Shown here: in pieces, positions 1 to 64,000 of the stretch
Layout of the letters: every line of letters starts with the position of its first letter
Numbering within the stretch: position 1 is the stretch's first letter
DNA from: Octopus sinensis
Lineage: Eukaryota
DNA length: 64,000 nt
Assembly: GCF_006345805.1 (NCBI RefSeq)
Contig: NC_043008.1
Coordinates: forward strand, 35,588,001 to 35,652,000
Direction: 5' to 3'
The notes under the pieces: generated by a model
What the model was told of the DNA's origin: nothing
The model's database searches: none
What the model saw: the letters and a program-made list of their open reading frames with translations, nothing else
Made by a program: the position numbers and the translations under genes

Positions 1-2703
1 ACCTGACTTCTATGCGAATGAAAGGTTCAGGGTTTCCAACAAAAAGTTACAACTTGTTTTCGGAGATGACAAGAGCGATAAAGAATTTTAAAGAAGAAAA
101 AACCAAGATTGAAGTCAAGCAACATAGTGAGTGACCATCACCTGCGATCTAATCTTCAATACTAATTTTTAGCTCCTGATTTTTCAGATGTATTGTGATA
201 AGAGACTAGAATTTCTCTGCTCCTTGACCTAAATAATTGAACATGTTAATGGTAACAGCCCTTAAATGTGTTTACGTTAAGCTCGTAATAATATTCTTAG
301 ATATCGCCCAAGTGTGAACTGATTGACATGCAACCACTTTATTAAGACACAATACTATTAAGTGGGCAAGTAGCCTGGTTTTGACTGCTGCAGTTTAGCT
401 GTTTGGGAGAGGATTAGAAAGCAATGTTTTTTCACGCAAGAATAGCTGACTTCAGCGGTATACGCATTGAAGCGCTTATTGTGTATATGTATTGGTGAGA
501 AACTATTTGCTATGCTTGTTGAAACTTCCAAATGATCGAGTAGATTAAATCAGAATATTCCCCTTCCTGGCACTTCTTGTTAAGATATATTCCATGTGAA
601 CTAACTTCTTACTGAAACCACTTTTAGTTACAATAGGGGCAGATCTTCTCAAAGATGGCCCCCTCTGATTGATAGCTCGGTGACTCTCCAATTTCTAGTC
701 TGCCAGATTCCTAGTTATGACAGTTGGATGAATATAATACTTGTCACCGTATATCGTTAACTTTCAATATGGTAACGTTTCTCTGTTTTTAATATAATAT
801 TATACATATAAAATCGACTATTGTTAACTTGGTGCTAATAAATAAATTTAAACTAAACTCTCTAAATATGTCTATTAAATCCTTTCTAAATCCATCTATG
901 ATCATTCGTACTGTATGAAATTACTCAAACCGTCATCTCTGTGCTGTCTTTGGACTAGGGAGTTTAGATTTTGTTTACTTGGGGATTTTTTTCCTATGTT
1001 TTAATGAAGTGGTTTGTCATAAGCTTAGTGTGAGTTGTAGTATTTATCTCTTATATTCTTTAGCCGAACAGTTGTAGAACCTCGGAGATTGTTTTAAATA
1101 TATCTTACGTTAACTCAATGAGTTATAGAATTAGTTGTTGTTTTGAAATCTTACGTTTTTGTCATCTTAATGAGGTAGAATTTGAAGTGTTTATGGCATT
1201 TGATATGCTGGAGGCACTTTTATGGCTTCCGTTCATACTCCTTTTTAGGTCTCCTGATAATAAATTTATTGTCGGAGCATACCTTCCAACGCAAACGCTT
1301 GATTACACTTTCTTTTCAGCGATGTATATAGTTTAAATATTCCCTTCCTTGTTAAATATTGTGTGATTTAGTAAATTTTCGCAACTTAAAAGTCGCAACC
1401 CAACTGTGTGGAATACAAAACCAGAATCTGTTGCAATTATGTAGTTATGGTTTTGTGAGATATTACTAGATGATAAAAGTTGCGTTTCTTCAAGAAGTAT
1501 ATCAATCAATATAACCAAATTTTCTTTAGCTTAGTACGGAGGTACGTCGCAATTGATCAAATACACAAAATATTCAGCAAGAACATCACAACAATTAGCC
1601 ACAGTTATGGTGTCAGCATTAAAATCTTGATTTCTGAAAAAGCCAAAACAACAGTCTCCTGTCATTGAACCAACCCAAATGTAATTAAGACAGCATTAAT
1701 TTATATCCTCGTGACGACACATGCCTCGGTAAACAATTGATATGCTGTACGAAAGTGAAGTTCGCTGAACAAAGAGAACAAAGTAATTAAAACTTAACGG
1801 AAATTACTTTTAAGGACAGATATACACAGCACACGTATTCTTTTAGATAGCTGTAACAAAGAAATTCCACCTCTCTCTCACACATCATGCATGTTGGCTA
1901 AAAGATGAAATTTTCATATACTTCAATGTACTGTCGTCAGTGTCATAACTTAAGAAATATTCTGGACGATCTAAATCATGCAGTGTATTCCCCTGTGAAA
2001 ATTGTATATTTGACGTTTCCTGTCAACTTACTGAATTCAAGGACTAAGCTAATTTTAAAATGCCATCACTAAAACAAGGTTTTCCTAAGAAACATCATTT
2101 GCTTACATTATAATTTTATGAATAAAATTCTATAAAATACTTTTGTTCTTTTGGAAGTTTTCCAAAGTTCTATAAGTACATTATGGATATTTAAAGATCC
2201 CCTTCTAATCCGAATTCTGTCTCCTACTTAAGTATTGCTATATTTTGCGAATACTAAAAACTATTAATAAACTGTTTTGTTTCCTCTTGCCTCTTTCTCA
2301 ATATTCATATACTAACTTGAATCTGTCTGTTGAATTTCGAGCACATTCCTACATTATTTTACTTTATTGCATTTTAATAACTTGTTTCAAAACCGATAAT
2401 CTACTTTCCCAATTTTGTACTCTCTACTTTTCATCATTCCTATCTCATTCCTTTTTTTCTCCCTTCTTTTTTCTCTATTCCGTAAGCATTCTTCTCCATC
2501 TTTCTCCATTCATTGCAAAGCATTGTTCAAATGGATTTGGGGCCAAAATGAAAATCATCGAAAATAAGAATGCTAAATTAAAGGTAAATTTCTCTGTAGA
2601 AACACGTACACCTTTTAAAATTTTTATTGTACCTTTTAGTTTGCTTTCTGTTTTTATTATTTTCTGTTTACGTTGGGCAACGATCGATTGCTTTCTCTGT
2701 AAG

Positions 2704-2755
<52 letters not shown>

Positions 2756-3611
2756 ATATATAAACATATCACTACATTGCTATTTCTTCTTTTCTTTCGT
2801 TATTCTCCTCCTCCTCTCTCTCTTTCTCTCTTTCCCACTGTTGGTTACTTTATTATAAATCCTACTATTTATTATTCGCTTTCACACTCCTCCCTAATAA
2901 ATATCCTTTTTCTTTCTAGTTTTGAAAGACTTCCTGCTGCTACAATTCAACTCGATCTGAACCTGAAATCTTCCATCATCCTCTCTTACATGCTTCTTTC
3001 TATAGATTCAGTCAGTTTTACACTTTTTAATCCGTGTACATTCTTCATTCAAATAAACGCTAGTTTTGTGTTGTTTGTTTTTTCTATGAAATTCATTGTA
3101 TCCAGTATTATACAGAGATAAACCCACTTCTTCCTTATTTCTTTCTCTATATGTTTCTATACTATACACTTTCTACTCCGCTACCTCTCTATTTTCCTAT
3201 ACACGTTGTAGACGCTTTATTTATCTGCACTTCGTACTTTTATCATTCTATCTTTGCTTCTTCACTTTATATCTAAGGTGCTTGCCAACCGTAAAATGTT
3301 TCGTGCTTAATTTTAAATTTTAGAAACTCGGTAATTACAAACCTCGTTTTCATCAAATATTTATCACCTAAACAAACCTGTAATTTCAACAAAGAATTCC
3401 GTTGCGTCAAAAGAGATAATGTGAAATTAGGTGCAAGTATAACGGAAAAAATATTTCCAGTTTTGATATTATTATTAGTATTGTTATTGTTATTATTATT
3501 ATTATTATTGTTGTTGTTGTTGTTGTTGTTGTTGTTTTTGCTGTTATTACTTCTGCTATTGTTATATGTGCACACACATACATATATATATAGAGACAGA
3601 TGTATATACAC

Positions 3612-3654
<43 letters not shown>

Positions 3655-4307
3655 TGAATGCTGATATATGTGTGTGTGAGTATGGATGGATGGATGGATG
3701 GATGAATGGATTCATATATGTATGTGTGTACATATACATGCATATCAAAATGTATGATCCTTCTGTTAATTACGTAAATTTACAGCTGATTAAAAAATGT
3801 GTATTGAAAGTTGTTTTTCTTATTTGATCCACCAGACTTATACATACATACAAACACATACGTGTGTGTGTATGTGTGTACGTGTGTGTGCACGCGTATG
3901 TATGTATGTATGTAAGCACTTTTATTTTCCGCTTGTGTCTTAAACATGCATCTATAAAATATACTGGATCACCGCTCACTCTACTGAGTTCAACCGCTTT
4001 TAAGCAAGTTTTTTCATCCCTTAAAGGTGTTCACAAATCATCCTCACAACCAAAGAAGGTTTGGTGAGATTACAGATTAATTTGCCAACAACCTGAAACA
4101 AGTTGTACTGGATTAAATACTCTATGTGGAGGCCATGAGCGACATAACACACACATACACGCGTAGATGTTAGTCATATTTTATATTTTTTCTATAAGTA
4201 ATTGATGAAATATTGTTCATGATTATTTTCGCTTGTTTTGTTAAGAGTATCGCTAAAACCATTTTCGAGTTACAAGACTACGATTGCTACATTAAATGGA
4301 AAAGACT

Positions 4308-4411
4308 GTATGTATGTATGTATGTATGTATGTATGTATGTATGTATGTATGTTATGTATGTATGTATGTATGTATGTATTGTATGTATGTATGTATGTA
4401 TTGTATGTATG

Positions 4412-4442
<31 letters not shown>

Positions 4443-5330
4443 TGTATGTATGTATGTATGTATATATGTATGTATTGTATGTATGTATGTATGTATGTAT
4501 GTATTGTATGTATGTGTATGTATGTATGTAAGTATGTATGTATGTATGTATGTATGCATGTATGTATGTATTGTATGTGTGTATGTATGTATGTACGTAT
4601 GTACGTATGTATGCATGCATGTATGTATGTATGTGTGTATGTATGTATGTATGTATGTATGTATGTATTGTATGTATGTATGTATGTATGTATGTATTGT
4701 ATGTATGTATGTATGTATTGCATGTATGTATGTATGTATTGTATGTATGTATGTATGTATGTATGTATGTATGTATGTATGTATGTATGTATGTATGTAT
4801 GTATGTATGCATGCATGCATGCATGCATGTATGTATGTATGTATGTATGTATGCATGCATGTATGTATGTATGTATTGTATGTATGTATATATGTATGTA
4901 TGTATGTATGTATTGTATGTATGTATGTATGTATGTATGTATGTATGTATTGTATGTATGTATGTATGTATGTATGTTTTATGTATGTATGTATGTATGT
5001 ATTGTATGTATGCATGTATGTATTGTATGTATGTATGTATGTATTGTATGTATGTATGTATGTATTGTATGTATGTATTGTATGTATTGTATGTATGTAT
5101 GTATTGTATGTATGTATTGTATGTATGTATTGTATGTATGTATGTATGTATGTATGTATGTATGTATGTATGTATGTATTGTATGTATGTATGTATTGTA
5201 TGTATGTATGTATTGTATGTATGTATGTATGTATGTATGTATGTATGGTATGTATTGTATGTATGTATTGTATGTATGTATTGTATGTATGTATGTATGT
5301 ATGTATGTATGTATGTATGTATGTATGTGT
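4308..5330. repeat. About 1 kb (TATG)n array with TATTG and TGCA variant units
   Basis: Direct reading; source of the MYVC and IHTY pseudo-ORFs. Confidence 0.97.
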
Positions 5331-5730
5331 GTATATCCCTTTTCGTAAAATGAATTGAGAAGAGTAACTGGAGTTTCCTCTCTCCACATATCTGAAGAGC
5401 TGAGGGTCGTCCTACGCGCCCACGGAACTTTAAGTCATGTGGAATTAAACCAAACTGATATTCAATAATGTCTGTAACTGCTTCCAAATATGTCGAGTAT
5501 CATTTTTTTTTTTCGTTTGTTTACTTGGTTGTTTGTGTGCTTGTGACTGTAACTCTAAGCGTAATTCCAGATTCCACACACATCAATCATCATCTGATAG
5601 ATATTGCCTGCAACTTGCCGAAATCGTTACAAATGTTCACCAATCTAAATGAAGACCAAACATCAACTCCATATTCTTCAATTATAGATCTGTGTATATT
5701 ACAGTTTGCCTGCACCTTTTATATAAATAT

Positions 5731-5817
<87 letters not shown>

Positions 5818-5948
5818 AACTTACTTGGAAATGAATGCGTGGCGTTCAATCAAATAATAATATAGATAATATATATACATATGCATATATGGGTACGCAG
5901 ATATATATATATATATATACATATATATTATTATTATTATTATTTTTA

Positions 5949-6000
<52 letters not shown>

Positions 6001-6171
6001 CATTATTTGATTGAACACCACGCATTTATTTCCAAGTAAGTTTATCTTACTCTTTTTGATGCGACTCTACATCTATACTGTTTTCTCTCACATATTTTTC
6101 TCTAATTCCCTTTTTCTCCCTTCACCATTTTCTACCTGTCTCTCTCCCCCTGTTTCATCTTTTCTCTCTCT

Positions 6172-6253
<82 letters not shown>

Positions 6254-6589
6254 TCACACGTGACCACCGTTCAATTTTCTTTTCCTCACGCGATGATCTT
6301 TCTTTTCTTTCAGGACTGGACGTAACCTATCTCTCGCTTCTATCTTTTCTTTTGTCAAAGAAAATATTTCTCCAGCGTTCGAGTTTTTACCCTCGTTCTG
6401 GTCTAACGACCCTCTATGCTTGTTTTCGTTCGGTCTCCTTGTATGTCTACACTGTCCTGTTTTTGTTCCCAACTTTGACCCTCTATAAATCCCAAATTTT
6501 ATTTTGGTACTTATGGGAGCAACTGTCTTCGAAGACTTATACTGCCGTTCAATGCTCGAAATGACGAGTAGAAATACAGCATTAATAGT

Positions 6590-7350
6590 CCCTTTAATAT
6601 GCACTTGAGGACCAACTCCTTCAGAAGAAATCATTCCCCGCACCTGGACGCTTCCTCCTCCAAACTTGGCAGATTTCTTCAGGCACTTGGATTTTAGCCG
6701 ATCTCCTGTGAAGCGCCTAACATACTGTCTACCATCTGAACCTACTAAAGTGAATTTGCTTTCATCGCTAAAATGAAATTTTGACCAATGTTCATTCCTC
6801 CAGTTCACATGAGTTTCTGCAAATGAAAGTCTTTCCAAATTGTTCGTCTTGCTGATGGTAGGTTTCGTTGTCGGGGAACAAGTTTTTAATCCAAATTCCT
6901 TCAGACGACGAGACACTGTAAAGCGGCTCACTTCCATGCCATTATTTACTTTTATTTTCTTAGAAATTCCAGCCGCAGTATCGAAAAGTTCCTTCAATAC
7001 ATACCGTTTCGTGACTCGATCATCTCGTATGGTGGTTTTGCATGGTCTACCAGTTACCTTTTTTTTTTTTTGTTAAAAACCTTTAGTTTCTTCATAGAGC
7101 CTAAGAACACGCGAAACTACACTCTTAGACCTCCTTACGTCTCGTGAAATTGCCAAGAGAGTCTTTCCTGAAACTTTCATCCTGACAATTTCTTTTCGGA
7201 GGTCGGGAGTAACTTTAGAGTGGTGTGCCATGTTCGAAAGCTAGCACAATACTGAGACGGCAGTAACGTTGAGCCTGCAAATGTAAACAATGTTTGAAAT
7301 TTCCAGAAATTTTTGAAGGAATCTAATCGTTCTCTTATTTTGCACATGAG
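6590..7350 (-). mobile_element. Tc1-family transposon, 3'-truncated and frameshifted
   Basis: Reconstructed start MAHHSKVTPDLRKEIVRMK (ATG 7231), GRP HTH linker, VSRFTVSRRLKEFGL, WSKFHFSDESKF, KFGGGSVQVRG. Sequence breaks off before the second catalytic Asp. Confidence 0.85.
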
Positions 7351-7521
7351 ATATTTGGACGAAACTAGTGTTAGTGTTTTTAAGTCCATTGTACAAACTT
7401 AGATTTTTCAGAGAATTTAGCTATTGGTTGACCGTGTTTACGAAACCAATTACGAATTTATACGTTTACTAGCTTTTTATTGTTCTCTTTTTCTTTTTTT
7501 GCTCGCTATTTTTATATATAT

Positions 7522-8712
7522 TTAAATGATAAATTTCTGGTAAGTTTTACAGAATTTTATAGTTCCAGTGATGGATTGGATCTGTAGTCTTCGAATCAGT
7601 TTTCTCCTTTCTGGTTTTGAGAAGTTTAATTTCTCAAGATTGGTATTTAGGCAGTGTGTTACATATCCCAGGGCCTGAATAATTACAGGTATAAACCTGA
7701 ACTTGTCATCTGGATAGAGTAACCTCAGATTTCTCAATAGTTCAGCGTCGGTATGCTCTTTCTCACTGATCTTCAGCTTTATGTTAACAACCGCTGAGCA
7801 GCTAATTTCCACAACTGTACACAGTTTCGCTTCTCTATCCCAAATCATTATATCAGATCTATTGTGCTTATATTTTATTAAGGTTTTCACTGGGATATTC
7901 CACCAACACTCCTTTTTATTATAAGCGGCTATGGTCTCAACCATAATATGGGGTTTTATTTCTTTGTCCTCGGGGTTATCTTTCAGACCGTTTTCATTAT
8001 AGTGTCCTAGCTACAACATCATGTCTCATCAGTAGATAATACCGTGATGACATTTTCGGACAGCTGCTTATGATGTGGGAATATCTTCGGTCTTAACTCC
8101 ACAAAGTCTGCATCGGTTTTCACATTTTACTGCTTTTCTAGCACCTCTATCTCTTTTATGCATCAGGTATTTGGTTGATATTTCTTGTTCCTGAATTGCA
8201 AACGCATACCCTTCAAAATGGGAAGTAGCAATCTGATTATTGGTCCATGATAGACTGTATTGATGATCAATGTTACTATCATCTCGGAACTTTTTATTAA
8301 CATAACTATGTATAGTCTTCTGTTCATAAACGCTCATCCTTTCATCTGATGATATATTGCGGAAGAGTCATGCGACTTCTTTGGGAATGTATTCTAGGTT
8401 ATCAAACAAGGAATGTTACTCAAGGAGTTGCCTTCCGAGACTTATCAGCTTCATGTATGCAAATTTGGCCAAAGAATGCACTTCGACACTTGATGGTTAA
8501 AAGATGTGGTCGAAGGGATATATGACATTCAAAGGCATTTTGGATCGGTGTTAAGCCTCTACCGCCTTGTTTACGTTTCAGGTAGAGGCAGTCTACGTCA
8601 CTGTTTGTGTGGAAAATCACATCAATGGCTCGAATCTCATCAAGCATCCGATCAAGCAACCCAAATGTTGGTATGAGTACTGACATTGCAAACGCATTGT
8701 GGGGCCACTGTT
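7522..8712 (-). mobile_element. R4/Dong-like non-LTR retrotransposon 3' fragment (RT tail, zinc knuckle, restriction-like endonuclease), degenerate
   Basis: LYLKRKQGGRGL (RT C-terminus), FAIQEQEISTKY and CRLCGVKTEDIP (CCHC-type knuckle), NRSDIMIWDREAKLCTVVEIS (PD-D-E type endonuclease) and FIPVIIQALG...QIQSITGT, split across frames. Confidence 0.82.
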
Positions 8713-8715
8713 TTG

Positions 8716-9010
8716 TATGTATGTATGTATGTATGTATGTATGTATGTATGTATGTATGTATGTATGTATGCATGCATGTATGTATGTATGCATGTATGT
8801 ATGTATGTATGTATGCATGCATGTATGTATGTATGTATGTATGCATGTATGTATGTATGTATGTATGTATGCATGCATGCATGTATGTATGTATGTATGT
8901 ATGTATATATGTTTGTACGTACGCTTGTATATGTATGTATGTATGTTTGTATGTATGTATGTATGTATGTATGTATGTATGTATGTATGTAGTATGTATG
9001 TACGTACGCT
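8716..9010. repeat. (TATG)n array abutting the 5' truncation of the R4-like fragment
   Basis: Direct reading. Confidence 0.95.
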
Positions 9011-9509
9011 TGTATATGTTTTTCTTCTCTACCTTTTTGAACTCAGAAATTGAATCTTTTAACCCTGGCCCTCATGACGGAAAATTCGTTTTGGAAACAT
9101 GGACTTCCCTTTTATAGACTAGTGAATGGAAAAAAATGGACGAATGCACTGCTGATCCCCATCGGCCACGGCTGAATTCATACACTGAGAGCAATTCCTT
9201 TTTCCTCTCAGAAAAGGGATTTTACGTTTCGGTTATTTTTTTCGCCATCACGCTCTCCGAGGCTATAATATACTTACTTCTAGCTTTGAATAGACTATGT
9301 GCTTCTGGACAGCATATCTGACGTGTTATCTGCATTGCCAAGTGCAAGAGAAAATGTGTAGTCAATGGTAACTTATATGCCATAGCAAGAAACACTACTC
9401 GACAGTATAAAAGTTTTACAGCCCAAATTTTGTTATGGAATGTGCTCCTTTTTCTGACTCAGGCACAACGAACACATAAAAGCATTTCATTTGTGTGTGC
9501 ATGTGTGCG

Positions 9510-9547
<38 letters not shown>

Positions 9548-9589
9548 TGTGTGCGTGTTTGTGTGTGCGCTCGTGCGTGTACATGTGTG

Positions 9590-9760
9590 GAGGTGTGTGG
9601 CTTGGTGGTTAGGGTGTTACAATCATGGTCGTCAGGTTGTGGTTTTGTTTCCTGATCCGGACGATGCGTTGTGTTCTGGAGAAAAACACTTAATTTCTCG
9701 TCGCCCCAGTCCACTCGGCGGGCAAAAAGTGAGTAACCCTGTGACGGATCAGTGCCACAT
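9590..9760 (+). mobile_element. tRNA-derived SINE family D head
   Basis: gtggcttggtggttagggtg...gcgttgtgttctggagaaaaacactt; related copy at 33018-33150. Confidence 0.55.
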
Positions 9761-12065
9761 CTGAGTAATAAATATATATTCGCCACTGAATCTGGGAAAC
9801 CTGGCACTTATTGGATTGGTCGCTTTTGCCGAACTATTAAGTTACGGGATGTAAACAAACTAACTCCGGTTGTAGAGGGAGACAAATACGAACACAAGGA
9901 CTCTTAAACACACACACGCGCTTATATTTATATATACGCACATTTTCTGTCCACCATATCCACTCACAAGACTTTGATCGACCCAGAGCTATAGTAGAAG
10001 ACACTTGCCCAAGGTTCCACGCAGTAGGACTGAACCTGGAACGGTATGGTTGGGAAGCAAACTTCTTACCACACAGCTACGCCTGTGACATGTGGAAAGT
10101 ACATTAGTTTCAATGGTGGATTGAAACCTCTGAGTGGCTGCAACTGGGTCGATGCAATTTGCCGTGAGCTAATCTTAATTGCACAGTACACGACACCACA
10201 CATCTAAGCTCTGGTTAGATGCATATTAGAATATAAGCTTTGGTTGTGTACAAATAAGAATTCAGTTAACTCCTCGGTTAAACATTTATCAAAGTCAATT
10301 AGCTGGTAACGATATTCTACGACGAGAGTATGCACGAAATTCTACTGCTGGTCGAACTCTAACACAGATTAGAAATAGCTAATTTACAATTGAAAATATC
10401 TCCAGATTAAGTCATGTCTTTGTGAATTATTCTTATTTATATTTAGTTGTTGTAGGCTGTAATTTAAATGGAAATTATAACCCAGTTCGAGGGCAGAAGA
10501 GGTGTTTCTGATTGCTCAGGGCAAATTTTCACTCTATATATTATGATTACTGTATCGATTCATTTACACTTATGACTGTTGCTAAGAAATTTGTAATATT
10601 TGGCAACGAAATTACTGTCATGAACAGAAATTATTTGCATGACTCCAGAAATGTGAACTTTGGTAATAATAATGTTTGGTAAGGTTGACACACTTTTCGT
10701 TAAGAAAGAACATAATCGATTGGTACATCTATCCTCGTTAACAACTGACTCCTTCGTTACTGATCCGGTTAACACGGTACGCCCAGTAGTGAACAGTGTT
10801 GCACTTATCACGAATTGATCAGTGATAACATGGGTCAGCGATCAGTCAAACATTCTGCTTAGACAGCAAAAGTGCGCCCCAACGGCCATTCACAATGCTC
10901 GGGACAACTTGGGCTCTCAGAACGAAACCTATTTTTCCCAGATGTTCTAATATTCGTCCATTACTGATTCATTTAATGCGGTGTTATTTTGGATTCAAAA
11001 TAACACCGCATTATATTCGTATATACATGTACGTATTTTATCGACTCCCGAAAGGGAAAAGTTAACCTCGATTCGATTTGAACTCAGCATTTAAAAAGTG
11101 CTGCTTAGTTATCAGTAAAAGGTCACATTCAATTATTCCTAGGGTGTAGGATGAGATACAATACGCTTCCAACATATTGCGGAAACTGTTAAGCGTATTG
11201 GCTGATATGCATTATGGAATCTTCCAAAGCTTTGCTTATAGACAGAAACACTAGTTCCTGCGTCAACACTGGCGCAAGGCTCTATCGGCCGTAAAATGTT
11301 GTACAAAATGCATGCATACATGAGCAATTACTAATGTTCAGAAGAAGTAAAAAAAAAAACCGCTCGCTCCGGCCTGTGCAAATGATAAACACTGATAGCG
11401 GATGCCCTAGATTTTATCGAACCTGATCGAGTGAAAGTCGAGTTGACATCCATAGAATTTGAATGCCGAAAATAAATGGACATAGTTAATTGCTACATAT
11501 TCAATCTGTTTCTGTCACTGATTATCCCAACAATAAGAATTGTTTCTAACAAGCACAAGGCCTGACATTTTAGAAGAAGGGAATTGTAAATTCTATTGAC
11601 CCCGGTACTTGACTGGTACTTTATTTTATCGTCTCCGTAAAGATGAAAGGTAAAGTTACACCCGGCTCCATTTAAACTCAGAAAGTAAAGGAGCGGAACA
11701 AATAACAGAAATCATTTCGTTCGATGATCCACACGTTCTACCACCCTTTAATAACTATTTCTTATTGAAACACAAAACCACCAATTTTGAGGAGTTAGTC
11801 GATTAGTACGTAACTATTACAGGCGTACCGCAACTTATATCGTTTCGAGCTACGTATTTTTCGACTTACGTAGTCTTTAAAGAAATTAATGGAATGAATA
11901 GACTTCAACTTCAGTCGATTTATCCGACTTTATGTTGGTGTCAGCGAACATATTTAAAAGCATAAAAGCTTTTAAAAAACATCTGAACACGAATACTGAA
12001 CTGATGTATCGATAAAATACCTGTGAAGACATATACAAATCATTTATTACTCTTTACACTTTACT

Positions 12066-12268
12066 CTTTTACTTGTTTCAGTCATTTAACTGTGGCCATG
12101 CTGGAACACCGCCTTTAGTCGATCGAGCAAATCGACCCCAGGACTTATTCTTTGTAAGCCTAGTACTTATTCTATCGGTCTCTTTTACCGAACCGCTAAG
12201 TTATGGGAACGTAAACACACCAGCATCAGTTGTCAAGCGATGATGTTGTGGGAGACACACAAACATAT

Positions 12269-12314
<46 letters not shown>

Positions 12315-12477
12315 GACGGGCTTCTTTCAGCTTCCGTCTACCAAATTCACTCACAAGGCTTTGGTCGGCCCGAGGCTATAGTAGAGGACACTTTCCCAAG
12401 GTGCCACGCAGTGGGACTGAACCGAGAACTATGTGGTTCGTAAGCAAGCTACTTACCACACAGTCACTCCTACGCCT
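12066..12477 (-). mobile_element. tRNA-derived SINE family A, full-length CpG-rich copy
   Basis: Minus-strand head aggcgtaggagtgactgtgtggtaag...ggttcagtccc (A and B boxes), core with tagcctcgggccgacc, internal (TA)n. At least 15 related copies in the window: about 9810-10086, 21941-22395, 25400-25750, 36676-36843, 46540-46853, 47511-47655(+), 47952-48116, 48743-49020(+), 53355-53515, 54531-54690, 56690-56985(+), 58225-58650, 60536-60933. Confidence 0.8.
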
Positions 12478-13684
12478 ATTAAAATAGATGTTAACTAATA
12501 AACTTTTTAAAATGTACTTTGGTGTCATGACATGGAACAAATTACCAGATTGAGGTATGCCTGTCTCTTGTTTCGTCAGCCTTTGAGAATTAAGAGGTAA
12601 ATTTGATCTCGGCAGAATGAAAAGACTCGGTTCACAAAGGTTGCAAGATATCTTGTCTGACACTCTATCTATTCTACCAATCTTCTGTCATAATACCCCT
12701 TTGTACAATAGACACACGACCTGAAATTTACGGGAAAGAAGATAGTCAATTACATTGACCTTAACCCTTTAGTATTCACGTTATTCTATCAAAAGTAATG
12801 CTTATTTATTCACCTTGTTTTGAATTAATCCTGCATTATCTTGTAGCTTTGAGATTTTGATGAAGTAACTATTCACTTTTAGAATTATATAGTAGGACTG
12901 GTGTGAGAGGCCAGATCTGGCCAATTTGAACATAAAATAGGGGAGAATATTTTGGCCGGATATGGCCGGTTTAAATGCTAAAGGGTTAAGCATCAACTGG
13001 TATTTCCTCGACCCCGAAAGGAGAAAAACTAAAGTCGATGACAGGGGAATTTGAACTCAGAACGTAAACGCGGTTGAAAATGCCGGAAAGGAATTTCGCC
13101 CGGTGTGCTAACGATTTTGCCAGCTCGCCACCGTGTATGTCGCTTTAATGATAAAGTAGCCAAATCCATATAAGCAGCAGAATCTTCTACTGTCCATCCC
13201 CCAATTCTTATTTTATCTGATATTGACACAACTTTTAGAGCTGCTGAAGCCGACTGATTGCAACATCTTTCAAAAAAAAAAAAAAGAGCCATAAAATCAT
13301 TACTTGATATGAAACAAAGAAAGACAATCAAACTTGAAGTTCCACTCCAGAGGATTCCGTAATTACTTTCCCATGAACTTAGAATTTGGGAAGTGTGTCA
13401 AAGCGAACCAAAAGAAAACAAAAATAAAAACAAAATAGAAAAAAGAACAACTGAAGAAAATCAGCAAAATCAAACGATAACAAAATAAAGATCGAAAATC
13501 AGAGAGCTTGAACAAGAACATATGTATAATTAGCTAAGAATAAAGAAAACAAGAAACATTCAGCATAATCAAATGAAAGAAAATCATTAATAGACACATA
13601 CATACATACATACATACATACACGCATGCATATACATGCATATATACATATATATATATATATCTGTGTGTGTATGTATATGTA

Positions 13685-13727
<43 letters not shown>

Positions 13728-14523
13728 TATATGTATGTACATATACATAAATAAGTATGTATATATACATACACATATATACATATGTATGCATGGATAT
13801 GTATGTACGTGTGTATGCAATTACGTATACGTATAAACCATAAAACCGAAATCGGATTATTATTAGAAGCAGAACTAGACGCAAACATATAAGCGAAATT
13901 AGTACAAAAACACTAGCTATCTCAGTAATTAGCTACAGTTTCCATATAATAAATTGGAAATTAAGTGAGCTCAAAGAGTTAGAGGAGGAAAACAACGAAA
14001 CCTATGATTAATTAGATGACACGAAAAATGTAATATTTTCTATACATAGAGCAGTAATTAGATACAGTATAGAGGTTGGAAATGTATTGGTAAATGAGAA
14101 TAAGGACAGTACAGCAAATGGGAAAGAAAAAAGAGAAATGAAACATATATACATAATAGTACGCAGTGTAAAACAAAGACACGGATATGTGAATTGAAGT
14201 AATCGTACACCATCCCGACTATTAGGTCAGTAATAGGGGAATTGAAGTAAATTGGAAAACAGGCCAGATGTAACTATCTATGCTGTATTCATATGAAAGC
14301 TGAGGCAAAAATATTTCAGTAACATATTTTCCTTCATACAAGTGAAATTTACAATCAAAAAATGTAGGTCGACTTATACACCAAGATGAAATTAGAGGAC
14401 CAAAAATTCCATCTGAAATGCAGCAGAATATGAAAAGTTAGAGATGCTTGAATATTTCCTGTCGGCTTGTATGCCGGAAAATACGGTAACTGCTGCTCAA
14501 AAACAGAACTTACCCGTAAGAAT

Positions 14524-14588
<65 letters not shown>

Positions 14589-14608
14589 TGTGTGTGTGTG
14601 CGTGCGTG

Positions 14609-14640
<32 letters not shown>

Positions 14641-14643
<3 letters not shown>

Positions 14644-15300
14644 CAGCTGAATAAAGTTAAAGCACGATCTGGTTTTCGCGCTTTTTAAAAGCAGAAAATT
14701 GATATACTGCATTAAATGCCCGAACTGCCAGGAATTATATATATGTGAGACAGGTAATGCATTATCGGAAAGCTCACGAGTTCACAGGCAACAAATCCGG
14801 AACACCAATGTTCGCCAAATTCCATTGAGCGAACATTTAGAGACATGTGATCAGAAAATATTTCTAATTTTTTCCTTTCCACAGACTACATGACAAGATA
14901 AAAGAAGAAAGATAAAAGAAAAACGGTTTATTAGAATGTTCAAACCTGTTCTGAACGGAAATAACAGCAATAATATAACAACCAGTTAATGATGTAGATT
15001 AAAAAATATCTCTCGCATATAAATATAAACAAATTATAGAATATCGGTACGCCTGGCAAACCATGATGTTTAAGATGCATGCGGATTGGTCAAAACCATA
15101 TTCTAAAAACTCAGCTTGTTGGAACGTTTTAAGAGGTACTACAGCTGTCAAGAACTCAACATATTTGAAATCTGATGATTACTCTATTATGAAAGCGCTA
15201 ATTTAACTTTATGAGCATTACAAAATATTTTTTTAATGTTGAAATACCATAATAAAAAAACGTGAATACCAGACCATGTTTTCACTTTATTCAACTGATA
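14641..15300 (+). mobile_element. Penelope-like element 3' remnant (GIY-YIG endonuclease) with inverted terminal segments
   Basis: IYCIKCPNCQELYICETGNALSESSRVHRQQIR...PLSEHL (GIY-YIG), then KIKEKRFIRMFKPVLN. About 46 bp inverted repeat at 14641-14686 and 15255-15300. Confidence 0.8.
15168..15204 (+). ncRNA. Minimal hammerhead-like motif with decayed stem II in the Penelope 3' region
   Basis: AAAU-CUGAUGA-(12 nt)-GAAA-GCGC-UA-AUUU; palindromic AGCGCU at stem III. Confidence 0.45.
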
Positions 15301-15549
15301 TATTATTCTATACACATTCACACAAATTCGGAAAGACATACAAACACATACGCACACACACAAATGTATATGTGTGTGTGTATGTATGTATATGTATATC
15401 TATATAGATATATATGTATGTGTGTATGTATATGCATATATATATATAGTTAATCCAAACATGAAAACACAAAGAGAAAACACAATAACGCGAGGACGTG
15501 GAACAAGTATAGTATTATTGGACGCTCATAAAAGAAGGAAAGAAGGAGG

Positions 15550-15584
15550 GTTCAACGTTTCGAGCGGAGCTCTTCGTCAGAAAC
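15550..15584 (-). ncRNA. Minimal type I hammerhead-ribozyme-like motif
   Basis: GUUU-CUGACGA-A-GAGC-ucc-GCUC-GAAAC-GUU-GAAC: intact core, 4 bp stem II, 4 bp stem I, palindromic AACGUU at stem III. Confidence 0.55.
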
Positions 15585-15660
15585 ATAGGAAAAGGAAAGA
15601 TCCAAAGAAGGGAAGACAGAGGAAAAAAATCGCCAACGGTACACACGCGGTCAGATTTTG

Positions 15661-15694
<34 letters not shown>

Positions 15695-16440
15695 TATATA
15701 TACACGCGAGTAAGCATATAAATGTACAACAAGGTGAAAGAAAGGAGTACTCGAATACTGAAGGTAGAGCAACATGCCCATTTTTATTGCAAAAATATCA
15801 CAAAAATCTGTTACTCAGAGTTTCACGCTTCCGCCCGTCGGACAGTTGTGATCAAGACTGGGATAAAATTGTGATGGCACATGTAATATATGATTTGATA
15901 TAATCCAATTTGACGAATAAACATTTGAATTTTAATGGGTAACTTTTTTTCAAACGTAAACGATGTTATATTCGCTTACGGTTGTGTGGATTGGGAGTGT
16001 ATAAATTGAACAATAAAAATATAAATATATTATTTTCTACTCTAGGCACAAGGCCCGAAATGTTTGAGGAGGGGGCCAGTAAATTAGATTGACCCTAGTA
16101 CGCAACTGGTATTTAATTTCCCGACCTCGAAAGGATGAAAGGCAAAGTCGACCTCAGCAGAATTTGAACTCAGAACGTAAAGACAGACGAAATACCGCTA
16201 AGCATTTCGCCCGGCATGGTAACCCCAGAAGGGGTTAATTAAAAGTTAATAATTAATAGAGGCGCAAGTTTGTTTTTATAAAGTTAAAAACCATGGATTA
16301 AAGAATTTCTTAGGTTGAAAAATTCAGTAACGAGTGTATGGTGCATATACATTCACACAAACATGCAAATTTATGACTATACACACAACACATATACATA
16401 AATACATACATCTCTCCCTCTCTCTCTCTCTCTCTTTCTG

Positions 16441-16488
<48 letters not shown>

Positions 16489-16654
16489 GTATATAAACAT
16501 ACACACACATATGCACATATGTATATGAATACACATATAAGTGTGCACATACACACACATATATATGCATATACATTCACGTGCACACATGTATACACAC
16601 ATCTACGTATATACACATGCATATACGTGCATACATACATATGTACATATCCAC

Positions 16655-16765
16655 ACATACTTGAGCGAGAAATTCTTATCTTCTTCCAGGAGAAAAACGC
16701 TTCAAACCAAAGATCAGAACACTTGAACCGCTGCAGACACGCTTCGAAGTATTTGATGATTTGAC
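16655..16765 (+). mobile_element. Penelope-like C-terminal remnant
   Basis: LEREILIFFQEKNASNQRSEHLNRCRHASKYLM resembles the LNxRSExxxxCRHxNK end of Penelope-type ORFs. Confidence 0.5.
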
Positions 16766-17580
16766 AAAAAATTCCATATAGATAGCAAAATTGCTCTTTG
16801 GGCTTACTAAAATTCTCTCAAATTTACCTGCACATATCACTTCGTATTCATTTTATTTTCATTCATATTATTTATTTTTTATTTATTTTATTTCACTAAC
16901 AACAGACTCTCCAAAAACCTTCCACTATCTACAAACTATCTGACTCTCCGATACTTTTAAATGCATTTCTCTACCAACTGCACTGGATTTTTATCTATGA
17001 CCTTTTGCCTACCGAATTTCGAAGTTTAGCTTTTAGTTATAATATAAACGTATGCCCAGAAGAGAAAATTCATTATTCGTCCATTGTTCATGTATTTTGA
17101 AAGTTCTCATTATGATTATTCATTTATCTATGCTTTTTTTTAGAAAATGATTTTTGTTGCATTGTTCTAATATAATTTTGTATATCTTGTCTTATTGAAC
17201 ACATCTAGTTAGACTTACAACTGTTAAAAAAATCCACTGATTTATATTATGTAAGATAATTTATTTTAATTTTATAATCTTAATAATTCTAATTTCGTTT
17301 TTATTCAGCAAATTTTAAACTTTAATAACTTACACATTTTCTCTTCCAATTGCAAGCTTCCTCCGTTAAGAAATGTATTAATCCTATATTTATCTGCTTT
17401 TATTTGCTTCTATATATTCAACATGCCAGTTTCATACCAGTGCATATAAAGACGTTGTGTATACGTATGTATATATGCATATGTATAAAAATACAAAATA
17501 CACAGTAATAACAATACTCAAAATATAATACAGACTGGAGTTGTAGTGCTCCAAATGTTGTAGTGCTTCTTAATTTCAGT

Positions 17581-17686
17581 GGAGGAACATTTGAGCGGAG
17601 GAAAATTTGAGCGGAGGAACATTTGAGCGGAAGAAAATTTGAGCGGAGGAACATTTGAGCGGAAGAAAATTTGAGCGGAGGAACAT
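17581..17686. repeat. 16 bp minisatellite, about 6.6 copies
   Basis: Units GG(A)(G/A)GAA(C/A)ATTTGAGC start at 17581, 17597, 17613, 17629, 17645, 17661 and 17677. Confidence 0.95.
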
Positions 17687-18147
17687 TACTAAAATCCACA
17701 CTCAGAGATCAAATACAGTTTCGAATATATGAAATGTATCATATTAATTGGCGCGTCTCCGAAAAAGTTTGTAATTTTTGTATTTTTTCTGGAATTTTAA
17801 TACGCCATTTTAATATGTCCTTTTTATGTTTTATTATCCAAAATTTTTGATTTACCAATGTTTTATAACTTTAAGCGTAAATTCACTGTTTTGTATGTAA
17901 CACTGATTCTTATATATTTATATATATTATATGATTTTTATCTATTTATATATATATTATCATATTTATATATGCCGGATTTTATATCCGTTCTGTAGAT
18001 ATAAATGAATATATGAATATATATTTGTATTTGATCTTTGTGTGTGGATCTTAGTAATGTTCCTTTAGTTCCTGCATGTGTATATATATGTATATTTATT
18101 TGTGTTTGTGTGTGTATGCACCTGTGTGTATTCATATAAATAAGTGC

Positions 18148-18179
<32 letters not shown>

Positions 18180-18199
18180 ATACATGTATATATATATAT

Positions 18200-18249
<50 letters not shown>

Positions 18250-18728
18250 AGAGAGATGTATTTATCTGTGTATGTGTGTATGTATTTAGCGCATGCATAG
18301 TCATAGACTTATATGTTTGTATATATGTGTATATGCACCATACACTCGTTATTGAATTTTTCAACCTAGGAACTTCTTCAATCCATGGTTTTAAATTTTA
18401 TAAAAACAAACTTGCACTTCTATTAATTATTAATTATCAACTAACCCCTCCTAGACATGCATTACTCCCTTCTTCACTCAAGGTTTTTTCGATATAATAT
18501 AATATAATATATTTGTATTTTATTATTCGATTTATACACTCCCAACCCATACAACCGTTAGCGAATACCACACCGTTTATGCTTTGAACATAAGTTACCC
18601 AATCAAATTCAAATGCTTATTCGTCAAATTGAATTATATCAAATCATATATTACGATTTTATTCCAGTCTTGATCATAAGCGTCCGACGAACGGAAACGT
18701 GAAACTCTGTTTTGTGGTGTTTTGCAGC

Positions 18729-18935
18729 TTTAAACGGAATCTCGATAAACTCCTTCAAAGAATACCAAATAAGCCACCTATACCGGGATATAACTCACTT
18801 AGCAAGAACTCCCTACTCGAATGGAGCACGATGCTACAAAACTTGACTTAAAAAGGATTTAGATAATCCTATCAGGTGGTGCTATTAAGTTAAACATGGC
18901 CCAGACCAATCTTTGGTCCAAACATATCTAAGTTT
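18729..18935 (+). mobile_element. Short 3'-end copy of the same CR1/L2-type LINE
   Basis: Aligns by eye to 36440-36644 (ccttcaaagaatacca.ataagccacc...ctatcaggtggtgctattaagtt...catatctaagttt) and carries 15 extra nt relative to the long copy. Confidence 0.85.
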
Positions 18936-19079
18936 ATATATATGTATGTGTGTGCGCGCGCGCACGTGCGTGTGAGTGCATGTATGTATGTATGTGTGTA
19001 TGTATGTATGTATGTATGTATGTATGTATGTATGTATGTATGTATGTATAATATAAAGAAGGCAGCCCACTGTTCGATG

Positions 19080-20050
19080 TGCCTATATGAAGCTCGACAG
19101 AACTGAAGTTACTGATCTCATCAAGGCATTTATACTGGATAATTTAGAAGTGCCTAGAAACTCCCACAGTTTTGTGGCCTAGCAATTTCAAGCCATATGA
19201 ACGCTCACGAAATGTATAAGTTCAGAAATTCAGCCTAACTATAACTGTTACCACCAATTTAACAAAGATCGAATTCTTGGACCAAAACGGCAAGTACTAT
19301 CTTGACAGAAATCCCAACGAGGTAACGATTTATATCCACACAAGTTCCAGTCAGCCTTATCTGTAATTAGAAGCCTAGGCTTTGGCATGAGCAGAAGAAA
19401 TCCGGTCTATCAGCAGATAGAGAGATCTTCATGAGGGCGACACCTATTATAACGAAAGAATCAACAAGAGTAGCTTTCCTGGTATGTTAGTATACATGTT
19501 GATCCCCACATCCTTCCGCTAAACCTGAGGGGAATTAAAAAGGAAAACGTAATCTGTTTTAATCCTCTATTTAATCTTGATTTCCATTAATATAGGTATG
19601 AGTTTCCTGAATATAACTCCCAACAGTTGCTGTAGCAACTTCGTGCGACAAGAATTGTACACTCCCACACAGTTTTCACCCGACACTCCAACCAGCGATT
19701 TTAGAAATCCTACCAACTGCCCACTGGGAAGAACCTGCCTCTCAAAGCAGTGGACTTTATATCTTCTGCGATCTAAAACACTGCAGAGGCTACAAGTTCT
19801 GCGGTGCTCTGTACATAGACGAAACGGACTGTTGTTTGGGAGACAACTCCCTTAAGCATTCGTAATAATGCCTAGGATTTTCTCAAACGCATAGCCTAAC
19901 ATTTTATTATACCTGATCACTCTAATGACCATACCTGATCACTCTAATGACCATATTGGCGTTTCTGGAGCTGACCAACAACACAAGTAAAAAAAAGTTT
20001 TATCTTCAGCCTGGAGACTCCTGCACCGCATGACCTGAATATACGCTTCA
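19080..20050 (+). mobile_element. Degenerate Penelope-like RT and GIY-YIG remnant(s)
   Basis: Fragments across frames: YLDRNPNEVTIYIHTSS, NVICFNPLF, NPTNCPLGRTCL, LYIDETDCCLGD (YIGETGRRLGD-like), FSLETPAPHDLN. May be two subfamilies. Confidence 0.6.
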
Positions 20051-21124
20051 ATAGTCTTTGATTTTGCCATTCACCTTCAATTTCTTCCACTCATTAAAAC
20101 AATTCCTTGTTGTTCCATATTTTTCTGGTTTTTTTTTTTTCCTGTTGTGTAGTATAAAATAGAAATAAAATTTAAAAATTTGTTCTTTCTGTGCGGTCCG
20201 GCACCTAATGATCCGCAGCCTGGGTCTGGTCTGTAGCCCATTGGTTGGGGACTTCTGCTCTAGGCTGTTATTATCAAACCCCATGTTAAACCATGTTAAG
20301 TTGATTTTTCATTACAAGCGTTTCTGAAGTTATCTTTAGTTTTATTTTTCGCATAGTGTATCTAGGACTATGTAATCCAATCTGTCCTTTGTTTTAAGAT
20401 AAATGTGGTGTGTTTTGAGTGAAATTCGGTTACTATATTTAGCAAATGAAGTGACTGCAATGAAAGGAGACCAACCTCGTCGGTTGTTAGAGGTTTCTAC
20501 CTGAATATATTTTATTAGTGAATTAGAAACGTTAAACTGAAAAAATCTTAACACTGAACGATGAAAGAATAAAATTTACTCGATGAAATTCAGTCGCCGA
20601 AAAGATGATAATTTAGGCTGTACAGAGAATAATTATTGAAGAGTGTTAGACTATAACACATACCTTTCATCATTCAACAACATCGACTGACTGAATTGGA
20701 TGCAACATCAGTGAGTTCAAAAGTTTAGAGACGAGAAACATGACGAACAGCTTTGGCAGCAGATTACGAAAGAAAATGAAGGTGTTTCTTTAGGCGAGCA
20801 AGGACCACCAAAAGACTTGATGTGTGAAGATGAAAAGACGAAATACCCAGATTCTAAGAAAGTTTTAGATTTCATCTGACGTTTAAGAAGCTTATGCCTT
20901 CTCTTTCTTCCTTTCTCGCTTTCTCTCTTTTTCCTTACTTTCTTTCTTTCTTTCTTCCTTCCTTTCTTAAATATCTTCACTTGGTTTTCACTCGCTGTAT
21001 AACTTTCATACGATATCTTGCTGTTACGTATCTTGACACACTCTTTGATTAAGCATATATCAATAATGACGCGAGTCTGGCAATCAATCAAAATCGAATG
21101 GGTCTTAAATTTTCATGCGAAAAT

Positions 21125-21527
<403 letters not shown>

Positions 21528-21872
21528 GCATGTAAGTTGTCATAACAATTATGAAAGTAGCACTTCTAGTTGCAGGAAATAAAACAGCTGAAAAATATCA
21601 AAATTGTACCAAATCTTTCGGATAGATGGGTGAGGCAGGGGCAGAGAAAAGTGAGTTACTATTTGGCAAGCATAGAGTCAAACTTTATACACATTCGTAC
21701 GAAGTATAGCGAGAATGTGTTTAAACATACATACCGTATGTAGAAATCATATGTAATACAATATATATATATATTGGTGTGTATGGGGAGAGTCATTTTC
21801 TTTTAGTACCTTATTTTCTAACACACTCACAGCAATATATATATATGTGCGTGTGTGTGTGTATGTGTGTAG

Positions 21873-21917
<45 letters not shown>

Positions 21918-21940
21918 GTACATATATTCTCTCTCTCTCT

Positions 21941-22143
21941 CTTTTACTTGTTTCAGTCATTTGACTGCGGCCATGCTGGAGAACCGCCTTTAGTCAAGCA
22001 AATCGCCCCCAGGACTTATTCTTTGGAAGCCTAGAACTTATTCTATCGGTCTCTTTTGCCGAACCGATAAGTTACGCGGACGTAAACATACCACCATCGG
22101 TTGTCAAGCAATGTTGGTGGGACAAACACAGACACAGAAACAT

Positions 22144-22223
<80 letters not shown>

Positions 22224-22395
22224 CATATATACGACAGGCTTCTTTCAGTTACCATCTACCAAATCCAGTCACAAGGCTTCGGTTGGCCCGAGTTTATAGT
22301 AGAAGACACTTGCCCAAGGTGCCACGCAGTGGGACTGAACCCGGAACCATGTGGTTGGTAGGCAAGCTAGTTACCACACAGCTACTCAAGCACCT
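21941..22395 (-). mobile_element. SINE family A, full-length copy
   Basis: Colinear with 12066-12477. Confidence 0.8.
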
Positions 22396-22876
22396 ATATA
22401 TATATATTGCCTCCCTCTCCTTCCATTTCTTTTCTCTCCTCATTTTCTCTTCTCCCTTTCTCCCCACTTTCTATTTGTTCCATCTTCATCGCTTTTATTT
22501 TCTTTTATTTTCTTTTTGCATATATTTTCTTCTCCTCACGCCCTTTTCTTATTATTATTCTTCTATTTATTTATTTAATTTTTTATCGTATTTTATTTTA
22601 TTTTTATTTTTTATTTTTTATTCAAACGCTTGTGCTTCTTTCTCCCCATACCCTTTCTATGTTTCCTTTCCACGTTTAATTTCCTCAGAGACGCCATGAT
22701 AGATCGTTAGCCACTACACATGTTTTTTTCTCTCCTTGTTTTTTTCTGTGCTCCTTTCTGTAGAAGAGCGTAGGCTCGAAACGTAAAAGACTTTTTCTAT
22801 TCCTGAGCGTTATACTTATACATCTGTTTGTTTTGTACACCACCTGTCTTTGTCTTTTGTTTTTTTCGTAAACTCT

Positions 22877-22921
<45 letters not shown>

Positions 22922-23177
22922 TATATATATATATATTGCTTTGTCTGGGGAGAGTCGTTCTCTTTTAGTGCCTTATTATTTAACACACTCACAGATTCAG
23001 TTTCCACTCATTTGCTTATTTAGTTTTCCTAAAATTTTCATTGCGTCTTGCAACATTTTCAATCGGTGAGTGTATTAAACAATAAGGCACTAAAAGACAA
23101 TGACTCTCCCCAGACACAACAAAATATGCTTCAACACATGAACTCACATAAAGAGTTTTGCAAACCAAATCCCAAAA

Positions 23178-23211
<34 letters not shown>

Positions 23212-24391
23212 CAAGGGTTGGGCAAAATAATGGAAACACTTAGCATCATAGCATCATAATTTTGAAATATCTATAAAACCACCAAAAGCTTGTTAATTTT
23301 TATATTTTGGGTTTATTTTTAGTGTTGCTTCATATGTTTTGCTAAAATTGCTGTTTCCTTTCAGATATCATCAGAAAAAGGTAATTAAAATTCATCAAAA
23401 TGACAGATCTATCGGACTTTCAAAGAGGTCAAATTGTTGGTGCTCGTATGACAGGCGCTAGCATAACGAAAACAGCCAAAATGTTTGGTGCATCAGGAAG
23501 TACTGTCTTGAAAGTAACGATAGCCTTTGAGAAAGAGGGAAAAACAGAACTCCGGAATAAAACCAAAACTTTCAGATAGGGACCGTCGAACTCTTACGCG
23601 TATTGTTAGAAAGGATCACAAAAGTACAGCTCCCAAAATTACTGCAGAGTTTAATGACCACCTTATGAACCCAGTTCCCACAAAAATTGTTCGCATTTAG
23701 AGTGGAGTAAAAACCTACAGAATTGGTCCCTAGAGCAGTGGAAGAATGTTATTTTCCCGGACGAGTCATCCTTTACCTTATTTCCGACCACCGGTCGAGT
23801 GTTCGTGTGAAGTCAACCAAAAGAAGCGTTTGACCCAGGCTGCCTTCTCCAACTGTTAAACATGGAGGAGGATCTGTGATGATCTGGGGGGGGGGCTATA
23901 TCTTGGAAATCCGCGGGCCCAGTGGTTTCCTTTCATAGCAGAATTAAAAGTCAAGGCTATTAAGGCATTTTATCTGATTAAATTCATCCTATGGTTGCGG
24001 AACTGTTTCCGGAGGGAAACGCAATCTTTTGGGATGATAATGCACCAATTCACAGTGCTAAAGTTGTTACTGAATGACCGAGGAACATTCTCGTGAAGTT
24101 GAACATCTTATCTGACCACCACAAACCCCAGGTCTCAATATTATTGAACATTTATGGTGCATTTTAGAAAATAAATAATGAGTCGAAATCCTCCACCATC
24201 ATCACTACAAGAACTGGAGACAGTTTTCGCTGAAGAGTGGACAAAAATTCCTTTGAAAACGATTCAAACTTTGTACGAGTCCATACTTCGCAGAATTTCA
24301 GCTGTAATTACTACCAAAGGCGATCCTACCCCATATTGAAATAAATTGATTTGAAATTTTAAGGTGCTTCCATTATTTTGTCAAACCACTG
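23212..24391 (+). mobile_element. Near full-length Tc1 element (DD34E type) with TIRs; transposase pseudogene 23400-24339
   Basis: TIRs CAAGGGTTGGGCAAAATAATGGAAACAC and reverse complement CAGTGGTTTGACAAAATAATGGAAGCAC, both flanked by TA within (TA)n. Decayed ORF MTDLSDFQRGQIVGARM...DES...DDNAP...NIIEHLW...GDPTPY* with stops and frameshifts. Confidence 0.9.
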
Positions 24392-24407
24392 TATATATAT
24401 ATATATA

Positions 24408-24456
<49 letters not shown>

Positions 24457-25309
24457 TAATAAATAAAATATATGCATACATACAAACATATATGTACGTA
24501 CCGACATCTACATGTATATATACATGCATATATAAATATATATACGTACAGGACACCACAAAAAGACGTAAAAATCAACAGAAACGAAAGTGGAAAAGCC
24601 ATTTTGTTACAACAGAAGGACAGAGACGTGGAACAGGACGAAAACGAAAACGGGAAAAACATTATGTACAGCAGAAAAACGAGGTACAGGACATGCTACA
24701 CAAGGAAAAATCCCCTTCATCAGCTGTCACTAGCAGACATAGCGTGTTTCGAAGGCAAGACAGGACACGTCTGTAAATGCTAGGCCTTCCTACGAGAGAA
24801 TTAAAATAAAATAACCTCGCAGAGGGGTAAAACGAGCAAGAAAAATGTAACACAAAAATGGATGTAACAAAGAACTGCACAAAAAAATACAAGAAAAAAT
24901 ACAAAGATAAAAGATACATGTACAAGAAAATACAAAACGAGAAATAAATTACAATACGAGAAATCAAAATAAACAAGAGAACAAACGAAAAAAACGAACG
25001 AAGGCCTTTGTGCTGGCAGGGACGAGAGAGGTAACTGGCGAGCGCTGGGAAACATGACCTTAGGGCCTGAAGGCAACGTGCGAAAGGATTAGCAGTGAAG
25101 AAAGTGAGGAGGAGTGGGAGAGAGAGAGAGAAAGATAGAGGAAGACACGCGACTGAGAGAAGGGTGAGGAAAAGGGAGAGAGAGAAAGAGAGAGGGGAAG
25201 GCAAAGCAAAGGGAGAGAATTTCGCGTCATAATATTAAACTAAAAAGCAAACATGGAGGAAAGGGACGGAACGAAATGAAAATTCGAAAAATCGAAAATT
25301 CAAACGAAC

Positions 25310-25370
<61 letters not shown>

Positions 25371-26415
25371 ATGTGTGTGTGTGTGTGTGTATATCTTCTA
25401 TCTTTTACTTGTTTTAGTCATTTGATTGCGGCCACGCTGGGGCATCGCCTTGAAGACTTTTTAGCCGAATGAATCGAACCCTGTACTTTTGTTTAAAACC
25501 TAATACTTATTCTATTAATCTGTATTGCCGAAACGCTATGTTACGGGGATGTAATCACACCAACAACGGTTGTCCAGCAACACACACACACACATATACA
25601 CACATACATACCTATATATATTCGACAGGCTTCGTTCAGTTTCAATCTACCAAATCCACTCACAAGGCTTTTTGTCGGCTTGAGGCTATAGACACCTATC
25701 CAGGTTGCCACGTAGTGCGACTGAATCCGAAACCATGAGGTTGGGAAGCAAATACATATACACGTGTATATATACATACATTTATACATGCATATATATG
25801 CGGGAAATAGGAGAACTGAAATAGATTTAAATATTAGAAAACCTAGCTGTGAGAAGAATTATACGAATGTAAAACTCATTCCCAGTGTGATATCGATGAT
25901 CAGAAAAACAAATAGGGACTTTTCTGAAGAATAGTGTCGTAGTTTGTTGGCCACTCCTCCGATAAGATGTGTCCAGTTTTTTTTCTGCAATCCATAGCAT
26001 AAATCACTCAGCTGAATTATATAAAGCAGTCATAAATTAAGCAGTTACTGTAATGGATAACTGAATTTACAAATTTGTCTTTTTGATGGTTTGATATTAA
26101 TTAAAAATGTTTTTTATGAACAACACAACGTAAATCTAAACAACGGTTTCAAATTTTGGCAGAAGACACGCAAGTTTAAGGTAGGATGTAGTTGATTACA
26201 GAAGTCGACCCCAGTGATCAACTGGTACTTGTTTTATCGACCCCGAAAGGATGAACAGCAAAGATAACCTCGACGGGATTTGAATTTAGAACGTAAAGAC
26301 GGACGGAATGACACTAAACATCTTATCCGGCATGCTAACTATTCTGCCAGCTTGTCGCTTGAATAAATCTAAATGTTAAAGATGCCTAGCTGTGACAAAA
26401 TACTGTAAGAATGTA

Positions 26416-26930
26416 CCGTAAATCTTCGAATATAGTCCGCCCTTGAGTATAATACGCAGGGGATTTTTAGGGGGCTGTACCTCTGAAAAACCTAAACCTT
26501 GTGTATAATACGCACTCCTCTAACTTGAGTCGTGCGGAATTAAGCCAGCAGCACCTAGTCGAACAAACACTTCCGCACATGCGTAATACAATAATGATGT
26601 TCTCAGCTGTTATATGGGAATATGAATATGTTTGAAAATTGTTTTTGTTACATGTTATTCTGTGTTCTGAATACTTTTATTTTAATAAATGTTGCTTACT
26701 GCAAGTTATGACTGATTCTTATATGACTTCATTGCTTTCAAGCTTAGCTTAAGGTATTTTCACGCCCGACATAACAAAATGCATCTGAATAAACATTGCC
26801 GGACAGCAAAAAGAGACTCAGATATTGCATAGAAAATATTTTTCATTTTTAACCTCGTATATATTACGCACTAGAGATTTTGACCTTTAAATTTTGGGGG
26901 GAAAATGCGGATTATTACTCAACGCTTTCG
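26416..26930. mobile_element. Pogo/Tc2-like non-autonomous element
   Basis: TA|CCGTAAATCTTCGAATATAGTCCGC start, three GTATA(A/T)TACGCA subterminal motifs, degenerate inverted end GCGGATTATTACTC near 26907. Confidence 0.45.
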
Positions 26931-27151
26931 ATGCACAAAAGAAAGAAGTGGAGGGGGCATTTCTAACGGATCGTTTCGCAGTATGGTAGTTACTCAATTT
27001 ATCAATGCTTTATATAATCGCTGAATACTCTATGCTATCGACTGGAGAAGAAAATCGGGTAAGTCTTCTCTGGGGAGCGATCTACAAATTATTTCGAAAC
27101 AGTACTTCTTTTTACCACGCATTGGAGACAGAGAAGGAATGTGATTACACA

Positions 27152-27368
27152 CGAGAGAATGCTGAAAAGTTGCTGGCTTCAAGGGTGTTGCGAAAGGTCT
27201 GGCTGGAAGCCCAAACTTTCGAGTTCTTTTACTGGGCTTAGAAAACCTGAAGGACAGCTGCAATAAGTATGTGAATCTGAAAGGGGAATAAGTTGAATGA
27301 AATCTTGATTGACTGATCCTCCTGCATTTTCTTTTACCCAGAACCAGGAACTTTTCAGCAGCCCCTCG
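27152..27368. mobile_element. Mariner-derived MITE (about 217 bp)
   Basis: Inverted ends CGAGAGAATGCTGAAAAGTTGCTGG and reverse complement CGAGGGGCTGCTGAAAAGTTCCTGG, TA at 27369-70. Internal remnant CNKYVNLKGE of a mariner C-terminus. Confidence 0.7.
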
Positions 27369-27689
27369 TACATATAATTCCTCTCACAGCTAGTCTTTCT
27401 TATTTTCACACGCACATTAACATATGCGTATGTTTGTATATTTCAATCCATAACTGTATATACAAAGCTACGTACAAATGAGCAAACAGATAGGAAGGAA
27501 GGAAGCAAGGAAGGAAGGAAGGAAGGAAGGTAGGTAGGTACGCACGTACATACATACATGCATACATATATACATACGTTAGTCAAGCTTTTATTTATGT
27601 ATGAATATGTGAATAGATGTTTACATGCATATATTCACGTGCATCTATCTACACACACTTGTAAATATGTGCCTGATCATGTGTCTAAG

Positions 27690-27724
<35 letters not shown>

Positions 27725-28227
27725 GTGCCTGTGTACGAGTTGTGTGTTTGAATAGCTTTGTGTGTGTATGTATGTGTGTGAGTGTATTTATTTACACAGA
27801 TGTGTGTGCGTTTATTCGTCTGAATCTCCTATATTTGTGCATCCATGCTTTAGTTCTTTACCGTGTGACATTGTATATGTTTGTTCGTATATGCAATATA
27901 TGTACGTATACATGTACATATGCATGCGTGTATGTATGCATGTATGTGCACGAGTGAATATAATTGTGTGTGTCTGTGTGTAGTGAGTTGCTAGTCACGA
28001 CGAATGAACTTCAAAGTGTCAAAAAAAAAAGATGATAATGAAAATTGGTTTTACTGATTCACATTGATGTAGAATCGAATGTCTCTAAAACCAAGTTTCT
28101 ATCATTGGCATTTGTCTATATGTGTGTGTGTGTACACTCGGGTGGGTGTGTGCACACTCGGGTGGGTGTGTGTGTGTGCGCGCACTTATGCATTTCTATG
28201 TTTCTTTTTTGTGAAACAACTGACCAC

Positions 28228-28990
28228 ATACATACATATATACATATATGCATATATAAATACAAATAAGCGTATGCACACATACAAACACGCATACATA
28301 AATACATACTCACATACTCGCTTACATACATACATATATACACACATACATGCATACATACATACTCACATACATGCATACATACATGCATGCATACACA
28401 CGTACATACATACTCACATGCATACATACATACATACATACACACATACATACATACATACATTCATACATACATACATACATACATGCATACATACACA
28501 CACATACATACACACATACATGCATGCATACATACATGCATACACACGTACATACATACTCACATGCACACATACATACATACATACACACATACATACA
28601 TACATACATACATTCATACATACATACATACATACATACATACACACACATACATACACACATACATGCATGCATACATACATGCATACATACACACATA
28701 CATACATACACATACATACATACAACACATACATACATACATACTCACATGCACACATACATACATACACACATACATACATACACACACATACATACAT
28801 ACATAATACATACATACATACATACATGCATACATACATACATACATACATACATACATACACACACATACATACACACATACATGCATGCATACATACA
28901 TGCATGCATACACACGTACATACATACTCACATGCATACATACATACATACACACAGACGCATACGCACATACGTATATACATACATATA
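28228..28990. repeat. (CATA)n/(CA)n array with higher-order units
   Basis: catacatactcacatgca recurs near 28406, 28550, 28736 and 28918. Confidence 0.92.
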
Positions 28991-29299
28991 CATATTCCTG
29001 CACAATTGCACACACTGCTTATTGGGAATATAATAATCTACACCACATACATGTACACACGCCTCTTTGCGAAATACAGTATCATTTATACGTCCACATG
29101 TTTACATAATATTGTCGTGTGTGTGTGTGTGAGTGTATGTGTGTGTGTGTATATATATATACATGCAGACATATTTATATATGTATGTATATGCACATAC
29201 TTGTATATGCATATGAATACACACACGCACACACATGCACACATATGTCTTTATATACACACGCGTTAGCGCATAGATGCAAAACAAGATGGAAGAAAT

Positions 29300-31400
29300 A
29301 GTACTCGAATACCGAAGAAGATCTTCTCTGAAAACCTGTTATTACGCAGTGCATCATTATAATAGGAGAAGGCATCGTTAAAGGCTGCCTTGTCCGAAGT
29401 CAATGAGGAAATGCGCTTTCCTGTATTAGCATGTTTTTGAGAATACAAGGTGGGTGATTAGACTCTTTCTTAATGTAGACTAGACTTTCATAAACTTACG
29501 AAAGGTTTACAATTATTTGATCCTAAATCTGAGTTAATATCTAAAAAGTTTACGCTACTAAGGTTTGTGTCAGCTGTGATTTTTAAACCCATTCCTTAGA
29601 AGAATATAAGATTCTTCCTAAGGCCGTCGAGTTCAGGGCCATTCACGTTACGAGTGACTATAAGGCCATCATCCTTGTATTGACCTGTTTTTAAGAAAGG
29701 GAATTTTAAATGTAAATTATGCAATATATATATATATATATATATATTGCATAATTTACATTGCAGAATAATGTTGATATCAGAGTTGCTAATGTGTATA
29801 TATTCCTTAGCAACATCTAGTGCCCCAAGAAGAAAAGATATTTTTATAGACGGGTAAAAGTCCACGATATTAAACAGAGTGAACTTACAGTTGTGCTAAT
29901 CATTAATATTTTTTAAATCAGTCTACGACAGACTAACAGTTATCCTAAGGAGCTAATTCAATACCACCACTCATTTTACGGGAGGTGTTCATTAAGATTT
30001 CCTCTGAACCACTTCCCAAGGACTGAGATAAATAAAAACTTGACACAATTATTAGTCCTTTTCTACACAGCCACCACCAATAGTGACACACTTCTCACAT
30101 CGCTTTATGCAACTGTGAAGATCTCGTCAGTAGAAGTCGGTAGGTTGCGTCTGGAACCAAGACTTTACCTCATCATCATAAGAAAAGTGCTTCTCCTTCA
30201 AAAAAGACTTCATGATAGAAAAGTGGTGGAATTCAGATGGTGCTAAGTCAGGAGAGAAAGGATAATGAGGAAGGATTTCATAGACGCAGGAGTTTGCTTT
30301 CATCTGGACAACATGCCCATTGCGAACTGGGGCGTTGTCTTGGAGAAGGCGGACTCCTTTGGTCAGCAGGCCTCGTTTCTCTGCTTTGATGGCGTCCCGC
30401 AATTTCTGCAGCAGAGAAGCATAATATCCCTTGTTAACTGTAGTACCCTTCGCCGGAAAATCCATCATCACTACTCCGCGCTGGTCCCAAAAGACTGTGA
30501 GCATCACCTTGCCTGATGAGAGTTGGACACGAACCTTGTTTGGAGGTGGTGAATTATCATGCTTCCATTGCTTCGACTGGACTTTAGTCTCAGGATCACA
30601 GTGCTGGACCCATGTTTCATCCTGTGTGATAAGTCTGCCGAAAAAGTCCTCCTCACTTTCTTGGCACATTGCCAAAAGAACCTGGGAGCAATTGACTCGT
30701 TCCTGCTTCTGAAAGGGTGTGAGCATCCGGAGAATCCATTTCGCAGACAACTTACGCATGTGCAAATAATCGTGAATTATTTTTTCCATGGACTCTACAC
30801 TTATCTTCACTTCTTGGGCTAGTTGTCGAATAGTTATGTCGCGATCCTCTAAAATGGCGGTTTCCACTTTGTGGATGGTGTCGCCATCAATGGAGGAATG
30901 TGGTCTAGGAATAGGAGCAGTTTCCGCCGATGTCCGACCACATTTGAACTGGCGATGACAGTGCTTGACTACGTTGTATGATGGTGCATTGTCACCATAA
31001 ACTTCTTTCATCTCATCGAAAGTCTCTTTTGGTGTACAACGTTTCAAATATAAGAACCTGATCACTGATCTGCATTCAACTGCCTCCGTTATAGCACCTT
31101 AGTCCACTTCAGCAGCCATAAAGGACAAACGAATACTAGTGGAATACTGCAATTTACAATGTGACATGTAGAGACATATGTGATTATACCAGTACAAGTT
31201 CCTTTTCTGCAATAAGGGGGTCAGGGGTCCTTTAATGAACACCACTTGTATGTAGAATGGAATCTAAAATATTTTTGCTAATTATTCCTATCTCTATTTT
31301 AGCTGGATTAATTAATCTGCATTTAAGATTTCTGCTAATATTAGATTTGTGGTCTTCACTGAGAAACAGTTTGTAAAGTGTTTTTTCGGCTTTAATGTGT
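29300..31400 (-). mobile_element. Penelope-like RT remnant interrupted by the mariner element
   Basis: Right of the mariner: EDHKSNISRNLKCRLINPAKIEIGIISKNILD. Left of it: NCKFTLFNIVDFYPSI...ALDVAKEYIHIS, QYKDDGLIV...GPELDGLRK, RISSLTSDKAAFNDAFSYYNDALR. Order is colinear with a Penelope RT. Confidence 0.78.
29979..31248 (-). mobile_element. Full-length mariner element (1270 bp) with TIRs and TA duplication; transposase with premature stops
   Basis: ORF 30127-31065: HTH region, KLSAKWILR (WVPR-like), TQDETW, LQDNAP, FSPDLAPSEF. Termini CGGGAGGTGTTCATTAA and CAAGTGGTGTTCATTAA with TA at 29977-78 and 31249-50. The frame continues past TGA as RDLHSCIKRCEKCVTIGGGCVEKD*. Confidence 0.92.
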
Positions 31401-31401
31401 A

Positions 31402-31432
<31 letters not shown>

Positions 31433-34047
31433 GTGCTTGTATGTATACATGCATACATATATTTGTGTGTGAGTGTGTACTTGTATGTATATATGCATAC
31501 ATATATATGTGTGTGTGTGCATATATACCATATATATATATATATCTATTTACATACATACATATTTATGTGTGTGTATTATGTATGTATATATATACAG
31601 GGGGTAGGAATGTGTGCGTAAATGTATACATTGCATCAATACGAAACCCTACACATCTTTAGGCATGTCTATTCATTGTATGTATTACACACACTTACGC
31701 ATTTTGTTGTTCTGTTTAGCTTTCTTTTATTTCTATTCAATTCACTATATACGGCTTCAGTAGTTTTACACCGAACTTTCTAATGATTCTTTCATTCTAC
31801 TAAAACATCAATCTATCAATACAAATCGTTATTTTATTTCCTTCTATTTCGTTTCTGAAGGATTCTTATTCTCTCACTTTATATTTTATTTTATGTTATT
31901 ATTTCCTTCAAATTTTCTTATCTAAACGTACTTGTACTTCGCCATATTTTCAAAGAACCTTATTCTAAATTGATGTTTTTATCTACATTTACTTATGAAG
32001 AATTATGTTTAAACTAGAAGTTACATATCTCCCTGTTTCCAAAAGGTTTTTCTTCCAATCACTCCAATACCTTCGACATACAACTATTTGATTTGATCAT
32101 TCAACGAGGTTTCCATTTTGTCAACTAAACGTAAACCGGAAACACAACTATTCAACGTGACTGTATTTCCGACTTATCATTTTTTTCTTCTTTAAATTGC
32201 GTTGCATGTTACTTAGCGGTGTGTGTGTTCAAGGTGTATTTTTGCTGCTGCGAATCCGTGGCTAACCAAGCTGAAGAACTACTTGTAAAGCCAAATGTGA
32301 TGATTAGACTCAGTAATTTAAATCAATTATTACCGAATCAGCTTTAATTAACCAGTCTTAAACTGAAGCTTCATATGCAATCAATACAACAAGATTAATA
32401 TAGTTAACTTCTTAAAGTAATGGTCAGAAAATTAAGATTAATCTCATTGTTTATTTCTCTTTCATTAATTAAAAGGCCACAGCTTAATCTGCCATATTTA
32501 ATGGATAAAGATGAGAGAGCTTAGAAACATTGATACAAAAGCTAATCCTTCCAGAACTGTCCGCTTCCAAATCGGTTAAGTGATTCTCAAGCCTTACGCT
32601 ACGATATAGTGGTGTGTTGCAAAGGATATATGGATACATATATATATTATATAAAATCCGTTCTGTCTGTGTGTCTTCGAGGATCTCGGGCATCCTCCAT
32701 CCAATTGCACTCAAATTTGATATGTAGATACCGACGGTATCAGGGCGTGTATAAGTCTTGAAAAAATTACAAAATCGATTCCAGGTGAGAATGCGATCGA
32801 TAAAGCCGTGGGAACGTACATTTGTACGCGCAAGTAGATCAGCTGTTGCGATCGATACTACGCGTACGCGAGAAAAATGCACATATATATATATATATAA
32901 TATATATATATATATACACACACATACATACATACATACATGTGTGTGTGTAGGTACAAAGCTAAATTTTAAAGCATATAACTGAAAGCTTTCAAAAATC
33001 CATATAAACGTTTGTGAAGGCACGTGGCCAAGTGGTTGTGCGCAAGATCGATGTTTCAATTCCTGGAACGGGCGTTGTGTTGTGTTCTGGAGCAAAAACA
33101 CTTCGTTTCCCGTTGCTCCAGCCCACCCAGCGGTAAATGAGTGATCCTGCAACGATTTCGGTCACATATACGCAATAGAAACCGGCTGACTGGCTTCATG
33201 AGTCTGGTGACTCGAGACAGTAATGTCCATGTTCATACTAATCATTGAGCATTTATCTTATTCAGAATTTTGTTACAGGCAAGTGTAGTCGATCATTTTA
33301 GGTACCATGCTTTCACTAATTATTTAAGGGGCCTATGTAGTCGTAAATAGATATACATACTCTCTCAGCCCCACTGCAAGTAACACAGCAGAACATCCAG
33401 GGTGTGACAGCTGGAGCAACGAGGAAGAAAGTCTTTAGTCTTACTCAAAAAGAGAAACCTTTTTCTCTTTGAACAAGACACTTTATATCAAGTTGCTCTA
33501 GTCTACTCGACTGTTAACGAATATCAGCCGAGGGCTGATTGCAGCTTCTTCTCTTCCTCTCTTCCTCTATCCCTCCCTCTCCCTTCCTCATATTCTGAAT
33601 GTTTCGTTGAGTTCAGAGTAAGGGGTCCAAGAGAATGCCTTTGTCCGCTCGCGACTACACAGGCATTGAAAATGATTAGCGAAAACATGGTACATGAGGC
33701 AGCTGACTGTATTTGCCTATAACAAAGACACAACGCGCTGTGTGTTGTAGGAATTGAACCCACAACTCCTAAGCACTTGGCCACGCACCATTAATGGTTT
33801 CAAATTTTGGCAGAAGACCAACAGTTTTTGAGGGTAGAAAAAATTCGATTACATCGATCTCGGTACATACTTATTTTATCAACCCCGAAAGGATGAAAGA
33901 CAAAGTCGACCACGGCGGAATTTGAACTCAACCCTTACTTGTAATAAAACAATATAAGCAATGATTTTTCTATATTCTTTAATGTTTAAAACAGTTTGTT
34001 TTTTAATCTGTCCTGGTGAACCACATAAGTAACGTTTATATATATAT

Positions 34048-36639
34048 GGGTGATTTTAACCTCCCTCATGTGAACTGGCCCACAAATACTCCGAAGTTAG
34101 GCAAGTGCTCTACATCAGATAGGGCAGCAGCAGAACTGCTCTTTAATCTGATGGATGAGTATTTCCTGACTCAGCTAGTGCTTGAACCAACGAGACAGAA
34201 TAAAACGATCTTGGATCTGGTATTGACCAATCACTCTAGCTACGTTCACAGCATTTCAGTCGAAAAAACTCTCCTCTCAGACCACGACATGGTACTCTGC
34301 AATCTTAATTCCCGACATATAAAAACCAAACCAGCCAATCCCACTCCATGGCACCCATTTGACAACATAAACTTCCACAAAGCGGACTGGGGAACAATCA
34401 GAAAGGATCTGTCTTCCATCGACTGGTCTTTTACTCTCAATTCCCCTCATATTGAGACCGCGTGGCAGCACTTTGAAACCATTGTCACCTATACATGCTC
34501 TAAACACGCTCCCAAGAAATCTACTAACACAAACAGAAACCGGCTCCCTAAAAAGAAAAAAACACTCATCAGGCGCATCAAAAGACTCAACAAAAAAATC
34601 AACCAATTAAAATATTCCCACACACAACATCCACATTCAACAACAATGAAAAGACTAGAGCTGGAAAAACTTCATCTGCAGACTAACATGAAAACCTCCA
34701 TTGAAAATCAAAGAGCTGTGGAGGAACAATGGGTAATCAAAAACATCAAACAGAACCCAAAAGTGTTCTATTCTTTTGCAAATAAGCATAGAACCACTGT
34801 CTCACCCATTGGGCCATTGATTGATGATAACGGCATTCCCCAACACGATGCTAAAGAAATGGCAGAAATACTGCAGAAACAATACTGCTCTGTCTTCAGT
34901 GTTCCCACTGATACTGATGTGAGGGAAACGAACGAAGTTGACTCCCAACACAAAATCGCAGACATAACCTTCACTGCCACCGACATCGTAGCAGCAATAA
35001 ATGAGGTCAAACATTACTCTGCTGTAGGCCCTGATAGATTTCCCGCTAGTCTCCTGAAGGAATGTAGATATCAACTTGCAGTCCCTCTGACCAACCTCTG
35101 GAGAAACTCGTTAGACGCAGGTTATATACCGAAACAGTTTCTATCCCAGTCGGTCATCCCGGTTTTCAAACAGGGAAACAGATCCCTCGCAGTCAACTAT
35201 CGCCCAATCTCACTCACCTCCCACATCATTAAAGTGTTTGAAAGAGTGTTAAGATCAAGGATAGCTGACTTCCTGGAGACCCACAAACTCCTAAATTCAA
35301 ATCAGCATGGCTTTCGCTGTGGCAGGGACTGTCTAACACAGCTCTTACACCACATTGAAGATGTACTCAAAGCCTTGGGAACAGGTTCGAACTCTGACGT
35401 CATATATCTTGACTTCAGTAAAGCGTTCGACAGGGTAGACCATAACATCCTACTCTCAAAATTGGCAAATGTTGCAATCCGTGGAAAAGTTCTACGCTGG
35501 ATTCAGTATTTCCTGGCGAATAGAACACAACATGTTGTAGTTGATGGAGTCCACTCAAACCCAGCAAAAGTCACCAGCGGTGTTCCCCAGGGAACTGTTT
35601 TGGGTCCGCTACTCTTCATAATTTACGTAAACGACCTTTCCAGTGTCGTACATCACTGCAAAGTGAAAATATTCGCTGATGACACTAAGCTCCAGCAAAT
35701 CGTCAATGAAGAAGCAGACCGAACTCATCTCCAGTCTGATCTATATGCTGTGAGTCAATGGGCAGACAGAAACAAAATGCAACTGAATGAGGGAAAATTT
35801 GAGCAGATGCATTTTGGAAGAAATTCCTCACTAAAACAACCATACTCTCTTCCTTCAGGGGAACCGCTCACAGCCTCTAACAATATCAGAGACCTGGTTG
35901 TAATTGTTGATGACGATCTCAGTTGGAGTGCACACATCAACAAGAAGGTCGATATAGCTCGTAGGATGAGTTCCTGGATCTTAAGAACTTTCCGGTCCAG
36001 AGAACAAGGTGTCATCATACCACTTTTTTCCTCCTTTGTACGGCCACACCTTGAATACTGCTGCCCACTGTGGTCTCCTCACACAAGACAAAACATCTCC
36101 AGAATTGAGTCACCCCAGAGGGCTCTCACTAAACAAATTGAAGGCATGGCTGCTCTCGATTATTGGGATCGCCTTAAAGCCTTGAAACTTTACTCCCTCC
36201 AGCGTCACCGTGAGCGGTACATCATTTGTACGATGTGGAAAATATACCGCCAACTTTGCCCAAATGACCTAAACATTAGCTTCAAGGTTCATCCAAGACT
36301 TGGACCACGGGCTATACGTCCCCTGCCAAATTCAAGATCACAACATACATGTACACTGCAACATAATTTCTTTTCCTCAACAGGCCCTGCCCTATTTAAC
36401 ATTGTCCCGAGGGAGATCAAAGAGGAAAAGGATCCCATCAACTTCAAACAGAGTCTGGATAGATTCCTTCAAAGAATACCAGATAAGCCACCCATAATTG
36501 GATACAACTCACCCAACAAGAACTCACTACTTGAACAAAACTTGACTTAAACAGGATCCGAATAATCCTATCAGGTGGTGCTATTAAGTTAGACATGGCC
36601 TGGACCAATCTCTGGTCGAAACATATCTAAGTTTATCTA

Positions 36640-36644
<5 letters not shown>
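34048..36644 (+). mobile_element. 5'-truncated CR1/L2-type (Jockey group) LINE, ORF2 (C-terminal APE plus RT), frame open 34016-36550
   Basis: APE motifs MGDFNLPHVNW, EPTRQNKTILDLVLTN, SDHDMV. RT motifs YRPISLTSHIIKVFERV, NQHGFR, YLDFSKAFDRVDH, GVPQGTVLGPLLF, FADDTK. Short 3' UTR ends in (ATCTAAGTTT)x2. N-terminal half of the APE is missing. Confidence 0.92.
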
Positions 36645-36678
<34 letters not shown>

Positions 36679-39600
36679 GACGGGCTTTTTTCAGTTTCCG
36701 TCTACCAAATCCACTCACAAGGCTTTGGTCGTTCCGTGGCTATGAGATAGACGACACTTGCCCAAGGTGCCGCGTAGTGATACTGAAACCGAAACCATGT
36801 GGTTGAGAAGCAAGCTTCTTACCACACAGCGATTCCTGCACCTACAACCAGAAAGTTCTACAAACGTCAATCTTACTTTTAAAAGAGCCTCAACAATTAC
36901 TGCTCGCTTCACTTTTCTTAACTCTGCACAATATGCGTTTGGAGCTCCTTCGAATATGCCTTGTTTCATCCGACTAATTCCAGTCCCGACAGCGAAAACT
37001 CCGCTGTTGATCCATCCCGCAAACCAACCGGTCTCGACGGTGTCTTTTCCATTCCGCTCAAACAGGTGATGAATTGGCAGAGTCGTCAGAGCATCAAGCA
37101 AAATGTATGGCGATATTTGTTCTGACTCATTGCGTTGTTTTCAGATCCGCCGAAATTAACTTTGCCTTTCATCCTTTCGAGGCCAATGAAATAGTTAGAT
37201 TGTTAGAACGGAGGATGGCGATGCGTTACGTTGTTCAGTTCTTTGAATTGTCAGTTATTAGGAAGAGAGCAAATTTAGTCTGTCGCTTGGTTTAATACCA
37301 TTGGCTAGTCCTTGAGTTTACTTTATTGCAAGAATTCAGCCCAGTTCTTTGAGGATTTCCTCCCGTTTCTCAACTAGTCTTGGAAGCCCTGGAAAAATAA
37401 TAGATCAAGGACACTACCCTTCCTTCTCCTGAATAAACAAAAAAAAAACTATGCCTCCAAATTAACTTTTATCTGAAGGCAAAAAGTAATTCTGAGGGCT
37501 TTGTTTGAAAAGAAACCCTTGAAATTATTTTCCTATTAGAACTTCCATCGGTCTAATGAAGCGCCTTAAGGCGTGACTCTCTCTCTCTCTCTCTCTAATA
37601 AGTTTCAGGTAACTGACCAACCAGTTCTTACTTCAACATCTCAAACCTGAAGAAACGGTTTCATTTCATTCATCATCTTGAGTTGCTCACCTGTAATTTC
37701 TAATAGTTTCTTCAGTGTACCTCCGGAGCTTGGTTATATCTCTCCTGTATTCTTTCTCTGTTACATTACTCGCTGCGATTTCTAATATACACCGTCGATG
37801 CAACTTCCATACAACACCCTTCTACCTTCCTTAACCAAAGGCCTAGTGCTAGACTTTTGCAGCTTCCATGAACAAAGACCTCAAAAAAATATCTTCAATG
37901 CGAATTTGGCAACCTTGTCTCCTTTAATATTCCGAAGGCACGATAATTACATAAATCAAAGAAACCGTATCACACTGCTGCCTCTATGCACACTATCCAA
38001 CTAAAACTCTTAAAATCGCTACAAATTCTAAGCCTTACAATTTATATCAATCTCTTATGACAATTTTGTAAATATAGCATTGCTAAAACTGCATCATTCA
38101 GAACCGAATTCTTTCAGAAGCCAGAAAATAAATGAAGGTCGATCTGTCAATTACAATGATGAGTAATCGATTGTTCGATCGACTGAACTACCTGTTCATT
38201 GAACTAACGCATTCAGTGGTTGACCTTTCCACAGACCTATGTACTATTAATTCTCAAGCAGAATCAGAACGGCACAGTGTAATGAAACTAATACAATATA
38301 TTCGACAGGCATCCACAGAGTTTCACTCACAATTCTTAAGTTAAACCCAAGGTTACAGATATGCTCCTCAAGCAGCTACGCGGTAAGATCGAACACGTAA
38401 CTTCGTGATTGAGAGGCGAACTTCTTAACTATTCGACCATACTGCGTCCATAGAGCCAGAAAATACCTTAGTCCCTACTAATTATTGACCTTTTACAATG
38501 ACCCATGTTAATGCTCACAAATCTGAAACTGTACTGAAGTTACAGGTACAAACAACCAAGAGACCAAACCTGAAACAAAGACATTCTTCCTCTATTTCAC
38601 CGACACACTTTTTCTTCTCTCTGTCAATTCCACCTCTACTACAACCGCCTTTCCTCGTCTCAACTATCCACCTTCCATATTTTTCCATCCAATTTCACAC
38701 TATATACCAGTCTCTCCACCTTCGTCACCCCGACTATCTTTCAACCCTCAGAACTCGCAATAAACAGTTTGTACAATTCACTCTTCTTAGAGTTGGGATC
38801 CACGGAAATTTTTCTTTGACAATTATTTTTTCTCTGTATGGAATACATCGAAGGAACACGTTTTAACTTTTCGCTAAAATAACCATGCGAAACCCCTTGT
38901 GATTTTACTGACTGAATTATCCGCTAAAATCATCAATTATTCTTCAGCTTACAGAGAGGAACAGAACAAGCTTAAACGCAGCAGTTTGCTTATTGAATGA
39001 ATAAAAGGGGCAGCGCCGTTTGATTATTACGTCAATCAGGGCGATAATAAATCGTTCAACAAAGAATATTCAATAAATTCCATTCAAAGATGCAAGCCGC
39101 ACTGAAAAGGAACGTTTAGAAAAAGTAGTCTTAAAACTAAATAGCATTTTCAAATAGAAACATTATTTCATTCATAGACGTTATTTCTTATAGAAGAAAA
39201 CAGGAATCAAATATCAATATAGAGTATCTGTGATGTCATAAATCAATGACCCACAATTCGAAGAAAGCCAGTCCAGCCATGTAATAGGTTTCAATTGTGA
39301 CTGAGAATTGCTAGCGGACAATTGTCCATTTACATCTCAAGTATATCAGGAAATTGGAGGAATCATGCGGCACCGAATGAATAGAATAGACCGCACGCTA
39401 CTGAGATGCAACAGAGATTCTAATGCAACAAATGCAACATTTAATAATTCTCATAAACTAGCTCTGGAGATAAATCTGATTTCAAAGACAAATATCTTTA
39501 TCATATTGAGATGCCGAATAATTGTTCGCACTTAATTCCAGGAGAGCTTTCTACTTCGGAAACACAAAAATAATTTTATTAATACCTTTTCTTTTTCTTC

Positions 39601-40679
39601 TTTACTTTTCCAGTTCAATCGACGTGATATCAATCAAAGCAGAGTGAATATGTTTAAAATCTACACTATTTATTCTCTATATACTCGATACTACATTAAT
39701 TCCTGCTGTTATCTGTAAAAGTCCAGCAACAAAAGCACTGAAGTAAAGTCTACATAAAATTAATTCCATGAGTCGATTTCGATCGCCAACTCTGGCTAAA
39801 TCACTATTTTATTAACGCTTAATTAGAGGAGGGAGCACAGCCCACATAAATCTTCTTAGGGCCATCGAAACTGGTGAGTAGAATTAGCAAAGTTATCTAC
39901 AGAATGAAGACCTGGCTCAAGTGCTTGTAACAGAGTAGATTCGACTAAAAGTAAACAAAATCCAGATGGTTGGATTAAACAGAGCCATGAAGTAAGTCAT
40001 AGATACGCCACTGTGACATACAGCCTTTCTCTCCAAGTCAGAGCAGAGTAATTTCTTTCAGAAGGAAAAACGAAACAGAAATAGACTGAAAGGCTTAGAG
40101 AAAGAATCAACACCAGTATAGAACGATGTCAAAACGTATGTGCCTGATATGCATACGTGTGTTTGTGTGTACACAAACATACTTATCTTAATATAAATAT
40201 AAGAAATACCCACGGAAATTCTACAATAATTTTGAAAACTACGAGATTGTGGAAGTTTATAGAGAATCATGAAATGTACAATTTTTTTGGAAAGTATGTT
40301 TTTCGTAACATTTTATTGTTAGAATAGTGTCAATTCCGCAAAGTAGTTTTAGGAGAGAACATCTTTAAAAACTATCTGTTTTATTATACACTTGTCACCT
40401 CGTTTTTCTTGAGAGCGTTTATCAATTATTTTCATCTTTACATCATGAAGAGAATGCACTCGAGAAACAGTTACATACAATAATAAGTGACGAAATACTG
40501 ATCCACAAAGAAATAATGCAGCTTCCTCAAATGTTGGTCCAGGGATTTTATTTTTACGGGAAAAACTAAACGTATTGGAATCAGATATTTCCTAAAAACA
40601 AAAGGTAAAAATTGGTGGCATCACTTGGAAAGAGTTTCATTCATGCATTAAAAAACCTTTGATTCTAATTTATTTACTT

Positions 40680-40975
40680 ATGCGCCCTTTTCAAGCCTAG
40701 CCAGGCTCATGGACCCGGTTTCCCGGTTTCTGTGGCGTATGTGTTCCCCCCAGCTGGACGGGACGCCGGTGCATCGCAGCGTAACTCAAGAAACAGGAAG
40801 AGAGAGTGAGAGAAAGTTGGGTCAAAAGAGTACAACAGGGGTCGCCACCCCCAACCCCTGCCGGAGCCTCGTGGAGCTTTAGGTGTTTTCGTTCAAAAAA
40901 CACACACAACGCCCGGTCTGGAAATCGAAACCGCGAGTCCGCTGCCCTAACCACTGGGCCATTGCGCCTCCACTT
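40680..40975 (-). mobile_element. tRNA-derived SINE family C (CpG-rich copy)
   Basis: Minus-strand head ggaggcgcaaTGGCCCAGTGGttagggcagcggactcgcGGTTTCGATTTCC (A and B boxes); second copy at 63345-63648. Confidence 0.8.
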
Positions 40976-41161
40976 TCATTCTAATACTGAATAATAAATC
41001 AAGTCTGCTTCTCGGTGGGTATCGAGTAAGCTAGAAATAAAACACAATCTATCGATAATGATATCCTTATCGATTATCCATTTTCCTGTTTGTTATACAT
41101 ACATACATACATACATACATACATACATACATACATACATACATACATACATAATACATAC

Positions 41162-41243
<82 letters not shown>

Positions 41244-42098
41244 CAGGGTGTTCGGGGTAGATTTGACAATTTTTGTTACCTTTTTTTATTAGAGAAGAGC
41301 CGATGGTGTGAGAAAGCATAAAGATTAAAGTTCTAGTCGAGAAAAAGTTAGCTGACATGGAGGACTTGAAGCCATCTGAATATTGGAAAAGAGTTAGTTG
41401 TATCATGATGATTCGTGTCAAAATGCCAATATCATGACTGCTGCTCAAAGCTCTGTGAACACTGCAAAAGGATGTAAGACATGTTATGGACAGTTGCAAC
41501 AAAGACTATGAAACCGTGTCCATCAGCAAAGGACACAGCAGGCGTTCCAACTGCGTCTGCACACTGAAATTCACTCAACACCTGATGAACAGGTCTTTAG
41601 GCTCAATTCAGACGGTTATGTGAAGCTACTGGAGACTGTGGCCAATCCAGGGTTGCTGGCTAGAGGTTCATTTGTGTAACGAGATTTGGCTCCTTAGCAC
41701 ACCTCTGTAGTCAGTAGTGGTCGTCGGTGAATTTTTACGATTTCAGCAACCCTAATTTCTGGCCGTCTAATTCCCCCAATCGTAATCTCATGGCTTACTA
41801 TGTGCATGGCACAATTAACAAAAGAACTAACTGCCCTGCCTGCAACTCCAAGGCCGAGCGGGTGGACAAGGTCAAGGAGGTGTTTGAAGATCTTCACAGG
41901 GACACAGTGAGGAACGCACACACCAAGTTCCAAAGCTGTCTTGAGGCCGTGGTGGAAGCTGACGGCAGCTACTTTGAGTAAACCGTTACCTCTAGCCATA
42001 ACCTAGTTAGTAGTTTTTGATTTTTTAAATACTTTTATTTTTGGATGGAATCTTGTGTTTTCTTTCTTCGTGCTGTCAAATTTAACCAGAGCACTCTG
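41244..42098 (+). mobile_element. Internally deleted Tc1/mariner element, maT (DD37D)-like
   Basis: TIRs CAGGGTGTTCGGGGTAGATTTGACA and reverse complement CAGAGTGCTCTGGTTAAATTTGACA, each next to TA. C-terminal remnant NFWPSNSPNRNLMAYYVHG...FQSCLEAVVEADGSYFE resembles WPPNSPDxNPxDYxVW. Confidence 0.8.
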
Positions 42099-42138
<40 letters not shown>

Positions 42139-42141
42139 TAT

Positions 42142-42178
<37 letters not shown>

Positions 42179-42316
42179 CACATATCTATATATATATATA
42201 CACATATTACATACATAAACACATATTTTACATAAATATATGTACATACATATATAAATACATATGCATACATACATACATACATACATACATACATACA
42301 TACATACATACATACA

Positions 42317-42348
<32 letters not shown>

Positions 42349-42358
42349 AATACATACA

Positions 42359-44058
42359 TTTATTTTCCAGTCAGTTGTGTTAAGAATTATATAATATAAA
42401 TAATATAAATCTATAAATCTGATGTCTACAATAGATTATGTCCAAACTTCATTCCATTATTCCATTGTTTAACAGCCAATTATCATACAACCAATACAAA
42501 TGTTGTGTATATGAAAGACTTTGTATTCAATATCACTCCATGGTAAAGATGGTATTTGTTTAAACTGTTACATACATAGGCCATTGCAAAACAGCATAAG
42601 ATGGGGATTTTTTTTTCCAAGCAGTTGGTTTAAAAAACAAAACAAAACAAAACAAAAACATGACTCTGTAAACATATTAACTATTACTTATAAGCTTGAA
42701 TGCATTTACGTGTTAAAACACATTTTATAAATAAACACATTTATTAAATGTAATGCTTTTTATTATTACTTTATTGGTTTCAGCCCGTGGGCTGTATAAC
42801 CATGTTGGCATACTACTGTTGTATATAAAACAACAATACATTCAATCATGTTCACACACACACACACACACACACAGAGTTAAGTAACTAGATGTTACAT
42901 ATCTATAGCTAATACACTGTCTAAAAACACACAAGTCCACAAAAACAGGCACTTGTGTATTGCTTAATGAAATGGGTATATTATCATTATTAATAAAACA
43001 CGATACTATATACTTATATCAGCCATTTTGCCAATTGGTTTCATACCAAGATTTGAGAAAAATCCCAGCAATCATCAGAAAACGGTTGGATGGTACGGTA
43101 ATGCATGGGGTCAGCTTTTTCTGATGATTACTAGGATTTTTTTAACTCCTGGTATGGAACTAATTGATAAATTGGTTGTCAGAATATTCAGTTGTATTAT
43201 TAATAATAATATAGCAATACATATATACACACACCTTGTGAGTAAGGTATTGGAATCTTATATGTATACCATTCTGCCTAATTAATGGATCTACAAACGC
43301 AATATCCCTGCATACCTCACATCTATTTTCATTCCTCCACTTCACTCTCTATTTTGTATCTTATCTAAATTAACTATTGCATAACCATTTTCTCACATCG
43401 TTTCCGATGAAGGGATATAATAAATACCCTGGAAACAGCTGTAAGACCTTCTATTTATAAATGTTCTAAAATCATCACAGCCTTGGTTTTCTTATCTCAT
43501 TCTGAAAAACAATTTTATATATATATATATACGGACACATTAAAGACACAAGCTACCATTGCATTTGCTAAATAATTAAATATATTTGATCATACTTTGA
43601 TAGTTTTATTGTATTTTAATTCTAATCTCTGTCTAATTCATATATTTGATAATGGGGTGTTGAGTACAAAATATTCGAATGATTCACAAGTCTAAATCCA
43701 TTTCAAAATATTTCATTGTGTTTTTGAGGTAAAAGACATCATTTCTCATCATCTGACTTCTCTAACATTTGGGGATAGGTACCAAAGCATCTGAAAATAT
43801 TACTTGGCATTCTACATTTTAATTCTAATTTATTCCACACCATGCAATCAGAGCTAAGCACCAACTCACAATGACCCACATCATATCTTGTAGCCATAAA
43901 ACATTAAAAAATAACCTGTTATCAATTCTGATTCTTTTCTCGATGTTTGGATTGTTATGACAACAAAAAAGACATTTTTGCTGGCACCAAAAGTCCACGC
44001 TTGCATTTATAAAATAAAAAGCTAAAAAGCATACAGAAAATAGTTTTGAAGTCACTGT
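42359..44058 (-). other. Probable long AT-rich 3' UTR of the ASB gene
   Basis: Largely repeat-free AT-rich sequence after the stop codon. Minus-strand AATAAA at 43605-43610, 42770-42775, 42759-42764, 42740-42745 and 42359-42364. The cleavage site cannot be determined. Confidence 0.4.
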
Positions 44059-44907
44059 TTAAAGGAATAACAGATAGTTTTTTATGGTTAATGGAACTGG
44101 TAAGTTGCTTACTCTATTCTGTAAATAAACCCCTTGCATACATTTCCGTATAACAATACGACAATAAGATTCTAGAGATCGTGGTGTTTGCAACCAAGTA
44201 AGAATGGTTTTAATGGTAGAATTTGAACCAATACTGTTTGACATAGATTGATGTCTCTGAAAATCCGAGAGCCATTCCTCATTATCTAAATTGTAACCAC
44301 TTTCCAGGAGAAGTTTGCAGTTTTCTTGGTCTTTAATATGTACCAAATTAGCTAATGGTGTTCCTTGTCCAAAAATAACATGGTTATTAGAATTACAGCC
44401 ACTCTTTATGAGAGTAGAAATAACTTCTGAATGTCCATAGAAAGTTGCATAATGAATAGCTGAAGCTCGCAACCTGTCCACTGCGCAAGGATTTGCTCCA
44501 TTATTGAGCAAACTAGTAATAATATTCTGACAGCCAACCATTGAAGCAGTTATAATTGGTGTAACATTGTCCCGGTCAACACAATTCACATCAGCTTTGT
44601 TTTTTATCAGGTATAAGGTAACATTTTCCTGACGACCAATACATGCCCAATGAAGTGGTGTGCGGCCATAACAAGGATCCTTGTGGTTGATATAAGCACC
44701 AGCCTTCAGAAGATAATCAACGATATCCAGATTACCAGCATAACAAGCTCCTGCTAGAATCGTAGTGTTCTCTTGCTTGTCTGGGTTGTGGACGACTGAA
44801 TTGACACTCATTCCACTGCTGATCAGTTGCTGTACAGTGTGTAGATCATTACTGGATATTGCCTGAGACATTTGACCATCCCGGTCAAAGTTCACAGTGA
44901 ATGCCAT
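44059..44907 (-). CDS. Ankyrin repeat and SOCS box-containing protein (ASB family), about 282 aa from Met31 of the track ORF; all coding sequence seen lies in one exon
   Basis: About six ankyrin repeats (e.g. GRTPLHWACIGRQENVTLYLIKNKADVN, NVTPIITASMVGCQNIITSLLNNGANP) followed by a C-terminal SOCS box (TPRSLESYCRIVIRKC...SNLPVPLTIKNYLLFL). The first 23 codons of the 44997 ORF are intron-like and end in an acceptor (tttgttcttctttccacAG, AG at 44928-44927). First in-frame ATG after it is 44907. An upstream coding exon cannot be excluded. Confidence 0.9.
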   Translation of the reverse strand: MAFTVNFDRDGQMSQAISSNDLHTVQQLISSGMSVNSVVHNPDKQENTTILAGACYAGNLDIVDYLLKAGAYINHKDPCYGRTPLHWACIGRQENVTLYLIKNKADVNCVDRDNVTPIITASMVGCQNIITSLLNNGANPCAVDRLRASAIHYATFYGHSEVISTLIKSGCNSNNHVIFGQGTPLANLVHIKDQENCKLLLESGYNLDNEEWLSDFQRHQSMSNSIGSNSTIKTILTWLQTPRSLESYCRIVIRKCMQGVYLQNRVSNLPVPLTIKNYLLFL

Positions 44908-44926
44908 TGGAATTACGCACCATTTA

Positions 44927-44960
44927 CTGTGGAAAGAAGAACAAATACGTATTAAGATTA
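44927..44960 (-). promoter_or_regulatory. 3' splice acceptor preceding the ASB coding exon
   Basis: Minus strand reads taatcttaatacgtatttgttcttctttccacAG|TAAATGG: branch-like ttaat, pyrimidine tract, CAG. Confidence 0.75.
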
Positions 44961-45999
44961 ACATAACATAGCAAAACAAATTGTTTCTTATATACACAAA
45001 ATAATACTAATTACAAAACTAGTTGGAATATGAGCCCTTCTAACCAAGGTCAGATTATTTTTTAACCTTTTTATTCTAAATAGAACCTCTGTCTTTTCCG
45101 TCTCTGCTAAAATATTCCAGATTCTTCTAAATTTATTGATCAAGAACCATCTCTAATTTAACACTACCACCTGGTACACTTTGGGTGGTTTTAACAGAAT
45201 CCACTCAGTTACTAGAATTTGAACCAAGTCTGAGAATATTGAGATCTTCCTCACTTTCTATCAAAAAAGTCGCAGGTTCTGCTCTACCAATTTTTCACTA
45301 AACCATGAAAAGACCCTTGTCATAGCCAGCTTGTTTTCTCCTATCATAGTACTAAATACCATAGGACTGGATACCATTCAAATCCTTTATCCATAGAATT
45401 GTAATACATTTTGAAAACCTATTTGGAATACAAACTTACAATACAAACTAAATTTTTAAAGAATCAGACTCAGTTATTTCTGTTCTTCTATCTGGAAAGA
45501 CCTCAGTTGGCTGCAAATGCAGTTTTTCTCATCTGGTTGCTTAATAAAAATGAAAGTTTAATGTCTCATTCCTTATTTTGTGAAAGCAGCAATCCAGCTG
45601 GTTGATTTGGGGCTTATCACTGCAATAAGAAGCATCTTTATAATTCTAATTTTGCACCATTTACCAGGGAACCTAAATTCTTTTCTACCAGGAGCTAATA
45701 TTTATGATTTTGTGTGCAGGTAAGAATATCTGAATTCTTTTTTATATAGAGTTTATAAATTCAATTCTTCATCACAGAAATAGTGTGATGTCATAAAAAA
45801 AAAAACATTGTACATATTGTCATAAAACAGACATATCTAATAAAAATACAGCAGCAGTGGGGGGGGGGGCGCATGTGCATGCAAACACACATGCATGTGC
45901 ATGGGTGTATTGAAACTTCATAGTTGAACAACTGTGTTTTATATTCATTATTTCCATGACAATAATATAGGGTAGGATGGTTTTAGAAAGATTTAGATA

Positions 46000-46417
46000 A
46001 GGCAGCAAGATGGCAGAAACATTAGCACACCCGGTGAAATGCCTAGCAGTATTTCGTCTGCCGTTACATTCTGAGTTTAAATTCCGCTGAGGTCGACTTT
46101 GCCTTTCATTCTTTTGGGGTCGATAAATTAAGTACCAGTTATGCACTGGGGTCGATGTAATTGACTTAATCCCTTTGTCTGTCCTTGTTTGTCCCCTCTG
46201 TGTTTAGCTCCTTGTGGGTAGTAAAGAAATAGGTATTTCGTCTGTCTTTACGTTTTGAGTTCAAGTTCCGCTGAGGTTGACTTTGCCTTTCACCCTTTCG
46301 GGGTCGATTAAATAAGTACCAGTTATGCACTGGGGTCGATATAATCAACTTAATCCCATTGTCTGTCCTTGTTTGTCCCCTCTATGTTTAGCCCCATGTG
46401 GGCAATAAAGAAATAAG
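46000..46417 (+). mobile_element. SINE family B with tandemly duplicated body (about 183 bp period)
   Basis: ctgagtt.aa.ttccgctgagg..gactttgcctttca...ggggtcga...aagtaccag occurs twice. Other copies at about 11555-11740, 12990-13130, 16035-16225, 26150-26360, 33795-33935, 49045-49275, 53757-53960, 54933-55135. Confidence 0.75.
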
Positions 46418-46855
46418 AAAGATTTGGATATTTACAAAATTGGGAACCACTGTTTTACATCTAGATCCTTTTTCCAGTTAATAGATCAGACAATTGAGCC
46501 AGTTTCTTAACTTGCCATAATCAAATCAACCCCAGAACTTGCTTTTTTTAAAAGTCTGGTACTTATTCAATCCACCCTTTTTGCTCAACTTGCTAATTTT
46601 GTGGCGATGGACACAAAAACAAAACAAAGCTGTCAATTAGTGGTGGGAGGACTAACACAAAGACATACAGACACACACCACAAACACACACATGATGGGC
46701 TTCTTTCAGTTTCCATCTACCAAATCCACTGACAAAGCTTTAGTTGACCAAGGGCTGTAATAGAAGGCACTTGCGCAAGACGATGCAGCAAAACTAAGCC
46801 CAAGGCCACATTGTTGGGAAGCAAACTTCTTAGCTCCAAAGCTATGCCTTCACCT

Positions 46856-46891
<36 letters not shown>

Positions 46892-47914
46892 ACACACACA
46901 CACACATATGCATACACACACATGCACATACACACATATTCACCAATGCTAGCGTTGGTTGTAAAGGTCGACAACTCTCAGAGGTCAACTGTTACTTCGT
47001 CTGTAAAACTCATAAGAGCTGACCTCAGTCTCCCTAGTATGTCTTCCCCAGTTTTCCCCTTCTGTTACTATATTTTAGTATCAACAAATGCTACATTTTT
47101 CACCTTACACTCATTATCTATTCAAATCACGTAAACATCCCACTATGCTGACTAGTGTGTGTATATTGTCTAATGCAGCTTTAGTTGAATTATGCTCACT
47201 CTGTTTTCTAAGTTAATGACAGATATCTTACAGATCATGCATGCTTGCATGAATTAGTTTCCATCTTCCACAGATTTGCATTCAATGTCCATGTTCTGTC
47301 ACATTCTTGTAGCATCACACTTTTATATATGTTTTTGATAGATTTTCATTTGTTTTGTTGTTGGTTTTAGTTTTTTCCTGTACAGGAGGCAAAGTCTTTC
47401 ATCACCAACAGATGCAGCAGCTTCACTGATTTCACCTATCTCCCAATCCAAACAATTCTTTTTTTAATTGCAACCATCTCCAGTAGTAATTGCACATCAA
47501 CAATTCCATAAGGAGTGGCTGTGTGGTAAGTAGCTTGCTTACCAACCACATGGTTCTGGGTTCAGTCCCACTGCATGACACCTTGGGTAAGTGTCTTCTA
47601 CTATAGCCTTGGGCCAACCAAAGCCTTGTGAGTCGATTTGGTAGATGGAAACTGATTATGTAACCACGTGGACTGTTGACAATTTTTTTCGTCCATCTTC
47701 CTTTTCTCTTGGACTTTCCTCTGTCTCCTGTTTCTGAAGAAGAGCTTTGCTTGAAACATATAATACCCCTTTCTTTCCTTCTCAGAGTGTCTTATTAATA
47801 CTTTTCATGTACCGCATGCTTACTTTGTTGTTTTTTTCTTGTCTTTTTTTTACTCTTAAATCCTTAAAAATGTTTTAGCCCGAAGGCCGCGGCCATGCTG
47901 GGGCACCACCGCTG

Positions 47915-47954
<40 letters not shown>

Positions 47955-48384
47955 ACAGGCTTCTTTTAGTTTCTGTCTACCAAATCTACTCACAAGGATT
48001 TGATCAGTCTGAGGCTATAGTAGAAAGCACTTGCCCAATGAACCATGCAGTGAGACTGAACCTGGAACCATGTGGTTGGAAAGCAAGCTTCTTACCATAC
48101 ATCCACACCTGTGCCTACCATTATGAAAGAAGATGTGCTATCACTATATAAGATTTCTCAAGAATGGTTATTTCTTTATTAAGAATAATGAATATTACTT
48201 ACATTGGATATATATTTATGCTTATAGAGTGAAATATATTAATACATAGGTAGCAGACTTTATCTTTGAGCATTTAAACCAACCATATTCAGCCCAAATA
48301 TTCTATCTCTTTTATGTTCAAACCAGCCAGATCTGATCTCTCATACCTAACTGACAATTTCATTCTAAAAATAAACAATCAGAG

Positions 48385-48722
48385 AACATGATGGAGTAAG
48401 TTCAGAGAACTTTTACTTCTGTTGGCAACCAAAGACCTCTCTCTGCAAGTGAAGGGAAGATTGTATGATGTATGTGTATCAACTGCAATGCTACATGGTA
48501 GTGAGACATGGGTCCTGAATGCAGAGGACATGCAATGGTTGGAAAGGAACAAAGCAGGTATGCTCCACTGGATGTGTCATGTTAGTGTGCATGGGTGACA
48601 GAGCACTGGTGTATCGAGAGAGAAGCTGAGCATAAGAGGAATTATATGCTGTGTCCAAAGGAGGAGATTATGTTGGTTTGGTCATGTGATGTAGATAGAT
48701 GAAGACAATTACTTAAAGAAGA
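48385..48722 (+). mobile_element. RTE-clade LINE internal fragment (RT C-terminal region)
   Basis: WSKFRELL..L...LSLQVKGRLYDVCVSTAMLHGSETW...LERNKAGMLHWMC...RRRLCWFGHVM, with stops. Confidence 0.8.
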
Positions 48723-49959
48723 ACCAATATACATACATTAATAGGTGCAGGCATGACTATGTGGTAAGAAAGTTGCTTCCCAAGCATGTAGTCTTGGGTT
48801 CAGTTCCACTGAACAGCACACTGGGTACTATGGACTCAGGGTGACCAAAACCTAGTGCGTATACTTGACAGACAGAAACTGAAAGAAGCCCAACAAATGT
48901 ATACATGTGTATGTGTGTGTCCTTGCATTTCCCCTCACCACTGCTTGAAAACCAATGTTGGTTTGTTAATATTACCATAACTTAGTAGTTCAACAAAAAG
49001 AGATTAACAGAATAAGTACCATACTTATACAGAATAAGTACCAGGCAGTGAGCTGGCAGAAACATTAGCACGGTGGATGAAATGGTTAGCGGTATTTCGT
49101 CTACCGCTACGTTCTGAGTTCAAATTCTGCCAAGGTCGACTTTGCCTTTCATCCTTTCGGGGTCAATTAAATAAGTACCAGTTACGCACTGGGGTCGATA
49201 TAATCGACTTAATCCCTTTGTCTGTCCTTGTTTGTCCCCCTCTGTGTGTAGCCCATTGTGGGCAGTAAAGAAATAAGAATAAGTACCAGACTTTTAAAAA
49301 AAATAAGTACAGAGATTGATTTGTTTGAACCAGACTCTTCGAGGTGATGCTCTAGCATGGCCACAGTCCAAAGAATGAAACAAGTAAAAGATAAAAGATG
49401 AAACATTGAACTTACATATGCACAAATTTAAAGAATTAGAAATAGAACTATCAAGGAATTGAAATCCCCATGAAATATACCAAAAGACATGATACAAGAA
49501 TTATGCCGCCAATGCAACATACAAACATCACAACACATACTTTGTTTGATCAAGCCTGGAGTTATGAAAGGCAAAGTTGACCTCGGCAGGATTTGAACTC
49601 ATAACATATAAGATATATGACTAAACACTGTTGCAGGCATAAAAATGGTCGGGAATATCAAAGACAAGAATAAAATACCAACTGAACAAATGAATATTTT
49701 AAGCCAAATGAAAGCTTTGAATTAGACCAAAAGAAAATTGTCAAGATATATGCGTGCGCGTGCACATGTGTGTGTGTGTGTTTGTGTGTTTGTGTGTGGG
49801 TGTGTGTGTGTGTGTGTGTGTACACATACACACACATTGGAGCAAACGCTGGCAGACATTGCCATTTCCCAACAGTGGCAGAGAAAATGAAATGAATAAA
49901 ACAACAGTAACAATACTATCAACCACAATGAGGATAAAGCTACTACCACCACCATTAAT

Positions 49960-50005
49960 AACAACAACAACAACAACAACAACAACTATTATTATTATTA
50001 TCATT

Positions 50006-50036
<31 letters not shown>

Positions 50037-50177
50037 CCATACAAACCTTTTACAATCAGACACATGTAGTATTTACTGTGGTTGCAGTCAGATTGAAATG
50101 AAGGGAAAAGGTGACACATTTGCAATACAATGTCCAGCAAAATGAAATTACTATTAGCATTATAACATATATTATTA

Positions 50178-50208
<31 letters not shown>

Positions 50209-50315
50209 CATTATTTTTATTATCATCATTATTATTATTATTATTATCATTATTATCATTATTATTATTATTATCATTATTATTATTATTATTATCATTA
50301 TTTTTATTATTATTA

Positions 50316-50346
<31 letters not shown>

Positions 50347-50458
50347 CATTATTATTATTATTATTATCATTATTTTTATTATCATTATTTTATTATTATT
50401 ATTATTATTATTATTATCATTATTTTTATTATCATTATTATCATTATTTTTATTATCA

Positions 50459-50492
<34 letters not shown>

Positions 50493-51029
50493 CATCATCA
50501 TTATTATCATTATTTTTTATTATCATCATCATTATTATTATTATTATTATTATTAGTATTTCTGTAATTTTGTCTGTAAGTGTTTGCATTGTTTGTTTTC
50601 TATTTTGTTTGTTACTTGTTTCTTGTTTTTTTTTGTTATTTGTTTGCATGTCCATGTAACTAGGAAGAACAGAATTACTACAATAATAAGAAAAAAAACC
50701 TTCATCATCGTTCACATCACCATGGCCATGACCACTACCACCACTACCAACACCACTACCATCATCATCATCGCCATCATTACCATCCCCACAAAAACTA
50801 ACAGTACCAGCCCCATCATTTTTAATAGTAGTAGTAGCAGCAGTAGTAGTAGTTGTAGTAGTCACAGCAGCAGCAACAGCAGCACCCTCAGCAACAGTAG
50901 TGGTGGTAGTAGTAGTAGTGGTGGGTGGTGATGGTGGTGGTGGTAGAAGTAATAGTGGTCATGGTGGTGGTAGTAGTTGTAGTAGTAGTAGTGGTGGTGG
51001 TGGTTGTAGCGGTGGTGGTGCTGCTGGTG

Positions 51030-51072
<43 letters not shown>

Positions 51073-51240
51073 CCTCAGCAGCAGTAGCCTCAGAGTCATT
51101 ATCATCATCACCATCAGCATCATGTCCAGACATCATAGTAATTCATCAACATTGTCATTCTCACCGTCATTGCCAACGTCGTCATCATCGCCATCATTGT
51201 CGTCGTCATCATCGTCATTGTCGTCGTCGTAATGATCGTC
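49960..51240. repeat. Trinucleotide microsatellite field (AAC, ATT/ATC, CAT/ACC, AGT/GGT, GTC)
   Basis: Direct reading; source of the poly-I, poly-T and poly-S pseudo-ORFs. Confidence 0.95.
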
Positions 51241-51367
51241 ATGAATTGACAGCCAATGGACACAAAATGGAGGGAATAATATAAAAAAAAGTCACAAAGT
51301 AAAAAAAAATAAACAAAAACTAAACTAACCATAAAAAAAGCCAACACTGTAAAACACACACATACAG

Positions 51368-51398
<31 letters not shown>

Positions 51399-51695
51399 GT
51401 ATGTAAGTATGTGAGTATGTATATAAAGGTATGGCTAAGCTAGCAGCTGTAATATGGAAAATGGCCAAACATATGTTGTATGTTTGATTGAGACCATGTA
51501 TAATCAGTTTGCTGTTTGCTGTTCTGTTTCTTGTTATTATGTGGAAATATTCTCAGCCAGGCATTTGGCTGTTTATTCTGCCTCACCTTTTCTGATGTCA
51601 ATCTTCTGATACGAAATTAATACTGCTCGAAGAATATATATAATGAAATTATTATGAACGTACGTCAGACTCACTCTCTGTGTGTATGTGTGTGT

Positions 51696-51726
<31 letters not shown>

Positions 51727-52087
51727 ATATTTACATTTGTAAATTGTATTATTATACATTTGTACAAATAGATGTAAGCATACACACACACACACACACA
51801 CTCATAGATGTATACATACATGAGAGTATATCTGTTGCACTATATATGTATATGTATTTACAAACATACATACATACATAAGGGTATTTAAGCAAAATAT
51901 ACACTCTCTCTATATATAGATATATATATATATATGTTGGATGTACACAATTCATTATATACAAGTATGCATACACACACACACACACACACATACACAC
52001 ACACCACACACACACATACATATACATATAATGTATTGCGCATATCACACATTTACAGATAAAAATACATTACACATGTTTTATATT

Positions 52088-52123
<36 letters not shown>

Positions 52124-52319
52124 CATTCGTGCATGTTATTTATCATACATATGCAGAAAGTGTCCCTCAATCTACATCTGTATCAATAGATGAATAAGTG
52201 TGCAGGTGTGTATATATGTGTGCATGTGTATATACAAGTGTGTGCACATGTGTGTATTTTGATATAGACATAGATATGTAAATATACCTGTGTATGTATG
52301 CATATTCTATGTGTATGTG

Positions 52320-52363
<44 letters not shown>

Positions 52364-52519
52364 GATAGAAATGTTATGTGTGTGGCTTTGTGTGTCTTTG
52401 TCTTGACATCACATGAAAGTTGGAAATGTGCATTAAACATCATAGAAGCATTGTTGTTCGTTTCTAACCATCCATGGAAACATGTCCAGCCATAGGAAAA
52501 TATTACACTGCTTGCAAAC

Positions 52520-52617
52520 AAATGAGAGTTGGCAACAGGAAGGCCATCCAGGTGTAGAAAATCTGCCTCAATGAACTCCAGCTGAACCAAGCAAGCATGG
52601 AGAAGTGAACCATAAAA

Positions 52618-52651
<34 letters not shown>

Positions 52652-52737
52652 GGTGGTGGTGGTGGTGGTGGTGGTGGTGGTGGTGATGATGATGATGATG
52701 ATGATGGTGATGATGGTGATGATGATGATGATGATGA

Positions 52738-52782
<45 letters not shown>
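52520..52782 (+). mobile_element. Degenerate RTE-type 3' end with expanded (GAT)n/(GGT)n tail
   Basis: gttggcaacaggaaggccatccag...gcaagcatggagaagtg..cataaaatgatgatg; related to the reverse complement of 57107-57270. Confidence 0.6.
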
Positions 52783-52785
<3 letters not shown>

Positions 52786-53337
52786 TCACCTGTCAAGACC
52801 AACGTATGAGCGTCCAGTTGTTTAATTAACTGACCAACCTATTCATTAAATTGCTTTATAATTAAATATTCCACACACGCACACAAGCCTTTGCCATAAT
52901 CCTCAAACAGAATCAGTGTGGCACAGTGTGTCACATAACCCAACATGTCACACAGTCGCATCAAATCTATGATTATTTAGGTCACCTACTTTCATATCAC
53001 CGCCACCTTCATGATTAATTAGGTCACCTGTTTTCACTACAATCACCATCACCATCACCATCATCATCATCATCGTCATCATCATTTTGACATTCATACT
53101 TCTATGCTTGCAGGCTTGGATGGAGTTCAGTTAAGCTGGATTTTGCTGCAGCAGAATACTCTTCCTGTTACCAACACCTACCTACAAGTTTCCAGGTAAG
53201 GTAATATTTCTCCCATTACTACATGTGTTTACATGGAACACTGGGAATGAAGGGTGCTGCTCACACGACAGAGACAGTCTTTTACAAGTATCATGCTATT
53301 TCAAGACAAGGAAACAATAAAACACACAGACATTTAC

Positions 53338-55678
53338 ATATATATATATATATACACACAATGGGCTTCTTTCAGTTTCTATCTGCCAAATCCACTCGCA
53401 AGGCTTTGGTTGATCTGGGGCTGTAGAAGAAGACACTTGCCCAAGGTACCATGCAGTGAGACTGAACCCAGAACCCATTAGGAAGCAAACTTCTTAACAC
53501 ACATCCACGCCTCCACCACCCATAATTAACTAAATTACCTACATTACCACCACCCCATCACTAATTAGATCATCCACTTAATAACAACTTCATAATTAAT
53601 TAGGTCACTTATTTTGAAAATAACCACCCCAGTACTTATTAGCTTGCCTACTTTCACTACATGTACTCCATGACTAATTGGGTCACACACACCCCACCAC
53701 CCTCTAATTAGGTCACATAGAAAGCAGCAATAACCTGCTCTGTCCAATGAGCAATCATTTTCTACTCTAGGCACAAGGCCTGAAATTTTGGGGGAGGGGA
53801 CCAGTCAATTAGATCGACCCCAGTATGCAACTGGTACATAATTTATTGACCTCGAAAGAACGAAAGGCAAAGTCGACCTCAGTGAAATTTTAACTCAGAA
53901 TGTAAAGACAGATGAAATACCACTAAGCATTTCGCCAGGCATGCTAACGTTTCTGCCAACACTTAAGTATTATACATCTGATTCCTCTGTTACCCATTTT
54001 TTCTCTTAACCCTTTTGTGCTTTTATTCAGACACACAAGCATAACCCATCCAGGGGAACATGTCTGCTTCATTTCTTTCTAGCTTTCACTGATCTTCTAC
54101 ATTCAAAGCCCATTTTTCACTATCACACAACATTCCATTTCATACATTAACATCATACATATTATCCTTTCCTCTTTGTGAGAAACCTTTAGTTTACAGC
54201 AGAAACAACAACTCCTTCAACATTTTCTACATTTTCCACTTTCCCTCTCAACACTATCATTGGAAACAACTACCCCCACCCACAGCTGATTCAATCACCT
54301 TGGTAATAAGAGCCATCAATTCTCCTTGTAGGGACTCTCAAGGCATTAGGCATCTGAACAGATATCCTTACTGTTGACTTTATATCATCCACTTATGAGA
54401 AGAAAGGGTCTGCTTCTCTATCGGCCGGACCCTGATCCACACACAGTTCCTGTGCATCCATGAAGAGTTGTAGGATCACAGGCAGGCTGACATACATTAC
54501 AGATATATATATAATATATATATATATATACACACAATGGGCTTCTTTCAGTTTCTATCTGCCAAATCCACTCGCAAGGCTTTGGTTGATCTGGGGCTGT
54601 AGAAGAAGACACTTGCCCAAGGTACCATGCAGTGAGACTGAACCCAGAACCCATTAGGAAGCAAACTTCTTAACACACATCCACGCCTCCACCACCCATA
54701 ATTAACTAAATTACCTACATTACCACCACCCCATCACTAATTAGATCATCCACTTAATAACAACTTCATAATTAATTAGGTCACTTATTTTGAAAATAAC
54801 CACCCCAGTACTTATTAGCTTGCCTACTTTCACTACATGTACTCCATGACTAATTGGGTCACACACACCCCACCACCCTCTAATTAGGTCACATAGAAAG
54901 CAGCAATAACCTGCTCTGTCCAATGAGCAATCATTTTCTACTCTAGGCACAAGGCCTGAAATTTTGGGGGAGGGGACCAGTCAATTAGATCGACCCCAGT
55001 ATGCAACTGGTACATAATTTATTGACCTCGAAAGAACGAAAGGCAAAGTCGACCTCAGTGAAATTTTAACTCAGAATGTAAGACAGATGAAATACCACTA
55101 AGCATTTCGCCAGGCATGCTAACGTTTCTGCCAACACTTAAGTATTATACATCTGATTCCTCTGTTACCCATTTTTTCTCTTAACCCTTTTGTGCTTTTA
55201 TTCAGACACACAAGCATAACCCATCCAGGGGAACATGTCTGCTTCATTTCTTTCTAGCTTTCACTGATCTTCTACATTCAAAGCCCATTTTTCACTATCA
55301 CACAACATTCCATTTCATACATGAACATCATACATATTATCCTTTCCTCTTTGTGAGAAACCTTTAGTTTACAGCAGAAACAACAACTCCTTCAACATTT
55401 TCTACATTTTCCACTTTCCCTCTCAACACTATCATTGGAAACAACTACCCCCACCCACAGCTGATTCAATCACCTTGGTAATAAGAGCCATCAATTCTCC
55501 TTGTAGGGACTCTTCAAGGCATTAGGCATCTGAACAGATATCCTTACTGTTGACTTTATATCATCCACTTATGAGAAGAAAGGGTCTGCTTCTCTATCGG
55601 CCGGACCCTGATCCACACACAGTTCCTGTGCATCCATGAAGAGTTGTAGGATCACAGGCAGGCTGACATACATTACAG

Positions 55679-55680
<2 letters not shown>
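53338..55680. repeat. Direct tandem duplication, two units of about 1176 bp
   Basis: Identical ORFs at 53565 and 54741. By eye about three differences between units (1 bp A deletion near 55080, T/G near 55323, 1 bp T insertion near 55513). Junctions lie in (TA)n. Confidence 0.95.
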
Positions 55681-55717
<37 letters not shown>

Positions 55718-56379
55718 TATATGTATATATATATATATATATACACACACACATATATGTATATATATATATAGATAGACAGATAGATAGATAGATAACA
55801 CTGAGAATGTGTGTGTGTCAGTCTGTCTGTCTATCAAACTGATTTCATTGATATTTTACACATACTTACTCAGGTCCATGGAGTGTTATGGGCCAAAAAA
55901 AATTTCAGCTTTTTGCCTAATGCAAGCCCAGAGCAATCGCTTATTTCTTACACTGTTTTGATATTACATGACAAAAGTGAAACAATAACATTATTATATA
56001 GCTAGGTATGGTCATAGATACTGTCAACATTTTAGGAGTAGTATAAAGTAACTGTCTATAAAGAAGGCTGTGTAATGGAAGACTCCAAATCAAGATGTTA
56101 ATTACCAGCTAAAGGGGCAAGACGCTAAAAAAGCCTATGATGTTAAGACAGAAGAAATTTTACCATGGAGTACTATGGGTGATTGTTTATACACAATATT
56201 CTTATGTTGTATAAAGATAAAATTGAGGATTATCAAAAATGATATCATAACCAAATCCTGTTGCATAGCCGCAATCACATAACTGAAGCAAGTAAAACAA
56301 TGAAAAAACTATGCCATTTTAATCCCTATCATCTCTGCTAGTATATATATATATATATAATATATATATATATATACAT

Positions 56380-56412
<33 letters not shown>

Positions 56413-56484
56413 CATACACACACACATATATATATATACACATACACACACACACACACACACATAGATAGATAATTAGATAGA

Positions 56485-56532
<48 letters not shown>

Positions 56533-57058
56533 AAGATAGATAGATAGGTAGATAGATATGTATATATATATGTGTGTGTGTGAATATATATATATATATA
56601 TATTTATGGAAATATAAATATGGATATATATATACATATATATTGATATGTGTGTGTGTGTGTGTGTGTGTATGGATATATATATATTATAGCCTCAGGC
56701 CAACCAAAGCCTTGTGAGTGGATTTTCTACATGGAAACTGAAAGAAAACTATCATATATATGTGTATATTTGTGCGTTTGTGTGTGTGTGTCTGTGTTTG
56801 TACCACCATCATTGCTTGACAAACAATGTTGCTGTTTTTACATTCCAATAACTTAGTGGTTTGGCAAAAGACACAGATAGAATAAGAACTAGGCTTACAA
56901 CGACTAAATACTACGGGTGATTTATCTGACCAACAGCGTTGCTCCAGCATAGCCGCAATCACATGACTGAAGCAAGTAAAACAATGAAAAACCTATGCCA
57001 TTTCAATCCCTATCATCTCTGCTAGTATATATATACATACATACGAACATACATACAT

Positions 57059-57106
<48 letters not shown>

Positions 57107-57108
<2 letters not shown>

Positions 57109-57590
57109 TCATCATCATCATCATCATCATCATTTAGCGTCCGCTTTCCATGCTAGCATGGGTTGGACGGTTCAACTGGGGTCTGTGAAGCTGGAAGGCT
57201 TCGTCAGGCCCAGTCAGATCTGGCAGTGTTTCTACGGCTGGATGCCCTTCCTAACGCCAACCACTCCATGAGTGTAGTGGGTGCTTTTTACCTGCCACCC
57301 GCACAGGTGCCAGACAGAGCTGGCAAATGGCCACGAACGGATGGTGCTTTTACGTGTCACCAGCATGGGGGCCAGGTGATGCTGGCAACGGACATGAACG
57401 GATGGTGCTTTTACGTGCCACCAACACGGGGGCCAGACATAGCTGGCAAACGGCCATGAACGGATGGTGCTTTTACGTGTCACCGGCACGGGGGCCAGGC
57501 GAGGCTGGCAACGGACATGAACGGATGGTGCTTTTACGTGCCACCGACACGGGGCCAGACAGAGCTGGCAAACGGCCACGAACACACACA
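57107..57590 (-). mobile_element. RTE 3' UTR copy with expanded internal 61-62 bp tandem repeat
   Basis: Shares ccatgctagcatgggtt, tttctac.gctggatgcccttcctaa.gccaaccactcc and the (CAT)n tail with 59334-59660. ggatggtgcttttacgtg occurs at 57339, 57400, 57462 and 57523. Confidence 0.78.
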
Positions 57591-57819
57591 CATATATATA
57601 TATATTCTTTTTTACATATACATATGTATTATTTTATGTGCTCTTTGCTACATGTATATACACACATGTATATACTGAGTTCAGGTTTTAAAGTTTCATG
57701 ACAAAATTTTTGCTTTCAAAACATGTATGTGTGTTTGTGTATGTGTAAGTACTCCTTATAATAGGTTTTCCTTTTTCATTTCTTTCAAATTTTACCTTTG
57801 TTGTGAGGGGGCTGGCACT

Positions 57820-57853
<34 letters not shown>

Positions 57854-58419
57854 CTCTCTCTCTTGTGTACACACACACACTCACACGTGCATGCACACAC
57901 TGCATGAATATAAATTTATAATAGATAATTTCATAATCTATTTTATATTCCCCTGTACATTGCAAGCATTTTGTTTGTTTTTGAGTTCTATTTCCGTTGC
58001 TTTTAAATGATCCATTACTTCATCTCCTATGATCATCTTCAATTCTTGACATTTATTGGATTAGACCAGCTGCCATCTTGTCAACAATAAGGTTTTCATT
58101 GAGGGTGATTTCCACAAATTCCTCTTCTCACATTTTCCAAAATACACTACAAGAATATCTTAAAATCTGCATCTTTTTTTTTTCAGTTTTTTTTTGTTTC
58201 CTTTTTATGTCAGTGTTTATTTTTTATCCTTTACTTGCTTCAGTCATTGAACTGCAGCTATGCTGGAGCAACTCCTTGAAGTGTTTAGCGTAACAAACTG
58301 ACCCCAGTCAGTACTTATTTTTTAGGTCTGCTTCTTATTCTAGCAATCTGTTTTACCAAACTGCTAAGTTTCAAAGATGTAAACAAACTGGCACTGGTTG
58401 CTAAGCAATGAGAGGAGAA

Positions 58420-58466
<47 letters not shown>

Positions 58467-58848
58467 CTTTTATCTTTTACTTGCTTTAGTCATTGGACTG
58501 CAGCCATACAAGAGCAACACTTTGAAAAGGTTTTAGTCAGATGAACCAACCTGAGTGCTTTTTCTGTTTTTCAGTCATTCTCTTTTGTGGAAGTGCTAAG
58601 TTAGAGGGATGTAAACAAACCAATACCCATGAGAGAGGGGAGCTAAGACAAACAAAAACACACACACACAAACACACATGCACACACACACACACTTGCA
58701 TGCATATGAAATGGAAGGGTTTCCAGCATTGCACTGGATTTATAAGGGTTTGCAAAACATCTGAGAAGTTCCTGCAGTTTCTGCATGAGGGGCAAAGCAC
58801 CTCTGATATTTATTTTACCATTTATGTGTGTGTGCGTGTGTGTGTGTG

Positions 58849-58880
<32 letters not shown>

Positions 58881-59333
58881 ATGTGTATGTGTGTGTGCAT
58901 GTGTGTGTGTATGTGTGTGTCTTCATGCATGTGAGATGGGGCTTCCACACAATTTCCATCTCTCAAATTCATTCACAAGGCATCGGTCAGCCAAGAGCTC
59001 TTTAAATTTGAAACAATCACCATCTCCTAACTGGCTGCTGTCCATCAATTCTTCTTCTATGCTGACTGTCATTGGTAGCTTTAAAAAGTACAGTGCTGCA
59101 CTGAATTGGTAAAGCATCATATTAAATGCTCTAAGTCTTTTGAACTACGACCTTTTATGCTTTCTGTTCAGATCCTAACAAGGTACACTTTCTTACTCAG
59201 CCTTATCAGAGTTGATAAAATGAAGTACACATTATATTCTGTGTTGATTTCATTAGCACATTTCTAGATATAAATAAAACTATAACAGGATAGAAAAGAA
59301 TTCCTCCAAAGTAAGTACCTCCATATTCTTCAA

Positions 59334-59995
59334 CATCATCATCATCGTTTAACGTCCGTTTTCCATGCTAGCATGGGTTGGACTGGAGTCTGGGAAGCCA
59401 GGAGGCTGCACCAGGCTCCAGTCTGATCTGGCGGTGTTTCTACAGCTGGATGCCCTTCCTAATGCCAACCACTCCATGAGTGTAGTGGGTGCTTTTTACA
59501 TGCCACCGGCACAGGGGCCAGGGGAGGCTGGCAACAGCCACAATCAGTTGATGCTTTTTACATGCCACCGGCACAGAAGCCAGCCAAGGTAGCGCTAGCA
59601 TCAGCCACGTTCGGATGGTGCTTATGTGCCACCGGCACAGGTATCGCAACTACAATTCCATTTGATTTTTATTTTGATGTTGATGTACTTGACTCATTAG
59701 GTCTCCTCAAGCACAGCAGGTCACCCCACAATCCAAGATAAGCACTGCAGGCCATCCTGCAGCCCATTCAAGGTACTTTGAATGGGCTGGGGCTGGTTGT
59801 GTGAAGCAGGTGTAAGATACAGCCATGAACTCACTTTATTTGTCGGGTCTTCACAGTCACAGCATATTTCCATAGGTCTCGGTCTTTCGTCATTGCCTCT
59901 GTGAGGCCCAACATTCAAAGGTCATACTTGACCAACTCATCCCACGTCTTCGTCTTCCTGGGTCTACCTCAACCCTGGATTCTTTCAACTGTTTG
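59334..59995 (-). mobile_element. RTE LINE 3' end (last codons, 3' UTR, (GAT)n tail)
   Basis: G*GRPRKTKTWDELVKYDL*MLGLTEAMTKDRDLWKYAV, then UTR with TTAGGAAGGGCATCCAGC and a (GAT)n tail. Confidence 0.82.
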
Positions 59996-60535
59996 AGAGT
60001 TTCAAATAACAATGTTACAAATAAAGTGCAAAACTAGGGATGCAGCATGCTACATGAAGAGCAAAGAGTGAAACAGAGGGACATTGACACAGTGTATATA
60101 GAAGAAATGGCCCTTAAGGGGCCATATGTGAATGACTCAAAGTGAATTGGGATGTGTATAACTGAAATAGGCCAACATCTATAGTCAACCAACATGCAAT
60201 AGATAAACATGAGAACTGAGGAAATGTCAAAATTATAATCCTTTCAGCATATTCATGTGATCTGATACTCAAAGAGTCCACTGAAAGAATGCACATACCA
60301 GAAAGAGAAGACAAACTCACCTATATACTCAACGGAAGTGGGAAAAATAACAGATCCACCACCACCATCACCACCACAGCCCAGACAGGTTAACTAAGCA
60401 ACAACTAACAACAAAAGTGTGTGTATGTACATATATATATATATACACACACACACATACACAGAGTTTTAGTTGTGTGCGAATGTGTGTGGGGGGATAT
60501 ATGCATGTGTGTGTGTATCTATATATAAATCCTTT

Positions 60536-60933
60536 TATTCTTTTATTTGTTTCAGTCATTTGACTGTGGCCATACTGGAGCACCACTTTTAGCACTTATT
60601 CTATCGGTTTCTTTTGCCAAACCACTAAGTTACAGGACGTAAACACACCAGCATCGATTGTCAAGCGATGGTGAGAGGACAAACACAGACATACAAATAC
60701 ATACATATATACATACATACATATATACATACATACATATATATATAGATATAGATATATATATACGACAGGCTTCTTTCAGTTTCCGTCTACCAAATCC
60801 ACTCACAAGGATTTGGTGGACCTGAGGCTATAGTACAAGACACTTGCCCAAGGTGCCACACAGTGGGATTGAACCTGGAACCATGTGGTTCATAAACAAG
60901 CTAGTTACCACATCACACAGCCACTCCTGTGCC
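60536..60933 (-). mobile_element. SINE family A, full-length copy, partly CpG-decayed
   Basis: Colinear with 12066-12477. Confidence 0.8.
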
Positions 60934-61801
60934 TATATATATATATATATAAATATAAATATACGATGATGATGATGATGATATATATATACATACATAT
61001 ATATATATATATGTGTATATATATATATATTTATATATATATATATATACATACATATATATACATACACACACACACCCATACAGCACTCATTTATTTT
61101 AATCAAAAATATTAAAAGTTACAATAAAAGTAATATCATAGCTATGATAAATGTATTATTATGATTAATGACAGAAAATATCAAAAATGAGGCTAACTAA
61201 TTTAAGGTGCTAATAATTTTAATGAATTAAATATTATAACATTGAGGTGACACCTACTGTATACCTACATTTTCACACCCCCACCCTTTATATATATATA
61301 CATATATATATATAAGTAAGGTTTATCACCACTTAGACATGGCTGTTCTGTAGGAACCCATGTTACTGCAATTTTTAACCCCAGGAAGATACCTCCTTCT
61401 GCTAGTTAGTCAATACAATTTGTACCATATATATTGCAAGCAAAGGAGTGAAGCCCTACCATCTTCTAGCCATAAGATCAGACCCTGGTAGGATGAAAAG
61501 ACTAAGTTGCCCTTGATAGGATTTGAACATGGAGTACAGAGAACGGGAACAAATACTGAAAGGTATTGTATTCAACACTCTAATGATTGCCTCCACATAC
61601 ACACACATATATTATATATATATATATACACACACAACCATACATACATGCACATGTACACACACACACACACATACACATATATATTTTATATATATAT
61701 ACACACACACAACCATACATAGATGCACATGTACACACACACACACGCACACATATATTGACAAATATATCCAAATTATATATATGTGTGTATATATATA
61801 C

Positions 61802-61834
<33 letters not shown>

Positions 61835-62222
61835 TGTATCTATGTATGTATGCATGTTTGTATGTATGTATGTATGTATGCATGTTTGTATGTATGTATG
61901 TATGTATGTATGTATACACACACACTCTCTCTCTCTCTCTTTCTCTCATTTCCCCCTCTCCCCTCTCTGCTAGTCTAGGTGTGTTCCTCTCACTGGGGAT
62001 GTCATCAAGTGAAAATTCATTTAGGCAGGTGATCCGTCATATCAACAATGGTGATGCCCACACATGGTGAGTTATTATCATTCTCTCCTCAAAGAAAACC
62101 CACATGGGAACCACAAGGAAACTTCAAGGAAGTGAATAATCATTATCTCTGCCACTTCATCATTATTAAGGGCTTCTCCTGACTGCCATAGATTGTATAA
62201 TTATATATATACATATATATAC

Positions 62223-62280
<58 letters not shown>

Positions 62281-63344
62281 TCTCCCTATGTGGAGATGAA
62301 ATGCAAATACAACTCATCACCCCCCGACCGTTCACATTCTCTTGCCTCCATCCATAGTCCTGACAACACTTACTCATCATTACTCAGACTATTACAGCAA
62401 TGATGAAACTTCTTTGCTCAGCTTCCAAGCTAACCACCCCACCCTGTGCCATGGAATCTACCACTGTCAATCCTTTCCCCACTTCTACCATAGAGATAGC
62501 CTCGCCCCAATTACCTCACAAAAAAATATGGAGTAAACTGCAACATTTACAAGTAATTAAATATATTACCGTGTCGTCATAGAGGGCTGATGTGATGTTT
62601 GCAAGTCACTGAGAAACAGGGAAGAAGGCAACCTGCCTAAGACAGCAGGAACTCTGAATAAAATTCTTCACAGGAGAGATGTTGCCTCAGAAAGCTACAG
62701 TGAAGAAAACCTGGCAAAGAGGGAAGCACACAGAAAAAAAAATTGATTCAGTGTTGAGGAGATACATCAGCCCCTACCAGACAATATTTTTAATGAAGGT
62801 GGGATGATCAAATGCACTTGTACTATGCTATAAAGTGGTTTGTGAAAGGAAGGACATAACAACTGTATAAAAACAAAGTGATGCTTAAAACATAACAGTA
62901 AAATCAATAATTGTGAATGCATGGTTAACACTTACCATGTTAATTCTATACATAGTAGTTGGGTGGCCAGGCTGGAGCAGCTGGTCGTATCATCATCATC
63001 ATTTTAATGTCTGCTTTTCAATGCTTACATGGGTCAGACAAAATTCCGTGAGGCAAATTTTCTACAGCTGGATGTCCTTCCTGTAGCTAGTCAATTCTTT
63101 CCAAGAAAGGTAACATTTCCCCATGGTCAAAAATTTCTTTCACATAAGATTGGAAACAAATGACACTACTTATTAGATATTGACATTTGTTTGCAATTAT
63201 CATGTGATGCTGAAGAAAGGAGGCACACATACACACACACACGTGTGTGTATGTGTGTGTGTGTAACAGGCTTGTTTTTAGTTTTTGTCAACCAAATCCA
63301 CTCACAAGGCTTTGGTCAGCCTAGGGTTATAATTATTATTTATT

Positions 63345-63648
63345 TATGCCCCTTTTTCAAGCCTAGCCAGGCTCATGGTTCCAGTTTCCCGGTTTCTGAG
63401 GCGTATGTGTTCCCATCAGCTGGATGGGATGCCAGTCCATCGCAGCGTTACTCAAGAAACAGGAAAAGAGTGAGAGAGAAAGTTGGGGCGAAAGAATACA
63501 ACAGGGGTCGCCACCATCCCCTGCCGGAGCCTCGTGGAGCTTTTAGGTGTTTTCGCTCAATAAACACACACAATGCCTGGTCTGCGTATCAAAACCGTGA
63601 TCCTCCAACCGCGTGTCCACTGCCCAAACCACTGGGCCATTGCACCAC
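63345..63648 (-). mobile_element. SINE family C (CpG-decayed copy)
   Basis: Colinear with 40680-40975; many differences are CG to TG or CA. Confidence 0.8.
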
Positions 63649-64000
63649 CACAGGGTTATAATAGAAGACATATAAATATGAATGAGTCAGTTATTGGTGG
63701 TGAGGAGTGTAAATGTAATGAATATCCTTCCCTGACATGGACAGAAAAATAGAAGTGCGGAAATGCTGCCCTGCAAGGTTGGTGAATGAGAGGGATGTGT
63801 AAGAGAAAGAAGGTCAACACCAACTTGACCCAACAAAAAAGATGACCAGTCATTTAAAGTGAGAGCTGTATGACATAACTAAAGTAAATGATGTATGAAT
63901 AAGAGATACAAAAGGACCACAAACTGGAAAGGCTTTGAATGTAGAAGGTGGAAAAAAATTTGTTAGAAAGAAGCACAACCATAAAATATATTCCTTCACA

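What the first reader, a model, noticed from the sequence alone, without database searches (positions are those of the whole stretch)
42100..64000. CpG-decay boundary near 42 kb: footprint of a germline-methylated gene body ending at the ASB 3' end
Seen: copies of the same repeat keep CpG left of about 42 kb and lose it to the right. SINE C at 40680 versus 63345 shows about ten CG to TG/CA changes (ggacgggacgccgg/ggatgggatgccag, aacgcccgg/aatgcctgg, gtccgctg/gtccactg, ttgcgcc/ttgcacc). SINE A reads cgacgggc...ccgtc...cacgcag at 12313 and 36677 but caacaggc...ctgtc...catgcag at 47952. Both internal stops in the RTE at 59.9 kb are TGA at expected Arg (CGA) codons. Established: molluscs have mosaic methylation concentrated in gene bodies, and 5mC deaminates to T. 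Inference: 42.4 kb to the window end is one long-methylated transcription unit, probably the ASB gene with an intron of at least 19 kb and its promoter outside the window. CpG-rich inserts there (57107-57590, 49045-49275) would be younger arrivals.
Basis: partly seen in the sequence, partly recalled or inferred. Interest (0 to 1): 0.7.

Follow-up and report, generated by a model that had tools for sequence, protein, structure and literature searches.

The report
CpG-loss footprint of methylated octopus gene
About 2 kb past the end of an ankyrin/SOCS-box gene in this octopus sequence the DNA switches sharply from CpG-poor to CpG-rich, which is the expected and already well-known mutational scar of long-term germline DNA methylation over a gene body.

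Summary
CpG observed/expected is 0.81 over 1-42,070 and 0.30 over 42,071-64,000. There is one dominant change point at 42,070, GC content is the same on both sides, GpC is normal, and TpG/CpA is in excess on the right.

The window is Octopus sinensis. Three age-controlled tests show that CpGs decay faster on the right:
- Repeat copies lose CpG 5.5 times faster per unit of non-CpG divergence (p about 1e-14).
- CpG transitions between O. sinensis and O. vulgaris affect 38% versus 17% of CpGs (p = 7e-8), with equal non-CpG rates.
- CpG-rich patches inside the domain are lineage-specific or nested insertions.

The gene is on the minus strand. Its terminal exon is 44,926-44,059, the intron is 17.6 kb, and an ATG-bearing exon lies at 62,709-62,570, inside the window. 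Depletion continues at least 8.6 kb past the window end, so the promoter probably does lie outside.

A distant homologue locus shows the same step 4 kb past its stop codon. The Argonauta orthologue does not. Actual 5mC was not measured.

This is a clean local example of known mosaic gene-body methylation in octopus, not a new kind of feature.

The parts
1..42070 (.). CpG-retaining flank (o/e 0.81). It is transposon- and microsatellite-rich, and no host exon was detected.
41100..42120 (.). Boundary zone of the CpG step. The change point is 42,070 in O. sinensis (support 41,780-42,120). The O. vulgaris change point maps to about 41,130.
42099..42359 (.). Compound (CA)n/(TA)n/(TACA)n microsatellite immediately right of the change point.
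41727..41981 (+). 84-aa ORF inside a CpG-intermediate block (41.26-42.0 kb, o/e 0.51). It looks like a transposase C-terminal fragment. That is inference from a motif only, with no Pfam support.
42071..64000 (.). CpG-depleted domain (o/e 0.30). It continues without a break to at least window-equivalent 72,580 in L002.
44059..44926 (-). Terminal coding exon of the ankyrin-repeat/SOCS-box gene. The acceptor AG is at 44,928-44,927 and the stop codon is at 44,061-44,059.
44927..62569 (-). Intron of 17,643 bp, filled with decayed SINE and LINE copies.
62570..62709 (-). Upstream exon ending ATG ACG ACA CG|gt, with the ATG at 62,580-62,578. It is preceded by a polypyrimidine tract and a cag acceptor at about 62,712-62,710. 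The 5' limit of the exon is inferred.
47511..47655 (-). SINE-A copy with 5 of 5 consensus CpGs decayed at only 3.7% non-CpG divergence.
47918..48118 (+). SINE-A copy with 8 of 8 consensus CpGs decayed.
60727..60936 (+). SINE-A copy with 5 of 8 consensus CpGs decayed to TG/CA, 2 kept and 1 otherwise changed.
12271..12482 (+). SINE-A copy on the left side with 7 of 8 CpGs kept.
36643..36845 (+). SINE-A copy on the left side with 7 of 8 CpGs kept.
40670..40973 (.). SINE-C copy on the left side (20 CpGs).
63336..63651 (.). SINE-C copy on the right side (13 CpGs). Ten sites that are CG in the left copy are TG/CA here.
57034..57615 (.). CpG-rich family-D element with 61-bp tandem repeats. It is absent at the orthologous site in O. 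vulgaris, so it is a young lineage-specific insertion.
49043..49279 (+). Family-B repeat copy (o/e 0.82) nested inside an older SINE-A copy (48,738-49,397). It is present in O. vulgaris.
59831..59971 (-). RTE-type LINE C-terminal remnant with in-frame TGA codons at 59,971-59,969 and 59,917-59,915.

Best explanation
The window is Octopus sinensis chromosome sequence. From about 42.1 kb to beyond the right edge it lies inside a transcription unit whose CpGs have been methylated in the germline for a long time. That unit is the minus-strand ankyrin-repeat/SOCS-box gene, probably including upstream exons outside the window. 5-methylcytosine deaminates to thymine, so every CpG in the domain is lost to TpG/CpA about 8 times faster than other cytosines mutate. 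This applies to exons, introns and passenger transposons alike. The domain has reached its low equilibrium CpG content.

Methylation stops 2-3 kb past the stop codon, presumably near the transcript end. The intergenic transposon-rich DNA to the left is largely unmethylated and keeps its CpGs. Elements that inserted recently into the domain are still CpG-rich because they have not had time to decay.

Shown here: the step, the CpG-specific and strand-symmetric excess decay after controlling for age, the gene structure, and the recurrence at a homologous locus. Inferred: that the cause is 5mC, that it acts in the germline, and where the transcript starts and ends.
For: (1) The step is CpG-specific. 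CpG o/e is 0.81 versus 0.30, GpC is 1.0 on both sides, GC content is equal, and TpG/CpA is in excess on the right.

(2) Repeat copies were scored against a CpG-aware consensus. For SINE-A, 11 of 35 CpGs have decayed on the left (non-CpG divergence 10.1%) versus 36 of 38 on the right (13.1%), p = 1e-8. For family B, 15 of 53 have decayed on the left (17.3%) versus 35 of 60 on the right (9.3%), p = 0.002. The fitted decay constant per unit of non-CpG divergence is 2.5 (1.6-3.5) on the left and 13.7 (10.5-17.6) on the right, likelihood-ratio p about 1e-14. All 8 SINE-A CpG sites show both TG and CA outcomes among the right-side copies, so the decay happened in place and was not inherited from a CpG-poor master copy.

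(3) In the O. sinensis versus O. vulgaris alignment, CpG<->TpG/CpA differences affect 102 of 268 CpGs on the right and 40 of 241 on the left (odds ratio 3.1, p = 7e-8). Non-CpG transitions per column are 0.0135 versus 0.0129 (p = 0.76). After correcting for CpG gains, the loss per CpG cytosine is 0.145 on the right (8.4 times the non-CpG C>T rate) and 0.067 on the left (3.6 times). The right side sits at its predicted equilibrium, with an observed CG/TG ratio of 0.092 against 0.086 predicted. The between-species rate predicts a repeat decay constant of 13.7 for the right side, identical to the fitted value.

(4) The decay is strand-symmetric: 58 TG versus 45 CA, p = 0.24.

(5) The CpG-rich 57.0-57.6 kb element is missing in O. 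vulgaris, which carries a different CpG-rich SINE at the same site.

(6) Gene model. Ankyrin and SOCS_box domains are present. The protein is identical to O. sinensis/O. vulgaris proteins P0121 and P0122. The exact exon-end match is at 62,580-62,568. The 18,522-bp coding span equals that of L002, which is 100% identical to the window.

(7) Depletion persists through L002 positions 1-8,580 (o/e 0.10-0.37). The O. bimaculoides orthologue has a coding range of 102.9 kb.

(8) The L004 homologue locus is depleted through the exon, with a step 4,031 bp after the stop codon. The log-likelihood gain is 28.6, against a maximum of 13.5 in block shuffles.

(9) Published octopus methylomes put 5mC on the bodies of a subset of highly expressed genes and find it nearly absent from intergenic transposons (PMC9476566).
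Against: - No 5mC measurement was available for this locus or species, so methylation is inferred from its mutational signature.
- The Argonauta hians orthologue is not depleted (o/e 0.7-1.0, terminal exon about 0.9), although the neighbouring Aldedh gene is. The state is therefore not conserved across octopods.
- The left flank also shows some CpG hypermutability (3.6 times baseline) and is not at equilibrium, so part of the contrast reflects younger sequence on the left. The 2.6-kb LINE at 34-36.6 kb is lineage-specific.
- The between-species counts are unpolarised, and the left sample is only about 7.3 kb.
- The repeat consensus was built from 9-11 local copies.
- Transcript ends are not known. 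There are eight AATAAA signals between the stop codon and 41.3 kb.
- The 5' limit of the domain was not reached, so one gene versus several is unresolved.
Confidence: 0.8

Rival explanations
1. The methylated domain is real but is not the ankyrin/SOCS-box gene alone. It could be a larger multi-gene or read-through domain, or the body of another overlapping transcription unit, for which this gene's 3' end merely happens to be the last piece.
For: Depletion runs at least 10 kb upstream of the ATG with no CpG-rich promoter gap. The Argonauta orthologue on its own is not depleted, while the gene upstream of it is. The O. bimaculoides coding range of 103 kb suggests far-upstream starts.
Against: No other conserved exon or Pfam-bearing ORF was found on either strand between 45 kb and 72.6 kb. 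No Aldedh exons lie within 10 kb upstream in Octopus. The L004 locus shows the step at the same relative place, downstream of the homologous exon. The ATG exon has an upstream acceptor, which fits long transcripts of the same gene.
Confidence: 0.13
2. The step reflects sequence age and composition, not a regional difference in mutation. On this view the left side is simply built of younger, CpG-rich transposon insertions and the right side of older sequence.
For: The left side contains lineage-specific and intact elements: the LINE at 34,047-36,648 is absent from O. vulgaris, and there is an 844-aa ORF. The left side holds more CpG than its own mutational equilibrium.
Against: Right-side copies have equal or lower non-CpG divergence yet far more CpG decay. 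The decay-constant ratio is 5.5, p about 1e-14. CpG transitions since the O. sinensis/O. vulgaris split differ 2.2-2.3 fold, with identical non-CpG rates. Every 2-kb window on the right is depleted.
Confidence: 0.04
3. A CpG-directed mutational process other than 5mC deamination lowers CpG on the right. Candidates are transcription-associated damage or repair bias in a transcribed region, or biased gene conversion raising CpG on the left.
For: The depleted region is transcribed, and no 5mC data were available.
Against: The decay is strand-symmetric: 58 versus 45. GC content, GpC and non-CpG transition and transversion rates are the same on both sides. The effect is confined to CpG, with reciprocal TpG/CpA gain. 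Octopus has a working DNMT1/UHRF1 system with gene-body 5mC (PMC9476566).
Confidence: 0.03

Closest known systems
Mosaic gene-body methylation of invertebrates and its CpG-depletion signature. It has been described genome-wide for Octopus bimaculoides (Macchi et al. 2022, PMC9476566), and CpG o/e is used as a proxy in honeybee, insects and cnidarians (PMC2975444, PMC5915941, PMC8857923).
   Same: Low CpG o/e with TpG/CpA excess is confined to a transcription unit. Intergenic DNA and intergenic transposons keep their CpGs. Passenger transposons inside the gene decay along with it. The step falls close to the 3' end of the gene.
   Different: Nothing is different in kind. Here the evidence is local and sequence-only. 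It adds age-controlled repeat clocks and a two-species substitution spectrum, which give matching rate estimates. The gene is an ankyrin/SOCS-box gene rather than a classic housekeeping gene, and its Argonauta orthologue lacks the signature.
Vertebrate CpG islands and shores in a globally methylated genome.
   Same: Sharp transitions in CpG o/e are produced by differential germline methylation and 5mC deamination.
   Different: The polarity is reversed. In vertebrates the default is methylated and depleted, with short protected islands at promoters. Here the default (42 kb of intergenic DNA) is CpG-retaining and the gene body is the depleted block. The CpG-rich patches inside the domain are young insertions, not protected islands.
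ASB (ankyrin repeat and SOCS box) substrate-receptor family of Cullin-RING E3 ligases.
   Same: The encoded protein has N-terminal ankyrin repeats and a C-terminal SOCS box.
   Different: The best named vertebrate hit, ASB4, is only 27% identical. NCBI names the octopus protein after gankyrin/PSMD10 because of its ankyrin repeats. No specific ASB orthology was established, and the protein's function has no bearing on the CpG finding.

Membership tests
Historically germline-methylated gene body (mosaic invertebrate methylation) | CpG o/e is depleted relative to the flank, with TpG/CpA excess, and GpC and GC content are unaffected. | tested here: met
   CpG o/e is 0.30 versus 0.81, GpC is 0.99 versus 1.00, GC is 0.364 versus 0.360, and TpG/CpA is 1.39/1.51 versus 1.23/1.17.
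Historically germline-methylated gene body (mosaic invertebrate methylation) | There is heritable CpG-specific hypermutability inside the domain relative to outside, with equal non-CpG rates. | tested here: met
   Between species, 38% versus 17% of CpGs differ by a transition (p = 7e-8). Non-CpG transitions are 0.0135 versus 0.0129 per column. The gain-corrected rates are 8.4 versus 3.6 times baseline.
Historically germline-methylated gene body (mosaic invertebrate methylation) | Passenger repeats inside the domain decay faster than copies of the same family outside it, after controlling for age. | tested here: met
   Decay constants are 13.7 versus 2.5 per unit of non-CpG divergence, p about 1e-14. 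Mixed TG and CA outcomes appear at every SINE-A site.
Historically germline-methylated gene body (mosaic invertebrate methylation) | The domain limits coincide with a transcription unit: it begins after the TSS and ends near the transcript end. | tested here: inconclusive
   At the 3' side the step lies 2.0-2.9 kb after the stop codon, and 4.0 kb after it at the L004 homologue. At the 5' side the limit was not reached within 10 kb upstream of the ATG. No transcript data were available.
Historically germline-methylated gene body (mosaic invertebrate methylation) | 5mC is present on the domain's CpGs in germ cells. | not testable with these tools
   No methylome track was available. The supplement search of PMC9476566 found only a different ASB8-like gene.
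Historically germline-methylated gene body (mosaic invertebrate methylation) | The signature is shared by orthologues. | tested here: inconclusive
   Present in O. vulgaris (L003) and at the L004 homologue. Absent in Argonauta hians (L001).
ASB (ankyrin repeat + SOCS box) proteins | Ankyrin repeats are followed by a C-terminal SOCS box. | tested here: met
   Pfam Ank_2 E = 3.3e-42. SOCS_box E = 7.9e-11, at residues 271-310 of the 312-aa ORF.
ASB (ankyrin repeat + SOCS box) proteins | Binding to Elongin B/C-Cullin5 and E3 ligase adaptor activity. | not tested
   Biochemical, and not relevant to the CpG finding.

The most novel reading that the evidence does not exclude
The methylated state of this gene is evolutionarily labile and tied to transcript architecture rather than to the gene itself. 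In Octopus, and in the taxon behind L004, far-upstream promoters drive long transcripts (a coding range up to 103 kb in O. bimaculoides). On this reading those transcripts place the whole locus in a domain of 30 kb to more than 100 kb, whose 3' edge has stayed fixed to within about 1 kb. In Argonauta the gene is compact (13.6 kb) and has escaped methylation. If so, this locus would be a natural experiment on what sets gene-body methylation and its boundaries in molluscs.
Probability: 0.2. Interest if true: 0.45.

Novelty: already known. Interest (0 to 1): 0.25.

Why it matters
The phenomenon is textbook: 5mC deamination depletes CpG where the germline is methylated. Octopus is already known to methylate a subset of gene bodies and to leave intergenic transposons alone.

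The value here is practical.
- The step gives a sequence-only marker for the 3' limit of a germline-methylated transcription unit.
- It shows that interspersed repeats can serve as internal clocks. Two independent estimates agree that a CpG dinucleotide decays about 13.7 times per unit of neutral divergence inside the domain.
- It flags a gene whose methylation state differs between Octopus and Argonauta.

Tried and rejected
- I looked for aldehyde dehydrogenase exons, the upstream neighbour in Argonauta, in the window and in the 8.6-kb extension by tblastx. None were found.
- I searched for the O. bimaculoides upstream coding exons (MFCLNQLKQRQWVSKGIC and the X1 N-terminus) in 72.6 kb. There was no credible hit.
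- I tried to fetch O. bimaculoides DNA as an outgroup. P0001 and P0123 are not on record, and the gene range for P0124 is too long for DNA to be returned. The substitution counts therefore stayed unpolarised and were corrected with an equilibrium argument.
- Looking up the window's own 282-aa product failed. The 292-aa isoform worked.
- A first greedy BLAST chain for the two-species alignment dropped too many segments, so I replaced it with a filtered MAFFT alignment.
- A supplement search of PMC9476566 for the methylation class of the orthologue found only an unrelated ASB8-like transcript.
- ARAGORN and Rfam found nothing in the window.
- Poly(A) signals are too frequent in this AT-rich 3' region to place the transcript end.
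- I considered and rejected the idea that the CpG-rich patches at 57 kb are protected internal CpG islands. The element is absent at the orthologous site in O. vulgaris.
- I considered a CpG-poor subfamily master as the source of the right-hand SINE copies. I rejected it because TG and CA outcomes are mixed at every site.

Full report
**1. The observation**

A 2-kb sliding window shows CpG observed/expected of about 0.7-1.05 everywhere from 1 to 42 kb and 0.15-0.53 everywhere from 42 to 64 kb. Pooled values are 0.807 for the left (1,101 CpGs) and 0.302 for the right (218 CpGs). With simple repeats masked they are 0.83 and 0.30. GC content is 0.360 versus 0.364. The GpC control dinucleotide is 1.00 versus 0.99. 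TpG and CpA are in excess on the right: 1.39/1.51 against 1.23/1.17.

A binomial change-point scan of P(G|C) finds a single dominant break at 42,070. Its 2-log-likelihood support interval is 41,780-42,120 and the log-likelihood gain is 131.8. The best further break inside either half gains only 5-6.

- The SINE-C pair has 10 sites that are CG on the left and TG/CA on the right, against 1 the other way.
- The quoted SINE-A strings are exact.
- The two internal stops of the LINE remnant are TGA.

**2. What the sequence is**

The ORF at 44,059-44,997 on the minus strand carries ankyrin repeats and a C-terminal SOCS box. Its 282-aa core is identical to an Octopus protein (P0122) and 98% identical to O. 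bimaculoides isoforms.

The terminal exon starts after an acceptor AG at 44,928-44,927. Isoform X1 of O. sinensis and O. vulgaris begins MTTRK, which predicts an upstream exon ending ATGACNACNCG|GT. The only match in the window is at 62,580-62,568 on the minus strand.

The span 62,580 to 44,059 is 18,522 bp. This is exactly the coding range of locus L002 from O. sinensis GCA_006345805.1. L002 is 100% identical to window 34,059-64,000 and extends 8,580 bp beyond the right edge.

So the intron is 17,643 bp and lies inside the window. The ATG exon is preceded by a polypyrimidine tract and a cag acceptor, which implies further 5' exons upstream. In O. bimaculoides the longest isoform has a coding range of 102.9 kb. 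Its upstream exons are not found within window-equivalent 72.6 kb.

**3. Extent of the domain**

L002 positions 1-8,580 (window-equivalent 72,580-64,001) have o/e of 0.10-0.37 in every 1-kb bin. The depleted domain is therefore at least 30.5 kb long and has no CpG-rich promoter-like gap within 10 kb upstream of the ATG.

The orthologous O. vulgaris locus L003, which has about 2-3% substitutions, shows the same step. Its change point maps to window position about 41,130. The boundary is best described as a zone at 41.1-42.1 kb, 2.0-2.9 kb past the stop codon. This zone contains a CpG-intermediate transposon-like block (41.26-42.0 kb, o/e 0.51) and a compound microsatellite (42,099-42,359).

**4. 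Is it faster CpG decay, or only older sequence?**

Three tests control for age.

(a) Repeat copies. For the SINE-A core, left copies have lost 11 of 35 consensus CpGs at 10.1% non-CpG divergence. Right copies have lost 36 of 38 at 13.1% (p = 1e-8). One right copy, 47,511-47,655, has lost 5 of 5 at only 3.7% divergence. For family B, left copies have lost 15 of 53 at 17.3% divergence and right copies 35 of 60 at 9.3% (p = 0.002).

I fitted P(decay) = 1 - exp(-k*d), where d is non-CpG divergence from the consensus. This gives k = 2.5 (1.6-3.5) on the left and 13.7 (10.5-17.6) on the right, with likelihood-ratio p about 1e-14. At all eight SINE-A CpG sites the right-hand copies show both TG and CA outcomes. 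The losses therefore happened independently in place and were not inherited from a CpG-poor source copy.

(b) Between-species substitutions. I used a filtered MAFFT alignment of O. sinensis and O. vulgaris.

| Measure | Right of 42,070 | Left of 42,070 | Test |
|---|---|---|---|
| CpG<->TpG/CpA differences | 102 of 268 CpGs | 40 of 241 CpGs | odds ratio 3.1, p = 7e-8 |
| Non-CpG transitions per column | 0.0135 | 0.0129 | p = 0.76 |

Unpolarised counts are inflated by CpG gains where TpG and CpA are abundant. I estimated the gains from T-to-C rates in non-G contexts. The corrected loss per CpG cytosine is 0.145 on the right (8.4 times the non-CpG C-to-T rate) and 0.067 on the left (3.6 times).

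These rates predict an equilibrium CG/TG ratio of 0.086 on the right, against 0.092 observed. On the left they predict 0.18, against 0.44 observed. The right is at equilibrium and the left is not.

The between-species rate converts to a decay constant of 13.7 for the right, identical to the repeat-based estimate. For the left it converts to 6.1, against 2.5 from repeats.

(c) Young insertions. The CpG-rich element at 57,034-57,615 is not present at the orthologous O. vulgaris site. O. vulgaris instead carries a different CpG-rich SINE there, with 17 CpGs. The CpG-rich family-B copy at 49,043-49,279 is nested inside an older, decayed SINE-A copy, although it predates the species split.

The decay is also strand-symmetric, with 58 TG against 45 CA (p = 0.24). 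This is as expected for symmetric CpG methylation and not for a transcription-strand effect.

**5. Comparative evidence on the link to this gene**

L004 is a more distant homologue locus (59% protein identity) from an unnamed ENA assembly. It is depleted (o/e 0.07-0.56) for 10 kb upstream, through the exon, and for 4 kb downstream. It then steps up to 0.7-1.0. The change point is 4,031 bp after the stop codon, with a log-likelihood gain of 28.6 against a maximum of 13.5 in 200 block shuffles.

In contrast, the Argonauta hians orthologue L001 has a 13.6-kb gene and is not depleted (o/e 0.7-1.0, terminal exon about 0.9). The aldehyde dehydrogenase gene upstream of it is depleted (o/e about 0.5). 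No aldehyde dehydrogenase exons occur within 10 kb upstream of the Octopus gene.

The signature therefore recurs at the 3' end of this gene in independent genomic contexts but is not universal.

**6. Mechanism and comparison with what is known**

Published methylomes of O. bimaculoides make four relevant points (PMC9476566):
- Fewer than 10% of CpGs are methylated.
- 5mC clusters on the bodies of a distinct set of highly expressed genes.
- Intergenic DNA and transposons are largely unmethylated, although repeats carry slightly more methylation than repeat-free intergenic DNA.
- The pattern is similar across tissues.

CpG depletion as the evolutionary signature of germline methylation is standard (for example PMC2975444, PMC5915941, PMC8857923).

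The locus fits this picture completely: a methylated gene body in which passenger repeats decay, an unmethylated transposon-rich intergenic flank with weak residual CpG hypermutability, and a boundary just past the gene's 3' end. What remains inferred is the presence of 5mC itself, that it is germline (this follows logically, because the substitutions are inherited), and the transcript limits.

**7. Rivals**

- A pure age or composition explanation is excluded as the sole cause by section 4. It contributes a little, because the left side holds lineage-specific insertions and is above its equilibrium CpG content.
- A non-5mC CpG-directed process is unlikely, given the strand symmetry and the identical non-CpG spectra on the two sides.
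- The main open alternative is that the domain is larger than this gene, for example a multi-gene or read-through domain. The 5' limit was not reached and Argonauta differs. Against it, no other exon was found between 45 and 72.6 kb, and the ATG exon looks internal.

**8. Verdict**

The feature is an ordinary, already well-described kind of genomic signature. Interest is low to moderate.

Noticed in passing
window 34,016-36,648: An intact 844-aa RTE-type LINE ORF (endonuclease plus reverse transcriptase) lies here. The whole 2.6-kb block is absent at the orthologous O. vulgaris site, and both ends abut GTTTATATATAT. This looks like a recent, possibly still active, lineage-specific insertion. 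Its own CpG o/e is only 0.53 although it sits on the CpG-rich side.
   Followed up: partly
window 53,338-55,711: A 1.18-kb tandem duplication with 99.67% identity between the two units. Only one unit aligns in O. vulgaris, so it is either a very recent duplication or an assembly artefact.
   Followed up: partly
window 57,034-57,615 and L003 14,472-14,867: The same microsatellite-flanked site carries different young CpG-rich insertions in the two species: a family-D element with 61-bp tandem repeats in O. sinensis and a SINE-C-like element in O. vulgaris. This suggests an insertion hot spot.
   Followed up: partly
L001 (Argonauta hians) 10,001-23,589: The orthologous gene body is not CpG-depleted (o/e 0.7-1.0), while the upstream aldehyde dehydrogenase gene is (about 0.5). 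The inferred methylation state of this gene differs between Octopus and Argonauta.
   Followed up: partly
L004 1-21,089: A homologue locus from an unnamed ENA assembly (59% protein identity) shows the same depleted-to-rich step 4.0 kb past the stop codon. The taxon could not be identified with the tools.
   Followed up: partly
window 31,400-42,070: The CpG-rich flank still shows CpG transitions at about 3.6 times the non-CpG C-to-T rate and holds more CpG than its mutational equilibrium. This is compatible with low-level methylation of intergenic repeats and with young sequence.
   Followed up: partly
window 48,400-49,500 versus other intervals: Divergence between O. sinensis and O. vulgaris is very uneven. 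It is about 1 mismatch per kb here and 30-80 per kb in other intervals of the same locus.
   Followed up: no
window 51,071-51,445: A CpG-rich patch (o/e about 1.1-1.2) inside the depleted domain, made of a 24-bp CGTCGTCATCATCGT-type tandem repeat. It is present in O. vulgaris at 87% identity. CpGs here may be renewed by repeat turnover.
   Followed up: no
window 9,941-60,936 (SINE-A copies) and L001: The SINE-A core is shared with Argonauta at 80-89% identity, so this is an old octopod SINE family. ARAGORN and Rfam recognise no tRNA or other RNA family in the window.
   Followed up: partly
window 30,127-31,065 and 6,254-6,997: A mariner-like ORF (HTH_48 plus Transposase_1) and a Tc1/Tc3-like transposase ORF lie on the CpG-rich side.
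   Followed up: no
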